From an uncultured Clostridia bacterium (GTDB lineage: Bacteria; Bacillota; Clostridia; Christensenellales; Borkfalkiaceae): DNA of 55,163 nucleotides. Of this stretch, positions 1 through 55,163 are shown one piece after another. Both the position numbers and the translations under genes were made by a program. Within the stretch, counting starts at the first letter, position 1. Each line of letters starts with the position of its first letter. The notes below the pieces were generated by a model. The model worked only from the letters and a program-made list of their open reading frames with translations. It ran no database searches and had not been told where the DNA came from. The stretch covers positions 1 to 55,163 of the forward strand of contig CAMEHL010000001.1 of assembly GCA_945917475.1 (NCBI GenBank), given 5' to 3'.

Positions 1-952
1 TTTTAACCGCGCCGAGAATCAGCCCGAAGACTACCGCAAGCCCGAACGGCAACAATCCGAACGGTTCGGCGGTAAAAAGTCCTTCGCGCTTTTTCCGCGT
101 TTCGCACGCGCCCGCTTTAAGCAGAGAGCGTTCTCTGTTCATATCCGCTTTCAAAAATTTAGGCATCAACTGCACGAACAATACCACGCCGACCACGCCG
201 AAAGGATAGGCTATCGCGTGCCCCAGCGTTACCATAGATTTCGTTTCTTCCGCGGCGGCTTCGAGCGCGGCGGAATAACCGGGCGTAGTAGTGAGCGCGC
301 CCGAGAGAACGCCGGCGGAGAATTCTTTGCCGTTATACCCTTCGCCCAACATCAGGGCGAACGCAACCGCGCACAGTCCGCCGATAAGGATAATGGAAAT
401 TCCGAGCAAAACGTAAGATTTAGCGTTCTTTTTCAGGTCTTTGAAAAAACTCGGCCCCGCAATAAACCCGACTGACGACACGAAAAGAACGAGACCTATG
501 TTCTGAATAACTTTTCCGTAATAAGTAAACAGAGTTGAAGTCGTGTCTTTTATAAAGAAATTATTGAGAACGGGCACTTTTTCCAGCCCGCTAAGCGTAC
601 ATAAGCACCCGAACGCGATAGCGACTAAAAACACGCCGGCAGTTCCGAGAGATACTCCCTTGATGTTTATGCTTCCTAAAAGATAACCTAAAACGCATAC
701 AAAGAAAATGCCGAAAAGCAAAGCGACAATCGTGCTGAAACCCGTTACTTTCGTTGCGTCCGCGCCCTTTACTATATTGTAAACGCACCAACCTATAACC
801 GCCGCCGCGAGAACGAGCGCGATCGTTATCCAAAGCGATTTAAGATTGTTCTTCCCGGGTTTGCCCGAGCCGCCCTCCGTTCCGCCGATCGCATTTTGCG
901 GTTCGGCCGGAACGTCTTCCGATACTTCCGTCAAATTTTTTTCTTTTTCCAT
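1..952 (-). CDS. Putative YidE/YbjL-like (AAE family, Asp-Al_Ex type) permease; 3' end lies outside the window
   Basis: Not in the ORF track because the frame runs off the left edge. My reverse-strand translation from ATG 952-950 stays open to position 2: MEKEKNLTEVSEDVPAEPQNAIGG...LGYLLGSINIKGVSLGTAGVFLVAIAFG...LLPFGLAVVFGLILGAVK. It is multi-TM, and the Gly-rich helix motif resembles YidE/YbjL permeases. The track ORFs 218..475(+) and 591..833(-) are shadow frames. Confidence 0.55.
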   Translation of the reverse strand, partial: MEKEKNLTEVSEDVPAEPQNAIGGTEGGSGKPGKNNLKSLWITIALVLAAAVIGWCVYNIVKGADATKVTGFSTIVALLFGIFFVCVLGYLLGSINIKGVSLGTAGVFLVAIAFGCLCTLSGLEKVPVLNNFFIKDTTSTLFTYYGKVIQNIGLVLFVSSVGFIAGPSFFKDLKKNAKSYVLLGISIILIGGLCAVAFALMLGEGYNGKEFSAGVLSGALTTTPGYSAALEAAAEETKSMVTLGHAIAYPFGVVGVVLFVQLMPKFLKADMNRERSLLKAGACETRKKREGLFTAEPFGLLPFGLAVVFGLILGAVK

Positions 953-1033
953 AATTTTGATTCGTCCACTCCGAATTATTTTTTCTATCGCATTAAACGC
1001 GCGCGCAATGAAAGTACGCGCCGCAACTATATT

Positions 1034-1062
1034 ATTATACACTTGCCGAGCGATAAAGTAAA
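1034..1062 (-). promoter_or_regulatory. Sigma70-like promoter for the permease gene
   Basis: On the minus strand: TTTACT (1062-1057), 17-nt spacer, TATAAT (1039-1034), about 80 nt upstream of ATG 952. Confidence 0.4.
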
Positions 1063-1218
1063 GCGAAAAAACGCAATTAACCTTGACATTTACGTTTTTT
1101 TCGCCGCATAAAAATCGGCAGGACGACGGAAAGTTTTTCCGCACGGGCATTTTCCGCGGCGTTTTGCCGTCAACTTTTAATATCTTATCCGAACGCTATA
1201 ACGGGCAATCGCCATAAG

Positions 1219-1932
1219 TCAGCGTCTTTTTTTAAGGTATATAAGATTAGTCGCATAAACCGCCGCGGACAGCAGAACGCATATTCCCGTTCTCGCCCAT
1301 ACGTTCGGCAGGAAAAGCACGAGATTAAAGAAAAATATTTCGGCTTGTCTTAACGCTCGCACGGGCGTAAACACGCTTATTATAACGACTATAAGAATAT
1401 CCGCCACCCAACCGTACGCGTTATTCTGCATAAACGCCAGCGTGTGGACGACCGCCTGAACAAGCAGCAGAAACCCGAACTGAGAAAAATATGCGGCGGC
1501 GAAATTCCCGTCCCACCCGAACGCGTCGATAATTCCGTAAACGTTATATCCGTTCCCGAGCAACGTATCCGCCGTGAACCGTTCGACCGTCGCTATAAAA
1601 CTTATTACGGCGGCGTAAACGGCGTAATTCAGCGCGCACGCGTAGAAAAACGTTTTCTTGTTCACGCCGATATTGATGAATTTTCCGTAATTGACGCAAG
1701 AAATAAGAACGGGCGACAGAACGCATACGAGATAAAGCATACAATACGGGGCGAGCGAAGAATTGCCCGTCTTTCCCGTTACTTTGTCAATCACTATATC
1801 GGCAATCATAGCGATTGCGCATAAACCCGACAACACGTAAGCGACGGGCGTGGCGCGTTTAAAGTTCACGGCGGCGACCGTCCGTATCTGTCTGAATTTG
1901 CTGTTTTTCGTTCTACCGTTATTATCTTTCAT
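1219..1932 (-). CDS. Integral membrane protein, probable ABC-2-type permease partner of the adjacent ATPase
   Basis: 237-aa ORF with about 6 hydrophobic segments. Its start overlaps the stop of the upstream ABC ATPase gene by 11 nt. Family assignment rests on context only. Confidence 0.55.
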   Translation of the reverse strand: MKDNNGRTKNSKFRQIRTVAAVNFKRATPVAYVLSGLCAIAMIADIVIDKVTGKTGNSSLAPYCMLYLVCVLSPVLISCVNYGKFINIGVNKKTFFYACALNYAVYAAVISFIATVERFTADTLLGNGYNVYGIIDAFGWDGNFAAAYFSQFGFLLLVQAVVHTLAFMQNNAYGWVADILIVVIISVFTPVRALRQAEIFFFNLVLFLPNVWARTGICVLLSAAVYATNLIYLKKRR

Positions 1933-2683
1933 AACTCTCTCCCGTATATCCTTTTCCGTAAATAAATTTTCCGTCGTGTCCGCAATCTTTTCCGCCCGTC
2001 AACCGTTCGAACAATTCGCCGAGTGTTTCTCCGTTTTTTTCGGTCGCGCGTTTAACGTCGTCGTACAAGACTGTTTTCCCGCCGTCTATAATAATCAGTT
2101 TATCCGCGTAATCGGCGATTTCGTCTATTAAATGCGTAGACACGATTGCTATCCCGCGCGAATTGCCGTAACGCTCGCGCAACAGACGGTAAAACCGCCT
2201 GCGCGTAATCGGGTCGAAACCGAGTACGGGTTCGTCGAGCAGAACAACGTCTTTATTTGACGACAGCGCGAGCATAGTCGTAACCATGGTTTTCGTTCCG
2301 AACGACAGCGAGTTGTATTTTTTGTTTAAGTCGAGTCCGAAACTCTCGGCGATTTCAAGCGCGAAACTTTCGTCGAAACCGCCGTTAATACCGCGCGAAA
2401 ATTTTATCAGATCGGCAATTTTCATATTGAACTGATTTTTTGCCGTTTCGATATACGCCACGTTTACGGGCGAATCGAGTACGTCGATTTTTTTGCCGTT
2501 TATATACGCGCCGCCCGAACTGACGGGAATTCTCCCCGCGAGAACGCGCATAAAAGTCGTTTTTCCCGCACCGTTTCTTCCGAGCAGACAGTACACGCCT
2601 TTTTCGCGGATACGCAGAGATATTCCGCTTAATGCGGTAACACTCCCGCGGTATTTTTTGGTAACGTTTTCAAATTCTATCAT
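1922..2683 (-). CDS. ABC transporter ATP-binding protein
   Basis: Walker A GRNGAGKTT, signature-like LSFGTKT, Walker B VVLLDEP. Confidence 0.9.
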   Translation of the reverse strand: MIEFENVTKKYRGSVTALSGISLRIREKGVYCLLGRNGAGKTTFMRVLAGRIPVSSGGAYINGKKIDVLDSPVNVAYIETAKNQFNMKIADLIKFSRGINGGFDESFALEIAESFGLDLNKKYNSLSFGTKTMVTTMLALSSNKDVVLLDEPVLGFDPITRRRFYRLLRERYGNSRGIAIVSTHLIDEIADYADKLIIIDGGKTVLYDDVKRATEKNGETLGELFERLTGGKDCGHDGKFIYGKGYTGESYER

Positions 2684-2774
2684 CTTTATTCTCCTTGTTT
2701 ATTCTCCTTGTTTTTCTTATCTTTTTGCCGAACTAAAAAACGCAGTGCCGCGAATACGTTGAAACACGTATCCG

Positions 2775-2972
2775 TCAGCGCTGCGTCTTTGCGTCTCGTC
2801 CGACTTCTTCCATTATTCCGTTTTTAAACGAGATTACGCACTCGTATCTGCATTTGGGGCAAAACAACGGAAAGTTTATAAGAACCGTGCCGTCGTTCAC
2901 CCGAACGCGTGTTTTCCCCTTACACCTGGGGCAGATTATCCATTTTTTATCCGTCGCCATAGCCGTCTCCAA
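2775..2972 (-). CDS. Cysteine-rich KTR zinc-ribbon small protein
   Basis: CPRCKGKTRV...CPKCRYEC: two CxxC pairs plus the KTR motif typical of the Cys-rich KTR family. The start may instead be the internal Met at 2960. Confidence 0.6.
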   Translation of the reverse strand: METAMATDKKWIICPRCKGKTRVRVNDGTVLINFPLFCPKCRYECVISFKNGIMEEVGRDAKTQR

Positions 2973-3564
2973 GCAGTCGGGCGGCTTCTTTTTCGCCGAT
3001 ACCGAGCGACAAAAGATAGCGGTAGCAGGCGTTTTCCACCATAACGTGCGCGCCTTTGCGGTCTAGTTTAAGCCTGTCGTTAATAATCAGCATCGCGAGC
3101 CCGTGCGCGTAAATAACGCCCGTTTCCATAAAAAACCTTACGTCTTTTTCAGATACTTTCATCGTTTCGGCAAGCGAACGCACCATAGACTCGCTCCGTG
3201 CGCGGTCAAATACACCGATAAACTCCCCTTCGTAATTTCTGCCCTTATCGGAAGACACGACGAAACGTATGAGATTAGGCGCGTCGAACGCCATATCGAT
3301 GTACGCCTTGCCTATGTTGACGAAAGCCTTTACGGGGTTTTCGTCAGCGGGCGCGGACAGCCTGCTCGCATACGCGAACGCGGCGTCTGTCAGTTCTCTT
3401 CTCAAATTGTCCATATTTTCAAAATGCCACGCTATCGGTTGGGTGGAACACCCCGCTTCTTTCGCTACCGTTTTTACGTTCACCGATTCGTAGCCGTCGC
3501 GTATAAGAAGTTTAAGCGCACAGTTTATTATCGTCTCTTTCGTTATTTTAGTTTTTCTTCCCAT
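2947..3564 (-). CDS. TetR/AcrR family transcriptional regulator
   Basis: N-terminal HTH KETIINCALKLLIRDGYESVNVKTVAKEAGCSTQPIAWHFENMDNL. I prefer start MGRKTK (3564) over the track start 3639, which adds an Arg/Lys-rich low-complexity extension. Confidence 0.85.
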   Translation of the reverse strand: MGRKTKITKETIINCALKLLIRDGYESVNVKTVAKEAGCSTQPIAWHFENMDNLRRELTDAAFAYASRLSAPADENPVKAFVNIGKAYIDMAFDAPNLIRFVVSSDKGRNYEGEFIGVFDRARSESMVRSLAETMKVSEKDVRFFMETGVIYAHGLAMLIINDRLKLDRKGAHVMVENACYRYLLSLGIGEKEAARLLGDGYGDG

Positions 3565-3724
3565 TTCGCCCTTTCTTTTCTCTCTTTTCTCAAACCTTTT
3601 CCCGTTCCGCCCCTTTTCTCGCGGACCTTTTCTTTGCAAAATAATTTAACTCGGCTTCTTTTCAACGGTTTATTTCCGCCCGGTTTCTCTTGAACGTAAG
3701 CCGACCGCCGCAGCCGAACGTGTG

Positions 3725-3790
3725 CGTAATATGCGCATGCATTATCACCCGCTGTCCGTCGAGCCGTAATATACGCGAGCATTATCTCAC
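3725..3790. repeat. Two 24-26 bp direct repeats, 40-bp period, in the tetR leader; possible operators
   Basis: CGTAATATGCGCATGCATTATCAC (3725-3748) and CGTAATATACGCGAGCATTATCTCAC (3765-3790), matching at about 21 of 24 positions. The first contains the palindromes ATGCGCAT and ATGCAT. Confidence 0.5.
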
Positions 3791-3864
3791 ACCGCAGACG
3801 ATCGTGCGACAAGCGCAATACGCACCGGTATCGCCGAGCCGATGCCTGCAAGCGTAACTTCCAC

Positions 3865-3890
3865 GAAAATTACCGCATCGCCAGATGCGG
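3865..3890 (-). terminator. Promoter-proximal hairpin with a short U-tract; attenuator or short-RNA terminator candidate
   Basis: On the minus strand: CCGCATC-tggc-GATGCGG (3890-3873) followed by TAATTTTC. The U-tract is only 4 nt, so this is weak. Confidence 0.3.
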
Positions 3891-3926
3891 AAAATTGTAT
3901 AAACTTATTTATATAATTTTGTTTAT

Positions 3927-3955
3927 ATTATATACCGACGTGCGGCGTTTGTCAA
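3927..3955 (-). promoter_or_regulatory. Perfect-consensus sigma70 promoter firing leftward, about 355 nt upstream of tetR
   Basis: On the minus strand: TTGACA (3955-3950), 17-nt spacer, TATAAT (3932-3927). Confidence 0.55.
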
Positions 3956-4062
3956 CGGATTGCGGCGCATTTTGGGAAAAATTTTTACGCGGTATTTTGC
4001 CGCTTAAATTAAAACACGATGCGAGACTTCCCCGTGCCGTAAAAGATAATTATATAATCGTT

Positions 4063-4103
4063 AAAAAACCCCGCCCGCGCCGTTCAACGCGGCGCGGGCG
4101 GGG
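4063..4103 (-). terminator. Rho-independent terminator of the DUF2188 gene
   Basis: 13-bp GC stem CCCCGCCCGCGCC / GGCGCGGGCGGGG (4069-4103). The A-run at 4063-4068 gives a U-run on the minus strand, 8 nt after the stop at 4111. Confidence 0.75.
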
Positions 4104-4110
4104 AAAAGAT

Positions 4111-4326
4111 TTAATAATTCTGTTTTCTTATTTTGCCGTCTTTTTTGTGAATCGTGATATTGCCTTCCTGGTTATCCGCGACTTTTTTGGCGTATTCTAT
4201 CGCCTGTGCCTGCGTGTCGAAAAGTTTTAACGCTTTTTCCGCTTTACCCGCTTTAACCTGCCATTTGCCGTCTTCACGCAAAGAAATGTGATAATTTTTT
4301 ACCGTCGGTTTAGTGTTTTCTGCCAT
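4111..4326 (-). CDS. DUF2188 domain-containing small protein
   Basis: 71 aa. ...WQVKAGKAEKALKLFDTQAQAIEYAKKVADNQEGNITIHKKDGKIRKQ matches the DUF2188 pattern as I recall it. Confidence 0.8.
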   Translation of the reverse strand: MAENTKPTVKNYHISLREDGKWQVKAGKAEKALKLFDTQAQAIEYAKKVADNQEGNITIHKKDGKIRKQNY

Positions 4327-4567
4327 AATAGAACCCCTTTTCGTTAGTATTTTACCGCGGATTTATCCGCTTTTATTATATAATAGCACAAAAAAAAGGT
4401 TACATACAAGCAAAAAAAGCGCAAAACCGACAAAAAAACCGCCTAAAACCGCCCAAAATACCCGTAAAACGAAAGTTTTTAGTTGTTTAGGCGACGACTA
4501 TCTGCGGCGCACCCAACTCGCGCGGTTTCTCGCCTACTATATACTATTTTACAAATAATTGTATATA

Positions 4568-4801
4568 TTAAACATCTTTCTCAACCTTTATATTTAATTC
4601 TTCAAACTTTTTTATTAAATATGCAACATCATATTTATAATTAAAATTTAATATTTTTGGTTGTTTAGAATAATGTCCTTTCTTTTCTTTTATAAACTCC
4701 TCAATACCTCCTATCAATCCTCCCATTACCGTTGTAGACGCAACAGGAAAACTACTATTATTATCAATAAGATAAAATGTTACTACCTTTTTATTAACCA
4801 C
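4568..4801 (-). CDS. Hypothetical small protein in the AT-rich islet
   Basis: 77-aa ORF with a GTG start. The frame is open a further ~26 codons upstream without a canonical start. No recognisable motif. Confidence 0.3.
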   Translation of the reverse strand: MVNKKVVTFYLIDNNSSFPVASTTVMGGLIGGIEEFIKEKKGHYSKQPKILNFNYKYDVAYLIKKFEELNIKVEKDV

Positions 4802-4878
4802 AATCCTTTCTATATTGTTATAGGCAATTTTAATCTCTTCTCCTGCATTCGGTTGAATTAAATATGTCTGTCTAATTA

Positions 4879-5154
4879 CTAAAACTCTTTCTCCCTAAAA
4901 TAAGCGTTAAAACTATACTTAGAGTCTATTCTTGAACCTGAGATATAACATTTTAATGGTTCTTTTACATCTTCAATATTAAAATTATTATCTCGAATTG
5001 TTTTTTTAATACCCAAAGTACTCAACACAACTATACCGGATGCGAATATAATATTAACCAACGACCCCATAGTATTCCCAGAAATAATACAAGCAATACT
5101 GCTAATAAGCAACCCTAAACCCAAAAAGTAACCTACTACACCCATAAAAATCAT
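4879..5154 (-). CDS. Hypothetical small membrane protein (2 TM)
   Basis: The N-terminal ~50 aa form two hydrophobic helices (MIFMGVVGYFLGLGLLISSIACIISG..., LVNIIFASGIVVLSTLG). GGAGAA RBS-like sequence upstream. Divergent from the XRE gene. Confidence 0.45.
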   Translation of the reverse strand: MIFMGVVGYFLGLGLLISSIACIISGNTMGSLVNIIFASGIVVLSTLGIKKTIRDNNFNIEDVKEPLKCYISGSRIDSKYSFNAYFREKEF

Positions 5155-5220
5155 ACTTTTCTCCTTTTTTCTTTTATTATTCTCTTTATAGTTTTAATAT
5201 TTTTTCTCACATTCCCACCT

Positions 5221-5244
5221 ATTTGAATATAAATTTGAATATAG
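5221..5244. promoter_or_regulatory. Tandem 12-bp repeat in the divergent promoter region; putative XRE operator
   Basis: ATTTGAATATA occurs at 5221-5231 and 5233-5243. The inverted repeats ATACGAG-n5-CTCGTAT and TACGAA-n5-TTCGTA lie nearby, next to a TATAAT upstream of the XRE start. Confidence 0.35.
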
Positions 5245-5324
5245 AAATTTTATTATACAAATATTATATACGAGTATTTCTCGTATGTCAATAATTTTAC
5301 GAAGGTTTTTCGTATAATAATAGT

Positions 5325-5531
5325 ATGGAATTTAAAATAGGTGCTAAAATTAAAGAAATTAGATTAGAAAACAATCTAAATCAGAGCGAGTTTGGAAAAT
5401 CTCTATCTGTATCACAGGATACTGTATCACTTTGGGAAAAGGGGAAAAGCCTGCCAAACACAGAATTTATTATAGAAATTTGCAAAAAATATTCTGTATC
5501 TGCAAATTATTTATTAGATTTAGAAGACTAA
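5325..5531 (+). CDS. XRE-family helix-turn-helix transcriptional regulator
   Basis: 68 aa. IKEIRLENNLNQSEFGKSLSVSQDTVSLWEKGKSLP is a canonical Cro/C1-type HTH. Confidence 0.85.
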   Translation: MEFKIGAKIKEIRLENNLNQSEFGKSLSVSQDTVSLWEKGKSLPNTEFIIEICKKYSVSANYLLDLED

Positions 5532-5533
5532 AA

Positions 5534-5559
5534 GCATCAACAAAAAGTTGATGCTTTTT
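5534..5559 (+). terminator. Rho-independent terminator of the XRE gene
   Basis: GCATCAAC-aaaaa-GTTGATGC followed by TTTTT, starting 3 nt after the stop. Confidence 0.7.
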
Positions 5560-6216
5560 CGTTTGGCTGCTTTGCCCAAAATAGTTGATTTTATCAGCCG
5601 TTTTAAATTTCAGTTTTTCTTTTTTCTCTCCGTTTTACCGCATTACCGTATTATTCAATTTAAAACATTATACATCTTTTATTTTACTTGCGTTATCTTC
5701 ATTTTTCAAGATAATAGAACAGTTGCATTTATTTTTACTTAATTATTTGTTTCAATTGGTTCACTAATTTGGATTCCAACTTTATTCGGGCAATAATTCC
5801 ACGGTAATTTCAAAAACCATTAAGCCGTATCGGGATTGAGCAATTCCATACGCACAACGTAAGTTTTTTTATTGATATGGATATTATAATTTTCACCGAC
5901 GTTTACGGTAACATCTACCTTTCTTATATCGTTTCCCTTCCTTTTGCAACGGTATCGCACGCAAATGCGGACGGATTTCCGTTCTTTTTGACGGGAGCGA
6001 GAACGATTCTCCCCTTCCCACCCCGCTTTCGTTAAAAAAACGGCACGTTGCCTTCGCAGTTGCGAAAGCAGCGCGCCGTACTCCCGAATTCTCAAAGGAG
6101 GTCTGACGTCCGGTTCCCTGTAATATTCGCTTTCCCGGAATGGAATGCCACCGCGGAAACGATATCGCTTGCCGCAAGACAGCCCGTTTTCCTCCCGAAA
6201 AAGAGTGGACGGTCGG

Positions 6217-8160
6217 TCAGTCCGACCTGACGCCCGAGGCGTAGAATCCGATCACGTATCCCGTGATCGTAACGGAATAATTCGCCTGTCCTGCGTCGAT
6301 TTCGTCCGAAACCCTGGGGATATCGCAGGATCCGCTCTCCACGCCGTTGACGTAAATGGTCAGCGTGACGGTCGACTCGTCTCGGGCGATTACGCTCAGT
6401 CCGAGCAAAATCCCCTGATTGAAGACCGAATTGCCGAGATAGGCGGCGTATGTCCTCGGAGAATATTCCTTCGGCGCGCCGTCTTCAACGATGGCGGCGC
6501 GGAATCCGCCTCCGCGGAAATACACGCCATAACTTCCTATCATAAAGAAGGTCCCTCCGTTTCCGTCGTCTTCGACTTTCGCGATGCGTAGTTCGGCGAC
6601 CGTTCCGCCGTAGCCGACCGTTTTTCCGGTAACGGTCGGATTCGCGGCGGTCAAGACGAGCGTTTCCTCTCCTTCCTCCAGCCCGTAGACGTAGTTTTTG
6701 TCGTCGTACTCGAAACCGAAGGGATAACCGACGCCCTCGACGACGATTTCTCCCGAAACCCTTCCGCCGACGAGTCCGGACGGCATATCTTCTTTCGCCA
6801 CGACGATCTCTTTTCCTTCCGCGCGGAAGACTACCGGAACGCCGTTTATGGTCACTGAGGAGACTTCCGCTTCCCTTCCGAGAAGAATGCGGAATTCCGT
6901 ATCTTTCTGCGCCGCAAATTTCGGCTGCGCCGAGACGGAATTTTTACACGGCTTTCCGAACATAATTGCCTTGATATTGTAAATTTCAGTCTCGGTCACC
7001 CCGATGGAAAGCATATAGTTTTCTGTCTTCCGAGAAAGCGTTTCTCCCGCGTAAGTCTTCAGTTTTTCCAGAAACGGTTTAAAATCGTAAACGGTCCCCT
7101 GTGAGTTTCTCTCTCTGTAAATGGAGAAAGAAGTCAGTTCGTAATCCTGAATCAAAGCCGTTTCATCGACTCCGAGAAGGGCATTGATCAGGAAAGAGAC
7201 GGTTCCCGTTCTGTCGGCTCCGCCCGTGCAGTGCAGATAGACGGGATATCTCGAAGGATCTGAAAGGGCGGAAAAAACCTTTCTGTACCCCTCCGCGTCC
7301 GTAAAGGCGGAAAGATATCCTCCTACGTTGTAATATTCAAGCGTCGCGCCGGGAATGGGGCTTTCGGTCAGACCGAGATTTTCGGTTGCATTGCGCAGAT
7401 CGAAATCCGTTTTGATACCGAGCGCTCCGCTCATATACGCTTTGCCGCTTTCGTTCAGCGCTACCTGACGGTAGGCGGGATCGGTACTGTCGGACAAGGC
7501 TCCGCCGCGGAAAAATAAATTCTGAAGCGTTCTTTCACCGCTTTCCGTCGTATACCCGCCGAGGTCTCTCACATTGTAGATACCCCCGACGTTCATAATG
7601 CGCGGTCCGATATCCGTCGTCTCGAAAACCGTCTCCCCGCTCGCCATAATTTCTTCCCCGCAAAGTGCCGTCACGCGAACATAATACTTCGCGGCTTTCA
7701 GCAGATTATACAGGTTGAGCCTGGTCTTATACGCCTCCGTTCCCACTTCGATCGCGTCCGAAAAATCGTTGTTGATCGAATATTCTACCCTTATCGCGGT
7801 CGCGCCTTTATACTTCCCGTTCCATTCCACGGTCACGGGCATATAGGCGTTGTCGGTCAGACAATAATAGTCCGCAAGAAGGGCGCCTTTGCCTGCCGTC
7901 AGATATCCGGTTACGTTTGAGATATACGAAAACACGACTCCGGTCGGAGACGTCACTTCCAGCACCGGATTCTCCTCTTTTTCCTGTTCGGAAGAACTTT
8001 CGGAAACGTTTTCTTTCTCATCCGTTTCGGACGGTAGCGTGCTTTCGGAGATCTTCCCGGATTCTTCGGACGAATCCGTTTTCTGCCCGCATCCCGCGGA
8101 AAAAGCGGCGATTGCCGCTCCGACGAAAAGACACAGGAGAGCGATCGTAAGTTTTCTCAT
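6217..8160 (-). CDS. Exported lipoprotein with a protein-tyrosine-phosphatase-like (Y_phosphatase3-type) domain flanked by beta-sandwich domains
   Basis: Start refined to MRKLTIALLCLFVGAAIAAFSAGC (lipobox) with a GGAGGAG RBS. Ser/Glu-rich linker. NVRDLGGY...FRGG...DLR entry motifs and the catalytic C(X)5R loop LHCTGGADRTG. The C-terminal ~240 aa are jelly-roll-like. Confidence 0.8.
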   Translation of the reverse strand: MRKLTIALLCLFVGAAIAAFSAGCGQKTDSSEESGKISESTLPSETDEKENVSESSSEQEKEENPVLEVTSPTGVVFSYISNVTGYLTAGKGALLADYYCLTDNAYMPVTVEWNGKYKGATAIRVEYSINNDFSDAIEVGTEAYKTRLNLYNLLKAAKYYVRVTALCGEEIMASGETVFETTDIGPRIMNVGGIYNVRDLGGYTTESGERTLQNLFFRGGALSDSTDPAYRQVALNESGKAYMSGALGIKTDFDLRNATENLGLTESPIPGATLEYYNVGGYLSAFTDAEGYRKVFSALSDPSRYPVYLHCTGGADRTGTVSFLINALLGVDETALIQDYELTSFSIYRERNSQGTVYDFKPFLEKLKTYAGETLSRKTENYMLSIGVTETEIYNIKAIMFGKPCKNSVSAQPKFAAQKDTEFRILLGREAEVSSVTINGVPVVFRAEGKEIVVAKEDMPSGLVGGRVSGEIVVEGVGYPFGFEYDDKNYVYGLEEGEETLVLTAANPTVTGKTVGYGGTVAELRIAKVEDDGNGGTFFMIGSYGVYFRGGGFRAAIVEDGAPKEYSPRTYAAYLGNSVFNQGILLGLSVIARDESTVTLTIYVNGVESGSCDIPRVSDEIDAGQANYSVTITGYVIGFYASGVRSD

Positions 8161-8317
8161 GGTTTCTCCTCCATGGTGTTTTGCATTTTTCCTCCTTCCG
8201 CCCACGGCGCATAGACACGCCGGGGCGGTCATAGGAAGAAGTCGTTTTGCGGTCGGCAGGGTCTTCCGTACCGATCCTGTCTTTTTCTTTGCGGGAAATC
8301 CTTCCGATTTCCCGATT

Positions 8318-11300
8318 TTAATCCTTTTTATTCTTCTTTTTCTTCAGGAGATACGCCGCCGCAAGCGCGAGCAGAGAGACGCCGACGATCTCCGATGAAG
8401 AAACCTCTCCGCGACATCCGCCGCCCGAAGAAGTCTGTTCGGAGACGGAAGAATTTTCGTTTTCGGAAGACGATTCGGAAGAATTTTCGTTTTCGGAAGA
8501 CGATTCGGGCTCCGTCTTTTCAAAGACGGCGTAGACCGAAAGGTCGGAACCGATCGCGCTGTCGAAGTCAAACGCGTTCCCGCCGTCGGCAGCAGTAAAC
8601 CATCCTTTAAAGAGGAATCCCTCTTTCTCGGGCGGTTCGGGCATGGCGACACATTCGCCTTCATAAACCTTCTGCGTCTGATAGACAGCGTCTCCGACGA
8701 AGAAAGTCACCGTATAGACGGAAAGTTTTTCAAATTCTTTCTCGCCCAGAGTGATCGTTCCTTCGCCGTAAAAGGCGGTGCGGACGGTTTCTCCCTCCGC
8801 GTATTCCAGAACGTTTTCGGCAAGCAGATAATATGTGAATTGCACGGCTTCGCCTTCGGCGGGAAGATAGACGCCGACGCGGTCTTCCTTCAGTTCGACG
8901 GCGTCGCCGTCCGCGCTGCGGTATTTCCCGTAGAATCCGGCGTACGCGTCTTCCGAGATCTCGTTGCGGACGAACGCCGCGTAGAGCGACGTATATTCCG
9001 TGCTAACGGTTACAACCGCTTCTCCGTTTTCATTCGTCCATCCTTTGAAGAGATAGCCGTCGGGGGCTTCCACAGTCTTTCCGATGGTTTCGCCTTCCAC
9101 GAGCGTTTCTCTTGCCGTCTCATTTCCGTTCACAAAGAAGGCGACTTCCACATAGGCGAATTTAGTGAATACCGATCCGTCCGTGAGATCGATCGTTTCG
9201 TAACGACAATCCTTTCCGGCGAAGATCCTGCCGTCCGACCCGATTTTCACGATATCGTATACGGTATCGGTATAACCGACGAAGTCGATTCCGTCTCCGT
9301 TCACTTCGATCTTTCTGCCGTCTTCGGTTTTATAAACGCCGTACAGAGAATCTTCCGCCGTGAGTTCTGTCCAATAGCCGGTAAGGAGCAATCTCGCGAA
9401 GTCTGTGAAGATCTGCCCCTCCGCCCCACCGACGGAATTCGTCCTTCTGATGCGGAAAGAGGAAATATATCCGTTTTCGTCGGCGAGATCCGACGCGTCG
9501 AGCAGGACGGATACTTTCGTGTTGTCGGCTCCCGTAACGATCTCGCAGACGGGGGAAGCGAAGACGTCGTCCGAAGAAGCGTAGAAACCCGTCGTCGTCA
9601 GATTGTCCGCCGTCGTATTTCCAATCACGAGGCAAAGTTCGATCTGCGAGAAGAGATCCGCTTTATAGTATCCGTCGAGAAGAACGGTCGCGACGTCGTC
9701 GTTGCCGACGCCGGACGTGCAAGCCATCTTAGTAGAGCCGTTTCCGAACAAGCCGAACAGATCGTCGTTTTCATACGTCGCTTCTGTGTTCCCGACGAAC
9801 AGTTTTGCCTGATTTCCGTCGAAATCGAGAGTGAGGTTGGATCCGACGCTCTCGACGTAACGTTTGACGCGGAGCACGACGCAGTCGGCGAAATACTGCG
9901 ATTCAGTCGCGTCCTGCGATTTCCGTATCACGAAGGAACCTACGTATCCGTTTTCATCCGAAATTTTTTCGGGATCGATCGTCAGGACGACGAGTTCGTT
10001 GGACGCGACGGATTCCACTTGGCAGACGGGGGTCGTAAACGCCTTGTCGTATGTGGAATAAACCGTCGTCGTGATCGTCTTGGTCGTGTCGTTGTTACCC
10101 ACGCGGAGTGTCATCTCTACGCTTTCGAGATTTTCCGCCTTGTATTTTTTATCGAGGCGGACGTTGATCGTCTCTCCGTTGCCGATGGCGACGTAGCCGA
10201 GTTGCAGGGAATCGTCGCCGAACAGACCGAAGGAATTGCCTGCTATATATTCTGATTCCTGACCTCTCGCAAACATACGGACCTGATCGCCGTCGACGTC
10301 CAGGTTCACGTCTTTGTCCTGACGCGCGTCGATCGTCTCTCTCGTGTCGATCACCAGTTCGACGTAATCGACGTAATAACCAAGCTCAACGGACCCGTCA
10401 GTCGCCGTCGGGCGAATGAAGAATCCGCCGATATATCCGTTCTCGTCGGCGAGGGTCGACGCGTCGAGAGTGAGAAGGGTTATGGAATAACCGTTTTCCT
10501 GCGAGGCGGAACCTGCGGATACCGTGCACGATGGATCGCTCAGTGCGTAACCCGTCGTTTTGACCTTCAGTCCGTTTCCGTTGGTGGCACAATATCTCAG
10601 GACGACTGATTCGAAGTTTGCCGCCTTGTATTTTTTGGCGAATCTGATCGTCAGAATGTCTCCGCTGATCACTTTATCGCATACGATCAGTTTCGTGCTG
10701 CCGTTGCCGAACTTCATACCGCCCGCATTATCGTCGTGGATCCCGGTCTGGACGTTCCCCTTCACCTGCATCGTCAAGTCGGTTCCGTTCGCGTCGATCA
10801 CGACATTTCTCTCGGGCATTGCGTCTTCATAGGAAAACGCAACCAGCTCTACGGAATCGAAATAATAGCGGATAGAGGAAGTCGCCCCGGTCGCGCGGAT
10901 GACGAAACCCTGAATGTACCCATTCTCATCTGCGATTTTTCCCGGATCGAGAGTCAGCGTCGTCGGCGTATAGTTTCCGCTCTGAACGGAGCTTCCTCCT
11001 CCGTTTTCGAACGCCGCGTCGGTCAGGGAATATCCCGTCGTCGTCACGTTCGAACCGCCTGACCCGCAATAGACCAGTCTCACTTCCCTTATGAAAGAGG
11101 CTTTATACTTTCGGTCGAGTATGACGGACAGATAGTCTCCGTTCGAGAGCATGAAAGAATTCGGACTGCGGATGGCCTTCGTGCTGCCGTTTCCGAAGGC
11201 AATTCCTTCGTTATCGTTTTTGATCGCGCTCGTATCCTTCAGAACCTCGCCGTTCTTTTCCAGCCAGACGTGTTCCAGATCGGCGTCGAGCAGGACGCTC

Positions 11301-11437
11301 TCGCGGATCTCCATCTCTTCCGTTTCCCCATACGCACGTGCGGTGAGGCGAAAGATGCCGATTGCCGAAAACAAGAGACTCAATGCCGCCAGAAAGGCGA
11401 CGGTCAATGTTTTCACTCTGTTGATTCTTTTCTCCAT
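8318..11437 (-). CDS. 1039-aa secreted surface protein: 4 tandem ~150-aa modules, 2 Listeria-Bacteroides (Flg_new/InlB B-type) repeats, acidic linker and C-terminal Gly-Cys/TM/poly-Lys anchor
   Basis: AAGGAG RBS and a signal/anchor helix. Four repeats each end in ADENGYIxGFxIR. FKGWTNENGEAV and FLFKGWFTAADGGNAFDF are Flg_new-like. The tail is GGGCRGEVSSSEIVGVSLLALAAAYLLKKKKNKKD. Confidence 0.85.
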   Translation of the reverse strand: MEKRINRVKTLTVAFLAALSLLFSAIGIFRLTARAYGETEEMEIRESVLLDADLEHVWLEKNGEVLKDTSAIKNDNEGIAFGNGSTKAIRSPNSFMLSNGDYLSVILDRKYKASFIREVRLVYCGSGGSNVTTTGYSLTDAAFENGGGSSVQSGNYTPTTLTLDPGKIADENGYIQGFVIRATGATSSIRYYFDSVELVAFSYEDAMPERNVVIDANGTDLTMQVKGNVQTGIHDDNAGGMKFGNGSTKLIVCDKVISGDILTIRFAKKYKAANFESVVLRYCATNGNGLKVKTTGYALSDPSCTVSAGSASQENGYSITLLTLDASTLADENGYIGGFFIRPTATDGSVELGYYVDYVELVIDTRETIDARQDKDVNLDVDGDQVRMFARGQESEYIAGNSFGLFGDDSLQLGYVAIGNGETINVRLDKKYKAENLESVEMTLRVGNNDTTKTITTTVYSTYDKAFTTPVCQVESVASNELVVLTIDPEKISDENGYVGSFVIRKSQDATESQYFADCVVLRVKRYVESVGSNLTLDFDGNQAKLFVGNTEATYENDDLFGLFGNGSTKMACTSGVGNDDVATVLLDGYYKADLFSQIELCLVIGNTTADNLTTTGFYASSDDVFASPVCEIVTGADNTKVSVLLDASDLADENGYISSFRIRRTNSVGGAEGQIFTDFARLLLTGYWTELTAEDSLYGVYKTEDGRKIEVNGDGIDFVGYTDTVYDIVKIGSDGRIFAGKDCRYETIDLTDGSVFTKFAYVEVAFFVNGNETARETLVEGETIGKTVEAPDGYLFKGWTNENGEAVVTVSTEYTSLYAAFVRNEISEDAYAGFYGKYRSADGDAVELKEDRVGVYLPAEGEAVQFTYYLLAENVLEYAEGETVRTAFYGEGTITLGEKEFEKLSVYTVTFFVGDAVYQTQKVYEGECVAMPEPPEKEGFLFKGWFTAADGGNAFDFDSAIGSDLSVYAVFEKTEPESSSENENSSESSSENENSSVSEQTSSGGGCRGEVSSSEIVGVSLLALAAAYLLKKKKNKKD
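8446..8505. repeat. Perfect 2 x 30-bp tandem duplication inside the linker-coding region
   Basis: GGAAGAATTTTCGTTTTCGGAAGACGATTC occurs at 8446-8475 and again at 8476-8505. It encodes the SSENENSSES repeats. Confidence 0.95.
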
Positions 11438-11518
11438 ATTTATTCTCCTTATCTTTATTATGCGGCGGGCTTGCGTCCGTCCCGCTTTTTCCCGAAATTG
11501 CGCTACGCAGGCAGCCTG

Positions 11519-13114
11519 TCAGAGTTCGCTGACGGAAACGAGATTCCTGTACACGTTGAAATACAGGGTCGGTTTTTCGCCGTACGGAAGGATCTCACAT
11601 TCGAGTTCCTCGATGCGTTCGGTTTTCCCTTCGACGTAATCCTTAAGTCTGTCCCGACAAGACGAAAGCCTAAGCCGAAGACCCCCGATACGTGCCTCGT
11701 GCACTTCGAAGCCGAAAGGTTCGTTCTCAATGAACCATAGCCTTTTAAATTGTCCGTAAAAGCGGTCCAGGCGTACGACTATCTCGTCCAGTTCGCCGAC
11801 GAGAGGCGTCAGAGCGGCTCTCTCTCCGCTTGCGTACCGTTTGCGTACGCGGACTCCAAAGTCGTATTTCAGTTCGAGTACCGAGCACAGGGAAGAGATG
11901 AAATCGAACAGATAGCGGTATTCCCCCGCTTTCTTCCCCGCCTCGTCTACGGCTTTTGCGTATTCCCCGTAAGGGATCCTGCCCTCCTGTCCGACGAGAT
12001 CGTCCAGAATACCGAGAAAAGGATCGCAATAGAGAAGCGCCTTGCAGGGTGTTTCGAGATCTTCGTGTTTCACGGGAAGAAGATTGGGCAGATCCAACGC
12101 CGTGAACGCCTCGAACGGAATGCCGAAAAGTTGTTCAAAGCCCCGCGTGATTTCCTCCTCGTCTTCTACGCCATCGGCGTAACGGCTGACGGCATACAGA
12201 GAGGGAAGCAGGGCGAAAAAGGAACATTCCTTGCCGTTGTCTCCCCACATCGTGATGAGAACGTTTTCCACCCGATTGCGCTTTGCCGCCGTCAGCGCGG
12301 CTTTCATAGATCTCATCGTATAGCCGTTAAACGGGGCGAATCCTCCCCAGCACCATGCTCCGCCGGCGAACCATGATTCCCTGTTGAACGCCTTATGGGA
12401 GGACATCATGGCGTCGTAATCGTCGATTTCAGTATGATAATAATCCCAATATACGGGGCTGACGTTCCCGGGTACTCTTGCGATCACCAAAGGGGAAAGT
12501 TTTACTCCTTTATCGTAATATTTTCCGTTGTTTCCGAGTTTGAAGAGCATATCGCTCCAGGCGTGTGCGTTAAAGCCGTATTTCTCGGCTATCTCCGCGA
12601 CCCTTTCCAGGTGATAGAGGATCAGGTCGTATCGGTCCCGATAGCCGTTTTTATCGAGATATTGTCCGAGCCCCGCCATATGCGCTTCGTCCATGCCGAT
12701 GTTGACGAGGTTCGAGGAAAATGCCTCCCTCAGCGTGGCGAACATTTTATCTATGAGGGCGTAGGTCTTCTCGTCGCCGATCATCAGAATATCGCCCACG
12801 TCCACGATATCGGCGTAATGCGGAAGTTTTACCAGGTTGGTGAAATGCGCCAGCGTCTGGATCGCGGGGACGAGTTCGACGTTTTTCCCGCGGGCGTACG
12901 CGTCGAGTTCTTGCAGCGTCTTCTTGGAATATCCGCCGCGCAAATATCCGAAATAAGGTTCGCTTTCGATACGGAAGGTATCTTCCAGATACAGTTCGAG
13001 CACATTATATCCCATAGCGGAAATATCGTCGATGAATTTTTTGATTTGTCCCGGCTTCATCACGGCGTTGCGCGAACAGTCGATCATCACGCCGAAGCGT
13101 TTAAAATTTTTCAT
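11519..13114 (-). CDS. GH20-like beta-N-acetylhexosaminidase family protein, cytoplasmic (no signal peptide)
   Basis: GVMIDCSRN..., LVPAIQTLAHF and NIGMDEAH fit the GH20 TIM-barrel pattern (mLDvsRh / PEiD.PGH / GgDE). ATG at 13114 preferred over the TTG at 13135. Confidence 0.85.
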   Translation of the reverse strand: MKNFKRFGVMIDCSRNAVMKPGQIKKFIDDISAMGYNVLELYLEDTFRIESEPYFGYLRGGYSKKTLQELDAYARGKNVELVPAIQTLAHFTNLVKLPHYADIVDVGDILMIGDEKTYALIDKMFATLREAFSSNLVNIGMDEAHMAGLGQYLDKNGYRDRYDLILYHLERVAEIAEKYGFNAHAWSDMLFKLGNNGKYYDKGVKLSPLVIARVPGNVSPVYWDYYHTEIDDYDAMMSSHKAFNRESWFAGGAWCWGGFAPFNGYTMRSMKAALTAAKRNRVENVLITMWGDNGKECSFFALLPSLYAVSRYADGVEDEEEITRGFEQLFGIPFEAFTALDLPNLLPVKHEDLETPCKALLYCDPFLGILDDLVGQEGRIPYGEYAKAVDEAGKKAGEYRYLFDFISSLCSVLELKYDFGVRVRKRYASGERAALTPLVGELDEIVVRLDRFYGQFKRLWFIENEPFGFEVHEARIGGLRLRLSSCRDRLKDYVEGKTERIEELECEILPYGEKPTLYFNVYRNLVSVSEL

Positions 13115-13156
13115 AGCGTTTGTTTCTCTTTTCAAAGAATAGGTAGATAAGACGGT

Positions 13157-14002
13157 TCAGCCTTTGATTCCGCCGACGGAGATGTTCTCCATGATCTTTT
13201 TGCTGAACGCCGCAAAGAATATCAGCATGGGAACTATCACGACCGTCGCTCCCGCAAATATCTTCGGCCAATCGGAAGTCTTTTGAAATTTCACAACCAG
13301 CATCTGCAACCCAACGGCGACGGTCGGTTTCGAGCGCAGAAAGAGATATTGAGAAAAATAGTCGTTCCACGCGCTGATGAAGGAGATCAGGAAGAACGCG
13401 AGCACTCCCCCGAGCACCTGCGGCAGCATAATCTGAAAGAACACCCTGCAGTGCCCTGCGCCGTCGATGAAAGCCGATTCGGCATACGTCCAGGAAACCG
13501 AACGGAAATAGGAGTACAGGTAGAGAAACACCCCTCCGAAGCCTCCTTGCATCAGAAACATTCCGAGAAACCGATTCAATAGTCCGGTCTTATACAGGAG
13601 ATTGTAAGTTGCCGAAAGAGAACCCGTCGTCGGGATCATCATGCACACAACTACCATCAAATAAATAAAACCGCTTCCCTTGAAAGGGTATTTGGCGATG
13701 ACGTAAGAAGTCATGCAGGAGAGCATAATCCCGATAGTGGTTCCGACCCCGACAAGAATCAGGCTGTTGCGGAACATACCGAGCAGGTTCGTTCTCTGGA
13801 ATTCCGTTTCGAATACCGTCCGGTAATTTTCAAGAGTAAATTCTTTCGGAAACGACCATATATTCTCAAAGAACTCCCTGGAGGTTTTGAAACTGTTGTA
13901 AAACATCATCAGAAAAGGAAACACCAACGAGATCGCGTACAAAAGGAATACGACGAAGACGATTGAAAGGGTAATCCGTTCGTTTTTCGGTCTGCGCATC
14001 AT
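13157..14002 (-). CDS. Carbohydrate ABC transporter permease (MalG/LplC-like)
   Basis: 6-TM binding-protein-dependent permease pattern (ESAFIDGAGHCRVFFQIMLPQ is the EAA loop). The start MMRRPK at 14002 forms an ATGA overlap with the upstream stop. Confidence 0.9.
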   Translation of the reverse strand: MMRRPKNERITLSIVFVVFLLYAISLVFPFLMMFYNSFKTSREFFENIWSFPKEFTLENYRTVFETEFQRTNLLGMFRNSLILVGVGTTIGIMLSCMTSYVIAKYPFKGSGFIYLMVVVCMMIPTTGSLSATYNLLYKTGLLNRFLGMFLMQGGFGGVFLYLYSYFRSVSWTYAESAFIDGAGHCRVFFQIMLPQVLGGVLAFFLISFISAWNDYFSQYLFLRSKPTVAVGLQMLVVKFQKTSDWPKIFAGATVVIVPMLIFFAAFSKKIMENISVGGIKG

Positions 14003-16539
14003 CTCGTCTCTCCTTTTTTCACGATAGCGACACCCGCGGCAAGAAGAGCGAGTACGCTCCACGCGGAGGATACCGACGAGCGGCACCCCGTCCCTTCGGC
14101 GGGTTCGGGTTCTTCCGTCTTCACGTTCACGACGACGCAGAGTTCCTCTCCGTACTGATTGCGGATATAGAAGTTACGGCTTCCGTCGGGAAATTTCCGG
14201 AGAAATTCTTTTTTGATGACGACGACATTCGCGTCGGCGTCGACCACGTAATCATCTTCGGTGATTCTGGAACCGATGACTTCGAATTCGTATCTGCCAA
14301 CCCCGATGGAAAAAGATACGTCTTCGGGCGCGGCTTTATTGAAGGAGACGCGGTCGCTCCCGTTGATTTTCAGATCGGGATAATTGGCGGGGTCGTACAG
14401 TTCGTCGAGATTTTCCACACGAACGTTATCGACTGAAAAATTCGTCCAGTTTGTGGAAGAAAACGACATATAGCCCGCCGTTTCGGTATCGTCGAGGGAG
14501 ACAAGAGTCCGCCATTGCGTATCGTCGTCCGCCCAGAGTTTGTATTCGAGGGTAACCGTTCTGTCTTTCGCCGTAATGCGCACGGAAAGCGGGGCGTCGA
14601 CGGGAGCGTTCACCGTTGCGACGGCGGAACCGTCGAAAGCGGGAATCTGCCAGCCCGTCACCGTAAATTCCGAACGGGCGGGGTCCTCCGTTTTTCTCCT
14701 CGTCATCAGGAGAGTCTGCACGGAAGACGCGGCAAAACTGCTGTTGAGAGATCCCTTGCGGAAAGAAAAACCGATCCACGGCGCGGCGGGAGTATAAATG
14801 CGTACCCCGTCGCTCTCCGTGTACGTCGCTTCATCCTGAAAACTCATGAGATCGAAAGAGAATCTCCAATCGCCATAGGAATACTTCGGACCGAAAGAAG
14901 ATCCGTCGCCCGTGCGGTCGAATTTCATCACGCCGTCTTCGAATTTCACGCCTGATTCCGCCGTATAACGCGGCTGATCCTTCGCCTCTTCGGGAACGAG
15001 GTCGTTCGACAACCGAACGGCGCCGTCTGTCGAAACGTTCCATTTCCCGACGTCCGGCATACCTCCGTCGAAATCGGCAGTCATCGTCCTGCCCGCATAT
15101 TCGGCGTAAGAGTACGCGTTAATCTTCAGATCGTCGATATAGAAACTCGTCGGATTCTCCGTGAAATTACCGATGGACAGATATCCCGCAACGTCTTCAA
15201 GCCCGATCTCCGCCGTGACGGAACTTCCTCCGACAGACGTGCGGAAAAGAAATCCGCCGGGCGCTTTTTCCACGGCGAAGCAGATTTCCCGCGCTTTCTC
15301 AGCGACAAGTTGTTCCGCCGTTTTGCTCGCGGCAAGTTCTCCTCCGACGTAAATTTCAATCTGCGTTTTACCCTCTTTCAGAGCGAATCCCGCCGTCACT
15401 CCCCTTCCGGTGTCGTAACGACCGACCTGACTGCCGCCGAAAAACGCACCGATGAGATTTCCCTGAGAAAGCGCGGGCAGACAAACCGTGAAAGAGACGT
15501 CGAGAAGGGTCCCTCCGACGTTTCCGTCGGGCGAGATCTCTTTCCTCAGTCCGATCAGGTCGTTGGCGTCCGCGTCCGTAAAGGAGACGTCCGATATTTC
15601 GGAAAAACCGACGGATTTCGCGCTGAGCCCGTAAGCGCAAAGACCTTCGGACAAAGTCCGATCTTCGAAGTCGGCTTCGGCAATGACCGATTTTATTTCC
15701 ATTCCCGTAGAGGAGATTTTGGAAAACCTCACGTTGTCGAGAGTAACGCTTCCGCCTTCGTTGACGCCAACGTCCTCGACGTTGATGCCGACGTAACCGT
15801 CTCCGATGCGGAATTGAGAGGAGAAACCGCCGGCGATCGCCTGCGCAACGCCGTTTGCCGTCACGCGGAACTTCCGCACGTCCTCCCCTTCGAAATTGTA
15901 TAGACCGTCTTCGCAGACGGGCAGAAGACGGACGTCGATCGCCGTCTGCTCACCCGTCGCGTCCGAACGGAAGATTTGTCTGACACGATACGCTTTTTCG
16001 GATAAATCGACGCTTCCCGCAGGCGATTTCCGCCATTCGCCGCCGATATATTCCTCCGCGAATTTTGCGTCCCCTCCCGCGCTCTCGAAAGTGAACGTAC
16101 GGGAAGACGGACCGGCATAATAACCGAAAGTGTTCGCGTAGGCGTAGTTGCATTCCCACGCCGAGGAGTCCGAAAAAGTAACCCCCTGCATGACGCCGAA
16201 ATGAACGGTTGAGGAGGAGACGCCCGAAACGTCGAATTCCGCCATCAGATCCTCATCCGCCGCAAACGTAACGGGAGAGATCGTGGCGACGGCGTTTACG
16301 TTATTGCCCGCCGTCTCGTAACCGGAGAGACAAAGGGCAACGCCGCTTCCTCCGCGGTAAGTGATCCCGTCGCCCGTTACCACCCAGTCTCCTCCCGTCA
16401 GGGTAGTCGACGTGACGGCGTCGTCAACGATAACTTTTTTATCGCTCGCGGCAAACGCGGAAAAGTTTCCGTTGGAGACGAAAAGAAAGATTCCGGCAGC
16501 GAGAAGCGCCGCGCCCGTTTTCAAGATATGGTTTCTCAT
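13999..16539 (-). CDS. 846-aa secreted surface protein with jelly-roll (LamG-like) modules and a C-terminal Gly-Cys/TM/basic anchor
   Basis: Start MRNHILKTGAALLAAGIFLF with a GGAGGA RBS. Module ends LDNVRFSKI, IDDLKINAY and VDNVRVENL. The tail is EGTGCRSSVSSAWSVLALLAAGVAIVKKGETR. Confidence 0.85.
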   Translation of the reverse strand: MRNHILKTGAALLAAGIFLFVSNGNFSAFAASDKKVIVDDAVTSTTLTGGDWVVTGDGITYRGGSGVALCLSGYETAGNNVNAVATISPVTFAADEDLMAEFDVSGVSSSTVHFGVMQGVTFSDSSAWECNYAYANTFGYYAGPSSRTFTFESAGGDAKFAEEYIGGEWRKSPAGSVDLSEKAYRVRQIFRSDATGEQTAIDVRLLPVCEDGLYNFEGEDVRKFRVTANGVAQAIAGGFSSQFRIGDGYVGINVEDVGVNEGGSVTLDNVRFSKISSTGMEIKSVIAEADFEDRTLSEGLCAYGLSAKSVGFSEISDVSFTDADANDLIGLRKEISPDGNVGGTLLDVSFTVCLPALSQGNLIGAFFGGSQVGRYDTGRGVTAGFALKEGKTQIEIYVGGELAASKTAEQLVAEKAREICFAVEKAPGGFLFRTSVGGSSVTAEIGLEDVAGYLSIGNFTENPTSFYIDDLKINAYSYAEYAGRTMTADFDGGMPDVGKWNVSTDGAVRLSNDLVPEEAKDQPRYTAESGVKFEDGVMKFDRTGDGSSFGPKYSYGDWRFSFDLMSFQDEATYTESDGVRIYTPAAPWIGFSFRKGSLNSSFAASSVQTLLMTRRKTEDPARSEFTVTGWQIPAFDGSAVATVNAPVDAPLSVRITAKDRTVTLEYKLWADDDTQWRTLVSLDDTETAGYMSFSSTNWTNFSVDNVRVENLDELYDPANYPDLKINGSDRVSFNKAAPEDVSFSIGVGRYEFEVIGSRITEDDYVVDADANVVVIKKEFLRKFPDGSRNFYIRNQYGEELCVVVNVKTEEPEPAEGTGCRSSVSSAWSVLALLAAGVAIVKKGETR

Positions 16540-16555
16540 CTTTTTTCCTCCGTTT

Positions 16556-17512
16556 TCAGTATTCGACCGCAGGTACGAATTTATCGATAACGAACTTCGC
16601 GGCAAGGATAAGCGGCGTGCCGACGATCGCCGCGCACCAGCCGATCGTAGCGGATTCGTTCAGTTTGCCGGAAGAGACCCTGTCCGAGATCAGGTAGCCG
16701 ATCGTATATCCCTCGCCCGAAGGTCCTCCGTTCGTCAGGAGCATTGAAGGGAGAAAATAGGTAAAGGAAACGGCGATCCCCATCATGAACATCGTCGAAA
16801 CGGTAGACATGCTTAGAGGAACGACAATCTGAAGAAATTCGTGAGTCATATTGATACCGTCTATTTTCCCTGCTTCCATGACCTCGGGCGGGATCCTTGA
16901 GATCGCGCTCGTCAGCATGAGTACGTTATAGCCGATACCCGACCAAAGGGAATAGAGCAGAACCATCGGAAAGACGGTGGAAGAGTCTCCGAACCACCCG
17001 TTTTCCGGGATGAGATTCCCAAGTCCGATTCCTTTCAGCATTCTGTTCACGGGACCGTAATTGGTACTGAACAGGAAGGAAAAAACCATACACAGCGCAA
17101 CGGGCATAATGATGGAAGGCAGATAATAGATAATGCGGAAAGCCTTTTCTCCCCATATTTTTTTATAGAAATAATAAGCGCACAGGAGAGAAACGGGCAG
17201 CAGAACGAAGGTATTCCATAAAAAGATATACAAACTGTTCCGTATGCCGTAGCGGTATTGCGGATGAGAATCCGGGCTGAAAAACGCTTTGAGAACGTTT
17301 TCAAAATTCATGAATCCCACGTAGACGTAATCCCCTTGCTCGTAACTGTACGTCTGAAAAGCAAGTTTGAGGGAATCGGCGTTCACGTAAACGAAAAACA
17401 CCAGCCAGTTGAGCACGGGATACGCGAGAAAGGCGATGATGAACGCCGTTCTTTTGCGCCTCGCGCTGTTTATATTTCTTTTTTTTGGCAAAACGCCTTT
17501 CTGATTATCCAT
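16556..17512 (-). CDS. Carbohydrate ABC transporter permease (MalF/LplB-like)
   Basis: Start MDNQKGVLPKKRN (17512). Multi-TM, with EAA-like loop EAGKIDGINMTHEFLQIVVP. Confidence 0.9.
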   Translation of the reverse strand: MDNQKGVLPKKRNINSARRKRTAFIIAFLAYPVLNWLVFFVYVNADSLKLAFQTYSYEQGDYVYVGFMNFENVLKAFFSPDSHPQYRYGIRNSLYIFLWNTFVLLPVSLLCAYYFYKKIWGEKAFRIIYYLPSIIMPVALCMVFSFLFSTNYGPVNRMLKGIGLGNLIPENGWFGDSSTVFPMVLLYSLWSGIGYNVLMLTSAISRIPPEVMEAGKIDGINMTHEFLQIVVPLSMSTVSTMFMMGIAVSFTYFLPSMLLTNGGPSGEGYTIGYLISDRVSSGKLNESATIGWCAAIVGTPLILAAKFVIDKFVPAVEY

Positions 17513-17517
17513 TTCAG

Positions 17518-18906
17518 TTATCCTTTTATCGGTATGACGAAGACCGCGTCGCCGGGATCGAGTGTCTTCGTGAAGGAGCCTCGATCGAGCGTGACGACGG
17601 AGGACTCGCCTCTGTACCACACGATCGCCCGATCCGCGTCGTTGAACGTCACCGTGAAAGCGTTGACTTCGTCGAGGTTCCCGGGATTGTTGTAGTTCAT
17701 CATATAAAACCCGTCGTAACCGCTTCCGTCGCGGAAGACGCCGACGGATAGATCTTTGCTGCTTGTAAGCGAGGAAATGCGCGGATGACTCTCCATCGGT
17801 CGGCGTACCTGACGGAAAGATGTGCTGATCTTGTTTCCGTTATCCGTCCCGTTGCTCAGCATGATTCCCTGCCAGTCGAAGGAAAGAAGAACGTGATCGA
17901 AAGCGAGAACTTCGCGATTTACCGTACGGCAGTCCTTCCACAATTCGGTCACCGTGCCATCTCGCATGATCATCGCATGCATGTTTTCCGTCTGGATGAC
18001 GGAATCGTACGGCTGCCAGTAGCAGAAATGGTTGATGCCGTCCGCCCCGAACATCAGCGCCGCGTTGGTCATAAATCGCAGATCCTGAATATTCGGCTGT
18101 TTGATAGAAGAGTTGAATCCCATCGAACCGATAAAGGCGAAGAAGGGGACGTCGTATAATTTCGCGTTTTCGGCGTAAAGTTCGTAATCGGCGAGCAAGC
18201 CCGTGTACAGGACGGGTTTCGCCGTGCTTCCCTTCAGAGGATAGTAGTCGACGGACAGCAGATCGGGGGAAACCCGGTCGATAAAATTCTGCAGATAATA
18301 TTCGTAACCCGAGGTCGTTCCGAGGCTTCCCGAAGACGCGTAGGATGGAAACAGGTTTACGAAGAAGTATTTATCCGGAAAGGCTTTGACGTACGTCTTC
18401 TTCAGCGCGCCGATCGCGTCGAAGCGGTCGACGCTCGGTTCATCGTAAACGTGATGCCCTAAAAACGCGGGGTGTTCGTTGTAAGAGGCGGTTATGCGGA
18501 GCAGATCTTCCGCCGTCGTGTTGGGGTCATACGTCTCGGGACGCACGTCGTAATCCATGACAAGCAGGCGAATCCCCGCCGCATCGGCGTAATCCAGAGC
18601 CTTGAAAAAAGCCTCCTGATCTCTGTTTTTTTCTTCATAGACGCATATTCCGACGTTGATGCCGCAATCCGCCATCTCCAGATATCTTTCCTCCGTCTGA
18701 AAATCGTACGTCGGATCGTCGACGGAAGTCGTCTGTCTCGGCGGCGGAGGATTCCATCCGCCGATCCACATGACTCTTTCCGTCTTGTAAGCGGAATAAT
18801 CGGGCATTCCCGAAGGAACGACATATCCGCCGCCCTCTCCTTTATTTTCGCAGGAAGCAAAGAGCAACGTTCCGACGAGCACGAGGGACAATAATCTCTT
18901 TTTCAT
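17518..18906 (-). CDS. Lipoprotein, putative TIM-barrel glycoside-hydrolase-like enzyme; family unassigned
   Basis: Lipobox LLFASC. The alternating pattern ...GINVGICVYEE...GIRLLVMDYD...HHVYDEPS...FFVNLFPSY...LLSVDYYPL suggests a (beta/alpha)8 fold. No family-diagnostic motif recognised. Confidence 0.65.
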   Translation of the reverse strand: MKKRLLSLVLVGTLLFASCENKGEGGGYVVPSGMPDYSAYKTERVMWIGGWNPPPPRQTTSVDDPTYDFQTEERYLEMADCGINVGICVYEEKNRDQEAFFKALDYADAAGIRLLVMDYDVRPETYDPNTTAEDLLRITASYNEHPAFLGHHVYDEPSVDRFDAIGALKKTYVKAFPDKYFFVNLFPSYASSGSLGTTSGYEYYLQNFIDRVSPDLLSVDYYPLKGSTAKPVLYTGLLADYELYAENAKLYDVPFFAFIGSMGFNSSIKQPNIQDLRFMTNAALMFGADGINHFCYWQPYDSVIQTENMHAMIMRDGTVTELWKDCRTVNREVLAFDHVLLSFDWQGIMLSNGTDNGNKISTSFRQVRRPMESHPRISSLTSSKDLSVGVFRDGSGYDGFYMMNYNNPGNLDEVNAFTVTFNDADRAIVWYRGESSVVTLDRGSFTKTLDPGDAVFVIPIKG

Positions 18907-18921
18907 GATTTCCTCCGTCCG

Positions 18922-20301
18922 TTATATCTGTTTCTGCCAACTGCTCCAATCTTTCTGAACCTGTTCGTAATCGTAACGTACGATCTGTTCGGCGGTCTGC
19001 CCTTCCGTCACCATCTGCGTCACCATTTTCGTCTGCCAGAAAGACGCCAGCCCCGAATAAATGAACGGAGAACTGCCCTCGGAGTAGAAAATATTTTTCT
19101 CCGAACGAAGCGCGAGTACCGATCTGCTCCATTCGGTCATGTCGTCCGATACCGCTTTCGAGTAGTCGACTTTAAATGCGCTCGTCGTGTTGGTCGTACG
19201 GAAAAGGTCGAGCAAACCCTCTTCGCTGAAAATAAACGAGACGAACTTCTTTGCAGCGTCCTTATTCTGTGCGGCGGCAGGAATGATCAACCATTCGTCC
19301 ACATGCCCGTAAAGATTATCGGACTCCTTGCTTCCCTCGATCGACGGAGGAGCGATCAACGCCATCTCAAACCCTTCCGGCATATTGCTCGCGATTTCCG
19401 TTTCCAGCCAGGATGCGTTGGGAAGCATCACCGCCTGCCCGGCCGCAAACATCATCTGCGAGTCTGTCAGGTTGAGCCCGATGACGCCCGGCGCACAGTT
19501 TTTCGGCGTGCCGTTTCCTCCGATCAGCGTCAGCAGGGCGTCGACCGCCTTTATTCTCGCTTCAGTGTAATAGACTTCGGGACTTTCCATCTGCTTGAAC
19601 GTGGAAATTTCGGAGATCCCCCCGTAATTAGCCCACCAGGTATTCATGATATAATTCCAATAATATTGAGCGTTCACGCCCGACCAGACGAAGGGATATA
19701 CGTCGTTGCCGCCGTCTGCGTCGTGATTTTCGGGCAGAGCGTTGATTTTATCGACGATATCGAGCATATCGGTCATGGTTTTGGGGAGATCCCAACCGTG
19801 CTCGTCGAAAAAGCCCTTGTTTACCGCGATCCCCGTCATATATTCGGAGAAAGGAATGGCGTAATACTCGTTTTTGAAAAGAAGATTATCGGCGATTTCA
19901 TCGTTGAGCGCTTCTTCCATTGTCATCGAAGAATTAAATTCCGACCGGTATACATCTCCCAACGGCTCGAGCCAGCCTTTGGAGGCAAACAGTCTCCACG
20001 TCATGGGCGAAGTGATGATGTCGGGGGTTATGCCCGTCATGAGGGTGTTTTCCAACGCCATTCCGTAAGCGGGGTCTCCCTCGAGAATCAATTCCACCTT
20101 TTCGTTCGGGTGCGCCGCGTTGTAAAGCGCTTCCCACGATTTCCAGTGCGAATCGAGAAAAGCTCCTTCGTAATATCCCACGTAAATCTGTTCGACGCCG
20201 TTACTTCCCTTGTTTGCGTTTGACCCGCAACCCGCACTCAGCGCAAGGACGGCAGCCAAAGCCGTGGGTAAAAACCTCTTTACCCTGTTCATTCTCTTCA
20301 T
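18922..20301 (-). CDS. ABC transporter extracellular solute-binding lipoprotein (sugar-type)
   Basis: Lipobox LALSAGC. 459 aa. First gene of the transporter operon. Confidence 0.9.
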   Translation of the reverse strand: MKRMNRVKRFLPTALAAVLALSAGCGSNANKGSNGVEQIYVGYYEGAFLDSHWKSWEALYNAAHPNEKVELILEGDPAYGMALENTLMTGITPDIITSPMTWRLFASKGWLEPLGDVYRSEFNSSMTMEEALNDEIADNLLFKNEYYAIPFSEYMTGIAVNKGFFDEHGWDLPKTMTDMLDIVDKINALPENHDADGGNDVYPFVWSGVNAQYYWNYIMNTWWANYGGISEISTFKQMESPEVYYTEARIKAVDALLTLIGGNGTPKNCAPGVIGLNLTDSQMMFAAGQAVMLPNASWLETEIASNMPEGFEMALIAPPSIEGSKESDNLYGHVDEWLIIPAAAQNKDAAKKFVSFIFSEEGLLDLFRTTNTTSAFKVDYSKAVSDDMTEWSRSVLALRSEKNIFYSEGSSPFIYSGLASFWQTKMVTQMVTEGQTAEQIVRYDYEQVQKDWSSWQKQI

Positions 20302-20362
20302 ATTGCCTCCTTCGGCGGCTTTTTATCCGCTCTATCTCTTTTTCTTTTTAAAAATTAACTTG

Positions 20363-20402
20363 GTTAGTTTATTGCGTAGAATAACGTTTGACAAAAACTA
20401 AC
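20363..20402. promoter_or_regulatory. Inverted repeat in the operon leader; candidate ROK-regulator operator
   Basis: GTTAGTTT (20363-20370) and AAACTAAC (20395-20402), a perfect 8-bp inverted repeat immediately downstream of the predicted -10. Confidence 0.35.
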
Positions 20403-20408
20403 ATAATT

Positions 20409-20437
20409 ATAATATCACAGATCAGAGGCGTTGTCAA
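20409..20437 (-). promoter_or_regulatory. Promoter of the high-GC glycan operon
   Basis: On the minus strand: TTGACA (20437-20432), 17-nt spacer, TATTAT (20414-20409) preceded by TGa (extended -10). An A/T-rich UP-like tract with a duplicated TTTTTCCGAAAAA lies upstream. Confidence 0.5.
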
Positions 20438-20473
20438 TATTTTTCCGAAAAATTTTTTTCCGAAAAAAAACAT

Positions 20474-20502
20474 AAAAAAACGCAGATAAAATCTGCGTTT
20501 TT
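20474..20502. terminator. Bidirectional-looking rho-independent terminator after the ROK gene
   Basis: CGCAGAT-aaa-ATCTGCG flanked by an A-run (20474-20480) and a T-run (20498-20502). Confidence 0.65.
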
Positions 20503-20522
20503 GAATATTTTACACAAAGATG

Positions 20523-21674
20523 TCACTGTTTTTTGTTGAGAATTTCCTCAAAAGCGGATAGTCCGACCGAGACCGCTCCGTTGTAAACCTCATCTCTCTT
20601 TCTGAGAAAAGAGACCTCGATTTTCGAGCACGTCGGGCTATGCGAAAACAATCGGTTGAGTTTTCCGGCAACGAACGGTTCCAGACGGACGAACTCACCC
20701 GCAAACATAATGTGAGAGATGTCGAGAAGTTCAGTGACGCTCCATAAAAATCTGCCGAGAACGCCTACGGCTTCATCCAGACAGGACAAAGCCGTTTCAT
20801 CCTTCCGTCCGCAGGCGGCAATGAAATCCTCTTTCGCCTCTTCATAACGGACTTCGGGTTTTCCCGCGCAGCGGCGGTAGCGATCCGCAACGCTTTTCAC
20901 CGAAAGAAGAGTGGAAAAAATCTCGCTCCGGTCGTTCGGAAAGAAATCGGTCGCGGTCATAGGATTCATACCGAACAACCCGAACTCGCCCGCCATTCCG
21001 TGTTCGCCTGCAAAGATATGCTTTTCGCAGACGATTCCGCCTCCGACGCCTTCGTCGATATACAGATAAAGAAAACTGTCGGGAGACGACGCGTCGCACG
21101 TCGCCGCCTGCACTGCCGTGAACATATCGTTTTTCATGATAACGGGCGAACCGATTTTTCCCGAAAGAGTTTCCGAAAAATTCTCCCCGTAAAATTCCGC
21201 AAATTTCCCGGCGAACACGAAACGGTCCGTCTTGCAGTCGTATTTCCCGGCGAATACGAAAACTGTGTGTTTCGGTCGTAACGCAACCTTTTTCATGTCT
21301 TCGACGGCGGCATCCAATATTTCTCTTTTGACGACGTAACCCGTCTGGTACTCTTTCTTGTAAACGACGTTTCCGACGAAGTCGTTGACGGTGACGGTCA
21401 TGACATCACTGTGCGCGAGAATGACCGCAAAATATCCGAACGCGGGATTCGGCGTAATAATTTCTGCCTTTCTTCCCGCGGTGGAAGACGGCAGGCGGTT
21501 ACGCAGAACCAGCCCGGCCTCGGTCATCGCCGAAACGATTTTGAATATCGCGGCGTTGGAAAGCCCCATGATGTTTTCCAGTTCGGCAAAGGTTTTCCCT
21601 CCGCCGCGTATCGCCCGCAACACGGATTTCATGTTTGAAATACGGATATATTCTTGTCTTCTGCCAGGTTTCAT
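20523..21674 (-). CDS. ROK-family transcriptional regulator (NagC/XylR-like)
   Basis: N-terminal winged HTH (RISNMKSVLRAIRGGGKTFAELENIMGLSNAAIFKIVSAMTEAGLV) followed by a ROK sugar-kinase-like fold (GIVCEKHIFAGEHGMAGEFG). Confidence 0.9.
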   Translation of the reverse strand: MKPGRRQEYIRISNMKSVLRAIRGGGKTFAELENIMGLSNAAIFKIVSAMTEAGLVLRNRLPSSTAGRKAEIITPNPAFGYFAVILAHSDVMTVTVNDFVGNVVYKKEYQTGYVVKREILDAAVEDMKKVALRPKHTVFVFAGKYDCKTDRFVFAGKFAEFYGENFSETLSGKIGSPVIMKNDMFTAVQAATCDASSPDSFLYLYIDEGVGGGIVCEKHIFAGEHGMAGEFGLFGMNPMTATDFFPNDRSEIFSTLLSVKSVADRYRRCAGKPEVRYEEAKEDFIAACGRKDETALSCLDEAVGVLGRFLWSVTELLDISHIMFAGEFVRLEPFVAGKLNRLFSHSPTCSKIEVSFLRKRDEVYNGAVSVGLSAFEEILNKKQ

Positions 21675-21716
21675 CTTTTGACCGCCCCCGCCGTTGAAAT
21701 AAAAACACTTTTTTCC

Positions 21717-21746
21717 ATGATATCATAATTCCGGATAAAATGTCAA
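21717..21746 (-). promoter_or_regulatory. Promoter of the ROK gene
   Basis: On the minus strand: TTGACA (21746-21741), 18-nt spacer, TATCAT (21722-21717). Confidence 0.5.
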
Positions 21747-22007
21747 AAAAATCGACGCGTCCCCGGTTTATTTAGAAAAAACTTTCTCTTTCTTTCCCGA
21801 GACGCGGCAGGCAAAATCGGATTCGGACAAAAAGAAACTCCGTTTCACGGACCGTCTTCTTCCCTTAAACCGGGTGCATTGTCAAACTAAGTGCAACACT
21901 TTTTAAGGTTTTCTTCAAAAAGATATTGTGGAGTTTGGCAGTGCAAAACCTTTTTGGGACTGGCGTTAATTAACGCCGGATCAAACTGTAGACAAAAGGA
22001 AGTCGTA

Positions 22008-22037
22008 TTGACGAAGCACCTGCAAATATGGTAAAAT
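22008..22037 (+). promoter_or_regulatory. Orphan strong promoter-like element pointing rightward
   Basis: TTGACG (22008-22013), 18-nt spacer ending in TGg, TAAAAT (22032-22037). The next plus-strand ORF begins about 565 nt downstream. Confidence 0.4.
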
Positions 22038-22185
22038 ATAAACCGTACCCTCTTTGGCGGAGCAAAGAGCAGTATTAAACATTCTTATATCTATTTCTTC
22101 TAAAATTGCCGTTGAAGAAAAGGCTTTATGCTTAATAGAAGCACAACTTAAATATCTGCTTATCCTTTGCAAACTTATTGTGTTT

Positions 22186-22598
22186 TTAGTATAATAACCT
22201 TTCCTTTAAAAAACTGAATTTATCCTTCAATAAAGTAAATTGCCCCAGGTGCAAGATAAACCCAACTTTGTTCTGTTGGAATTTCTCTTTCAAAAACAAA
22301 TCCATATTTTTTCAGTAAGTCTATATAGTTTTACACTCTCTTTTTTTGATGCTGGCACGGCTATTTGTATTGACTTTGCAAGTGATTGATAATTGCTTAT
22401 AAGCGCATACACATTATCGCCATTTTTCGCAGCAAGAACGTGCGCGTCAAACATATCCGTTATTACTTCAACTTGGTCTTTTGATTTGAACAGTTTTGCG
22501 AACGCATTATAAACGTGCGCAACGGGCGTATATTCTTTTGTTCGCGCCGTCCAGAACGCATTATAAGAACCGGTAGTATTCAAGCAATAGGAGTTTAC
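22186..22598 (-). pseudogene. 5'-truncated, frameshifted C-terminal remnant of a GH39-like glycoside hydrolase
   Basis: The frame opens right after a stop at 22599-22601 and has no real start; the track M is a TTG. The fragment YNAFAKLF...VYALISNY...IQIAV, then (after a shift in an A6 run near 22296) ...KVGFILHLGQFTLLK, parallels the C-terminus of the 24046..25374 protein (YSFVAFNELY...GALLITNN...VEING...VISLKPYETILLKF) at low identity. Confidence 0.55.
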
Positions 22599-22600
22599 TT

Positions 22601-23143
22601 ATGAGAGAGTTTCACAATCACGGTTACGGAATAGTTCATTTCAAAACCAAAGAAGACATAAAAAATGACGGTTATGATCCCGAACGTGATCCACGTTTCA
22701 GAAAGATAACCGCCATAGAAAGGCGTGAAATTTTTATAAATTTAGTTAAAATAAGCAACGGCAAACCCATACGGTTAAGCAAAGTTGCCTACTATTTGGG
22801 AGTAACAAAAAGAACAATGCAGGGTTTAGTAAGACAACTTGTTAAAGAAAACATTATTTCCGTTACTCCACGTTTTGGTAAAACGGGAAAGCAAAAGGCT
22901 AATCTCTACACCTATTTAGGCGAAGATAAAGAAGTTTCTCCCGGCTCTCTCACGATTGAAGATATTTTTGACGGCGACAACAAAGCAGGTTTTCGTGACT
23001 GGGATTGGTGGTATTACAAGTTTATTCCCGGTTTATATGAAAAGGATTTTACCAAAGAAACGGCTTACATACAATATATGTGCTTACTGAACGACAAAAA
23101 GCGAATCCAAAAACTCCGAGAAGCGTTTAGGAATAGAAAATAA
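22601..23143 (+). CDS. Winged-helix/HTH DNA-binding protein, mobile-element-like
   Basis: TAGGAG RBS. LSKVAYYLGVTKRTMQGLVRQLVKENIISV is HTH-like. AT-rich and abuts the truncated GH fragment. Confidence 0.65.
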   Translation: MREFHNHGYGIVHFKTKEDIKNDGYDPERDPRFRKITAIERREIFINLVKISNGKPIRLSKVAYYLGVTKRTMQGLVRQLVKENIISVTPRFGKTGKQKANLYTYLGEDKEVSPGSLTIEDIFDGDNKAGFRDWDWWYYKFIPGLYEKDFTKETAYIQYMCLLNDKKRIQKLREAFRNRK

Positions 23144-23167
23144 AAGAGCAAACAACTTGCTCTTTTT
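23142..23167. terminator. Bidirectional terminator between convergent small genes
   Basis: AGAGCAA-acaac-TTGCTCT with flanking A and T runs. Confidence 0.6.
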
Positions 23168-23176
23168 ATTTATATC

Positions 23177-23416
23177 TTATAACTTAAATTTTTCATTCCC
23201 TTTGTCAATTTCAAAAAGTTTTTCATATATTTTATCAAACAATTCTTGCTCGGTAAACGCATCTAAAATATAGGCTCCACCTAAAAAAGACACGTACTTT
23301 AATATATCATGTAATATATCTCTGTTATAATTTCCGCCATCTTCAGTAAACTTTTTTAATGCCTTTAATAAAGCCAACCTGATTGTCTTTGAATTTGCAT
23401 ATCCTCTAAATATCAT
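23177..23416 (-). CDS. Hypothetical protein, possibly the last fragment of a decayed larger gene
   Basis: 79-aa ORF. Immediately upstream in another frame lies ...YPYPILTDPTANYSFNDDYINSFFNMS*, suggesting frame-broken remnants. Confidence 0.35.
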   Translation of the reverse strand: MIFRGYANSKTIRLALLKALKKFTEDGGNYNRDILHDILKYVSFLGGAYILDAFTEQELFDKIYEKLFEIDKGNEKFKL

Positions 23417-23542
23417 TTGAGTTATTATATTAATATCGTTAAAACAAAATCTTGTCAGCTCATATTGAAAAAACTATTGATATAATCGTCATTAAAACTA
23501 TAGTTAGCCGTAGGATCGGTTAAAATAGGATAAGGATATAAT

Positions 23543-23911
23543 TTACTTTTTATATGCATGAATTTTTACCCCCATTGTAGAATATTCTTTATCTTCTATA
23601 ATAAAATCGATTACATTTGTTATCCCATATTGTAATTGAAAAAAACTAATAGTATTTTTTACAACAGTTAAAGAAGAATCAACAGCAGAAACAATATTTA
23701 ATGGCATAGTCTCGTTATTTGTTTCTGATATTTTTTCTATCTCGATATATGCTTTGTCAAATGATTCATTTGGAGTAAATACAACCCGATAGCGATTTTC
23801 TTTTTTATTTATACATATTATTCTTATATTTTTCGCTTTTACAAGTATATCTTTTTCTATAGAATCTGTCCCACCGTCATTTCCTACCGAAGTAGTCTCT
23901 CTTTCTCCCAC
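23543..23911 (-). CDS. Hypothetical protein or gene fragment
   Basis: 122-aa ORF from a GTG. The same frame stays open upstream into the end of the GH gene without any ATG/GTG/TTG, so this may be a 5'-truncated remnant. Confidence 0.35.
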   Translation of the reverse strand: MGERETTSVGNDGGTDSIEKDILVKAKNIRIICINKKENRYRVVFTPNESFDKAYIEIEKISETNNETMPLNIVSAVDSSLTVVKNTISFFQLQYGITNVIDFIIEDKEYSTMGVKIHAYKK

Positions 23912-24045
23912 TCCATGTTTTTTATGCCCTTGATGTTCAATTGCTTCAAATTCTTCACCTTGACCTACAGAACCCTCCGTTTCAGTCGTACTTAGAATAT
24001 CTTCACCTATTTCTTCGGTTTCGGAATTGTACCGATTAAATCGCG

Positions 24046-25374
24046 CTAAAATTTCAATAAAATCGTTTCGTAGGGTTTTAGACTTATAACGCTATCGGCT
24101 TTAACGGGTTGAAAATCTTTTTCTTCGGAAATTATATTCGCCTGCTTTATTTCCTTAATTCCGTTTATTTCGACCGTGTTCGTCTCTTCGCAATTATTCG
24201 TAATAAGTAACGCTCCCGACTTTCCGTTATAAGCGCAAACGGAAAATACGGGTTTTTTATTGTTATCCGAATAAACTTCTTCACCTATCTTGTAAAGTTC
24301 GTTAAACGCCACGAACGAGTAATACGCCTTAAACAACTTTTTCTCTATCGGCAAATCCAAATGCGCGTAAAGAGGGTTGAACAGACCGCAATACACCGAA
24401 TCTATCTTCCCGTCGTAATACATGAGCATATCAAGCGAAGTATCCTGCAATACCAACATATTAGCAAGGATATTAGACGAATCCGCAAGCGTTCCCCTGC
24501 TCATTATCCCGGGATTCCACTCGTTGAGATAGTGTTCCGTTTTCGTATAGCCGAATTTATCGAGAGTTTTCCTGCAAAACTCCGCATACTTGATATTTCT
24601 CTCAACCGCAGAGTAACTGTGCCACGAGAAAAAGTCAAGGGGTGCTTTATGCTTTTCGTCCGAAATATACTTTAAGAAGTTTTCAAAATAATCTATAAAG
24701 TACTGCGTTCTCGAAGAAACCTTCGCCGAAACCTCCGATTTCTCGTTGAAAATCGCATAAAACCCGCAACTCGCATACCCGCCGAATTTAAGCGACGGGA
24801 ATCTTTCTTTTAAGTAACTTGCGGAAACGCGGTATAATTCGTAAAATTGTTCGGGCGTTCCCTTCCACATCTGATTGTCTTCGATTTCCTGAAAATTTTC
24901 CGGTTCGTTCCATATTTCCCAGTATTCGATATTATAGTGAAAGCCGTTTGCCCAACCGTCGTTATAGTGTTTTATAACGTGTTCACAAATTTTCGCCCAC
25001 TTCAAATTGTCTTTCGGCGGATAGATATAATACGGCTTTACGCATTGATAGTTTTCGATAGAAGTGCCGAGCCTGTAAAGGGGTTTTAGATTATACTTTG
25101 CCATTTCGGAAAAAAGCGCGTCCGTCATTGCAAAGTCGTAGGATTTTTCGTCGTTTTCGTCCGCGGTAAAATCGGGAAATATCTTTGGAATATCGACCAT
25201 TTTATCCGCCCCCCTATACACGAAGGTATCGTGCATACGGCATAGCGGCACACCCGCGTCGGATAGTGCCTTATATAAATCGTCGGCATAAAAGGCGGGA
25301 ACGTTGTTTATGCAGTGCATAGGTTTTATTTTGCCTGTTTTTTCGTTTAAGTTTACGTTAACGGAATATTTCAT
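24046..25374 (-). CDS. Clan GH-A TIM-barrel glycoside hydrolase, GH39-like, cytoplasmic
   Basis: The YWEIWNEPEN acid/base motif is typical of GH39/GH5-type enzymes. No signal peptide. 442 aa. Confidence 0.8.
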   Translation of the reverse strand: MKYSVNVNLNEKTGKIKPMHCINNVPAFYADDLYKALSDAGVPLCRMHDTFVYRGADKMVDIPKIFPDFTADENDEKSYDFAMTDALFSEMAKYNLKPLYRLGTSIENYQCVKPYYIYPPKDNLKWAKICEHVIKHYNDGWANGFHYNIEYWEIWNEPENFQEIEDNQMWKGTPEQFYELYRVSASYLKERFPSLKFGGYASCGFYAIFNEKSEVSAKVSSRTQYFIDYFENFLKYISDEKHKAPLDFFSWHSYSAVERNIKYAEFCRKTLDKFGYTKTEHYLNEWNPGIMSRGTLADSSNILANMLVLQDTSLDMLMYYDGKIDSVYCGLFNPLYAHLDLPIEKKLFKAYYSFVAFNELYKIGEEVYSDNNKKPVFSVCAYNGKSGALLITNNCEETNTVEINGIKEIKQANIISEEKDFQPVKADSVISLKPYETILLKF

Positions 25375-25416
25375 TTATTACTCCTTTTATCAATCTTATT
25401 TTTTATCCCGAAAAAT

Positions 25417-27015
25417 TTAAATGATATTGACCGAAACGTTGGTTTTCCAGTCGTTAAAAACGGGTATTTCTCCGCTCTCTTCTTTTCCCGTTTCTATATT
25501 CAGTATCTTTTCCTTTAATTCGGGTATTTCTTTTATATTGCCCTTTAGGTAATCTTTAAGCACTTTTCTCAAATGTTCTACCCGCAGTATCAAACCGCCG
25601 AGTCTTATATCCTGAATTTCAAACCCGAAGGGCTTGTTGTCACCCCCCCACGCGGTCTTAAAATCCGAATAGAATTTCTTTATTTTTTCGATAACGGCGG
25701 AATATTCCTTCACCAAACCTTTCAAGGTTTTCTTGTCCTTTTCCGAATACGCCTTTCTCGTCTTTACTCCGAGTTCGTATTTCACGGATAAAACTTCGCA
25801 AAGCGAAGACAGACAATTAAAAATATACGCGAACTTGCTTTCCCTTGCATACTCGGACAATTTGCGGGCGTATTGCCTATAAATTTCGTTTTCCCCGCCC
25901 TTTACTATATAATCGAATATCCCCGTAAAAAGGTCGTTATAGAGCATTAACTTGGAAGGTCCGTAATTCGTTCTTTTAATATTTATTTCGTTGGGCAAAT
26001 CCAAAGCCATAAACGCGTCGAAAGATTCGCCCGTAATTTCCTTAAACTTCTCTTTATAATCTTTTTCGTTAAAAAGGTCTTTGGCAATTTGCGACGCGAT
26101 AAATAGAGAAGGCAATACCGAAAAAACCGAACATTCCGCACCGTTTCCGCCCCACGCCGTTACCAAAACTTCGTCTATCCCGCATTCCTTTGAAGCTTCT
26201 ATACCCGCCCGTATTTCGTCTACGGAAAACGCGTTGTTGGGTGCAAAACCCCTTGACGTGTAGGCAGAACAAGCATAAACTACTTTTCTATCGAAAATCT
26301 TATGACCGAGAAGTAAATTTTTATAAAACTCCTTATCCGTGTGATAATAGTCCCAGCAAATCAGCCCGAGATTTTCCGGAATTTCCATATCGGACACAAG
26401 TGCGTCTAAAGACGAATAAGATTCGCCGCCTTTTGCCTTGTTAAAATACATATCCGACCACATCATGGGCGAAAAACCGTATTTTACGGCTATTTTATTT
26501 ACTTCGGTCAAGTGCCTTTTAAGCACTTCGAGCCTGTCCGTATACCCGTTTTTGTCGAGATAATACCCCCTTCCCGCAAAATGGGCTTCGTCCATACCGA
26601 TATTTATCCTTCTCGAAGTAAAGCACTCCGACACCGTTTTGAAAATATTATCTATCAGTCGATATGTTCTTTCGTTTCCCACAAGTAAAGTATCCGATAT
26701 ATCGTTTATCTCGGAATATTCCTTCCACCTGAAAATCTGATTTAAGTGAGCCAAGGTCTGAACGCACGGAAGGAGTTCCAAACCCAAAGATACGGCGTAT
26801 CTATCCAAATCCTTTAAATCTTCTTTGGAATATCTGCCCCGCATATATCCGAACATGGGTTCGTTATCGACTTCAAAAACGTCTTCAAAATATAGGGATA
26901 TATAGTCGTATCCCATATCGCGGACGATTTTCATAAAATATTTGATTCTGTCGACACGCATAACTGCGTTTCTCGAGCAATCTATCATAACACCGAGTTT
27001 TTTTACAGAAGACAT
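25417..27015 (-). CDS. GH20-like beta-N-acetylhexosaminidase family protein, cytoplasmic; divergent paralog of 11519..13114
   Basis: GVMIDCSRNAVM, LLPCVQTLAHL, NIGMDEAHFAG. About half of the first ~90 aligned residues are identical to the high-GC copy (hand count 47 of 92). Confidence 0.9.
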   Translation of the reverse strand: MSSVKKLGVMIDCSRNAVMRVDRIKYFMKIVRDMGYDYISLYFEDVFEVDNEPMFGYMRGRYSKEDLKDLDRYAVSLGLELLPCVQTLAHLNQIFRWKEYSEINDISDTLLVGNERTYRLIDNIFKTVSECFTSRRINIGMDEAHFAGRGYYLDKNGYTDRLEVLKRHLTEVNKIAVKYGFSPMMWSDMYFNKAKGGESYSSLDALVSDMEIPENLGLICWDYYHTDKEFYKNLLLGHKIFDRKVVYACSAYTSRGFAPNNAFSVDEIRAGIEASKECGIDEVLVTAWGGNGAECSVFSVLPSLFIASQIAKDLFNEKDYKEKFKEITGESFDAFMALDLPNEINIKRTNYGPSKLMLYNDLFTGIFDYIVKGGENEIYRQYARKLSEYARESKFAYIFNCLSSLCEVLSVKYELGVKTRKAYSEKDKKTLKGLVKEYSAVIEKIKKFYSDFKTAWGGDNKPFGFEIQDIRLGGLILRVEHLRKVLKDYLKGNIKEIPELKEKILNIETGKEESGEIPVFNDWKTNVSVNII

Positions 27016-27050
27016 TTTATTCCCTGCTTTTTTCCATTAAAAATAAGCGT

Positions 27051-27851
27051 TTATAAATCAAGCCCTTCCGCCACGAACTCGGGCAAAACTATTTCGACTT
27101 TTTTGCGGTTCTGTAATAACGTTGCGGGGATTTGCGCCTGCGGTTTATCGCGAAGAACGTGTTTCAATATCCCGTTTTGCCAAATTCTGTTTATCGCTAT
27201 ATATATCTTTCTCGACTGTAAAATTTGTTTCATACCTATCGTAATGCAATATTCGGGCATACCCCTTAAATCGCCTTTCTGATAGCCGAAAGCGTTTATC
27301 GTTCTCGTTTCTCTCGTGATTTTCAAAACTCTCGTTCCGAGATTTCCAAACTCTTCCGCGGTTATCGGGTCGTCTTCTTCCGCCGCCTCGTTAAAGGCGA
27401 TATGACCGTTTATGCCAAGTCCACCCAAGCACAAATCGACTCCGCCTAATTCTTCGATTAAAGCGTCGTATTCCTTTTCCTTACCCGGCTCGGGGAAATT
27501 ACGGTGAGATTCGTCCATAACCAAATCTTTTCTCACTCTCGAATAAAACTCGTCGTTCATTCTCTTGTGAAAACTCATTTTATCGTTAAAATCGAGATAG
27601 GTGTCCGGCGTTACGAGATATTCGTCCATATTAAAGAACCAAACGTTTTTAAGCGAAACGTTCAGATGATTGACCATTTGTGCCAAAATGGGATACTGAT
27701 CGGTAGGCCCTACGGGAACTATCATAACGGTTTTTTTGTTCTCCGCATTGTTCTTTACTATTTCGTCAAGCATCGTAAGTGCCATATCAAAATAGACGTC
27801 CCACTCCGTTTTGACCTTTCTCGTCTTAATTCCGTTTATCGTTTTATCCAT
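27051..27851 (-). CDS. nagB: Glucosamine/galactosamine-6-phosphate deaminase/isomerase (NagB family)
   Basis: FFNMDEY and GGLGINGHIAFNEA match the NagB motifs TFNMDEY and GGVGNDGHIAFNEP. 266 aa. Confidence 0.85.
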   Translation of the reverse strand: MDKTINGIKTRKVKTEWDVYFDMALTMLDEIVKNNAENKKTVMIVPVGPTDQYPILAQMVNHLNVSLKNVWFFNMDEYLVTPDTYLDFNDKMSFHKRMNDEFYSRVRKDLVMDESHRNFPEPGKEKEYDALIEELGGVDLCLGGLGINGHIAFNEAAEEDDPITAEEFGNLGTRVLKITRETRTINAFGYQKGDLRGMPEYCITIGMKQILQSRKIYIAINRIWQNGILKHVLRDKPQAQIPATLLQNRKKVEIVLPEFVAEGLDL

Positions 27852-27862
27852 ACAAAATCTCC

Positions 27863-29029
27863 TTACTTTACTATATTTCCTTTTTTTATAACCGTTTTTA
27901 TATTGAATTTATCGTCGTAAACGCATAAATCCGCAATGCAATTTTTCGCAACCCTTCCCAAGTCCTTTCTCCGTATAACCTTTGCGGGGTTTACCGTTGC
28001 GGTCTTAAACGCGTCGCAAACGGAATATCCGCATTGCATTAAATTCAACACCATTTCCCTTATCGGCGTTATACTTCCCGCATATCTCGTTCCGTCGGCA
28101 AGTACCGCCACGCCGTCGCTGACCTTAAATAACTGTGCGTCGGCATCGTCTTTCGACCCCAAGCGATACAGTCTTCCGTCGTTCGGCATACCCGCACAAC
28201 GCAGAGAGTCGGACACAACGCACACCTTGTCGATACCTTTGAGTTTTATTATCATTTTTGCCAACTCGGAAGTTATGTGCTTTTTATCGAAAATAATTTC
28301 CGCAGTCAACCTGTCGTCGCATAAGCCGTATTCCCGCAGTCCCACGTTCCTTTTCCCGTCCTTGAAACGCACTTCGCTCATAGCGCAATACGCGTGGGTT
28401 AAATGAGATAATCCGTTTTCTATCGCGGGAATAAACTCGGGGAAAATTCCGTCGTCGTGTCCACCGCAGACAACTATACCATTTTCTACCAAATCCTTGG
28501 TCATTATCTCCGCTTTCGGCAATTCCGGCGAAATGGTTACGGTTTTTATAATATCCGAATTTTCCAAAATAAAACCGTAGTCGTCTTTATCCGGACTTAA
28601 CAGATATTCTTCTTTTTGCGCGCCCTTGTTCTTTACGGAAAGATACGGACCTTCAAGGTGAACGCCAACGGGTTCGGCATACTCCGTTTTGCCCGAAGTA
28701 TAAAGCCTATACGATTGCAAAAAATTCTTTATCGATTTAACGGGCGCGGTAACGGTAGTCGCAAGCACGGAAGTAGTCCCGTTTTGCAAATGGAATTTTA
28801 ACGCGTTATCAAAAGACTGTTTTTCGCAATCCATAAAATCCCCGCCGAATCCGCCGTGCGTGTGGATATCTATCAATCCCGCGGACACCAAACTGTTTTG
28901 GGCATCAAAATCTCCCTTCAACCCCTTTTCGGTATTGATGTCCACGATTATTCCGTTATCCGTCACGATATTGCAACTTTGGGAAATCTCTTCTTCTTTA
29001 ATAACCCTGCAATTAGTCAGCGTAAACAT
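27863..29029 (-). CDS. nagA: N-acetylglucosamine (or N-acetylgalactosamine)-6-phosphate deacetylase
   Basis: GLIDIHTHGGFGGDFMD, VHLEGPYLS and HAYCAM are NagA/AgaA amidohydrolase motifs. Confidence 0.9.
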   Translation of the reverse strand: MFTLTNCRVIKEEEISQSCNIVTDNGIIVDINTEKGLKGDFDAQNSLVSAGLIDIHTHGGFGGDFMDCEKQSFDNALKFHLQNGTTSVLATTVTAPVKSIKNFLQSYRLYTSGKTEYAEPVGVHLEGPYLSVKNKGAQKEEYLLSPDKDDYGFILENSDIIKTVTISPELPKAEIMTKDLVENGIVVCGGHDDGIFPEFIPAIENGLSHLTHAYCAMSEVRFKDGKRNVGLREYGLCDDRLTAEIIFDKKHITSELAKMIIKLKGIDKVCVVSDSLRCAGMPNDGRLYRLGSKDDADAQLFKVSDGVAVLADGTRYAGSITPIREMVLNLMQCGYSVCDAFKTATVNPAKVIRRKDLGRVAKNCIADLCVYDDKFNIKTVIKKGNIVK

Positions 29030-29924
29030 TTTTCGCTATAAATTCCTCAACGATTTTTTCGTTTAACTCAAAATTTCTTACACCCAAATTCATACATTTA
29101 TACGCCGATACGGCACTCGCGTATTTGCAACTCTCGGCAACTCCCTTTCCGTTTAGATAGTAATGCAAAAACGCGCCGTGAAAGGTATCTCCCGCGCCGT
29201 TGGTGTCTACGGCACCTACCTTAAAGCCGTGATATTTTTCTATCCTGCTCTCTTCGGTCAAACAATAACCGCCGTTTGAACCGTCTGTTACGACAATCAC
29301 CTTGCAGTTATATTTTAACTTAAAATATCCGATTGCGTCAATAATATTCTCTTTTCCCGAAAATTTAAGTGCAAATTCGGCGGAAGGAATCAAAAAATCA
29401 ACTAACGGGAGCAACTTTTCTATCCCTTCGTATAAACCGCCCGCGTCTAAACTCACAGAAACTTTTTTCGACCTTGCGTATTCCGCACCGTAAATCGCGC
29501 ACTGCATAAAATTGCCGTCGAGATGTAAAACGTCAGCGGTGTCGATAGCCTTTAAGTTTACCCCCGAAACGGAATCGGGAACGTTGCCCCTGTCGTATAT
29601 ACAAGTTCTGGTTTTCGAGTCTTTCGCTAAAATAATATACGACCTGAAAGCGTCCGTTCCTTTTACTATTTTGACGTTTTCTGTTTTGACCCCGTATTTT
29701 TCATAGTCGGAAAGTAAAATCCGACCGTCCCCGTCAGACGCGAAATTGCCTATGATTTCCGCTCCCGTTCCGAGTTTGCTTAAAACAACGAGAGCGTTGC
29801 CGACGGGTCCCCCGCCGACAAGGTTTATGCCTTCCGCACCGACTTTTTTATCTTCAACGGGATATTTACCGCATGAAATCAAAGTGTCTAATACGCTTGC
29901 CCCGATTCCTACGACCTTTTTCAT
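29013..29924 (-). CDS. PfkB-family sugar(-phosphate) kinase (tagatose-6-P kinase / IolC / KdgK-like)
   Basis: DTNGAGDTFHGAF PfkB signature. Start MKKVVGIGAS at 29924 forms an ATGA overlap with the aldolase stop. Confidence 0.85.
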   Translation of the reverse strand: MKKVVGIGASVLDTLISCGKYPVEDKKVGAEGINLVGGGPVGNALVVLSKLGTGAEIIGNFASDGDGRILLSDYEKYGVKTENVKIVKGTDAFRSYIILAKDSKTRTCIYDRGNVPDSVSGVNLKAIDTADVLHLDGNFMQCAIYGAEYARSKKVSVSLDAGGLYEGIEKLLPLVDFLIPSAEFALKFSGKENIIDAIGYFKLKYNCKVIVVTDGSNGGYCLTEESRIEKYHGFKVGAVDTNGAGDTFHGAFLHYYLNGKGVAESCKYASAVSAYKCMNLGVRNFELNEKIVEEFIAKNVYAD

Positions 29925-30748
29925 ACTCTGTTTTCCGAACCTAATAATTTTATCTTGGAAATGCAAAACTGTTTAACCGATTCGATGGGTTTTGCCATTA
30001 TCAAATCTATACCGACCTTGTTTTTGTCTTCTTCCATTAAGGGATCGAGAAAGGCATAGCATAAATCCGTTCCGAAATTTACCTTTCTTATTCCCGCTTC
30101 AATCGCTTGTTTTATCTGTGCGTCGGGGACTCCGCTTCCGCCGTGGAGTACGAGCGGAATTTTAACCTCTTCTTTTATTTCCCTTATTCTCTCGATTGCG
30201 AGTTTCGGGGCTTGTTTATATCTCCCGTGAGCAGTGCCGACGGCAACCGCAAGGCAGGCTACCCCCGTTCCGTCTACGAACTTTTTCGCATCGGCAACGG
30301 TAGTGTAATCCGTGGGAACGCCGTCGCAAGCCTTTCCGATAAAACCGAGTTCCCCTTCTACGCCGATATTTGCGCCGTCTAATAATGTAACGACCTTTCT
30401 CGTGTTCTCGATATTTTCTTCAAGCGGAAGTTTGGAAAAGTCCACCATAATTCCCGTTGCGCCGTTTTTTAACGCTATCGTAGCGGGGATAAATCCCGCG
30501 CCGTGGTCCAAATGTAAGCAAACGGGAATTTTCGTCTTTAACGCAACGTCTGTAACGATGGGCGAAATAAAATCCCCGAATCCCGTAGACGCAAGTCTTG
30601 AATAATATTGCATAATTACGGGAGAACCCGCTTCTTCGCACGCCTTGATAACTCCCATAACCGTTTCCATATTATAAACGTTAAACGCGGGAACGGCATA
30701 TCCCTTTTCGTCGGCATCTCTTAAAATCTCTCTTAAATCTACTAACAT
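29921..30748 (-). CDS. Class II (FBA_II family) ketose-bisphosphate aldolase (tagatose-bisphosphate aldolase / IolJ-like)
   Basis: GYAVPAFNVYNMETV, LHLDHG, LVLHGGSG. Confidence 0.9.
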   Translation of the reverse strand: MLVDLREILRDADEKGYAVPAFNVYNMETVMGVIKACEEAGSPVIMQYYSRLASTGFGDFISPIVTDVALKTKIPVCLHLDHGAGFIPATIALKNGATGIMVDFSKLPLEENIENTRKVVTLLDGANIGVEGELGFIGKACDGVPTDYTTVADAKKFVDGTGVACLAVAVGTAHGRYKQAPKLAIERIREIKEEVKIPLVLHGGSGVPDAQIKQAIEAGIRKVNFGTDLCYAFLDPLMEEDKNKVGIDLIMAKPIESVKQFCISKIKLLGSENRV

Positions 30749-30759
30749 ATTTTTCTCCT

Positions 30760-31911
30760 TTATAAAGTACAGAGTATTCCGTAATCGGAATACCCGAATA
30801 TTTTTGCATCTTTATCTTTATTTATCGCGATAACCGTCGTTGAATTTTCAATTCCGACGATATGCTGAATTTCTCCGCTTATTCCGAAAGCGACGTAGAC
30901 TGCGGGAGAAATAATTTTTCCCGTTAAACCGACCTGTTTTTCATAGTCGATTAAACCTTCGTCTACAACCTTTCTTGACGCAACGATTTCCGCGCCGTAT
31001 TTCTTTGCAAGTTTTTCTATATCTTCTATCCTGTCTTTTGCCCCGTATCCTATGCCGAAAACCACTTTGCCGACAGAGTCTTCCTTTTCCCTTACGGTTG
31101 CCATAGCGAATTTTCCTTCGATACTTATCTCGGCAATAACGTTTTCGCAATTAGCGGGCCTTAAAAACCGAAGTTCGTTTAAGTCTCTTTTTATGCCTAT
31201 ACAATCGGCACAAAGCCCGCAATCGAGTTCGACGGCTATTCTCGGTGCTATCGCCCTGTTTTGCAATCCCGCCGAAAACAAAATATATTTTATTCCCGCG
31301 TCCTTTATCCTTATTGCCGTTTCCCTAACAGTCGTAAAAGGTATTCTCACAACTTCTTCGGCAACTTCGTCGGCAATTTTCAAGCCTTCTCCCACGACGA
31401 CGACCCTATCGATTTTGCCGTCGCTAAAGGACGATAATTTTTCTTCCGCTTCCTTTTTTTCGGATAGCGACTTCTTTATAATCCCGTCTAAATCGTCATA
31501 TCCGATAAATTTGCATTTCCTTTCTTTTTTGCTCTTTTCTAAAACGCTTATAACCTTCGTAAACGAACCTTTTATAACGCATTTACTTTCATCTAAACGC
31601 AATTTTTCGTTAGTCCAGATTTCGACTTCCTTCTTCTTTGAAAAAATGTTCGCAAATCTCAACTGTTTTATTCCGTCCAAACTGATAAGGGCGGGTGTGG
31701 TCAAGTCAAAATCCCCGAATCTCGTTTTCGCTTTATCAAAAGAAAAATCCAGCGTATACGGATAGAAATTATAGCCGAGTATAGTGGATATTTGCGCGGG
31801 AACTTGCGCCGTATCCCCGTTTATACTCTGCCTTCCGCATAGAATTATATCCGGCTTGATTTTTTCTATCGCGGAAGATAAAATCTTTGCCGTTACAAGC
31901 GTGTCGCTCCC
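30760..31911 (-). CDS. EtfB C-terminal part fused in frame to an EtfA-like (FAD-binding) domain
   Basis: The track ORF (TTG at 31704) is open upstream to 31911: GSDTLVTAKILSSAIEKIKPDIILCGRQSINGDTAQVPAQISTILGY... (EtfB-like). This runs with no stop into ...PAVYVAFGISGEIQHIVGIENSTTVIAINKDKDAKIF (EtfA FAD domain). Confidence 0.75.
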   Translation of the reverse strand, partial: GSDTLVTAKILSSAIEKIKPDIILCGRQSINGDTAQVPAQISTILGYNFYPYTLDFSFDKAKTRFGDFDLTTPALISLDGIKQLRFANIFSKKKEVEIWTNEKLRLDESKCVIKGSFTKVISVLEKSKKERKCKFIGYDDLDGIIKKSLSEKKEAEEKLSSFSDGKIDRVVVVGEGLKIADEVAEEVVRIPFTTVRETAIRIKDAGIKYILFSAGLQNRAIAPRIAVELDCGLCADCIGIKRDLNELRFLRPANCENVIAEISIEGKFAMATVREKEDSVGKVVFGIGYGAKDRIEDIEKLAKKYGAEIVASRKVVDEGLIDYEKQVGLTGKIISPAVYVAFGISGEIQHIVGIENSTTVIAINKDKDAKIFGYSDYGILCTL

Positions 31912-32114
31912 TTATAGCAATCGTCCGATATAAGTATTGCCCGAACGTTTCCGAGTCTTGTGAAATATTCTAAATTTTCCTTTATTTCCTTTGGACCCAT
32001 GCTTATAAGGAAAATTTCGGCGTTTTCGACACCTAACGCCATTTCGATACACGTTTTATCGAAAGGACTTATTTCCCCCTTATAGAACTTTATCGCGACC
32101 GCAACTTTAAGCAT
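31893..32114 (-). CDS. EtfB N-terminal fragment, out of frame with the continuation
   Basis: MLKVAVAIKFYKGEISPFDK...VRAILISDDCYKG then ATRL*. The expected continuation SDTL... is in the -1 frame. The shift site is the C3 run at 31909-31911. Confidence 0.7.
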   Translation of the reverse strand: MLKVAVAIKFYKGEISPFDKTCIEMALGVENAEIFLISMGPKEIKENLEYFTRLGNVRAILISDDCYKGATRL

Positions 32115-33564
32115 TATATATTTCCTCTAATGCCTTTTGTATCTTTTTATATCTCTCGAATATCTTTTCGTATTTTTCTGTATTTTCGCAATTCGGAGTC
32201 GTTTCGGAAACTATTTCGGAACATGTTTTTATTGCGTCCGAATAGTCTTTAAATATTCCGCTCGCAATACCCGCGCACATCGCCGAACCGAAAGAACTGT
32301 CGTTGTTTTCCGTCGTAACGAGTTTGATATTCAACGCGTCGGAAACGATTTGTCTCCACTCTTTACTCGTCGAACCACCGCCGATAGCAAAAGCCGTTTG
32401 CATTTTCACGCCGTTCTTTATTAGGTGCTTTTTGCAGTCGATTAAAGACATCGCCACGCCTTCCATAATCGCCCTTGCGAAATGCCCTTTCGTGCAAGTT
32501 CCCGAAATTCCCACGAAACTACCCCGCAGTTTGGGATTGCCGTAAGGCGTTAATTCGCCGTTTAAGTAGGGGTGATAAATAAGCCCGTCGCACCCAATGG
32601 GAACTTTACGGACCAACTCGTCGAATTCCGAATAATTTCCGCCGAAAGTATCTCTGAACCAATGCAAAGACGACGCGCACGCTTTCGTTGCCGTCCCCGG
32701 ATAAAAAAGCCCGTCTATCAAGTGCGAATAGTTGATTATGTGTTTATCTGCAACGGTTTTATCGTCGACAACGCAAATTCTTCCCGCGGTGGCGAGTTTG
32801 ATAGTCGTTTGCCCTTTTTCTATCGCGCCGGCGGCAAAAACTTCCATCGCGGTATCCGTAGAACCGCAAATCACCTTGGTATTATACGATAAACCGAGTT
32901 TATCCGCAATCTCTTTTTTTACGTTTCCTACTATCGTCAGCGGGGAAACGATTTTCGGAAGACAGTCTTCGTTTATTCCGAGAATATCTAAATATCTTTT
33001 TTCCCACTTGTATTCGTCGAAGGGAAAAAACATAGAGCCTTCCGCTTCTATTTTGTCCGTAACGAAATCGTCGGAAAAACTGTGGCGGACGAAATCCTTT
33101 GCGAAGGTTATTTTTTTAACCCTTGCCCATATATCGGGTTCGTTCTCTTTTATCCACAGCAATTCCGGAAGCGTCCATATTGTATCTACGGTGTGCTTGA
33201 ATTTTTTGAAAATATCATCGCTGAAATCTCTCTTTAATCTTTTCACCTGTTCGATACTTCTCGTATCCGTCCAGTAAACCGAGTTCCTTACAGTGTTGAA
33301 ATTTTCGTCCATTAACACCGCCGTATGCGTTGCGGCATCAAAACAAATGCACTTAATATCTTCCTTGTTTATGCCCTGTATTAAATTTTTTATATTTTTA
33401 CACGAAGTGTAAACCCAGTCGTTCGGGTCTTGTTCGACCTTACCGCCGTCGCCGTAAATCGTTTTATATTCGCTTTTGGATTTGGCTATAACCTTGCCTT
33501 CGCCGGATAACAGCGTGGCTTTACTCGACCCACCGCCGAAATCAACGCCTATAACGTATTCCAT
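32107..33564 (-). CDS. FGGY-family carbohydrate kinase (xylulokinase-like)
   Basis: VIGVDFGGGSSKATL, ...YWTDTRS..., ...GSTDTAMEVFAAG..., ...AIGGGSTSKEWRQIVSDAL.... 485 aa. Confidence 0.9.
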   Translation of the reverse strand: MEYVIGVDFGGGSSKATLLSGEGKVIAKSKSEYKTIYGDGGKVEQDPNDWVYTSCKNIKNLIQGINKEDIKCICFDAATHTAVLMDENFNTVRNSVYWTDTRSIEQVKRLKRDFSDDIFKKFKHTVDTIWTLPELLWIKENEPDIWARVKKITFAKDFVRHSFSDDFVTDKIEAEGSMFFPFDEYKWEKRYLDILGINEDCLPKIVSPLTIVGNVKKEIADKLGLSYNTKVICGSTDTAMEVFAAGAIEKGQTTIKLATAGRICVVDDKTVADKHIINYSHLIDGLFYPGTATKACASSLHWFRDTFGGNYSEFDELVRKVPIGCDGLIYHPYLNGELTPYGNPKLRGSFVGISGTCTKGHFARAIMEGVAMSLIDCKKHLIKNGVKMQTAFAIGGGSTSKEWRQIVSDALNIKLVTTENNDSSFGSAMCAGIASGIFKDYSDAIKTCSEIVSETTPNCENTEKYEKIFERYKKIQKALEEIYNA

Positions 33565-33567
33565 AAC

Positions 33568-34359
33568 TTACTTATTCATCCACATATGGTCTTCGTCCGT
33601 CGTGCTGAAAAGTCCCCTGTTTTTACCCGCCATAATCCACAAGCAGTAATTTTTGTAGTTCGGAGCAACGGAGAAGGGGTGATAGCCCTTGGGAATTTCC
33701 ACGAAATCGCCGTTTTCGACCTTATACGCCTCGTTTATGCTTCCGTCTTTAGTATATACCATCTGAACTCCGAAACCCTGCGGTTTGTCGAATTCATAGT
33801 AGTATATTTCGTCAAGCGCGCCTTCGACGGGAAGATTGTCTATATCGTGCTTGTGCGGGGGATAACTGCCCCACTTGCCGTCTTCCACCCAAAATTCACC
33901 TATATACAAATGGTTTGCATTGACCGTTTCGGGGAAGGTGAACGCAACTTCACGGATACAAGCACCTTTTCCGAAAGTCTTTACGACGACATCTTCCGCT
34001 TTGATACGGAAGGGTTCGTAATATTTTTCCGCGGGGGCTTTCGCAACGCAGATTTTAACGTCGCCGTTAAGTCCCGTAACCGTGAAAGGCTTATTCCTTC
34101 CTATATATACGGATTCCGCCGCCCCGTCAAACACGGTTTTACGGCTTCCCACACAGTCGAACTTAAAACCTTCGCCACTAACAGAACATTTCCCGTATAG
34201 AACTATCAACACGAATTCCTTATTCTCTTCGTCGATAGTGTAACTTTGCCCGTCGGCAAGTTTAAGGATATCCGCTTCGGCATAAATTAAAGGACTGTTC
34301 CTGTCTGTAACAATCCTTTCATAGCCGTATTTTTCCGCATAACTCTTTTTTAAATTCAT
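33568..34359 (-). CDS. iolB: 5-deoxy-glucuronate isomerase (KduI/IolB family, IolB-like)
   Basis: GKWGSYPPHKHDIDNLPVEGALDEIYYYEF...GFGVQMVYT...IPKGYHP...LWIMAG closely parallels B. subtilis IolB as I recall it (GNWSSYPPHKHDQDNLPEE...ETYYHEL...GFVFQRVYT...VPAGYHP...LNVMAG). Confidence 0.85.
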   Translation of the reverse strand: MNLKKSYAEKYGYERIVTDRNSPLIYAEADILKLADGQSYTIDEENKEFVLIVLYGKCSVSGEGFKFDCVGSRKTVFDGAAESVYIGRNKPFTVTGLNGDVKICVAKAPAEKYYEPFRIKAEDVVVKTFGKGACIREVAFTFPETVNANHLYIGEFWVEDGKWGSYPPHKHDIDNLPVEGALDEIYYYEFDKPQGFGVQMVYTKDGSINEAYKVENGDFVEIPKGYHPFSVAPNYKNYCLWIMAGKNRGLFSTTDEDHMWMNK

Positions 34360-34369
34360 AATACAACTC

Positions 34370-35452
34370 CTATTTTATATTTTCCGAAATCATTTCTTCG
34401 ACGGAAAGCACCCTGTATCCGTCCGGACAATTTTCCTTTAACAGTTCGTATTCCGCGGGATTTTCCGTAACAAGGGTTTTGCAATCCATATTTTTTGCGT
34501 TTTCCCACCTGTTTGCGGCGACCTTGCTTTGAACTTCCTTCATATATTCGTTCATAATCAAATGTCCCGCAAGATTCGTCTCCTTGCCATTCAAAAGCAT
34601 TTCTTTATTTACGCCGACTCTGTCTACGAGTTTTCTTACCGTTTCGCTGTCGTCTAATTCTCTCGAATAAGCATAGTTGTCTTGCACGGTGTATGCCTTA
34701 TCCGACTTTACGACGTTTAGTTTTCCGCTGTCTATAAGGTCGATAAGAAAGGCGTTAAAACCGATTATTTCGGCTTTGACGGTAACGCCCCACTCCGCCC
34801 ACTCTCTTTTTATGAATTTCAAGTCGACGGGGTCGTATACGACGACCTTTTCGTATCCGTTAATAATTTCGGCACTTTGCTCTGCACTTTGCTTGGTGTC
34901 TGCGGTTTTTCCCACCAAGAACCATAACGCCGAACCCGTTGAATTGCTCTTTTCGTTCAAAGTGAAATTCACGCCTGCCTTTTTTAACAATTCGCAGGCG
35001 TTCTTAACACTGTTTGCACTTTTATACAAAGCGTCTTGGCCGACTAAAAATAAAATGTTCGACTCTCTGTCGAAATATTTTTTCAAACTTTCGTCATACG
35101 GTATTCCGTATACGTTACCCGTTTGTTGATACTTGGTCAATAAATCCTTAATATACGGCGGAATAACCCCGTTTAAAACAGCGTCCGCCTTAACTTCCTG
35201 AATAAATATTTTCGGGTCCCAACCCGTTATACAGTTATTCGTACAAGCACCGCAAAGGGAACACTCATATATATTGTCGATAATATCGTCGATTTTTTCC
35301 GCACCGCGAACAACTACCGACGCACATAAAGCCCTTGCTCTTGCCGTATTCCTTTCCTGTCCCGTTGCGTTGCCGATAGGACAAATATGTCTACACATTC
35401 AACAAAATCTGCACGAATCGATTTGTTGCTTTGCTTTTTCGGAAATATTCAT
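34370..35452 (-). CDS. GlcF/GlpC-like (Fe-S)-binding subunit with CCG-type C-terminal region; carries an in-frame TGA at 35401-35399
   Basis: AAGGAG RBS 9 nt before ATG 35452. MNISEKAKQQIDSCRFC-TGA-MCRHICPIG completes CxxCxxCxxxCP only if the TGA is read through. The second cluster is CSLCGACTNNC. The track ORF starts at the Met just after the TGA. Confidence 0.75.
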
Positions 35453-35465
35453 TTTGCCACACTCC

Positions 35466-36890
35466 TTATAAACCTAATTTAAACGGATTCATTATTCCGT
35501 TCGGGTCGAGAGATTTCTTTATCCCTTCAAATACTTGCATCGCAGGTCCGTATTGTTCCTTCATAAGCCTTCCGAGTTTTATCCCTACCCCGTGGTGATC
35601 GTTTACGACACCGCCGTTCGCTATCGCTTCTCTCACGCCTACAGTCCAGATCTTGTTGTGCAATTTCATCGCTTCGACGGGGTCTTCGGGTACGTATTCT
35701 TTATCTACGATAAACCTGTCGTAAACCATACAACCCCACTCGTACCAGTGAGAGAAGTGCGCTATGAATTTAACGTGCGGGAAAGTGCTTTCAATCTTGT
35801 TTTTCATTGCCCAGTAAATCTTTTCTATTTTATCGTAGGGCGCAATGGTATCCATAGTGCCGAACATTTGCGGTAAATCCATCATATGCCCGGGATAGAA
35901 AAAGGTAATTTTTTCCTTCCACCACTTTTCACCGTATTCACTGCCCAAGTCTTCCGCACCGTATTTGGAAAAAGTATCGAGTAAAATCTTTTCTTCAACG
36001 TCCACTAATTCCTTAACGCCTTCGTAAGCGACGTTCATAAACGCGCCGGGTTTTTCCACGCCGACGATTTTCTTTATCAAACTTGCCGTTTCGGCATTGT
36101 CGTATAATCTCATAACAGAAGGCTTGAATTTTTGGAGAATTTCTCTCGATGCCTTAAACGCAGACGACATATCCTTAAACAAAAATCCCCTGAATCTTCT
36201 CACTTCCGGCTGTTCGTATATTCTGATTTGCGCCTTCGTTATAACCCCGAGCGTTCCTTCAGAACCTATAAAAATTTGATTTAGGTCGGGACCTGCGGCA
36301 TGCTTCGGCGCGTTTGAAGTGTTAATTATATCGCCGTTTGGCAAAACGACTTCCATAGACAAAACCATATCGTCTATTTTGCCGTATTTAGTAGAAACAA
36401 CGCCTATTCCCCTGTGTGCCAAAAAACCGCCGACGGTAGAACAGGTAAGCGAAGACGGATAGTGCATAGTCGCGTATCCCTTTTCGTTTGCCGCCCACTC
36501 GACGTGCTTATAGATAGCACCCGTTCCGCACTCTATATACATAGAATCTGTATTGACTTCGTAGATTTTATTCATACGTTTGGTATCTAGAATTATACCG
36601 CCCGCAACGGGAAGCGCACCGCCTTGCGTGCCACCGCCCCCGCCCCAGGTCGTTACGGGGATTTTATAGTAATTCGCAATCTTTAACACCTTCGACGTTT
36701 CTTCCGCGTCTTTCGGCGAAACAATATAGTCCGCTTCGGGCATTCTCCTACCCCTGTCCGCCCACATACGTGAAAGCCAAAAATAATCTACGCTGTGCGT
36801 GAGTTTATCTATTTCCTTCACCGAGCAATTTTCTTCTCCTACCGCGTCTTCCAACTCGGTTATAATTTGTGTCTGTAAAAATTCGTTCAT
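35466..36890 (-). CDS. FAD-binding oxidoreductase (GlcD / D-lactate dehydrogenase / alkyl-DHAP-synthase-like, FAD_binding_4 + FAD-oxidase_C)
   Basis: ...PVTTWGGGGGTQGGALP..., ...GPDLNQIFIGSEGTLGVITKAQIRI..., ...VMRLYDNAET..., ...HHGVGIKL.... 474 aa. Confidence 0.9.
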   Translation of the reverse strand: MNEFLQTQIITELEDAVGEENCSVKEIDKLTHSVDYFWLSRMWADRGRRMPEADYIVSPKDAEETSKVLKIANYYKIPVTTWGGGGGTQGGALPVAGGIILDTKRMNKIYEVNTDSMYIECGTGAIYKHVEWAANEKGYATMHYPSSLTCSTVGGFLAHRGIGVVSTKYGKIDDMVLSMEVVLPNGDIINTSNAPKHAAGPDLNQIFIGSEGTLGVITKAQIRIYEQPEVRRFRGFLFKDMSSAFKASREILQKFKPSVMRLYDNAETASLIKKIVGVEKPGAFMNVAYEGVKELVDVEEKILLDTFSKYGAEDLGSEYGEKWWKEKITFFYPGHMMDLPQMFGTMDTIAPYDKIEKIYWAMKNKIESTFPHVKFIAHFSHWYEWGCMVYDRFIVDKEYVPEDPVEAMKLHNKIWTVGVREAIANGGVVNDHHGVGIKLGRLMKEQYGPAMQVFEGIKKSLDPNGIMNPFKLGL

Positions 36891-36944
36891 TTTATACCTC
36901 TGAAATATCCTTTATGTTCGTTTCTTTTGACCCTTTTTCCGTTA

Positions 36945-36972
36945 ATGATATAAAAACGTCTACTTTTTGCAA
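36945..36972 (-). promoter_or_regulatory. Candidate internal promoter ahead of the catabolic block
   Basis: On the minus strand: TTGCAA (36972-36967), 16-nt spacer, TATCAT (36950-36945), in the only sizeable intergenic gap (132 nt) of the gene train. Confidence 0.3.
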
Positions 36973-37022
36973 TAGTCTATTTTATCAAAAGCGCACGTTG
37001 TGATTATAAACCGTTTGTTCTT

Positions 37023-38897
37023 TTACTTAAAAAAAAGATTGAAATAATAGACGGGAAGTGCCGACCAACCGTGACAAAGGCTTCCCGCACCCAAAAAGTC
37101 TTCCGCGCCTTTAATCGTTTCCCAACAAGTCGTTGCGCCTTTATCAATCATGTATTGATACTTTTCGGTTATATCCTTCAAAACGTATTCTTTATATCCC
37201 GAATTGCATTTTAACATTGCGTCGTAAACAAAACCTATCATGGGAAGTGATACCTTAACGTCGCATAAAGATCCCGCTATATCTTCGACAACCTTTTTGT
37301 CGCAATCTATTCCCGAAAGATACACAAGCCCGTTTCCGAGTTCGGAGTTCAGCGAAGTATTTTCGTTTAACACGTATCTACCGTTTTTATTAAACCGTTC
37401 CCTGACTTTCGATGAAAAATTTTCGTAGTCGAAGGAAAATTCAATCTTCCTTATTCCGCAAAGTTTTTCATAATATCTCATTGCAAGAACGAAAAACGAA
37501 TTTAATAACAGGCTGTATTCCGTTTTATATCCGTCGTTGTTTTTTCTGCCTATTTCCGTTTCGTTGTTAGACTCTTCCGTCCACTCGAAAAAATTCCAGT
37601 ACGGATACGGGAAATTCGGAATCAACCCGTTTTTATCTATCCGATTAAGATATTCTCCGATTATTCTCGTTAAAACTTCAAACACTTCGTCTAAAACGGT
37701 TTTGTCGCCGGTATGTTCAATATACTCGTAAACGCAAATTATAAAACATAGCGAGAACAACGGAATTGTCATTTTTTTTGAAGTGTGCGCCGTGATGGAA
37801 AGCAAATCGTCATCTCTTATCGACTTTGAAATAGTAACGATATTCGCACGTTGATAATCGTTATTGTCAAAGGTATAATATCCGCAAAGCATTTGATTTC
37901 TGCTGTCCATAACGTACATGGATTGCTCCCGCCACGGATTGTCTTCGTAATGGTCGTGTGCGCAGAGTTTCAACGCGTTAAGACAAATATCGTATATGTT
38001 TTTATATTTTGCGGGCAAGTTCGGAAGGGGATTATTCTTAAACGGATACGAAACTTCTCTTATGCCGACGTATCCATTATAAATCGGATATTCGCTCTCG
38101 ACCTTTAAGTATCTCAAACCGAGTCGCAAAAACATGTTTTTATAAACGTTACGACCTTTTTTTGCCCTGTATTCAAAACTGAAATCCCTGATAGCAACGT
38201 GCCTTTGAACGTCGCTTTCTTTATTCAAATGTTCGGAATACGAAAAAGTAATCACCTGCACTTTGTCGGAATAAAAATCCAACTCGATATAGCCGACTTT
38301 TTCATCTCTCAAATCAAATATGGAAAATGGTAAATCCTTTTTATGTAATTTTCCCAAAACGAGTTTCTCAACGGGTCTATAAGCCACGCACTTCTCTTTT
38401 GTAACGACTTTCGACTTTCCGTATTCCGTTTCGGCTTTCGTAGAATCGAATAAATAACTCAAACCTATTTGAGGAGTTATCCACTTTCCGTATCCGTTTT
38501 TATAGTAAGGGTTTATTCTCGACAGAGTATCTTCTCCCGACTTTGAAATCACAACGCCGTCTTCGAGTACAGAATAAATAAATCCCGGATTCGAGAGAAA
38601 ATTATTCGACGAAGCAACGCCCTGATACCATACGGTTACTTTAAGGATATTTTCCCCGTTTTTGCAAAAACGGGTAATATCCTTTCTTTCCGCTATTTTG
38701 TAATGTGGCAAATCGGGATATTGACCGAAGTCTATCATATCCCCGTTTAGTTCGGCAACGTAGTTCCCGTCGCAAGATAAAACCATTTCGGTTTTCTTGC
38801 CGTTAAAACGGAAGGGAATATAGAAATCCGCATAACTATCGGAATCGTTTTTGTCAACCCAAATCCACTGTGAATATTGTAAATCTAACAAGTCCAT
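37023..38897 (-). CDS. GH78-like alpha-L-rhamnosidase-type six-hairpin glycosidase, cytoplasmic
   Basis: N-terminal SQWIWVDKN...ADFYIPFRF...VLSCDGNYVAELNG (rhamnosidase N-domain pattern). C-terminal TTCWETIKG...GSLCHGWSALPVYY. Confidence 0.75.
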   Translation of the reverse strand: MDLLDLQYSQWIWVDKNDSDSYADFYIPFRFNGKKTEMVLSCDGNYVAELNGDMIDFGQYPDLPHYKIAERKDITRFCKNGENILKVTVWYQGVASSNNFLSNPGFIYSVLEDGVVISKSGEDTLSRINPYYKNGYGKWITPQIGLSYLFDSTKAETEYGKSKVVTKEKCVAYRPVEKLVLGKLHKKDLPFSIFDLRDEKVGYIELDFYSDKVQVITFSYSEHLNKESDVQRHVAIRDFSFEYRAKKGRNVYKNMFLRLGLRYLKVESEYPIYNGYVGIREVSYPFKNNPLPNLPAKYKNIYDICLNALKLCAHDHYEDNPWREQSMYVMDSRNQMLCGYYTFDNNDYQRANIVTISKSIRDDDLLSITAHTSKKMTIPLFSLCFIICVYEYIEHTGDKTVLDEVFEVLTRIIGEYLNRIDKNGLIPNFPYPYWNFFEWTEESNNETEIGRKNNDGYKTEYSLLLNSFFVLAMRYYEKLCGIRKIEFSFDYENFSSKVRERFNKNGRYVLNENTSLNSELGNGLVYLSGIDCDKKVVEDIAGSLCDVKVSLPMIGFVYDAMLKCNSGYKEYVLKDITEKYQYMIDKGATTCWETIKGAEDFLGAGSLCHGWSALPVYYFNLFFK

Positions 38898-38909
38898 ATT
38901 TCTCCACGG

Positions 38910-40820
38910 TTATTGATTTTCCCATAATTCGTCAAAACTATCCGATATTTCGGTTTCCTCAAAAATGTATTTTAACGCACTGTTGTTTTTATATCTTCTG
39001 ATTAAATAATCTTGTTCGTCCACCTTAAAGAAGTCGAACATTTCTTGCACGGTTTTAAAAGGCGTGCTTGTTATAACTTCTTTTTTATCGATGTATTGAA
39101 GTTGCTTTTGAACCAAATCAATCGAATCGGAGCAAACTATATACAAGCCGTCCGCTTCGGCAAACATCGAATCCATCATAAAGCAAAGCCCCGCGGTCTG
39201 CCCGTGTTCGTTATAAGTCGTCCTGTAATTTATAACCACGTTTTGAACGGATACGCCCTGCGATAATCTGTAAGCCAAAACGCCTTCTATACAACTTGAA
39301 CCCGAAAACGCGTCTATGCAAAGATTTATAAGTTTGGTGTTCGTTAAGGTGTGTGCGATAATTCCGCGAACGTATTCCTTTGCGTCCTGTCCCGATCCGA
39401 ATCTTGCCGTCATCTCTACGTTATATAAAGATAAATTCTGAACGACCGCACCGTTACAGGAGTAGAAAATACCGCCCGTCATTTGCCCGAGTTTCATGTT
39501 CGTAATCTTATGTCCGTTTCCGTCGAGTATTCCGCTGAAAACGTTTTGATTGCCACGCGTAAGCAAGCCGAAGTCTTCTATATCGGTTGCGAGAACTATC
39601 GTTTCATCCGTTGCGACGGAAAGGATTTTTTCAAAACTGCTTGCATCAAAGCATACGAAGTCAACCACTTTAACGCTGATTAAATAGCCGTAATCGCTGT
39701 TGCAAACCTTCCACACGAAATCCCCTTTCGCAAGGTTATTAACCCCGAGAGAACCTTCGTTGTAAAACAAATCCACGTCCGCACCGCTTACTATCGCGCT
39801 GACAGTTTTTATTTCTTTACCGTCGAAAATGTCGTAGTTGAACGAAAGGTTGTCTTTCCCTATCTTCTTCGCTTCTACTTTTTGACTGTCTTTCCAGTTA
39901 TCAACGTAATATATATCGCTATTCCTTTCGTCGCTTACGGGAAATGCTATTTTTACGTTTACGTTACAACTGTAAGTCGAGTCTTCAAAATCGTAACAAA
40001 CGTTTACCGTCGTATATTCGTCAACCGTTTTTCCGTTTGTGTTTAACGCGGTAAAGGTGTGTCCGCTTCTCGACAATAACGTTTCGTCAAATTCAAAATA
40101 AGTCTCCGCACCAACAACCAAATCGTCGCCATTATAAACGGAAATACCGCTTATATCAAAGGAAGTCTTTCCGCCAAGTACGTCGCTTTTTTCTATGGAG
40201 AAATCGTATTCGTCAACCGTAACGGTGATATTCTCAACAACCCTTACGGTTACCACCTTGGTTATTTCCTTATTAAAGAAAACATTTTTGATGATTATGC
40301 CCGCTTCCCCGGGTTTTATTGCGGTTACCTTGCCGTTGCCGTCTACGCTTATGCAATCGCTGTCCGTTTCAAAGGTAAACACGGCGTTTTCAACGAGTTT
40401 TGAAAAGTAGAGTTTGGGAACGACCACGAATTCGTCGTTTACGTATAAGTTGAACTCGTCTACGTTGGTTGCGATATACGGTTTTACTTCGTTTTCCACA
40501 ACCGTTACTTGACAACTCGAAGTTAATTCTCCGCATTTTGCAACGATGGTAGTCGACCCGACCGACAATCCAAAGACGTATCCCTTATCGTCTACCGTAA
40601 CGATTTGTTCGTTCTCCGAAGTGAAGGAAACGTTTTCGTAATTCGTCGACATGAGATTAAATCCTTCGTATTGACACAAAGTATAGGAATTGTAATTTAA
40701 TTTCAGGTTTTCTTTTTTCGGATCTACGGGATTATTTCCGTTGCAGTTACAACCGCCGAAAATTACCGCCATACAAGCGAAAAACAGTACAGTTAAAACC
40801 GTTTTAAAAGTTTTTCTCAT
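38910..40820 (-). CDS. Surface lipoprotein with Big_2 Ig-like domains and a parallel beta-helix (GLUG-like) region
   Basis: Start MRKTFKTVLTVLFFACMAVIFGGC (lipobox). VTVDDKGYVFGLSVGSTTIVAKCGELTSSCQVTVV is Big_2-like. FSGILDGNGHKITNMKL...VVQNLSLYNVEM is a beta-helix repeat pattern. Confidence 0.8.
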   Translation of the reverse strand: MRKTFKTVLTVLFFACMAVIFGGCNCNGNNPVDPKKENLKLNYNSYTLCQYEGFNLMSTNYENVSFTSENEQIVTVDDKGYVFGLSVGSTTIVAKCGELTSSCQVTVVENEVKPYIATNVDEFNLYVNDEFVVVPKLYFSKLVENAVFTFETDSDCISVDGNGKVTAIKPGEAGIIIKNVFFNKEITKVVTVRVVENITVTVDEYDFSIEKSDVLGGKTSFDISGISVYNGDDLVVGAETYFEFDETLLSRSGHTFTALNTNGKTVDEYTTVNVCYDFEDSTYSCNVNVKIAFPVSDERNSDIYYVDNWKDSQKVEAKKIGKDNLSFNYDIFDGKEIKTVSAIVSGADVDLFYNEGSLGVNNLAKGDFVWKVCNSDYGYLISVKVVDFVCFDASSFEKILSVATDETIVLATDIEDFGLLTRGNQNVFSGILDGNGHKITNMKLGQMTGGIFYSCNGAVVQNLSLYNVEMTARFGSGQDAKEYVRGIIAHTLTNTKLINLCIDAFSGSSCIEGVLAYRLSQGVSVQNVVINYRTTYNEHGQTAGLCFMMDSMFAEADGLYIVCSDSIDLVQKQLQYIDKKEVITSTPFKTVQEMFDFFKVDEQDYLIRRYKNNSALKYIFEETEISDSFDELWENQ

Positions 40821-40822
40821 AA

Positions 40823-42856
40823 TTAAATTTCCCAATCGTCCGTAATCAAACCGCCTATATTTCCACTTTCCGCAAGCATGGTAAGTCCGGTGAGATTAAC
40901 GTCGTTTTTAAATTGCAGTTTGTATTGCAATGCGTAGTCGCCCAAATCTTCGCTATAATTCGTAACAAGAAGATAATATACACTCAATCTTTCCATCGCT
41001 ATATGCTTATACAGCGTATTATACAAATACTTATCGGTTTCCTTTAAGCCGTCTATTTTCGTAAGTGCCTTATCGTATAAAGAAAGCCAGTTTAAGAGAA
41101 CACCCATAGGCCAGTATTCGGGTTTTGCAATATCTGTGGTATAAGCCGTTCTGTCCGGATTGTAACCTTTATCTTCGGCAATCATCGCTTGCGCCCTGAA
41201 AAGATTGAAAATATTAAGCATTTCGGTTTCGCATACACCGAAATAGTTTTTGAAAAATTTATTTAAATAGTAATTGTAATCGATATTGCAATTCCAAGCG
41301 AGTTTACTGTCCAAATAAGTTCTCAATATCATCCAGCCCGTTGCACCGACCGTTTGGTTGTGTTGTCCCTGACTGAATATCCAGTCCGCACCCTTATTGA
41401 AATAAAGGCGATAATTCGCTTGTTGGGAATTAAAGGTATTTAAGGGAATCATATATCCCCTTGCCGAAGGGCTGTAATTTGCCGAATACTGCCAAACAGA
41501 CATAGCACTGCAAATCTCGGACCAAACGCTTATGTTGTCGTATTCGTCCTTATTCACCACGTCCGTCATAGGCTTTAAGTAATTCGCGAATATAGGCGCA
41601 TATAAAACGTACGTTTGAACGGTTACATCCCCCACCTTTTTGTTAAATCCCTTTATATCGGTGGGTTCGTTTTTACCCGTCGCCGAATTAAACTTCATGG
41701 GTGCTTTTTCATAAGAGTGATACGCCAAAAATCCGACTTTCAAATCTCTTTTATATTCACTGCCTTCCGGCGTTTCAAACCAAGCGGCAATCTTTTCGGC
41801 GAGAACGTTACACATCAAAACGACGCTTGCCGAATCCGCACCGTATTTTTCCTTATTCACAATGCACGCGGAACAAGTACAAGCACCGAAATCGTCTTGC
41901 ATTGCCAAAGAGATAATATGGTTTTTCTTATCTCTCATAAGGTTGAACTTCATAACGGAAAAAATTTCTTCAACCATTTCGTCGTATTTCGCACTATCAC
42001 CGTGCGCCGTATAACACAACTGCGCGGGATAATTGCTTTTTCTGGACGAATTTTGATTCGAGAACCACTCGGGTCTGTAATGCTCGGTATCGGAAGGGTT
42101 GAGATAATATTCGGGTGGCAAATAATAAAAACTGTTATGCTGACTCAAACTTTTGGTGCTTCCGATTTTTTCGGGATTTTGGATATAAACTTCGTCGTAG
42201 CAAAAGTAATCGTTATATCTCATCCTTCTCGCAAGCGTAGTGCTGTCCCACAAATATCCCATACTCGGAATTCTGTAAGCAAAATCCGGAACGTCGGTTA
42301 TGTCGTATTCCATTAACTTTAATTCCGAAACACCCGTATCTATATAATAGCAGTCCGTATAGAAACAATCGTAGTTAAAAAGGTTTTCGAGTAATACGTA
42401 AACGGAAAAAATCGTTCCGTCGTCTTCTCCGCCACACAAGAACACGGTATTTCCAACCGTTTTGATTTTTACACCGTCCCTTCCCAAAACGCTTTTTTCA
42501 ACGGCAACGTTTGCCGAACTCAACAAAGAAGTTCTGCCGATTGAAAAATACTTATCCTTTTCGTTATAAGTCAGTCCCGTATCCTTTATAACGGGCAACG
42601 AAAATCCCGTTGCGTCCTTAAAAAAGTATCCGAATTCTTCACTTGCGAAAACTTCGTCTTCGCTTGCATTTTCGGGAATAACGATTTTATATCCGCACTC
42701 GCCAGATTTCAATATAAAGTTTTCAGTATCCTTAACTTCTTTTTCGTGAGTGCCTTCCTTCTCTTTCGTTTCTTCCTTTTTCGTACCGCAACCGAAAGAT
42801 GCCGTACAGGATAACAGCAATATCACAGATAATAATAAAATAAAAACTCTTTTCAT
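40823..42856 (-). CDS. Lipoprotein, DUF4838-like (GH20-related fold) putative glycan-active enzyme
   Basis: ATG at 42856 with an AAGGAG RBS. Lipobox LLLSC. YKIVIPENASEDEVFASEEFGYFFKDATGFSLPVIKD...FSIGRT...GVKIKTVGNTVFLCGGEDDG resembles the DUF4838 N-terminal pattern. This is from recollection, not a search. Confidence 0.7.
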   Translation of the reverse strand: MKRVFILLLSVILLLSCTASFGCGTKKEETKEKEGTHEKEVKDTENFILKSGECGYKIVIPENASEDEVFASEEFGYFFKDATGFSLPVIKDTGLTYNEKDKYFSIGRTSLLSSANVAVEKSVLGRDGVKIKTVGNTVFLCGGEDDGTIFSVYVLLENLFNYDCFYTDCYYIDTGVSELKLMEYDITDVPDFAYRIPSMGYLWDSTTLARRMRYNDYFCYDEVYIQNPEKIGSTKSLSQHNSFYYLPPEYYLNPSDTEHYRPEWFSNQNSSRKSNYPAQLCYTAHGDSAKYDEMVEEIFSVMKFNLMRDKKNHIISLAMQDDFGACTCSACIVNKEKYGADSASVVLMCNVLAEKIAAWFETPEGSEYKRDLKVGFLAYHSYEKAPMKFNSATGKNEPTDIKGFNKKVGDVTVQTYVLYAPIFANYLKPMTDVVNKDEYDNISVWSEICSAMSVWQYSANYSPSARGYMIPLNTFNSQQANYRLYFNKGADWIFSQGQHNQTVGATGWMILRTYLDSKLAWNCNIDYNYYLNKFFKNYFGVCETEMLNIFNLFRAQAMIAEDKGYNPDRTAYTTDIAKPEYWPMGVLLNWLSLYDKALTKIDGLKETDKYLYNTLYKHIAMERLSVYYLLVTNYSEDLGDYALQYKLQFKNDVNLTGLTMLAESGNIGGLITDDWEI

Positions 42857-42865
42857 AATCACTCC

Positions 42866-45800
42866 TTATCGGACTTCAATGATAACTTGTTCCGAAGAAT
42901 AGTTGCCCGCTTCATCGATAGCCGTTACGATTATAGTATATTTGCCCGCCTTATTCGCGACGAAAGAATTTTCCTTCATCATTTTCGATATTCCGTCCGC
43001 ATCGATAAGTATAACGTCAATTTTTACTTCGCAACCCGTTTCGTCCGTTGCCGAAATCGTGGGAAGCGCAATTTTGTCGTTTACATTTGCCGTCGAACTT
43101 ATTTTGGAAACCGTAAGTACGGGTGGCGTTACGTCTACGGAATTGCAGTTAAAGGTTTTTATATCTAATCTCGTTTGACCGTTACCGCATATATCCGTCG
43201 CTTTATACGAGAAATTATAGTATCCGTAACTATCTAAAACTATTATATAGTCGAGGCTGTATTTATCTCCGTCAAGAGTAACTCCGTCCTTCGTTTTTGC
43301 AAACGAACCGCTCGGCGTTGTTACCTGAAAGGTAAATACGGGGCATGGGTCGAGAACGTCTTTAACGACGGCTTCCCTGACCTTTACTTCGCTTTTATAC
43401 GGTACGTTGACACTTCTTTTATCGACGAAAATTTGCGGAGCGCGGTTATCCGTCATACCCGACTTAAAATCCTGCCCATTTATTTGATTTATCTTTACGC
43501 CCGCCGTTCCGTCCACACCTTCAAACGAAAGAGAAAGATAGGCTAAACAGTCGGTAAATCCCATAAAGTCGGAATTATAAAAAGATAATTTTTCGTCGTT
43601 GAGCATTAAAGTTTCGTTGTTGAACTGCAAAGAATATTCGACTTCTTCACTCCCGAAACTCTTATGCAATTTTACTTCTTTATTGTTATAAGAGAAATAC
43701 GCACCGTCGTTTTTAAGATAATAATAAATTATTATATCGTTATTTTCGTCGTATACGTCGCAAAGTCTTATTTTTAATTTACCGAAAGATTTTTGCGTAT
43801 CGGACAAAGAAAACAACAAGGAAAATTCACGCACCTGAACGGAATTTATAAACTCGATACAGGAATCTGCGGTCTTGTCTTCAACCGTAAAAGATACTCC
43901 CTTTTCGCTCGCCGTCTTGACTATGTTAGAAGTATTGAAAAAATTCTCGGCAACGTATACGTTCTGACTGCCGAAGTTTACGTCGAACACCTTATACACC
44001 GCACTGTCTATATAACTGCCGTTATATTCGTATCTGAACTGAACGGTATTGCTTGCGCCAACAAGATAGGTGTTTCCGCTTATAAGTTTATCGAACCCCT
44101 TGCCGTCTTCGTTTACGTAAACTTTTGTCAAAACCTTTTCTACGGACGACGCGGTCAGTTTATAAGCGTAATAATCGTTGATTTTGTACGAAGCGTTCTT
44201 AATAAAATACTTGTCAAAGTGATATTCGTCGTAAAACCTGATAACGCCTTCGCTATCGCCGGTTACTTCTACCGTAAACGTTTCGTAGTCCGCACTTCCG
44301 ATATAATCGGAAACCTTAACGAAAACGCTGTAAGTCCCTATATACAAGGGAAGGAATTTGCCGTCTATAATATCGAACGACTTGTTCGTTCCGTTGTGAA
44401 CGGCATAAGCGGATATCTTGTAATTGCCGATATTCCCTTTTACCGATACGTTGCTGAAAGCCTGCAATTCGTTGCCGACTTCCCCGGGGAAAGTGTTTTC
44501 ATCGAGAGTAACCGATAGCGGTGTAACTCTTTCTTTTATCGCGTTGACATTAACGACTACTTCCGCCGTGTTGCCAGATAAATCCTTGCTCTTATATACG
44601 ACGTAGTAATTGCCCGCCGTCTTCGGAATAAAATACCCGTTTGTGGAATCGACAATCGTTTTGCCTTTCATATAATAATTTTTATAAACAGAAACTTCCG
44701 TTTCGCAATAGCCGTCTACTTCGTCATAAGCCGAGCAATCGAAAATATTGTATTTTTCGCCGACAACCGCTTTGGGAATTTCGACGTTTCCCTTCGTGTC
44801 GATACTTATTTTCGGCGCGTCTACGTCATAGAAAACGTTTTTGCTTAAATCCATATCGGCTATCTGTAAAATACACAAGTCGGCATACGCTTTGGAATAT
44901 TTTTTTCCTTCCAAGGTCAACTTAACTCTTCCCGACGAAAAACCGCCAAAGCCCTTTTCGTAGAAAGCGGGGTCGTCCAAGTCTACTACGAGCATACCGT
45001 TTGCGAATATCGCGTTATCGGCGTAATCGTACGAAATGGAAACGGATTCGTCCCCCAACTGTTTATTTTGCGGAGTTCCGACCCACGAGAAAACCGTTTC
45101 GTGCCCCCAGGAATTATTCTTCTGTACGCTGAACCATTGTCCCCTGTATGGAATATATTCGCCCGTAGCACTTTGTGCGGGACGGAGGGACGCTCCTATA
45201 ACGTCCGAATCGGTAAACCGACCGGTTATATACGTGTTGTAATAGGTCAAAATATTGCTCTCGTCGAGAACGGTTTTGAATTCGACTTCGACGAAATTGT
45301 TTTCGTTTTCCACGTCGGTTAATCTCAAAATAAGGTTAGCGTCGTTTTCTCCGAGTTTTTGCGGTATATTGAAAAATTTGATAACCGTATCGTTTTTGGT
45401 ATAGGTTGAAATATCAAGGATTTGTTTTATATAAAACGTGTCCATATTTTTCAACCTTGTAAATATCCCTTCTTGTCCCGAATATTCGTTTCCGTTAAAA
45501 TCTTTTACGCCGTAATACGGGAAAAGCGAATCGGAATCCCCGTCGATTCCGTATAAGGCGTGAAGAACGGAAAATTCATAGGAAACGCTACGGCTTATGC
45601 CGTCTGCTTTTCCCGTGTAAACGAGTTTATAGTTACCGCTTTCGGTTAAGGAAAACGAATCTTTGACTATACTCGTTTTATTCGGCAAAATCATATAGTA
45701 AGCGGTATCGTAACGAGTGCCGTTTAAGTAAAAATCGCATTTCGGAACGTTAAAAGCGTCCCCTATGGCATAAGTTTTTTTAATCTCGACTTCGCTGAAA

Positions 45801-45913
45801 GACCATTGCTTTTTTTCGGACGAAAAAACAACGTGCTTTACCGAAAAAAACAGTAATAACAAACACGAGAAGATTAATGTCCCTATCAATATGTTTCTTA
45901 ATTTTTTAGTCAT
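42866..45913 (-). CDS. 1015-aa membrane-anchored/secreted multi-domain surface protein with Ig-like (DUF5011/HYR-type) domains
   Basis: N-terminal TM NILIGTLIFSCLLLLFFSV. Repeated D(A/T)P(K/P)(I/V) module starts (DVDAPKISID, NRAPQIFVD, DVTPPVLTV). C-terminal ...ATDETGCEVKIDV...TAIDEAGNYSS. Confidence 0.85.
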   Translation of the reverse strand: MTKKLRNILIGTLIFSCLLLLFFSVKHVVFSSEKKQWSFSEVEIKKTYAIGDAFNVPKCDFYLNGTRYDTAYYMILPNKTSIVKDSFSLTESGNYKLVYTGKADGISRSVSYEFSVLHALYGIDGDSDSLFPYYGVKDFNGNEYSGQEGIFTRLKNMDTFYIKQILDISTYTKNDTVIKFFNIPQKLGENDANLILRLTDVENENNFVEVEFKTVLDESNILTYYNTYITGRFTDSDVIGASLRPAQSATGEYIPYRGQWFSVQKNNSWGHETVFSWVGTPQNKQLGDESVSISYDYADNAIFANGMLVVDLDDPAFYEKGFGGFSSGRVKLTLEGKKYSKAYADLCILQIADMDLSKNVFYDVDAPKISIDTKGNVEIPKAVVGEKYNIFDCSAYDEVDGYCETEVSVYKNYYMKGKTIVDSTNGYFIPKTAGNYYVVYKSKDLSGNTAEVVVNVNAIKERVTPLSVTLDENTFPGEVGNELQAFSNVSVKGNIGNYKISAYAVHNGTNKSFDIIDGKFLPLYIGTYSVFVKVSDYIGSADYETFTVEVTGDSEGVIRFYDEYHFDKYFIKNASYKINDYYAYKLTASSVEKVLTKVYVNEDGKGFDKLISGNTYLVGASNTVQFRYEYNGSYIDSAVYKVFDVNFGSQNVYVAENFFNTSNIVKTASEKGVSFTVEDKTADSCIEFINSVQVREFSLLFSLSDTQKSFGKLKIRLCDVYDENNDIIIYYYLKNDGAYFSYNNKEVKLHKSFGSEEVEYSLQFNNETLMLNDEKLSFYNSDFMGFTDCLAYLSLSFEGVDGTAGVKINQINGQDFKSGMTDNRAPQIFVDKRSVNVPYKSEVKVREAVVKDVLDPCPVFTFQVTTPSGSFAKTKDGVTLDGDKYSLDYIIVLDSYGYYNFSYKATDICGNGQTRLDIKTFNCNSVDVTPPVLTVSKISSTANVNDKIALPTISATDETGCEVKIDVILIDADGISKMMKENSFVANKAGKYTIIVTAIDEAGNYSSEQVIIEVR

Positions 45914-45966
45914 AAATTGTCCCTTTATTCTTTTTATTTCTGAATTTTCCGTCGTAAATTCTCTTA

Positions 45967-46836
45967 TTATTCTTTAACTCCGCCCATCGTGATATTGCCC
46001 ATAATCTTATCCTTAAAAATAACGAACAAAACTATAATAGGCGCAGCGAACATTATAGACCCCGCCATTCTTATACTCGTAGTAGAACTCTCGTCGAATC
46101 TCGTATTCAAGTCGTAAATGCCGTATGCGAGAGTCGGATAAGACGGAATATACAGTAACGGTGCTTGGTAATCGTTCCAAAACTCGATAAACCTTATCAG
46201 TAACACCAAAGACACGGTATTGCGAATCAGCGGGAAAATTACCTTCAAAAACACGGTAAACTGTCCTGCGCCGTCTATATATGCCGCTTCCCAGTATTCT
46301 TTGCTTATCCCCTTTATCATTGCCATGTAAACGAGAAAATACATGCCGAGAAAATTAAACTTCATAAGCCACGTGCCGCATATCGTATCGTACATATTTA
46401 AGTAATTCAGCATTTGTATTTCCGAAGGATATGCCCCTACGATAGGTAAAATCATGGTTACGATAACGATAGTGTTCAGAAGTTTGCTGTAAAAACATGG
46501 GAATTTTACTACGGCGTATGCAACAAGACAGGGAACTATTGCCTGTATTAAGGAGTTTACGCCGACGTATCCCAAGGTGTTAATAATCATACTGCCGAGT
46601 CCGACTTTTTTACCGCCGACAGGCACGCCTATCTTTTGCCAAACGGTTATAAAGTTTTCAAAGTGAACGCCGTCTTTCGGCAAAGAAAACCCGTAACTGT
46701 CGAAATCGCTCTTAACGGAAGAAAGTGCAGTCCATATAAAAAGCATCACAATAATAAAGACGTATAATGCCAAAACACAACAAAGAATAACCGAATACGA
46801 TGAAATTTTTCTCTCAATTTTATTAGGATTTTTCAT
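45967..46836 (-). CDS. Carbohydrate ABC transporter permease (LplC/MalG-like)
   Basis: 6-TM. EAA loop EAAYIDGAGQFTVFLKVIFPL. Confidence 0.9.
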   Translation of the reverse strand: MKNPNKIERKISSYSVILCCVLALYVFIIVMLFIWTALSSVKSDFDSYGFSLPKDGVHFENFITVWQKIGVPVGGKKVGLGSMIINTLGYVGVNSLIQAIVPCLVAYAVVKFPCFYSKLLNTIVIVTMILPIVGAYPSEIQMLNYLNMYDTICGTWLMKFNFLGMYFLVYMAMIKGISKEYWEAAYIDGAGQFTVFLKVIFPLIRNTVSLVLLIRFIEFWNDYQAPLLYIPSYPTLAYGIYDLNTRFDESSTTSIRMAGSIMFAAPIIVLFVIFKDKIMGNITMGGVKE

Positions 46837-46837
46837 A

Positions 46838-47761
46838 TTATCTATCCCCCGTCGGATCGAATTTGTTCAGAACACCGCGAAGAATAAACGTGAGTGTCGA
46901 AGTTATGATATTAAGCACAATCCCCAAAGCCGAAAGATACGGATAATATTTCCAAGCGTCGTTCGTCTTCATTTCTCTATATAAGAACATACCTATCGTC
47001 CATATATCCGACACACCGTCCGATTCTCCGTAGAAAGAGAACACGTTCATTTGATGAGTAAACAGTCCCGCAAGCCCGACGACGATAAACGTAGAAAGGG
47101 TTGGGAAAACCAAGGGAACGACGATAGAAACGAACTCCCTTAACGGACCGACACCTTCTAACGATGCCGATTCGAAAATAGAATCGGAAATCTGCCCCAT
47201 AGCACCCGTATACATTAAAACGCTCGTGCCGAAACTCATTATGATAGAATAGAATAAGACCCAGAAGAACCTGTTTGTGGTTAGAAGTCCCAAAATCGAT
47301 TCGCCAGTTATCGAATATACGATTCCGGGGTAACCTTCTTCCAAGAAATACTTGTAGATAATAACCAAAACCGCGGGCGAAACTATATTCGGAATATAAA
47401 GAAACACCTTAAAAAGCCCCGCGCCCTTGAATTTCTTACTGATATAATAAGAAAACATAAGAGCAAGAGTTATGCCTACTAAGGTGTTAAAAACGTATAA
47501 AATCAAGGAATTCTTGGCGTACAATAACAAATTTTCTATCGTATATCTCGAATTCGACTTATGTTGCGAAAATATTTGGATAAAATTAGTTAATCCTGCA
47601 AATTTATCGGCAACTCCACTCTCCCTGTCCTTAAAGGCAAGGAGAATAGAGTTGAAATTAACACCGATATAAAATATTGCAAATTGAATTGAAGGAATAA
47701 GAACCAAACATAAATAGAAAAATACATCGTTCTTACTTTTGAATATTTTTTGTCTTGTCAT
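46838..47761 (-). CDS. Carbohydrate ABC transporter permease (LplB/MalF-like)
   Basis: Multi-TM. ESASLEGVGPLREFVSIVVPL. Confidence 0.9.
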   Translation of the reverse strand: MTRQKIFKSKNDVFFYLCLVLIPSIQFAIFYIGVNFNSILLAFKDRESGVADKFAGLTNFIQIFSQHKSNSRYTIENLLLYAKNSLILYVFNTLVGITLALMFSYYISKKFKGAGLFKVFLYIPNIVSPAVLVIIYKYFLEEGYPGIVYSITGESILGLLTTNRFFWVLFYSIIMSFGTSVLMYTGAMGQISDSIFESASLEGVGPLREFVSIVVPLVFPTLSTFIVVGLAGLFTHQMNVFSFYGESDGVSDIWTIGMFLYREMKTNDAWKYYPYLSALGIVLNIITSTLTFILRGVLNKFDPTGDR

Positions 47762-47805
47762 AGTAATACCTTAACGTCGATAAATTGAAATACTGTAATA
47801 CTTAA

Positions 47806-49527
47806 CTATGCCAAATCCGAAGCGGTTTTTACCATACCTCTAAAAAATTCTTTCGCCGTGGTATGCTTGGATTCCGTACTTCTGAACGCATAGTATAAAT
47901 CACTCGTTTGATTCGTTGTACTGAACCAGAAAGTTTTACCCTGACTGTTGTTTAAGGATAAATAATCGGAATATTTCAAATACTTCGCGTTGTTAGAACC
48001 GAAATAGAACAACAAGCCCTTCTCGCTCGCCTTCTTTTTCGCCTTCCAGATGCTTTGACCCATACTCGAAAGTTCGGAAACTTCCGCGTCCGTCATATCA
48101 TACGACAACGCCTTCGTTACACCCGTTTTTTTGGTAAACGCCTTTAAGTTTTCTTCCGTATTTGCAAACATAATAAAGTCTTTTGCAAGGTTAATTAGCA
48201 CCGAGTTATCGCCTACGGATTTTTTGTCTATCATCATATAGCATTCCGCCTGATCTGCCAAAGTATAGGAATTAACGCCTTGTTCGGGCGTGATTTCCGT
48301 CGCCGTCGATATAACTGCGGGCAAAGGCATATAAGCATAGTTTTTCGTTTTACCGCCGTGTCTTTTCTCGTAAGACTGCAAATGAGTCTTCGCTTCGTTT
48401 ACCCAGTAGTTACCTTCGACTATCATCGCTGCGTTTTGATAAGCGGGAATTTCATCGCCGAAAATAAACTCTTTCTGCGCGTCGGTATTAGTTCTCGATT
48501 CGCCGATAGAAGAATCGGTAAAATATTTTAACTTCGCACCTTCTTCCGCACTCATAAGTGTATCCAAAAGATTTAACGCCTGATATTTTTCGGCTTGTTG
48601 AGAAAGTTTGTAAAGGGTGTCCGAATTTATCGTAGCACTCTCTACGCCGTTATCGTTATTTGCCACGTATGCGTCAATGTCGGTAATGTAATTTACCGTA
48701 TCCGAACCGCTGTCTAACGTGTAGTGATAAGACGCGCTCTTTCCCGCAAGGCAAAGATACGCTTCGGTTGCAAGGAAGTTGAGATAACGTTTAACGCTAC
48801 CCGCACTGATCAAGGGTTTCATGGATTCGGAAATCTTATCGCAAAGCGCATAGAACTGCGTGTAAGTTGCGGGCAATCCGTCGTCTACCGTGCCTTGTAC
48901 ACCGTCGGGACCGTTTGATTTTGTTGCCGAACCGTTCGATATAAAGGTGTTGTTTACGGTATTTGCGAAATACCATTTCATTTCGTTAAACAAATCCACG
49001 TCGTAGTAAATTCCGCCGAACGTTTCGTAATGCGGAACCGCATAATACGAGCCGTTTCCGGAAGAGAGCAACTGCTTTTGGCTGTCGGATAAGCGGGTTT
49101 CGATTGCCGTATCGTAGGTAGATACCTTGTCCTTAACCGTAACGGTCTTTCCCGTTACGGCGTCCCCTATATCCAAAAGATAATCCGAGTTTCTCAAAGA
49201 ATCGATATTACAGCATTGATAAACGATAACGTGATTACCCCTTCCGAACATACTTTCGACAACCGTCTTATCCGGCACGATGGTAACCGTAACGCCGGTT
49301 TTGCCGTCTTCTAAAGACACGTCCTTATATTTAGCCTCGAAACTCGTCTTCAAATCTTCAAGCCACTCTCCGCCGATTCCGCCGTTATAGTTGACAACCT
49401 TTAACTCGGTTGTGTTTCCCGTATTACCGTTTCCACCGCAAGCCGTAAACGCCGTTGCCGTAGCGGTAAGTGTCAAGATCAATGCAAAACTCATGCATTT
49501 ACCGAAAAATCTTTTTCCTTTCATCAT
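47806..49527 (-). CDS. Large (573-aa) extracellular solute-binding lipoprotein (LplA-type)
   Basis: Lipobox ATAFTACGG. The size and pairing with LplB/C-like permeases fit this type. Confidence 0.9.
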   Translation of the reverse strand: MMKGKRFFGKCMSFALILTLTATATAFTACGGNGNTGNTTELKVVNYNGGIGGEWLEDLKTSFEAKYKDVSLEDGKTGVTVTIVPDKTVVESMFGRGNHVIVYQCCNIDSLRNSDYLLDIGDAVTGKTVTVKDKVSTYDTAIETRLSDSQKQLLSSGNGSYYAVPHYETFGGIYYDVDLFNEMKWYFANTVNNTFISNGSATKSNGPDGVQGTVDDGLPATYTQFYALCDKISESMKPLISAGSVKRYLNFLATEAYLCLAGKSASYHYTLDSGSDTVNYITDIDAYVANNDNGVESATINSDTLYKLSQQAEKYQALNLLDTLMSAEEGAKLKYFTDSSIGESRTNTDAQKEFIFGDEIPAYQNAAMIVEGNYWVNEAKTHLQSYEKRHGGKTKNYAYMPLPAVISTATEITPEQGVNSYTLADQAECYMMIDKKSVGDNSVLINLAKDFIMFANTEENLKAFTKKTGVTKALSYDMTDAEVSELSSMGQSIWKAKKKASEKGLLFYFGSNNAKYLKYSDYLSLNNSQGKTFWFSTTNQTSDLYYAFRSTESKHTTAKEFFRGMVKTASDLA

Positions 49528-49541
49528 AGTCTCTCCAAAAA

Positions 49542-49673
49542 TCAGTTTTTGTAAATCGGTTCAAAACTATCCGTCGATTCCACTTCGGAATCTATAATTT
49601 CTCCGGACCCATACATGCAGTCGTCCGAAATCAACAGTTCGATATCAGACTCCGGTTTAAAATATTTTTTCAT
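49542..49673 (-). CDS. 43-aa acidic small ORF, below the ORF-track length cut-off
   Basis: MKKYFKPESDIELLISDDCMYGSGEIIDSEVESTDSFEPIYKN. A GGAGAA RBS lies 7 nt upstream and directly follows the TGA of the 881-aa gene. The ORF's stop is followed by the GGAGAG RBS of the SBP gene. Confidence 0.35.
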   Translation of the reverse strand: MKKYFKPESDIELLISDDCMYGSGEIIDSEVESTDSFEPIYKN

Positions 49674-49687
49674 TATTTTATTCTCCA

Positions 49688-52333
49688 TCATTTATTCAAA
49701 GTAACGGTGGCAGTGTTTACCGCACCGACCACAAACCTGTAATTTCCGCCGTTGATTACCACTAATTTCAAATCGCTTATTTTGCGGTCTCCTATCGCGG
49801 TAATCGTATAAACGCCCGCACCGTAAGTAACGCTGAATTTGGATTCGTATCCTGTCGGCGTAACGACGGTAACGTCTTCGTCGTGCTCGATAACGAGAAC
49901 GCTGTCGATAATTCCCTTTGCGAATTCTCTTTTCGATTCTTCTACGGTTATATCTTCGTAAACGCACTTTGCAAGATAGTAAACGCTTCTTCCTTGGTCA
50001 GCCAAAGAATAGTTGCCGTATTCTTCGTAATCCTTGTTGCCGTCGGTATATTGAAGAACCGTTCTCGCGATATAAACGCGGTTTAGGTTGCCTTCCTTAA
50101 TGTTCTTAACCGACGCATAGAAAGAGTAGCACCCGTTGTTCTTTTCACTTTCAAGAATTGCACTCCAAGAAGTAGCCGTAAGAAGGTTATATTCTCCTTC
50201 TTCAAGATTGTCGAGAGTAAATTCGTCGTCGCCCAAAATATCTTTCGTGGTTATTATCATGGAGAAACTTACGTTATCCGCACCGTATTTCGCCACGAGA
50301 GAATCGAAGTAAAATTTATTTACTCCGCCCGACCATCTCAATCCGTATTGAGAAATACTGGATTCTTTGGTCGCGTTGAATTTCAATCCCGCACCGGTAT
50401 AGGTTACGATTTTAACCACTTCGGTAAAATCTACGTCTTTGGAAAGTCTTACTTTCTGACCCGCATCGTAGAAATTTTCACCGTCCGTCCAGCAGTTATA
50501 AGAAGAAGTAAGAGCGGGCAAGGTGTATGTCGAATAGGTCTTTACACTCGTAGAAGGAACGATTTCCTGTCCCGAAATATCGGTAACCGAATAGGTGATA
50601 TTTTCACTGTCCTTGGTAACCGTAAAGTTGCCCGCGTCCATGTGAACTTTATTTACCACTATTCCCAAATCGTTGCCGTTTTGGTCGTAGCATCTGATAT
50701 TGTCTAACGTTGTCCCCTGCGAAATTCCGCCTTCGGATAAGTGCAATCCGAAATATCCGTATTCTCCAACCGTCAACGAATTAGTTAAACCGAATCCCGA
50801 AACGTCCACGTTCGTTATGTTGCCGTTTAAGTCGTCTTTCGTCACTTTAACGCTATATGTAGTTTCAGAAGTCCTTATATAAACGATAGTGTATTCAAAG
50901 CCTTCGTCGAGAATAGGACAACCGCTACCGAACTTCATAGTACCACCCTGATAAGTGAATTCTCTCGTAGGGTCACTCGTAAGAACAAAGCCCGTTTGAT
51001 TTATTGTTTTACCTCTAGACTTTGCAACGTAGTATTTCAAAAACACCATATCGTCTACTTCGTCTCTCTTCGTGTTTGATGTAATGCAAATCCTTTGAGA
51101 CGCATCTTTCTTCGCAAGTATAGTGTATGAATCGCCTGTATAATCAACGGTAGGAATATCCGTTTCAACCGTAATACTAGAAGAATTAAACCTTACTCCG
51201 AGAGATTTTCCGTTTTCGTCATAAGCCTTAATATTCGACATTTCCAAACCGCTTATAGAACCAAGCAACCAAACACCGAAATATCCGCTATCGCCGGAAG
51301 CCGTTTGTCCTGCAGAAGACGGATAATATAAATTTTCATATACCCCCGTGGAAATATTTATTCTATATGCACCAATTTTTATATTGCTTTCCAATCTTTC
51401 AAAAATAAATCTATACGAATAACTTTCATCCAAACATAACCCGTTTGCGTTAAACCACATATTTCCACCGTTAGCCGTTGTGTAGGGGTATCCGACTGTC
51501 GGAGCGGTTGTCGTAAACATACCCGTTTGGGTTAAACCGTTCGTAGTTATAGCGTCTACGGTATACTCGATAACAACCTTACTTCCGATATCAGAATACG
51601 GTTTTTCCGTCACTATATATGTACCACTCGTAATGTCCGCACTTTGAACAACGCTACCCGTTTTATTGCATACGGCATTTTTTATAACAGCGTAATATTG
51701 ATTACGTCCACCGTCAAACCTAACGCCCAAATCATTACCTTGCTCGTCACATATAAATACGTTTTCCAAAATAACGTCGCCTATACCGCCTTCACTTGCC
51801 CAAATACCGAAATAGTTATTTGCAGTATTAGAAAAACCCGACCCCGCAACGGAAGTAAAACTGTTTGTCGATTGCGAACTGTCGCTTGACGTTTTTGTCA
51901 CTGTATTCGTAAACGTATTACTTGCGTTTACAGTAATTTCCACAAGATATTTACACCCCGATTCGTACATATTAAAAGAACCGAATTGTAGCCTACCATT
52001 CCCATTCCAAACGTTTGAACCGCTTGCATTAGGGTCGGTTGAAGACAAAACACCGAATTGCGTTGCAGTGACTGCACTCTTCTTAACTTCATAGCCGATG
52101 TAGACCTTTGAACCTACGGAAATATTCTCAATCGGCACGTCGCTTATCATGGTCGTAGCATTTAACGCCCCCGAAGAATAGTTATTGGCAACGGTATAAG
52201 TTGCAGACGGTGTAGGCACGCCGTCCGCTATAACCGTTTTGTCGGATAGCGAAAGAACTGCGCCAAACGTTGCAATCGCAACGATAATACTCAAGGCAAT
52301 TATTGTTACATTTTTCCTTATTGAAGTAAACAT
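49688..52333 (-). CDS. 881-aa secreted surface protein with three ~160-aa jelly-roll-like tandem modules
   Basis: Start MFTSIRKNVTIIALSIIVAIATFGAV with a GGGGAGGAG RBS (the track start 52438 is unlikely). Module ends NYFGIWASEGG...LENVFICDEQGNDLGVRF, GYFGVWLLGS...MSNIKAYDENGKSLGVRF, GYFGLHLSEGG...LDNIRCYDQNGNDLGIVV. Confidence 0.85.
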   Translation of the reverse strand: MFTSIRKNVTIIALSIIVAIATFGAVLSLSDKTVIADGVPTPSATYTVANNYSSGALNATTMISDVPIENISVGSKVYIGYEVKKSAVTATQFGVLSSTDPNASGSNVWNGNGRLQFGSFNMYESGCKYLVEITVNASNTFTNTVTKTSSDSSQSTNSFTSVAGSGFSNTANNYFGIWASEGGIGDVILENVFICDEQGNDLGVRFDGGRNQYYAVIKNAVCNKTGSVVQSADITSGTYIVTEKPYSDIGSKVVIEYTVDAITTNGLTQTGMFTTTAPTVGYPYTTANGGNMWFNANGLCLDESYSYRFIFERLESNIKIGAYRINISTGVYENLYYPSSAGQTASGDSGYFGVWLLGSISGLEMSNIKAYDENGKSLGVRFNSSSITVETDIPTVDYTGDSYTILAKKDASQRICITSNTKRDEVDDMVFLKYYVAKSRGKTINQTGFVLTSDPTREFTYQGGTMKFGSGCPILDEGFEYTIVYIRTSETTYSVKVTKDDLNGNITNVDVSGFGLTNSLTVGEYGYFGLHLSEGGISQGTTLDNIRCYDQNGNDLGIVVNKVHMDAGNFTVTKDSENITYSVTDISGQEIVPSTSVKTYSTYTLPALTSSYNCWTDGENFYDAGQKVRLSKDVDFTEVVKIVTYTGAGLKFNATKESSISQYGLRWSGGVNKFYFDSLVAKYGADNVSFSMIITTKDILGDDEFTLDNLEEGEYNLLTATSWSAILESEKNNGCYSFYASVKNIKEGNLNRVYIARTVLQYTDGNKDYEEYGNYSLADQGRSVYYLAKCVYEDITVEESKREFAKGIIDSVLVIEHDEDVTVVTPTGYESKFSVTYGAGVYTITAIGDRKISDLKLVVINGGNYRFVVGAVNTATVTLNK

Positions 52334-52363
52334 ATTACTCCTCCCCTTTATATTCTTTATTTC

Positions 52364-52392
52364 ATTATAAGCGTTTTTGCATTTATTGTATA
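52364..52392 (-). promoter_or_regulatory. Candidate promoter of the low-GC glycan gene train
   Basis: On the minus strand: TATACA (52392-52387), 17-nt spacer, TATAAT (52369-52364). Confidence 0.35.
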
Positions 52393-52454
52393 GAATTATA
52401 TTGCACAAAAATAGTAAATTCCTGCCGAAATTTAACAAAATATTCCTTTTATTA

Positions 52455-52482
52455 TTGACAGATACGGAAATAATGCTATAAT
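52455..52482 (+). promoter_or_regulatory. Consensus sigma70 promoter of the AraC/PocR gene, placed for a leaderless transcript
   Basis: TTGACA (52455-52460), 16-nt spacer, TATAAT (52477-52482). The ATG at 52489 is 7 nt after the -10. Confidence 0.6.
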
Positions 52483-52488
52483 AAGGCT

Positions 52489-53340
52489 ATGCTAAATTTG
52501 GTTTACGACGTGGAAAAATTAACGCACGTCCTAAAAAATTTCTCTTTGCTTACCCGCGCGTCTATTTGTATATTAGACGTGTCTTTCAACACGATTGCCT
52601 GTTACAGCGGTAAAATTTCTTATTGTAATAATTTGCGAAACAGCAACGAAAATCTCAATAAGTTATGTTCCGTTCCGAACAGCACCGCCATTAAAACCTG
52701 TTGTCAGACCAAGTCTTCCGTAACCTATACCTGCCACGCGGGTATCGTGGAAACGATTACTCCCTTGTTTTATAACGACATCTTAATCGGTTATATTATT
52801 TTCGGCGGGCTTAAAGATACCGAACAAACCTACACTAATCCCAAAATTATAGAAAACGTTTGTCAAAAATATAATTTGGATTACGATAAATTTAAAATAC
52901 TTTTCGACAATCTTCCTTCCTTTTCGTCCGAACAACTCGAAGCGTATATCGAAATATTAAATCTTTCGACAAGTTATATCATCGAAAAACAGTTGCTAAA
53001 ACCAAACGAAACCGTTTTAAGCGCGAAAATTATGAGTTATATCAAGTCCAACATTAACTCTAATCTCAACCTGAAAACTTTATGCGATACCTTCTATATC
53101 TCCCCTAAAACCCTGTATTCGGTCGTTAAAAAAGCAACGGGTATGACCGTGAATAACTATATAAATTCGATACGAATCGAAAACGCGCAAAATATGCTCA
53201 TTATAACGAATAAACCTATTTCCGAAGTCGCTATAAGCGTCGGCTTTTACGACTACAACTATTTCATTAAAGTCTTCAAAAAACAAACCGGCGGAATAAC
53301 CCCCTTGCAATACAGAAAGAAAAATACTATTTCTAATTGA
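52489..53340 (+). CDS. AraC-family transcriptional regulator with an N-terminal PocR-type sensor domain
   Basis: CHAGIVETITPLFYNDILIGYIIFGG (PocR-like) plus a C-terminal double HTH (LKTLCDTFYISPKTLYSVVKK..., ISEVAISVGFYDYNYFIKVFKKQTG). Confidence 0.9.
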   Translation: MLNLVYDVEKLTHVLKNFSLLTRASICILDVSFNTIACYSGKISYCNNLRNSNENLNKLCSVPNSTAIKTCCQTKSSVTYTCHAGIVETITPLFYNDILIGYIIFGGLKDTEQTYTNPKIIENVCQKYNLDYDKFKILFDNLPSFSSEQLEAYIEILNLSTSYIIEKQLLKPNETVLSAKIMSYIKSNINSNLNLKTLCDTFYISPKTLYSVVKKATGMTVNNYINSIRIENAQNMLIITNKPISEVAISVGFYDYNYFIKVFKKQTGGITPLQYRKKNTISN

Positions 53341-53410
53341 GATTTTTTATCGCTTTACTCTGCCCCTTTGCACTTTTTATATCGAAAAATTCCCCTTCTT
53401 TAAGTACAAA

Positions 53411-53449
53411 AAATCCGCAGGTATGTAACCCCGCGGATTTTATTTTTTT
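53411..53449. terminator. Bidirectional terminator between convergent araC-like and DMT genes
   Basis: AATCCGC-n14-GCGGATT flanked by an A-run and a T-run. Confidence 0.6.
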
Positions 53450-53535
53450 TATTGATAAATACGCGATTTAATAAAAAATACTAATTCCCGTACTTTACCC
53501 CCATACTCGATAGAAAAAGCGTAAATCCCGATATG

Positions 53536-54573
53536 CTACTCTTCGCGATTCGCAGTCGCACTTTCAAGTTCTTTCACCGTATATCGATGGTTGTGTAGAC
53601 CTTCCCGCCCGTAATGATTATGTCCGTGAATATGGCATACCGTATGCGTGTGTGTCCTTCCGTCGTGCGTATGCGTAAAAGCATGTCGGTGCAAATGCGA
53701 GTGGCTGATACCCAACGTATCGATAACGACAAACACCGTTCCCGCTATCATTACGGTGAGTGCTATAAGATATATCAGCGTCAGTTTCTCCCCAAGCACT
53801 ATAAAAGATTAAAACGTTCCAACAAACGGAGCCACGGCGTAATATGCGCTTGTCTTTGCCGCACCCAAGCCGTTTTGGGCTTTTACGTATAAGAAAATGC
53901 TTAACCCGTACGCTACGAACCCAAGCCCCATTGCAAACAATATATACTTAATCTCCGGCATCGTTTCCCCGAGAATAAGCGCAATCACGAACGAACCACC
54001 ACCCGAAAACAAACCTTTTAGCAGGACTATTTCGTATGCACTCTTATTCGATATACTTCTCGTGCAGTTGTTTTCAAGCCCCCAACATACCGTTGCAAGC
54101 AATACGAAAAGAGAACCGTAAGAAAAAACGAAACTGCCACTTCCTTCAAACGAAAGAATAACGCTCGAAACCGTGATAAGACAAATCGCTATCCACAATC
54201 TCTTGCCAACCCCTTCCTTAAACACCAACAAGGCAATCAATGCGGTTGCCACTATTTCAAAGTTGCCGAGTAACGAAGCGTTAGACGCAGAACCGTACTT
54301 TATTCCCAACATAAGAAATATGGGGGCTATTATGTCGAGAACAATCATTGCGACGGTATACGGTAAATCTTTTTTGCCGATACGCTTGGATTTATCTTCT
54401 TTTTTTATCTTAAAGGCGTATAAAATGCCAACGCCAACCCCCGTACCTATATATAAAAAGGCCGCCATAAAAGTTGGCGAAACACTGCCTAATAACAATT
54501 TGGAAAAGGGCGTGTTTAACGCATAAAATACTGCCGCAAGCAAAGCGTACAAAATAAGCGTGCCTTTCTTCAT
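53536..54573 (-). pseudogene. EamA/DMT-family transporter with a His-rich C-terminal tail, interrupted by an in-frame TAA at 53811-53809
   Basis: Track ORFs 53809..54573 and 53536..53799 are in the same frame: ...YYAVAPFVGTF-TAA-SFIVLGEKLTLIYLIALTVMIAGTVFVVID. The stop falls within the last predicted transmembrane helices of a 10-TM EamA fold. Tail: HSHLHRHAFTHTHDGRTHTHTVCHIHGHNHY. Confidence 0.7.
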
Positions 54574-54587
54574 CGAAAAATCTCTCC

Positions 54588-54869
54588 TTAGTCAATAACT
54601 TTGTTTTTACATAATTCCTCAAACAAGTCATAATCGTTTAAGGATAATGCACTTACAACAGAAAAATGTCCGCAATTGTCTCTTAAAAATCCCCTATCCT
54701 CTTCTTCTGGACAAAAAATCTTTATCAACGTCTTTTCGTGTTTATTATATACAGCTGGCGAAAATTTAGTTTTTAATTCTTGTATCTTATCGTCACGCAA
54801 TTCTTCCTTTGTTACTCTACTACTTTCAATACGCATCACCACCTTTTCTTTATATGAAAACAGCGCCAA
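54588..54869 (-). CDS. Hypothetical protein
   Basis: 93-aa ORF (alternative start MRIESS at 54836) directly upstream of the DMT gene. No recognisable motif. Confidence 0.4.
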   Translation of the reverse strand: MALFSYKEKVVMRIESSRVTKEELRDDKIQELKTKFSPAVYNKHEKTLIKIFCPEEEDRGFLRDNCGHFSVVSALSLNDYDLFEELCKNKVID

Positions 54870-55030
54870 CCATCAAGGTAAGCGCTGTAATCTTTTATTC
54901 AAACAATCCACTCTTAATAACCTTTTGAAGATTCGACTTAACCTCATCATATACTTCGGTTAACAAACTATCGGTTGATTTTCACTATATTCTCGTATGA
55001 GCATCAAATCAATTCAAAAGACAGACAATA

Positions 55031-55068
55031 AAAAACCCAGTAATCATTAGATAATTACTGGGTTTTTT
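55031..55068. terminator. Rho-independent terminator-like hairpin
   Basis: CCCAGTAAT-n9-ATTACTGGG flanked by AAAAA and TTTTTT. Confidence 0.6.
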
Positions 55069-55163
55069 ATGTCTTTGTTGTACGAAATAGCTGCACTGCA
55101 TTTTTATATGTTTCAGTAGGTTTGCGAGCAAAAGACGATGTGTTTCACTCAAAGATGATAAAA

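Follow-up and report, generated by a model that had tools for sequence, protein, structure and literature searches.

Two large proteins of 1039 and 846 amino acids, both encoded on the minus strand of the 55,163-nucleotide stretch of DNA analysed here (hereafter the window), end in a common tail: a Gly-Cys motif, then a run of hydrophobic residues, then a basic cluster. On balance, we lean towards the view that both tails are copies of one portable module for C-terminal sorting and anchoring, and that this Lys-rich module is related to the tripartite signals with a Cys, namely MYXO-CTERM (GC_trans_RRR), Synerg-CTERM, JDVT-CTERM and CGP-CTERM. Its users are uncultured Clostridia of the human gut, for which Christensenellaceae/‘Ca. 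Borkfalkiaceae’ is the only family-level name found, the source names among tail carriers being otherwise ‘Clostridia bacterium’.

Shared tails on two unrelated proteins

The original prediction described a shared Gly-Cys, hydrophobic helix and basic tail at 8318..8431 and 13999..14097, with acidic or Pro-rich linkers before the tails. This layout is confirmed on both ORFs, the coordinates correspond exactly to the tails plus their stop codons, and linkers of the expected kinds are present:

8318..8431, minus strand: tail of the 1039-aa protein plus stop codon, SSGGGCRGEVSSSEIVGVSLLALAAAYLLKKKKNKKD
8402..8419, minus strand: signature motif G1007-C1008-R-G-E-V of the 1039-aa protein (Gly-Cys codons 8414..8419)
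8345..8389, minus strand: hydrophobic segment of the 1039-aa tail, IVGVSLLALAAAYLL (15 aa)
8321..8344, minus strand: basic cytoplasmic cluster of the 1039-aa protein, KKKKNKKD
8426..8515, minus strand: acidic, Ser/Glu/Asn-rich low-complexity linker preceding the 1039-aa tail
13999..14097, minus strand: tail of the 846-aa protein plus stop codon, EGTGCRSSVSSAWSVLALLAAGVAIVKKGETR
14071..14088, minus strand: signature motif G818-C819-R-S-S-V of the 846-aa protein (Gly-Cys codons 14083..14088)
14020..14064, minus strand: hydrophobic segment of the 846-aa tail, AWSVLALLAAGVAIV (15 aa)
14002..14019, minus strand: basic cluster of the 846-aa protein, KKGETR
14089..14121: Glu/Pro linker preceding the 846-aa tail

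Both tails share the sequence G-C-R-x-x-V-S-S, followed by 15 hydrophobic residues and a basic cluster. In a six-frame scan of the window, just these two ORF ends combine Gly-Cys with a hydrophobic stretch and a basic tail, and the pattern GC[RK]xx[VILA][ST][ST] likewise matches only there. The corresponding back-translated pattern, GGNTGYMGN(7)GTNWSNWSN, has two matches in the window (8397..8419 and 14066..14088), compared with a mean of 0.03 in dinucleotide shuffles, and 0/100 shuffles reach two. The bodies of the two proteins are unrelated, and their top mutual BLASTP segment is the tail itself.

In view of the brevity and low complexity of the tails, and of the E=0.084 that BLASTP of the tail segment alone returns, one might attribute their likeness to chance or to a recent local duplication. 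We give this explanation almost no credence, because two matches are seen where 0.03 are expected, the two tails are encoded by different DNA sequences (GGATGTCGCGGAGAGGTTTCTTC vs GGGTGCCGCTCGTCGGTATCCTC), and the comparative data contradict it: dozens of divergent proteins encoded on other contigs have the motif at the corresponding position, as do unrelated families.

Cargo proteins and their operon

The two tails are carried by the following proteins, which are encoded in a single operon:

8318..11437, minus strand: cargo 1, 1039 aa
13999..16539, minus strand: cargo 2, 846 aa (ORF 13999..16605, likely ATG at 16539)
6217..21674, minus strand: 53% GC island that forms the operon context

Cargo 1 consists of a Sec-type signal peptide, four tandem repeats of ~160 aa with a DENGY[IV] motif, two Listeria-Bacteroides (Flg_new) repeats, the linker and the tail. 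When genome contigs were scanned with this protein, the sole match was a partial one to Flg_new, in a Bacilli MAG (L006). In cargo 2, the signal peptide is followed by tandem concanavalin-A/LamG/galectin-like beta-sandwich domains, an Ig-like (CBM_X2-like) domain, the linker and the tail, and the ORF shares 4 nt (ATGA, 13999..14002), its stop codon among them, with the start of the ABC permease gene that lies downstream.

The operon comprises, in this order, genes for a ROK regulator, a solute-binding lipoprotein, a 462-aa lipoprotein, a permease, cargo 2, a second permease, a GH20 hexosaminidase, cargo 1 and a 671-aa phosphatase-like lipoprotein. This gene order recurs in loci L007-L009 and L017-L024. 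The cargo proteins are of lectin-like or repeat type, and they probably supply the GH20/ABC-transporter locus by capturing glycans that contain HexNAc. Proteins with classical lipoboxes (such as FSAGC, LFASC and LSAGC) are encoded in the same operon, and therefore the host is expected to have Lgt/Lsp-type machinery.

Conservation and spread of the tail

If the tail is a genuine module, it was expected to recur both in orthologues and in other proteins. It is kept in 29/30 orthologues of the 846-aa protein (~50% identity), in which G-C-x-S-[S/A]-V is retained while the preceding linkers diverge, and in 12/18 homologues of the 1039-aa protein. Moreover, ~10 cargo families that are unrelated by BLAST end in the tail on human-gut metagenome contigs, among them one beta-helix, one FIVAR and one Big_2 protein. 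An invariant-Cys signature, a transmembrane (TM) helix and a basic cluster are thus found together on multiple unrelated secreted proteins. The genes occur two to three per locus and nearly always adjoin sugar ABC-transporter or glycosidase genes.

The signature can be written as [G/S]-G-C-x-[S/G]-S-V-[S/G/A], followed by ~21 uncharged residues and then K/R, with G-C-x-[S/G]-S-V-S as its conserved core. Among 50 unique tails, Gly at −1 and Cys are present in 50/50, Ser or Gly at +2 in 49/50 and Val at +4 in 42/50. The median number of uncharged residues is 21, after which a median of four K/R fall within the next eight residues. Of the G-C-R motif named in the original prediction, the Gly-Cys is invariant whereas the Arg is not conserved, being replaced by Leu in a 96%-identical copy. 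Pro occupies +8 in 10/50 tails and Gly +11 in 27/50, and we take these to be helix-destabilising residues.

Searching 1.84 billion proteins with a tail profile gave 12 matches at E<=1e-3, all of which terminate in the tail and several of which have new bodies. A filter blind to Gly-Cys, which asked large non-permease proteins only for a hydrophobic and basic end, selected Gly-Cys tails alone, with a 151-aa raw ORF in locus L023 as the single additional match. A word-indexed search with a 10-tail profile, a method too insensitive for a 35-residue module, returned one related fragment and otherwise Oscillospiraceae VPETG sortase substrates. A degenerate DNA pattern for G-G-C-x-S-S-V-S was set aside as a probe of metagenomes, since we estimate that random hits would number thousands to hundreds of thousands and hide the genuine ones.

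One orthologue of the 846-aa protein departs from this pattern. In P0076, which is 54% identical, a plain 23-residue helix without Gly-Cys replaces the tail, and hence simple membrane anchoring seems to suffice. This observation speaks for a less likely but serious alternative, namely that the tail stays uncleaved, as a type I anchor in the cytoplasmic membrane, and that its juxtamembrane Gly-Cys/small-residue motif serves another purpose. That purpose could be S-acylation without cleavage, helix-helix packing among the tail proteins of a locus, or docking to the ABC transporter. The genomic arrangement also speaks for this alternative, in that tail proteins are paired or tripled per locus, beside or between permease genes, with one tail gene sharing its 4-nt start/stop overlap with a permease gene; the small-residue run S-S-V-S-A could likewise be a packing face. 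However, an invariant Cys in the secreted proteins of an anaerobe, where disulfides are expected to be unlikely, speaks against a simple anchor, as do hydrophobic cores as short as the 15 residues of both window tails and frequent Gly and Pro inside the helix.

Relation to known sorting signals

No curated NCBIfam sorting-domain model covers the tail. The window tails fall below the cut-offs of all curated CTERM models, with the exception of the generic TM/basic half of LPXTG_anchor (TIGR01167). The original prediction had named MYXO-CTERM-type Cys signals as kin, and the MYXO-CTERM models (TIGR03901, and TIGR03382 GC_trans_RRR) are indeed the nearest curated models that bear the motif. On TIGR03901, the 846-aa tail scores 14.8 bits (cut-off 20) and the 1039-aa tail has no match; on TIGR03382, the P0112 tail reaches 16.0 bits against a cut-off of 15.85 and is the sole tail to pass. 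Among 35 diverse tails, E<=0.1 is reached by one on TIGR03382, one on TIGR03901 and eight on TIGR01167.

The tail resembles MYXO-CTERM in its position at the extreme C-terminus, its tripartite build (signature, helix, basic cluster), its Gly-Cys with an invariant Cys, its uncharged helix ahead of the basic cluster, the low-complexity linkers upstream and its presence on many unrelated secreted proteins. A second Cys in some tails (P0011, P0012 and P0020), of which the window tails have only one, recalls the GCGC of MYXO-CTERM. Differences lie in the hosts (gut Clostridia, on human-gut metagenome contigs, vs Myxococcota), in a basic cluster rich in Lys rather than Arg, in the extended x-[S/G]-S-V-S signature, and in an outer membrane and type II secretion step that are presumably absent. 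MYXO-CTERM is processed by the myxosortases MrtX, MrtC and MrtP (CPBP family, PF02517 subfamily). Cleavage by the CPBP protease MrtX requires the Cys, and lipidation has been proposed with Lgt as the leading candidate enzyme (PMC11980579; 10.1101/2023.06.07.544157). That the tail has the same architecture as signals with demonstrated cleavage (PMC11980579) argues against an uncleaved anchor, as does a composition resembling that of cleaved sorting signals, seen in matches of 19–22 bits to the TM/basic half of LPXTG_anchor.

Synerg-CTERM (TIGR04564/MrtS) offers a second point of comparison, since its Ser/Gly-rich cluster also ends in an invariant Cys with essentially no charged spacer before the membrane span (10.1101/2023.06.07.544157). 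It differs in having an invariant Pro in a Leu-rich helix, whereas Pro is not invariant in the tail, and in being restricted to Synergistales with a dedicated type II secretion system. Tails score 10.4 bits at most on its model (cut-off 22.5).

The hosts of Gram-positive type, the linker, the short hydrophobic stretch and the Lys/Arg end also invite comparison with the LPXTG/sortase A signal. In the 1039-aa tail, the TIGR01167 match covers profile positions 15–34 at 19.1–19.3 bits, and across the tails it begins at profile position 6 at the earliest. One could picture a wall or polymer attachment signal, with a transpeptidase-type enzyme akin to sortases, exosortases/archaeosortases or rhombosortases cutting the tail and joining the protein to peptidoglycan, a glycopolymer or the head group of a phospholipid, and with a Cys that is not lipidated. 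The tripartite layout and the eight of 35 tails that reach E<=0.1 through their helix and basic part are consistent with this picture, and the small residues behind the motif, like the Gly/Pro within the helix, would fit a protease of rhomboid type as well. We nevertheless judge it improbable. Motif and model comparison bear out the earlier statement that there is no LPXTG: neither LPXTG, any LPXTG-like pentapeptide nor NPXTG is present in the tails, and the LPXTG_anchor match is confined to the later part of the profile. The PEP and Gly-Gly motifs are absent as well, and neither the PEP-CTERM nor the GlyGly-CTERM model gives a match even at E<=10 (21 tails). Furthermore, no gene for such an enzyme was found in the window or any related locus, and the invariant residue is a Cys, which is the hallmark of the CPBP-processed class (10.1101/2023.06.07.544157).

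The likeness to a C-terminal lipobox that was originally proposed holds only for the [G]-C itself. As in the Lgt/LspA system, the invariant Cys follows a small residue and lies at the outer membrane interface, but the topology is a mirror image, with the helix after the Cys in a C-terminal rather than N-terminal element, and the hydrophobic −3/−4 positions are replaced by K/S/G. A classical lipobox ([LVI][ASTVI][GAS]C after an N-terminal h-region) was rejected for the tail, where the motif is C-terminal and −3 is K/S/G. The eukaryotic/archaeal CAAX box (Rce1, CPBP family) likewise has a Cys near the C-terminus that is lipidated first, as is proposed for the tail, and the cut just after the Cys would be made in both cases by a glutamic intramembrane protease. 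The CAAX box is, however, cytosolic, four residues long and prenylated, whereas the Cys of the tail is extracytoplasmic and has ~30 residues after it, membrane helix included. We found no description in the literature of a Cys-type CTERM signal or ‘C-terminal lipobox’ from Firmicutes.

Search for a sorting enzyme

The original prediction further supposed that the tail is handled by a sorting enzyme. No gene for such an enzyme accompanies the tail: CPBP, rhomboid, sortase and exosortase genes are all missing from the 55-kb window and ~25 related loci (~0.4 Mb in total). The search comprised Pfam analysis of ~35 proteins, mostly window-encoded, precomputed Pfam lists of 18 loci, and a scan for multi-TM proteins and CPBP motifs in L001-L024 and the window. 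The only membrane proteins met were ABC permeases, an EamA transporter, an Asp-Al_Ex permease and a few unassigned multi-TM ORFs that carry no CPBP motifs. Unannotated ORFs adjoining tail genes in L007 and L010 were considered as membrane enzymes and set aside, as they are soluble or lipoprotein glycosidase-like instead.

The lack of a processing enzyme in the window and related loci speaks for an uncleaved anchor. In addition, the 53% GC island with the operon appears to have been acquired horizontally, and its present low-GC host might be without the cognate enzyme, a point against processing. To our knowledge, every Cys-type CTERM system known in bacteria comes from a diderm and works together with type II secretion. 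A monoderm would have no type II secretion system, and this precedent therefore also counts against processing in a monoderm.

Proposed processing and its implications

With these caveats in mind, we return to the sorting and anchoring module that we favour. By analogy with the myxosortase system, its Cys is probably lipidated and its helix removed by an intramembrane protease. The fuller proposal, which we advance tentatively and with a little less than even confidence, is that this is the first Cys-type C-terminal sorting system described in Bacillota, defined by a GC-x-S-S-V tail whose Cys is lipidated and which is clipped by a dedicated membrane protease.

As predicted from the sequences, Sec would export the precursor via the N-terminal signal peptide, and the tail helix would hold it in the cytoplasmic membrane with the K/R cluster inside the cell. 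Because ~21 uncharged residues lie between Cys+2 and the basic cluster, the Gly-Cys would lie at the outer surface of the membrane. The Cys thiol might then be lipidated, again by analogy, and a membrane-embedded endopeptidase would cleave just after the Cys and free the helix; the most likely enzyme would be a CPBP/Rce1-type ‘myxosortase-like’ candidate encoded elsewhere in the genome. Finally, the C-terminal lipid would tether the glycan-binding protein on the outer face of the membrane, beside its cognate sugar ABC importer.

We know of Cys-containing C-terminal sorting signals only from diderms (Myxococcota, Synergistota and the hosts of JDVT-CTERM) and Thermococcales archaea so far, and the tail of the gut Clostridia would extend them into Bacillota. 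Bacillota should lack the outer-membrane and type II secretion steps, so that lipidation and cleavage could be studied in isolation. If true, the proposal would add a third route of surface display in Gram-positive-type cells besides sortase and the N-terminal lipobox, and would place C-terminally lipid-anchored glycan-capture proteins on the abundant Christensenellales of the human gut, an order repeatedly linked to host health. The tail would mark large proteins of Christensenellales as glycan binders that are displayed on the surface as partners of sugar ABC importers, and an HMM of it would better annotate many gut metagenome proteins and enable discovery of the cognate enzyme by phylogenetic profiling. 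Current annotation of these large proteins reads ‘hypothetical’ or ‘InlB B-repeat’.

Two proteins of one operon share a Gly-Cys tail

Glycan-binding surface proteins of gut Clostridia carry at their C-termini a conserved module for sorting or anchoring that is portable between proteins. Two representatives are present in the window, each terminating a large protein that carries a Sec-type N-terminal signal peptide.

8318..11437, minus strand: 1039-aa ORF, ending ...SSGGGCRGEVSSSEIVGVSLLALAAAYLLKKKKNKKD
13999..16605 (ORF; probable start MRNHILK at 16539), minus strand: 846-aa ORF, ending ...EGTGCRSSVSSAWSVLALLAAGVAIVKKGETR

In agreement with the original prediction, both ORFs end in Gly-Cys, a hydrophobic stretch and a basic end, linkers lie ahead of both tails, and the coordinates assigned earlier correspond exactly to the two tails and their stop codons. 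The strictly hydrophobic core comprises only 15 residues in each. The proteins are otherwise unrelated, and the tail forms the highest BLASTP segment between them. A six-frame scan of the 55-kb window revealed no other ORF end with this three-part arrangement, nor any occurrence of GC[RK]xx[VILA][ST][ST] outside the two tails. The back-translated motif pattern matches twice (8397..8419 and 14066..14088), whereas dinucleotide shuffles yield a mean of 0.03 matches and none of 100 reached two. The tail pair is therefore clearly non-random, and a recent DNA duplication is ruled out because the copies are not alike at the DNA level.

Both genes reside in one minus-strand operon, whose members are as follows.

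Genes of the operon, in order
1: ROK regulator
2: solute-binding lipoprotein
3: 17518-18906, 462-aa lipoprotein with no Pfam match, conserved between the binding protein and the first permease
4: ABC permease
5: 846-aa tail protein
6: ABC permease
7: GH20 hexosaminidase
8: 1039-aa tail protein
9: 6217-8232, 671-aa lipoprotein with a Y_phosphatase3 (protein-tyrosine-phosphatase-like) domain and an fn3-like domain

The gene of the 846-aa protein, a non-transporter, lies between two permease genes, an arrangement retained in related loci L001, L007-L009 and L017-L025; its stop codon overlaps the ATG of the second permease gene (ATGA, 13999-14002). The 671-aa lipoprotein that closes this glycan-utilisation operon is an unusual extracellular partner. 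The 462-aa lipoprotein may represent an unclassified glycosidase-like family, and its end (...VFVIPIKG) is similar to the C-termini of proteins in L010 and L026 and of those members of the 1039-aa family that lack the tail.

Anatomy of the tail

Position counts were taken over 50 unique tails. Gly-1 and Cys0 are invariant (50/50), and Gly also occupies position -2 in 31. Arg after the Cys had been considered a signature residue, but position +1 varies (G, K, F, N, L, R) and so Arg falls outside the signature. Thereafter, Ser or Gly is present at +2 in 49 tails, Ser at +3 in 36, Val at +4 in 42, and Ser, Ala or Gly at +5 and +6. Beyond Cys+1 there is a median of 21 uncharged residues, in which Pro at +8 (10/50) and Gly at +11 (27/50) are common, followed by a median of four K/R within eight residues. 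Given that the uncharged stretch approximates one membrane span, the Cys would be positioned at the outer surface of the membrane.

Conservation and spread of the tail

Had the motif been absent from orthologues and from other proteins, the proposed sorting signal would have reduced to plain membrane anchors; the tail is found on both. The 846-aa protein was compared with 30 full-length homologues at 48-99% identity: 29 of them keep G-C-x-S-[S/A]-V, the helix and the K/R end, and the linker immediately upstream varies freely. For the 1039-aa protein, 12 of 18 homologues (27-96% identical) carry the tail at their end, whereas six have other, non-membrane C-termini, and the tail therefore appears to be a swappable module. 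A chance likeness of the two window tails is excluded by these comparative data.

All ORFs of the fetched loci were also passed through a filter that selects a hydrophobic stretch and a basic end but is blind to Gly-Cys. Among large non-permease proteins, only Gly-Cys tails were selected; the sole other match is a 151-aa raw ORF in L023.

New cargo (protein bodies preceding the tail) found with the Gly-Cys-blind filter
L007: 684-aa Flg_new protein
L010: 564-aa protein
L012: 689-aa beta-helix protein
L014: 441-aa protein
L018, L022 and L024: 661-799-aa proteins
L026: three tail genes inside 16 kb

Among 1.84 billion representative proteins, a tail profile of 35 positions matched 12 at E<=1e-3, and in all 12 the tail is the end of the protein. 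Several of them extend the range of bodies, with Big_2, FIVAR and a 533-aa protein among the additions. With tails removed, the cargo families form ten separate groups (all-against-all BLASTP, E<1e-5). A 1141-aa protein in L024 (1071-4493) exhibits SGCNGAI about 27 residues ahead of the C-terminal helix, with a charged spacer between, and this may be the signal in a diverged or degenerate state.

Comparison with known sorting signals

Haft has described four Cys-containing tripartite signals (MYXO-, JDVT-, Synerg- and CGP-CTERM), and predicted a cognate CPBP/Rce1-like protease for each (bioRxiv 10.1101/2023.06.07.544157). Cleavage of MYXO-CTERM by MrtX is Cys-dependent, in E. coli too, and Guo, Haft and Wall propose that the Cys is lipidated (candidate Lgt) before a cut right after it (PMC11980579).

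Tails were scanned with NCBIfam release 20.0 (June 2026), 21 of them at E<=10 and 35 at E<=0.1; none of its sorting-domain models covers the tail family, and the PEP-CTERM and GlyGly-CTERM models gave no match. The tails lack LPXTG, as originally noted, and TIGR01167 (LPXTG_anchor) aligns only via the helix and basic half (profile positions 15-34, window tail). Transpeptidase-type attachment is thus a less likely explanation, since none of its motifs or models fits. The motif end is instead recognised by MYXO-CTERM models: TIGR03901 scores 14.8 bits on the 846-aa tail versus a cut-off of 20, and TIGR03382 ('GC_trans_RRR') scores 16.0 versus 15.85 on P0112, a related tail. Several MYXO-CTERM protein family models match the tails weakly, and the Synerg-CTERM model reaches up to 10.4 bits versus a cut-off of 22.5.

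MYXO-CTERM, which shares the defining architecture and Gly-Cys, is the closest known class. However, the present tails occur in a different taxon, gut Clostridia, use Lys rather than Arg, have an extended S-S-V-S signature and presumably involve no outer-membrane step. Because the tails fall outside MYXO-CTERM by both the HMM cut-off and the taxonomic criterion, we file them as a putative variant of the Cys-containing tripartite class. No curated model and no paper in the literature searched covers the tail, nor did that literature yield any account of a Cys-type C-terminal signal in Firmicutes.

A possible processing route

It follows from the sequence that the precursor is exported by Sec and that its tail helix retains it, the basic end facing the cell interior and the Cys lying at the outer interface. 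By analogy, the Cys might then be lipidated and a membrane protease, most likely of the CPBP type, could cut after it, leaving the mature protein tethered via a C-terminal lipid near its ABC importer. The same operon encodes classical lipobox proteins (FSAGC, LFASC, LSAGC), and therefore Lgt-type chemistry is expected in the host.

The main rival is an uncleaved type I anchor, whose conserved motif next to the membrane would have a role in packing, S-acylation or docking to the transporter. Consistent with this reading, P0076, an orthologue 54% identical to the 846-aa protein, has a plain 23-residue membrane helix (NPLLFVYIIAGIAVVAISTTVTVIYVRKKGAKH) in place of the Gly-Cys tail, and loci hold two or three tail proteins adjoining permease genes. 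Likewise, a search of the window and of some 25 related loci revealed no candidate sorting-enzyme gene, although this is unsurprising for an enzyme with many substrates scattered over a genome.

Cargo bodies and genomic setting

The 1039-aa protein contains four tandem repeats of ~160 aa, for which there is no Pfam match, and two Listeria-Bacteroides (Flg_new) repeats. The former lie within aa 1-690, with a DENGY[IV]xxFxIR motif at aa 170, 331, 494 and 653; homologues have 2-6 of them, whether or not they also bear the tail. As modelled by AlphaFold (mean pLDDT 67), the 846-aa protein shows beta-sandwiches in tandem, and in the PDB these best match laminin-G, galectin and legume-lectin-like domains. 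On the basis of these features, both proteins appear to bind glycans at the cell surface for a locus that imports HexNAc-glycans.

The operon occupies an island of 52-55% GC (about 6.1-21.7 kb) in a contig of about 40% GC. Related contigs derive from human-gut metagenomes, and a cluster-mate of the 1039-aa protein (at least 90% identity) has as its named source a 'Candidatus Borkfalkiaceae' / Christensenellaceae MAG. The right junction is confirmed in independent metagenome assemblies L003 and L004, and a truncated copy in L025 has other low-GC surroundings, with WYL, HTH, ATP-dependent DNA-ligase and prim-pol-like genes as neighbours. Moreover, none of the large predicted surface proteins of the native low-GC part (38910-52438; 641, 679, 1015, 573 and 916 aa) bears a Gly-Cys tail; they have N-terminal lipoboxes or signal anchors instead. 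Together with the GC difference (53% versus 40%), these observations suggest that the island is horizontally acquired or mobile, and thus the tails might work only as anchors in this host.

Stretches of 32-33% GC bound the island (4000-6000 and 22000-24000) and contain small ORFs, one of which (5325-5531) is an XRE-type HTH. The adjoining native region (24046-29966) encodes a second GH20 paralogue, GH39, NagA-like and NagB-like enzymes and a PfkB kinase, and so the island brings a further HexNAc-glycan system to a genome region that already has one.

Follow-up and report, generated by a model that had tools for sequence, protein, structure and literature searches.

Isomerases of the IolB and KduI families act on hydroxy-aldehydes that bear a distal carboxylate, and the kinase YihV and the aldolases SqiA and YdjI belong to kinase/aldolase pairs for ketoses with an anionic far end. 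In mycobacteria, EtfD is the protein that oxidises ETF (PMC8593149). The DNA analysed here, a stretch of 55,163 nucleotides from an uncultured Clostridia bacterium (the window), carries a seven-gene catabolic module that encodes an FAD oxidoreductase, an Fe-S protein, an IolB-like isomerase, an FGGY kinase, EtfBA, a class II aldolase and a PfkB kinase. The first-pass annotation had regarded the combination as matching no known pathway and indeed no match was found: we encountered neither a description of the module in the published literature nor a cultured organism that carries it. All seven genes are syntenic in 21 of the 29 related loci that span 12 kb or more, and this across phyla, so that the combination is no chance juxtaposition.

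Within the window, ORF calls and Pfam/NCBIfam matches delineate 11 tightly packed minus-strand genes (36890..24046), with an intergenic spacing of -17 to +42 nt. The ORFs and overlaps reported earlier were borne out by a check of ORFs and gaps (the aldolase/PfkB overlap is ATGA, and the FGGY end and EtfBA start share the 8 nt ATGCTTAA), and the family searches returned the families that had been named, be it weakly for the NagB-like and GH39-like proteins. The earlier count of twelve genes drops to 11, because EtfB and EtfA are encoded by a single fused gene. TGA is used as an ordinary stop in this contig. The features are:

35466..36890, minus strand: FAD-linked oxidoreductase, 474 aa, ADPS-like member of the GlcD/VAO family (PF01565 + PF02913), core
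34370..35452, minus strand: Fe-S protein, 360 aa if intact (Fer4_8; in-frame TGA here), core
33568..34359, minus strand: IolB/KduI-family cupin isomerase, 263 aa (PF04962, TIGR04378), core
32107..33564, minus strand: FGGY-family sugar kinase, 485 aa (PF00370 + PF02782), core
30760..32114, minus strand: fused compact EtfB-EtfA, 451 aa if intact (ETF/ETF_alpha; frameshifted here), core
29921..30748, minus strand: class II (metal-dependent) ketose-phosphate aldolase, 275 aa (PF01116), core
29013..29924, minus strand: PfkB/ribokinase-family kinase, 303 aa from the ATG at 29924 (PF00294), core
27863..29029, minus strand: NagA-type N-acetylhexosamine-6-phosphate deacetylase homolog, 388 aa (TIGR00221), lineage-specific accessory
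27051..27851, minus strand: divergent NagB-like deaminase/isomerase, 266 aa (sub-threshold Pfam, TIGR00502), lineage-specific accessory
25417..27015, minus strand: cytoplasmic GH20 (GH20C-type) beta-N-acetylhexosaminidase homolog, 532 aa (PF18088, PF00728), accessory
24046..25374, minus strand: GH39-like glycosidase, 442 aa (PF01229, PF12891), accessory, final gene of the run
37023..52438, minus strand: upstream stretch of the same packed run (Pfam matches)
52489..53340, plus strand: AraC-family regulator with a PocR sensor domain, divergent to the run (PF10114, PF00165, PF12833)

The run thus does not begin at 36890 but reaches upstream to 52438. Genes in this upstream stretch are spaced by -13 to +160 nt. 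With the help of Pfam their products were read as a GH78-like six-hairpin glycosidase, two ABC permeases, a 1015-aa surface protein, a 916-aa protein and, as lipoproteins, a Big_2 protein, a DUF4838 (GH163/GH185-related) protein and a putative solute-binding protein; lipobox-type N-termini occur. The DUF4838 family includes endo-GlcNAcases and a 6-sulfo-GlcNAcase (PMC10570127). The same gene order is found in a conspecific contig (L094), and the AraC/PocR protein is, by its position, a candidate regulator of the run. In the window species the module is inserted into a glycan-utilisation operon.

The module itself recurs nearly unaltered in many uncultured bacteria of the gut and rumen, and it occurs in two gene orders with unrelated flanks, including one Bacilli and one Planctomycetia MAG. 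In one lineage (L001) the locus consists of an RpiR regulator and the seven genes, and nothing else. The block does not fall apart into separately conserved operons, i.e. iolB, the kinases and the aldolase co-occur with the Etf-dehydrogenase genes, and bacteria carry the seven genes as one unit. Three adjacencies are kept in both orders: IolB-(DUF4867/epimerase)-FGGY-EtfBA, aldolase-PfkB and FAD oxidoreductase-Fe-S protein. An SftI-like isomerase, located at the module start or beside aldolase-PfkB, a DUF4867 protein and the RpiR regulator are present in most relatives and absent from the window. These adjacencies fit a sequence of isomerase, PfkB and aldolase, followed by IolB, FGGY and the flavoenzyme. 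IolG, IolE, IolD and IolA were found neither in the window nor in the Pfam-annotated relatives, in agreement with the earlier observation of an IolB without these partners, and next to the module most loci lack a dedicated uronate transporter or uronate-releasing glycosidase.

The twelve-gene unit proposed initially thus shrinks to seven, as NagA, the NagB-like protein and the glycosidases vary by lineage and are add-ons to the module. NagA (TIGR00221, 230 bits; cut-off 225.65) adjoins the module only in the window species, L093, L005-7, L018, L022 and L026, and NagA/NagB-like genes lie beside it in only some 5-6 lineages. Several independent lineages, with either gene order, have a divergent NagA/NagB-like pair at the flank of the module, which is far more common than a chance placement of single-copy genes would yield. 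The NagB-like protein scores below the Pfam gathering score (26.2 bits; 27) and far below that of TIGR00502 (94 bits vs 237); it retains the catalytic motifs NMDEY and GHIAFNE, and shares a subfamily-specific N-terminal insertion with its counterparts linked to the module in L018, L007 and L026. At the position of the E. coli phosphate ligand K208, both the window copy and that of L018 have Glu. Neither glycosidase has a signal peptide. The GH20 protein (PF18088 at 4e-52, PF00728 at 3e-9) has a 43% identical paralog at 11519-13135 and recurs beside the module in L018 only; the GH39-like protein (PF01229 at 6e-13, PF12891 weakly at 3e-5) is found there in conspecifics only, at the same place in contig L090.

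Among PDB entries the PfkB kinase matches best the sulfofructose kinase YihV of E. coli (6e-24, 88 bits; runner-up 64 bits). The aldolase (PF01116 at 4e-86) matches best the class II SFP aldolases SqiA (8Q58/8Q57, 186/184 bits), followed by the octuluronate-1-P aldolase YdjI (174 bits) and AgaY (164 bits), and has a family-specific invariant Y-S-R51 loop that places Arg51 in the distal-pocket loop. Kinase and aldolase together resemble pairs whose ketose substrates are anionic at the far end. The tagatose-bisphosphate route put forward earlier does not agree with this pair: the aldolase lacks the 'DPR' Arg, which in GatY serves the distal phosphate, and membership of the 1-PFK/LacC subfamily is rejected by a TIGR03168 score of 34 bits vs a cut-off of 216.

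The IolB-like isomerase (PF04962 at 7e-76) passes the model for 5-deoxy-glucuronate isomerase (TIGR04378, 228 bits; cut-off 205), and its sole PDB match is the IolB-like protein 2qjv. In both gene orders its gene immediately precedes that for FGGY or is separated from it by a single accessory gene (DUF4867, an aldose epimerase or, in a few loci, an AEC transporter). The FGGY kinase comes closest to the XylB model (359 bits, short of its cut-off of 380), then to GntK (250 bits), GlpK scoring just 145 bits, and its best PDB matches are the gluconate kinase 3gbt and xylulokinases.

The FAD enzyme is closest in the PDB to alkyl-DHAP synthases (3e-43) and then to D-LDH (8e-35), and its orthologs are 79-95% identical vs 34-72% for the neighbouring genes. 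Its invariant R261, Y390 and D431-H432-H433-GVG correspond to R419, Y578 and H616/H617 of ADPS, and M388 and H432 stand where LDHD has its metal ligands H405 and E442, so that two of three ligands are missing; canonical LctD paralogs adjoining in L026 and L034 retain all three. Judged from these residues the active site is ADPS-like, and an ordinary lactate dehydrogenase is rejected. The earlier analogies with confurcating LDH (FAD oxidase + EtfAB), GlpK/GlpABC and EryA/EryB are no more than leads.

The Fe-S protein combines a 2x[4Fe-4S] ferredoxin domain with an EtfD/LutA/HdrB-like C-terminal fold; all eight N-terminal Cys are invariant and none of the C-terminal ones is (C324 is highest, 90%). 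It matches Fer4_8, but a CCG domain (PF02754), as its earlier GlcF/GlpC-like label would lead one to expect, is undetectable by sequence. In the AF2 model (pLDDT 86) the predicted fold is EtfD-like, the top Foldseek match being M. smegmatis EtfD (9ojn, TM 0.72). EtfB and EtfA form one compact gene of about 451 aa; homologs number over 1400, the best 120 listed being almost all 447-464 aa, and in its AF2 model (pLDDT 89) the N-half matches EtfB chains and the C-half EtfA chains.

Of the three redox genes, these two are broken in the window contig, a point missed by the first-pass annotation, and whole in conspecific contigs. The Fe-S gene, which truly starts at 35452, has a TGG to TGA nonsense change at 35399-35401, at the invariant Trp18 of CRFCWMCRHICP; three other samples contain the conspecific protein (P0281) in intact form. 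The EtfBA ORFs (32114-31893 and 31893/31704-30760) are in two different frames owing to one missing A at 31908, which is present in three conspecific contigs; its loss is the sole indel across some 20 kb aligned with conspecific contigs (99.1-99.5% identity). After repair the protein shares 98% identity with P0001, the intact conspecific copy (451 aa). Unless the two lesions are consensus errors, this strain has lost the redox step.

Taken together, we tentatively read the module, with rather less than even confidence, as a glycolysis-like route that runs in two rounds on a hexose whose C6 is anionic, a uronate or N-acetylhexosaminuronate being the likeliest substrate. Conservation of the seven genes as a unit, the adjacencies shared by both gene orders, the kinship with YihV, SqiA and YdjI, the IolB model score, the ADPS residues, the EtfD and Etf folds and the NagA/NagB-like flanking support it. 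In the order of steps, substrate and direction of electron flow that we infer, the sugar would first be brought to a ketose, by the SftI-like isomerase in most relatives, by NagA and the NagB-like deaminase from an N-acetyl-amino derivative in the window species, and by IolB itself in loci that have neither. PfkB would phosphorylate C1, and the aldolase would yield DHAP and an anionic three-carbon hydroxy-aldehyde (tartronate semialdehyde for a uronate). In the second round IolB would convert this to a hydroxy-ketone (hydroxypyruvate), FGGY would produce a DHAP-like compound (3-phosphohydroxypyruvate), and the flavoenzyme would carry out a redox step to 3-phosphoglycerate, its electrons being exchanged with NAD(H) and/or ferredoxin through EtfBA and the EtfD-like protein. 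Against this route, we know of no FGGY-family hydroxypyruvate kinase and of no flavin/Etf-dependent phosphohydroxypyruvate reductase. The last step would require no more than an ordinary NADH-dependent reductase, so that the route does not account for Etf. The K208 replacement, the scarcity of uronate transporters and glycosidases nearby and the broken redox genes weaken it further.

So does part of the comparison with known systems. The FGGY kinase is nearest to xylulokinase/gluconokinase rather than to a triose kinase; R347 of mLDHD, the Arg that binds the 2-hydroxyacid carboxylate, has no counterpart in the flavoenzyme; and only one-third of the YihV sulfonate/anion triad is conserved in the module PfkB (K27 is kept, R138 is N/H and N109 is not kept). 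Of alkyl-DHAP synthase, the flavoenzyme retains the catalytic residues that handle the DHAP moiety, which suggests carbanion/leaving-group chemistry rather than a simple hydride transfer.

The open reading frames named in the first-pass annotation were all found in their places as an uninterrupted minus-strand run, their families were confirmed by Pfam and NCBIfam profile searches, and the two gene overlaps quoted there are exact, with gaps between consecutive genes that range from -17 to +42 nt. The packed run nevertheless extends beyond the bounds drawn there, as it continues upstream to 52438. The features are as follows, with the run itself on the minus strand.

36890-35466, minus: flavoprotein with FAD_binding_4 and FAD-oxidase_C domains (Pfam)
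start 35452, minus: Fer4_8 iron-sulfur protein, second in transcription order (Pfam)
minus: IolB/KduI cupin, passing the 5-deoxy-glucuronate isomerase model TIGR04378 (228.4 bits, cut-off 205)
minus: FGGY kinase, nearest models XylB (359 bits, just below the cut-off of 380) and GntK
minus: ETF, after the FGGY kinase in transcription order
minus: class II aldolase, then PfkB kinase (Pfam/NCBIfam)
minus: NagA (230 bits, cut-off 225.65)
27051-27851, minus: NagB-like protein, weak match
25417-27015, minus: GH20 enzyme of the GH20C type
minus: GH39-like protein, weak match, last in transcription order
upstream part of the run, minus: GH78-like glycosidase, three lipoproteins (Big_2, DUF4838 and a putative solute-binding protein), 1015-aa surface protein, two ABC permeases
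52489-53340, divergent from the run: AraC/PocR regulator

A promoter and terminator scan of the window returned one weak promoter-like site, upstream of the FAD gene (36972-36945), and no convincing internal terminator, and an Rfam scan of the window gave no match.

EtfB and EtfA, which had been counted as two genes, are in fact a single gene that was read as two ETF frames: restoring one base yields a 451-aa EtfBA protein that is 98% identical to an intact metagenomic protein, and the extra A that is absent from the window at 31908 is kept in three conspecific contigs from other samples. The Fe-S gene carries an in-frame TGA at 35399-35401, where all homologs have the Trp of CRFCWMCRHICP, and the conspecific Fe-S protein (P0281) is intact in three other samples. 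Recoding of this TGA as Trp or Sec was rejected, since TGA is a normal stop codon that ends other genes in this contig and conspecifics have TGG. As a consequence of the nonsense codon and the frameshift, two of the three redox genes are inactivated in this assembly, which may represent either a strain-specific loss or a consensus error. It is quite possible, though short of likely, that in this contig the redox part is a decaying remnant, i.e. that the functions of the Fe-S protein and EtfBA have been lost, while only the steps independent of redox chemistry, those of IolB, the kinases, the aldolase, NagA and NagB, are kept. That two independent lesions hit two of the three redox genes is in line with such decay, as are the ordinary use of TGA and the fact that a nonsense substitution is not typical of homopolymer error; moreover, the ETF deletion is the sole indel over an alignment of ~20 kb to conspecific contigs (99.1-99.5% identity). 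Against it, six conspecific contigs, drawn from five sample accessions, carry both genes intact, the remainder of the two genes shows no further decay, and the deletion falls in a short GGGAA stretch, where an error in the consensus of the MAG assembly could account for it.

The neighbourhoods of homologs of EtfBA, the Fe-S protein and the FAD oxidoreductase (hereafter the flavoenzyme) were taken from public assemblies (loci L001 to L101) and their gene content was scored with tblastn. All seven genes, i.e. those for the flavoenzyme, the Fe-S protein, IolB, the FGGY kinase, EtfBA, the class II aldolase and PfkB, occur together in 21 of the 29 loci of at least 12 kb, and six of them in one other locus; of the seven exceptions, six belong to a lineage whose orphan EtfBA adjoins an integrase gene, and the seventh is a distant match. 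The twelve genes that had been proposed to form one unit thus reduce to a real unit of seven, the rest being accessory. The splitting of the block into separately conserved operons in relatives, which the first-pass annotation had named as evidence against its proposal, is found for the accessory genes (counted as five) and not for the seven-gene core. The core occurs in two gene orders with constant sub-blocks, namely flavoenzyme-Fe-S protein, IolB-(DUF4867 or aldose epimerase)-FGGY-EtfBA and aldolase-PfkB, and in both orders IolB adjoins the FGGY kinase and not PfkB. In the window the FGGY gene is translationally coupled to EtfBA. The genes that flank the module are unrelated and differ from locus to locus; a census for transporters and glycosidases that might name the substrate returned mostly housekeeping genes, with only sporadic AEC or EamA transporters and GH30, GH2 and GH10 enzymes. 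The module was found in MAGs labelled Clostridia, Oscillospiraceae, Lachnospiraceae, Bacilli and Planctomycetia. Counted protein by protein, the searches gave more than 1400 homologs for EtfBA, more than 2400 for the Fe-S protein and more than 6000 for the FAD enzyme; uncultured Clostridia account for nearly all of them and Bacilli and Planctomycetia MAGs for some, and a cultured organism was not identified among their sources. Searches of the full-text literature gave no account of the gene combination.

In the lineage of the six exceptions (L036-L040 and L055, ~10001-11386) the orphan fused EtfBA is 38% identical and no other module gene is present; its neighbours encode an AraC regulator, a trehalase-like enzyme, GH4 and GH95 enzymes and a phage-type integrase, and provide no functional clue.

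Most relatives carry companion genes that are missing from the window. The first encodes a 466-aa protein devoid of Pfam domains, whose sole NCBIfam match is the sulfoquinovose isomerase SftI, at 96 bits against a cut-off of 700; the window has no SftI-like gene. The others are an RpiR/MurR regulator and DUF4867, and sometimes an aldose 1-epimerase or AEC transporter. DUF4867 is the SftX family, the function of which is unknown (PMC11968277). By synteny, the SftI-like isomerase is coupled to the PfkB-aldolase pair and IolB to the FGGY kinase and the redox genes; the lineage of locus L001 has the seven genes with a single isomerase. In the window species and in L093, L005-7, L018 and L026 the module is flanked by NagA and a NagB-like protein of a distinctive subfamily, an association seen with both gene orders. 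In L022, NagA and a NagB of the standard type lie a few genes downstream of the module; a GH20 enzyme recurs beside the module in L018. The module-linked NagB-like proteins share an N-terminal insertion of ~20 residues, and the phosphate ligand Lys208 of E. coli NagB corresponds to Glu in the window and L018 proteins and to Lys or Arg in the other module-linked copies. Downstream of PfkB in L097 (18946-19803) lies a 285-aa chimera of a GH31 fragment and a C-terminal NagA fragment, apparently a deletion scar. EamA-family transporters are encoded just beyond the regulator in the window (53809-54573) and directly after EtfBA in the Planctomycetia locus L100 (12789-13940); they could be importers of the substrate or exporters of a product.

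The best PDB sequence matches of the flavoenzyme are alkyl-DHAP synthases (ADPS; 3e-43), ahead of D-lactate dehydrogenase and LctD, and JGI labels its orthologs alkyl-dihydroxyacetone-phosphate synthase. The catalytic residues Arg419, Tyr578, His616 and His617 of ADPS (guinea-pig numbering) correspond to R261, Y390, H432 and H433, which are invariant in 23 orthologs, and H615 of ADPS is replaced by Asp431. The Mn ligands His405 and Glu442 from the His-His-Glu metal triad of D-lactate dehydrogenase (mLDHD), on the other hand, are replaced by M388 and H432, this non-LDH state being invariant in the same 23 orthologs, whereas LctD-like paralogs keep their metal ligands (H, H and EH); the carboxylate-binding Arg347 of mLDHD aligns to a residue other than Arg in the window protein. 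On the basis of these residues a role as an ordinary lactate or glycolate dehydrogenase was rejected. With 474 aa the flavoenzyme is also shorter than the ADPS chains (584 and 658 aa): the alignment begins at ADPS residue 132 or 207, so that the N-terminal 130-200 residues of ADPS, whose N-terminal domain helps to form the fatty-alcohol/acyl tunnel, are lacking, and its genomic context is sugar catabolism and Etf. Taken together, the active-site residues and the missing N-terminus imply that it is neither an ordinary 2-hydroxyacid dehydrogenase nor a true ADPS. Judged by its sequence, it is a bacterial ADPS-like flavoprotein with an active site that appears to be built for a DHAP-like phosphorylated ketone.

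Between loci whose other module proteins share only 34-72% identity, the flavoenzyme keeps 79-95%, an extreme constraint: identity exceeds 80% even in Bacilli and Planctomycetia MAGs, and clusters at 90% comprise up to 2944 member sequences. In L026 (12764-16205) and L034 (11670-15076) a canonical EtfB-EtfA-LctD operon lies immediately downstream of the module, so that two ETF systems coexist side by side in these loci.

Nearly all of the best 120 EtfBA homologs, out of more than 1400, have a length of 447-464 aa. In the structure model (pLDDT 89) the N-terminal half matches EtfB chains and the C-terminal half EtfA chains, with similar scores for bifurcating and non-bifurcating ETFs. The protein is a single chain of ~451 aa that has no Fer4 domain, the Fe-S clusters being located on the separate protein, and its EtfA domain I is truncated (Pfam covers only profile positions 84-158). 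A fusion of EtfB and EtfA in one chain, EtfB first, is known from Sulfolobus acidocaldarius (PMC12042025). In L097 (13946-15318) the compact ETF is encoded by two overlapping genes (182 and 275 aa).

Eight cysteines are invariant in the N-terminal part of the Fe-S protein, a number that suffices for two [4Fe-4S] clusters. No cysteine is invariant in its C-terminal 280 residues, the CCG cysteines are not conserved, and the profile search did not detect PF02754 (CCG). The AF2 model (pLDDT 86) superposes best on M. smegmatis EtfD (TM 0.72 over the query), followed by LutA and HdrB. Mycobacterial EtfD takes electrons from ETF (PMC8593149, PMC13083937). The Fe-S protein, 360 aa long as compared to the 742 aa of EtfD, is modelled entirely as a soluble alpha/beta protein in which no hydrophobic segment or membrane domain is evident, and thus looks soluble as far as the model goes.

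The best PDB match of PfkB is the sulfofructose kinase YihV (88 bits, the next match scoring 64). It reaches only 67.9 bits with the IolC model TIGR04382 (cut-off 300), below the ribokinase models, and 34 bits with the 1-PFK/LacC model TIGR03168 (cut-off 216), the latter a partial match only. YihV binds the sulfonate with the triad Lys27-Asn109-Arg138 (PMC8006165), of which PfkB keeps K27 but not N109, and has N (21 of 23 sequences) or H in place of R138. The aldolase has its best PDB matches in 8Q58/8Q57 (186 bits), YdjI (174) and FBA/AgaY (~165); 8Q58 and 8Q57 are the class II sulfofructose-1-phosphate aldolases SqiA (PMC10665668). When aligned with the E. coli enzymes GatY and YdjI, it shows other residues in place of the 'DPR' Arg and the S/T-x-G loop of GatY, and a YdjI-like C-terminus; the aldolase has an invariant Y-S-R51 loop of its own, at a position where SqiA binds the sulfonate. 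The distal-phosphate Arg is absent, as it is in SqiA, the direct alignments having been made to GatY and YdjI. The aldolase furthermore stays below the cut-offs of the TIGR01858 and KbaY models. The modest margin with which IolB passes TIGR04378 does not prove its substrate.

Two readings of these enzymes were rejected: a tagatose-bisphosphate (Aga/Gat) function for PfkB and the aldolase, given the failed 1-PFK model and the replaced bisphosphate-aldolase ligands, and a glycerol kinase with a G3P dehydrogenase akin to GlpK/GlpABC, given that no CCG domain was detected and that the FGGY kinase scores 145 bits with the GlpK model (cut-off 590), which leaves a chemical analogy only.

YihV/SqiA, YdjH/YdjI and IolC/IolJ all phosphorylate a ketose with an anionic far end at C1, after which it is cleaved into DHAP and an anionic aldehyde, and IolB-family enzymes isomerise hydroxy-aldehydes with a distal carboxylate. 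From these nearest kinase/aldolase pairs, the chemistry of IolB and the synteny couplings we derive the tentative proposal of a glycolysis-like route in two rounds for a hexose with an anionic group at C6. In the first round an aldose, or an N-acetyl-amino-aldose by way of NagA and the NagB-like protein, would be converted to a ketose and then to the ketose-1-phosphate, to be cleaved into DHAP and an anionic C3 hydroxy-aldehyde. In the second, IolB would turn this aldehyde into a hydroxy-ketone and the FGGY kinase would make a phosphorylated DHAP analogue of it, from which the ADPS-like flavoenzyme, together with EtfBA and the Fe-S protein, would form a glycolytic intermediate. For a hexuronate the chemistry would close neatly, via tartronate semialdehyde, hydroxypyruvate and 3-phosphohydroxypyruvate to 3-phosphoglycerate. 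The couple of 3-phosphohydroxypyruvate and 3-phosphoglycerate is about as positive as that of pyruvate and lactate. We know of no precedent for the activities that the second round asks of the FGGY kinase and the flavoenzyme. For couples as positive as pyruvate/lactate, anaerobes do use Etf-linked flavoenzymes (PMC9232219). We infer the order of the steps, the substrate and the direction of electron flow, and the scheme, the best supported of those considered, is a weak one.

The residues of the ADPS type in the flavoenzyme hint at leaving-group chemistry rather than plain hydride transfer. It is conceivable, though rather unlikely, that the ADPS-like flavoenzyme, the fused mini-ETF and the soluble EtfD-like Fe-S protein would form a new redox complex that acts on a phosphorylated C3 analogue of DHAP, and would thereby complete a new and widespread gut and rumen pathway of anionic hexoses to glycolytic intermediates only, either by removal of sulfonate or sulfate or by ferredoxin-coupled reduction of 3-phosphohydroxypyruvate. 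In the desulfurylation variant, covalent flavin chemistry of the ADPS type would operate independently of oxygen, sulfatases and radicals. That the redox step constitutes a new reaction type has, in our estimate, a minor but appreciable chance of being true.

The seven genes could alternatively be arranged as a funnel, in which two entry branches converge on one keto-sugar-acid phosphate that is cleaved by the aldolase; we consider this unlikely. One branch would receive an aldehyde form (a uronate or 5-deoxy-glucuronate), to be isomerised by IolB and phosphorylated by PfkB as by IolB/IolC, and the other an aldonate or polyol, to be phosphorylated by a gluconokinase-like FGGY kinase and then oxidised at its glycerol-3-phosphate-like end by the flavoenzyme; the three-carbon acid semialdehyde would be handled elsewhere. 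Since the couple would be too positive for NAD+, the electrons would go to Etf and the Fe-S protein. The couples of glycerol-3-phosphate/DHAP and lactate/pyruvate (~ -190 mV) are those for which anaerobes classically use flavin/Etf or quinone-linked dehydrogenases. The arrangement also finds a use for every one of the seven genes while needing just one isomerase, which is the situation of the L001 lineage, and agrees with the DHAP-type active site of the flavoenzyme, with the translational coupling of FGGY and EtfBA and with the resemblance of the FGGY kinase to GntK and XylB, which phosphorylate the far primary alcohol. The position of IolB beside FGGY instead of PfkB in both gene orders argues against it, however, and so do the reactive semialdehyde, for which the module holds no enzyme, the transporters, which point to no candidate aldonate or polyol, and the SftI-like isomerase, DUF4867 and mutarotase of most relatives, for which no role would be left.

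Less probable still is a route, similar to sulfoglycolysis, for a 6-sulfonated or 6-O-sulfated sugar: either sulfoquinovose, or GlcNAc-6-sulfate that is freed by the DUF4838 protein and GH20 and then processed by the NagA/NagB-like pair. The kinase and aldolase steps would yield DHAP and a sulfo-triose, from which IolB and the FGGY kinase would make a DHAP analogue whose C1 bears the sulfonate or sulfate in the way that acyl-DHAP bears its acyl group; the ADPS-like enzyme would finally expel sulfite or sulfate without a sulfatase or glycyl-radical enzyme. ADPS displaces an ester leaving group from C1 of DHAP, and the fit to such displacement makes the route chemically attractive. Four of the module or accessory proteins have their nearest characterised relatives in sulfoglycolysis (YihV, SqiA, SftI and SftX/DUF4867), some loci have a mutarotase, the window ORFs that were scanned contain no sulfatase domain and the homologs stem from MAGs and from gut or fermentation metagenomes. 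Both DUF4838 and GH20 include 6-sulfo-GlcNAcases (PMC10570127). Then again, K27 alone is kept of the YihV triad, the SftI-like protein scores far below its cut-off and is missing from the window, the surroundings of about 28 loci include no complete GH31 or GH188 sulfoquinovosidase, and neither a sulfolactaldehyde reductase or dehydrogenase nor a sulfite exporter was encountered. Hydrolytic displacement of the ADPS type would moreover be redox-neutral, so that Etf and the Fe-S protein would not be needed. The DUF4838 protein of the window is a lipoprotein, unlike the cytoplasmic GH185 cluster, and the NagB-like protein in the window has Glu for K208. Membership of the true sulfoquinovose pathway was rejected on the loss of the YihV triad, the lack of a sulfoquinovosidase and the low SftI score.

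It is very improbable that the operon is just a patchwork of ordinary functions, in which a lactate or glycolate dehydrogenase coupled to Etf stands next to the lower myo-inositol pathway (IolB/IolC/IolJ), a xylulokinase and the GlcNAc/GalNAc-tagatose route of NagA, NagB, PfkB and aldolase: every gene taken singly has a plausible ordinary annotation, IolB passes its equivalog cut-off and NagA its own, and an FAD oxidase with Etf has the LDH architecture (PMC9232219), but this reading is contradicted by synteny and failed membership tests, i.e. by the persistence of the seven genes together across phyla and through rearrangement of their order, the absence of the LDH metal site from the flavoenzyme, while genuine EtfB-EtfA-LctD operons lie beside the module in L026 and L034, the failure of PfkB with the IolC (68 vs 300 bits) and 1-PFK (34 vs 216) models, the missing distal-phosphate Arg of the aldolase, the sub-threshold XylB score of the FGGY kinase and the absence of iolG, iolE, iolD and iolA from the loci.

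The DUF4838 lipoprotein (40823-42862) belongs to a family in which two enzymes have been characterised, a GH163 endo-beta-GlcNAcase that acts on complex N-glycans and a GH185 6-sulfo-GlcNAcase, a membership that hints at host-type, possibly sulfated, glycans as the target of the operon. A second sugar-uptake locus is encoded on the same strand at 6217-21674, in the half of the window that is higher in GC. It comprises a ROK/MarR-type regulator, a solute-binding protein, permeases, unknown proteins of 868 and 462 aa, a GH20C-type enzyme (11519-13135) that is 43% identical to the copy at 25417-27015, a 1039-aa protein with Flg_new repeats and a Y_phosphatase3 protein. The GC content is ~0.40 at 24-55 kb and 0.47-0.55 at 6-22 kb, with islands of ~0.33 at 4-6 and 22-24 kb. 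The composition shifts at ~21700-24000 and the homology to the conspecific contig L090 ends at 23428; the breakpoint near 23428 could reflect a strain-level rearrangement, a horizontally acquired island or a chimeric join.

The module is common and has no assigned function. If the two-round scheme is true, it would provide anaerobes with a new glycolysis-like way to break down acidic or sulfated sugars, would give a bacterial relative of the ether-lipid enzyme ADPS a redox job and would include the smallest known ETF with a soluble EtfD-like partner. It would at the same time correct a systematic mis-annotation of the genes as 'alkyldihydroxyacetonephosphate synthase', 'glycolate oxidase', 'xylulokinase', 'fructose-bisphosphate aldolase' and 'ribokinase'. 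As the seven proteins are small and soluble, the hypothesis is directly testable in vitro.

With respect to known systems, the module shares the logic of sulfo-EMP (YihS/YihV/YihT, sulfo-EMP2 with SqiA, and SftI/SftX of Firmicutes), in which an aldose-ketose isomerase, a PfkB-type ketose 1-kinase and an aldolase lead to DHAP and an anionic C3 aldehyde. The likeness extends to the best PDB matches of kinase and aldolase (YihV and SqiA) and to the SftI-like isomerase, DUF4867 and mutarotase of the relatives, whereas the lost YihV triad, the absence of an SftI-like gene from the window and the lack of a sulfoquinovosidase and of a sulfolactaldehyde reductase or dehydrogenase set it apart. To our knowledge, IolB, the FGGY kinase and the flavoenzyme/Etf/Fe-S trio occur in no sulfoglycolysis cluster. 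With the lower part of inositol catabolism in Bacillus subtilis (IolB-IolC-IolJ) it has in common an IolB-family cupin, a PfkB kinase and a class II aldolase, a set that would convert a uronate-like aldehyde to DHAP and an acid semialdehyde; unlike there, PfkB is no IolC ortholog and IolB is coupled by synteny to the FGGY kinase. The Pfam families of IolG, IolE, IolD and IolA are missing from the window and, in the annotated loci L001, L005, L097 and L099-L101, from the interior of the module; in L100 a GFO_IDH_MocA (IolG-type) gene lies ~1.6 kb downstream of the module. The E. coli ydj cluster (YdjH/YdjI, acting on L-glycero-L-galacto-octuluronate) likewise combines a PfkB kinase with a short class II aldolase for a ketose that ends in a carboxylate: YdjI is the third-best PDB match of the aldolase, its C-terminal region aligns and it lacks the 'DPR' Arg, and YdjH is among the top kinase matches. 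The E. coli cluster, however, has Zn-dehydrogenases and an aldo-keto reductase where the module has IolB, the FGGY kinase and the flavoenzyme with Etf, and the module aldolase has its own Y-S-R51 loop.

Among the redox proteins, ADPS (AGPS) is the best PDB sequence match of the flavoenzyme, which has invariant equivalents of its catalytic Arg419, Tyr578, His616 and His617. The flavoenzyme differs from it by a short N-terminus and by its place in a sugar operon of anaerobes, where its co-occurrence with genes for Etf and an Fe-S protein implies net electron transfer; a role in ether-lipid synthesis is very unlikely. LctBCD, the electron-confurcating lactate dehydrogenase of Acetobacterium woodii, and other GlcD-type dehydrogenase/ETF pairs similarly combine a flavoprotein of the GlcD/VAO fold with an ETF (PMC9232219), whereas the flavoprotein of the module lacks two of the three metal ligands, its ETF is one compact chain of ~450 aa devoid of the ferredoxin domain of LctC, and an EtfD-like Fe-S protein is encoded separately. 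The Fe-S model superposes on mycobacterial EtfD (Rv0338c; TM 0.72), but the protein has half its length, no detected membrane domain and no conserved CCG cysteines, and EtfBA shares the EtfB-EtfA fusion with the S. acidocaldarius ETF but is much shorter, with EtfA domain I truncated. The trio of flavoenzyme, ETF and Fe-S protein is an addition found in none of the sulfo-EMP, lower Iol and Ydj pathways, and the module, which fails the defining membership tests of each, would in its working be an 'anionic ketose-1-phosphate' pathway of the type that they represent.

Follow-up and report, generated by a model that had tools for sequence, protein, structure and literature searches.

The locus lies in an operon on the minus strand (29013-36890) of the window, the whole 55,163-nucleotide stretch analysed here. 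The first gene of this operon encodes a GlcD-like FAD-linked oxidase/dehydrogenase, and a gene for an Fe-S protein is translationally adjacent to it. The reading frame of the latter is interrupted by an in-frame TGA at codon 18 (Table 1). The AAGGAG of the Fe-S gene overlaps the TAA stop of the FAD-oxidase gene directly upstream when the minus strand is read, and a comparison of loci showed that it is kept in conspecific as well as in more distant ones. Two cysteines of the first motif (CxxCxxCxxxCP), Cys14 and Cys17, are encoded in the 17 codons ahead of the TGA, and the peptide encoded there is identical to the N-terminal stretch of P0121, an intact conspecific protein. After the TGA, the same frame continues with ATG-TGT-AGA-CAT-ATT-TGT-CCT (MCRHICP) to the end of the ORF at 34370. 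The remainder of the dicluster domain lies in this second part, together with a C-terminal region that is EtfD/HdrB/LutA-like but has no CCG cysteines. The initial annotation had described an AAGGAG, an ATG at 35452, 17 codons, a TGA at 35401-35399 and an in-frame MCRHICPIG, and a reading of the minus strand located all of them as claimed. The same reading confirmed that read-through restores C-R-F-C-x-M-C-R-H-I-C-P and that the second motif is CSLCGAC.

Table 1 Features of the interrupted Fe-S gene and its operon neighbours (window coordinates)
Feature	Position	Strand	Remarks
GlcD-like FAD-linked oxidase/dehydrogenase gene, 474 aa	35466..36890	-	FAD_binding_4 and FAD-oxidase_C; first operon gene, intact
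AAGGAG ribosome-binding site	35462..35467	-	9-nt spacer to ATG 35452-35450; sequence reading
First 17 codons of the Fe-S protein gene (MNISEKAKQQIDSCRFC)	35402..35452	-	sequence reading
In-frame TGA, codon 18 of the Fe-S protein gene	35399..35401	-	sequence; orthologue and conspecific comparison
Imperfect 8-bp hairpin UUUGUCCU-n14-GGGACAGG	35356..35385	-	13 nt after the TGA; in the MFE fold
Remaining 342 codons of the Fe-S gene (P0001)	34370..35398	-	ORF from the ATG abutting the TGA (UGAAUG)
Fused ETF beta-alpha gene, split into 73-aa and 314-aa ORFs	30760..32114	-	tblastn frame switch at ~31907

Gene content of the operon

The gene order around the Fe-S gene is conserved in relatives. Their operon comprises a divergent RpiR-type regulator followed by the GlcD-like FAD oxidase (474 aa), the Fe-S protein (359-361 aa), a KduI/IolB-like isomerase (263-266 aa), an FGGY kinase (485-487 aa) and a fused ETF beta-alpha protein (453-456 aa). 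In one type of relative, represented by L008, a class II aldolase (275 aa) and then a PfkB kinase (about 292 aa) come after ETF, and in the other, represented by L005, ETF leads directly to PfkB without an aldolase. The window operon is of the L008 type, with the class II aldolase gene between those for ETF and PfkB. The conserved operon is found widely among Christensenellales-like gut Clostridia, with further occurrences in MAGs of Bacilli and Planctomycetota.

Elsewhere in the window, a long minus-strand array of glycoside-hydrolase and transporter genes is interrupted by two islands (3700-6200 and 21700-24000) in which short ORFs occur on mixed strands; these include an XRE-type HTH gene (5325-5531) and a 180-aa ORF (22601-23143). 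These islands may be remnants of mobile elements or phages.

Identity of the Fe-S protein

A Pfam search of the Fe-S protein returned Fer4_8 alone, in the N-terminal dicluster domain (E 1.7e-06; 28.9 bits, cut-off 27). The conserved motifs CRFCWMCRHxCP and CSLCGACTNNC identify this part as an N-terminal 2x[4Fe-4S] ferredoxin-like domain. No Pfam match to the CCG domain (PF02754) was found in the protein. NCBIfam yielded weak matches to TmcB, LutB, HdrC and TfrB, and a sequence search against the PDB retrieved ferredoxin-like segments only.

An AlphaFold2 model of the orthologue P0002 was obtained from an alignment of 25 sequences (mean pLDDT 89.4, pTM 0.89). Its best match in the PDB was EtfD of Mycobacterium smegmatis (9ojn; E 1.6e-12, TMq 0.71), followed by LutA (1.8e-06) and HdrB (about 4e-04). 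The C-terminal 240 aa (residues about 120-360), which carry no Pfam domain, were confidently modelled as an HdrB/LutA/EtfD-like double Rossmann-type fold. Across the alignment of 25 sequences, C324 alone among the C-terminal cysteines was conserved; the fold is retained, and the non-cubane cluster ligands that CCG domains carry have been lost from it. On the predicted model, the Fe-S protein has the HdrD/EtfD architecture minus the CCG cysteines. The fold and the gene neighbourhood together suggest that it is likely the Fe-S partner in electron exchange with ETF and the GlcD-like flavoenzyme.

Codon 18 in orthologues

The read-through protein was used as the query in a homology search that returned more than 2,000 homologues, the best 120 of which were examined. 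Full-length proteins (357-361 aa, 60-70% identity) accounted for 118 of them, and the sequence CRFC-W-MCRH[IVL]CP was present in every one of these orthologues (118/118). The two short entries were the window's own product and P0033, a protein of 343 aa starting with MCRH. The latter was considered as a second independent TGA case and ruled out, since the DNA that encodes it (L001) has an intact TGG and is missing the region of the start codon. The FGGY gene of L001 is also split, besides the missing start-codon region of the Fe-S gene (150-200), and both are defects of the assembly type.

At the DNA level, scanning a single genome for each GTDB species provided 80 more loci, which were pooled with metagenomic loci. 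One of the pattern seeds for the locus scan included the W and five were without it. The 80 loci belonged to Candidatus Scatosoma, Christensenellaceae, other Clostridia, Bacilli and Planctomycetota MAGs. In each of the 90 additional loci whose DNA spans the codon, Trp18 was encoded by TGG, and neither Cys, Gly, Sec nor TGA occurred at this position among the 118 orthologous proteins and the 90 covering loci. The initial annotation had proposed Gly as the ancestral residue by analogy with CSLCGAC, and had asked whether Gly, Cys or Sec (TGA) occupies the column. The column contains none of these; it is an invariant Trp, and the TGG codons of the orthologues rule out an origin of the TGA from GGA.

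Downstream hairpin and selenocysteine

Selenocysteine insertion at UGA-18, directed by the downstream hairpin in the role of a bacterial SECIS, had been put forward as an alternative to a nonsense mutation. A selenoprotein family of GlpC-type Fe-S oxidoreductases does exist in Deltaproteobacteria (Zhang et al. 2006, PMC1794560), as the initial annotation had correctly stated, and in the window an 8-bp hairpin begins 13 nt past the UGA. Both the sequence and the MFE fold contain this hairpin at 35385-35356. Its region folds at -12.3 kcal/mol, compared with a mean of -11.6 +/- 2.4 for shuffled sequences (z = -0.29), and 73 of 200 shuffles folded as well or better. This folding energy is ordinary, and the hairpin is not a SECIS. 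The hairpin overlies the codons for the conserved ICPIGNATGQ and is base-for-base the same in TGG-bearing strains, including conspecific ones. A bacterial SECIS would be a stable and conserved stem-loop specific to the Sec form; the present one is shared with strains that have no Sec codon at this site, and no Rfam SECIS model had a match in 35200-35500, even in a permissive search at E <= 10. The 55-kb window yielded no tRNA gene, tRNA-Sec included, and no Rfam family of any kind, and the window genes examined did not include any sel gene.

The orthologue column also speaks against selenocysteine. Most selenoprotein families are described in general as having widespread Cys-containing homologues (PMC1794560), and a Sec codon is expected to align with Cys or Sec in homologues. 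Here the UGA aligns with Trp in all of the proteins and with TGG in all of the covering loci, and codon 18 is neither a cluster ligand nor a redox Cys. A Sec site is effectively refuted by this Trp column, with which the unremarkable hairpin and the absence of SECIS and tRNA-Sec matches from the window agree, and we regard it as having next to no chance of being correct.

TGA as a stop codon in the window

The invariant Trp directs attention to another form of recoding, namely a genome-wide reassignment of UGA to Trp (code 4) or Gly (code 25), given that Trp is exactly what code 4 would insert. The 34 long ORFs of the window end in TAA (21), TGA (10) and TAG (3), and their 15,662 codons comprise 155 TGG codons and a single in-frame TGA. 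When TGA was taken as a sense codon, only unrelated neighbours were merged. The stretch 8318-14086 on the minus strand is a case of this kind, where genes for an ABC permease, a GH20-like enzyme and a large signal-peptide surface protein share a frame, with TGA stops and short spacers between them. This arrangement was considered as a sign of reassignment and rejected; the three genes are distinct, the ABC permease and GH20-like genes end in TGA where separate genes start, and the shared frame is a coincidence.

As TGA ends 10 of 34 ORFs and 155 TGG codons stand against one in-frame TGA, codes 4 and 25 are excluded, and TGA is a normal stop in the standard code here. The TGG at codon 18 in conspecific contigs argues against reassignment as well, and this reading can hardly be credited at all. 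A survey of UGA stop-to-Trp reassignment lists Mycoplasmatales and particular lineages of Patescibacteriota and Pseudomonadota (PMC13092985), and a term search of it turned up neither Clostridia nor Christensenellales.

Conspecific contigs and the diagnostic base

The 90% cluster of the window protein includes P0121, an intact member of 360 aa with W18. Contigs from different samples that carry either P0121 or the identical aldolase were chosen as conspecific references. Codon 18 is TGG in L002, L003, L004 and L011, which come from four samples and share 99.1-99.5% nucleotide identity with the window. Over the 21 bases from 35390 to 35410, position 35399 is the sole difference between the window and the conspecific contigs; on the plus strand it is T in the window and C in the relatives, which corresponds to A and G in the mRNA. 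The locus therefore shows what is expected of a nonsense-mutation pseudogene: close relatives, the four conspecific contigs, keep the sense codon TGG intact, and a minimal mutation of one base separates the window from them.

These results refine the earlier proposal of a fresh single-base nonsense change. The kind of event was rightly named, whereas its detail has to be changed from GGA to TGA at the first codon base to TGG to TGA at the third. The diagnostic base had accordingly been placed wrongly at 35401; given the TGG ancestry and the conspecific contigs, it is 35399.

A comparison with the conspecific contigs over 17 kb (23428-40451) revealed one nonsense change (35399), one indel (in the ETF gene) and no others. 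The operon substitutions private to the window consist of 18 nonsynonymous and 13 synonymous changes, and intact flanking genes show a similar ratio. The dN/dS of window-private changes was considered as a sign of relaxed selection and set aside, because the changes are too few and the intact neighbours have a similar ratio; nor do these substitutions help to tell a genuine allele from a consensus error.

A second lesion in the fused ETF gene

The indel is a 1-nt deletion at about 31907 (GGGAAGC to GGGAGC), which lies 3.5 kb downstream of the TGA in the same operon and splits the fused ETF gene. The gene is intact in the conspecific contigs L011, L012 and L093, where it encodes 451 aa and contains one extra A (GGGAAGC or GGAAAGC instead of GGGAGC). 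An independent ENA contig of 581 bp (L095) encodes the 73-aa product with the same deletion and differs from the window by one mismatch. This recurrence marks the ETF frameshift as a real allele in circulation, as opposed to a random error. A programmed frameshift was ruled out for this site on reading the sequence, because no slippery heptamer is present at UAUAAGGGAGC and the conspecific contigs simply have one A more.

Split genes were also found on L007, where a run of N at 4184-4209 splits the FGGY gene and the PfkB gene is split too. Recurrent decay of the operon is not supported by these splits, as that of the FGGY gene is an artefact of a scaffold N-gap.

The EtfD-like fold of the Fe-S protein and the presence of an ETF gene in the operon make it probable that the two disrupted genes encode partners within a single redox module. 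The redox genes make up about 3.9 kb of the 17 kb compared, and the chance that both lesions would fall within them is roughly p = 0.05, which is only modestly improbable.

Variant or consensus error

Because all orthologues and conspecific contigs have TGG and this assembly alone has TGA, the TGA is an ordinary nonsense mutation in kind and not a selenocysteine or other recoding site. The allele was seen on the window contig alone, and every conspecific contig has TGG. This distribution would also be produced by a sequencing, assembly or consensus artefact, in which the true codon of the organism is TGG and the A either is erroneous or comes from a minority variant that became the MAG consensus. 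Defects in other metagenomic contigs of the operon, such as the N-gap in the FGGY gene of L007 and the missing start region of L001, lend some weight to it. Against it, the exact 342-aa truncated product (P0001) is on record from NCBI, ENA and Logan sources, which suggests that more than one read assembly gives TGA. The ETF lesion is reproduced on an independent contig of a different haplotype, so the lineage does carry real disabling alleles, and the 17 kb compared contain no further indels or nonsense changes, as would be expected of a consensus that is not generally error-ridden. Look-ups of the exact products of P0001, IolB and the 289-aa protein gave no entries. An artefact at 35399 keeps a fair though lesser probability, and the TGA is more probably a true biological variant.

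The reading that we prefer, with a probability of roughly 0.6, is that the TGA arose by a recent TGG-to-TGA nonsense mutation at the invariant Trp18 of an EtfD/HdrD-like Fe-S protein, is private to this strain or assembly and contributes to the decay of a redox module. In that event, RF2 would stop translation from the ATG at 35452 after a peptide of 17 residues. Some reinitiation may occur at the AUG that abuts the stop (UGAAUG), which would yield the 342-aa form. Without Cys14 and Cys17, both of which are ligands to the first [4Fe-4S] cluster, this product could not assemble that cluster and would very probably be inactive. The most economical order of events would be that the ETF gene was lost first and that neutral decay of the partner Fe-S gene followed; the ETF loss is placed first because the ETF deletion occurs on two haplotypes. 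The strain appears to have lost a conserved redox module, consisting of the GlcD-like flavoenzyme, the EtfD-like Fe-S protein and the fused ETF, from an operon for the catabolism of sugar derivatives.

Possible leaky read-through

A nonsense allele may still be read at a low level. In leaky read-through, UGA-18 would be decoded as Trp by the near-cognate tRNA-Trp(CCA) or by a strain-specific suppressor, and the allele would be a hypomorph instead of a null. TGG to TGA is the sole nonsense change at which near-cognate misreading restores the native residue, and the ribosome-binding site and the 17 upstream codons are intact. Low-efficiency decoding of UGA as Trp was reportedly described in Bacillus subtilis by Lovett and colleagues in 1991 (J Bacteriol 173:1810, as cited in PMC2704378). 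Basal read-through would yield at most a few percent of the normal amount of protein. Neither folding nor the Rfam search found a stimulating element, TGA stops 10 of the 34 ORFs, and the allele is present in no relative. The partner ETF gene is moreover frameshifted and the pathway would be inoperative anyway, so a low level of native Fe-S protein made by misreading would be of no consequence. Read-through of this kind is considered very unlikely. A more elaborate version, in which the TGA allele is kept as a leaky and regulated hypomorph with possible help from the UGA-A context or the downstream hairpin, is more doubtful still. If it were true, it would be a natural instance of a gut Clostridium tuning the level of a redox enzyme by stop-codon read-through. 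The TGA involves no recoding signal, and recoding in all its forms together is left with a slim chance at best.

The outcome is mainly a negative one. A UGA within a Cys-rich Fe-S motif mimics a selenoprotein, and one alignment column together with conspecific contigs suffices to expose it as a nonsense change. For the annotation of the MAG, the Fe-S gene should be recorded as a pseudogene or disrupted gene, and the same applies to the fused ETF gene at 30760-32114.

Comparison with known systems

The Fe-S protein resembles EtfD (9ojn) and the HdrD/GlpC/GlcF/LutA/HdrB group in its N-terminal two-[4Fe-4S] domain with CxxCxxCxxxCP and CxxCxxCxxxC motifs, in the two Rossmann-like domains of HdrB/LutA (CCG-domain) fold that the predicted model contains, and in an operon shared with an ETF gene and a GlcD-like flavoenzyme. 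It differs from EtfD in having no CCG Pfam match and no membrane domain, its C-terminal 240 aa lack conserved cysteines of the CCG or CxxC type, and the identity between the two is only 18%. The likeness to the GlpC-type selenoproteins of Deltaproteobacteria is one of broad class, that of Fe-S oxidoreductases with a dicluster domain; in contrast to them, the protein described here has an invariant Trp in the column and no SECIS, and belongs to a lineage of Christensenellales-like gut Clostridia.

A UGA at a conserved Trp position is reminiscent of code 4, as used by Mycoplasmatales and some symbionts, and of the low-level UGA-to-Trp read-through in B. subtilis and E. coli. Unlike those decoding systems, the window has one such site in ~15,700 codons, TGA otherwise works as a stop, and the conspecific contigs are without it. 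The closest likeness is to a nonsense-mutation pseudogene or strain-specific loss allele, with a single-base stop in one strain and a second lesion in a linked gene of the operon. The locus is an ordinary disrupted gene in a decaying operon, and compared with other nonsense pseudogenes nothing is unusual; the only curiosity is the combination of the UGAAUG with a TGG origin, by which misreading restores the native residue.
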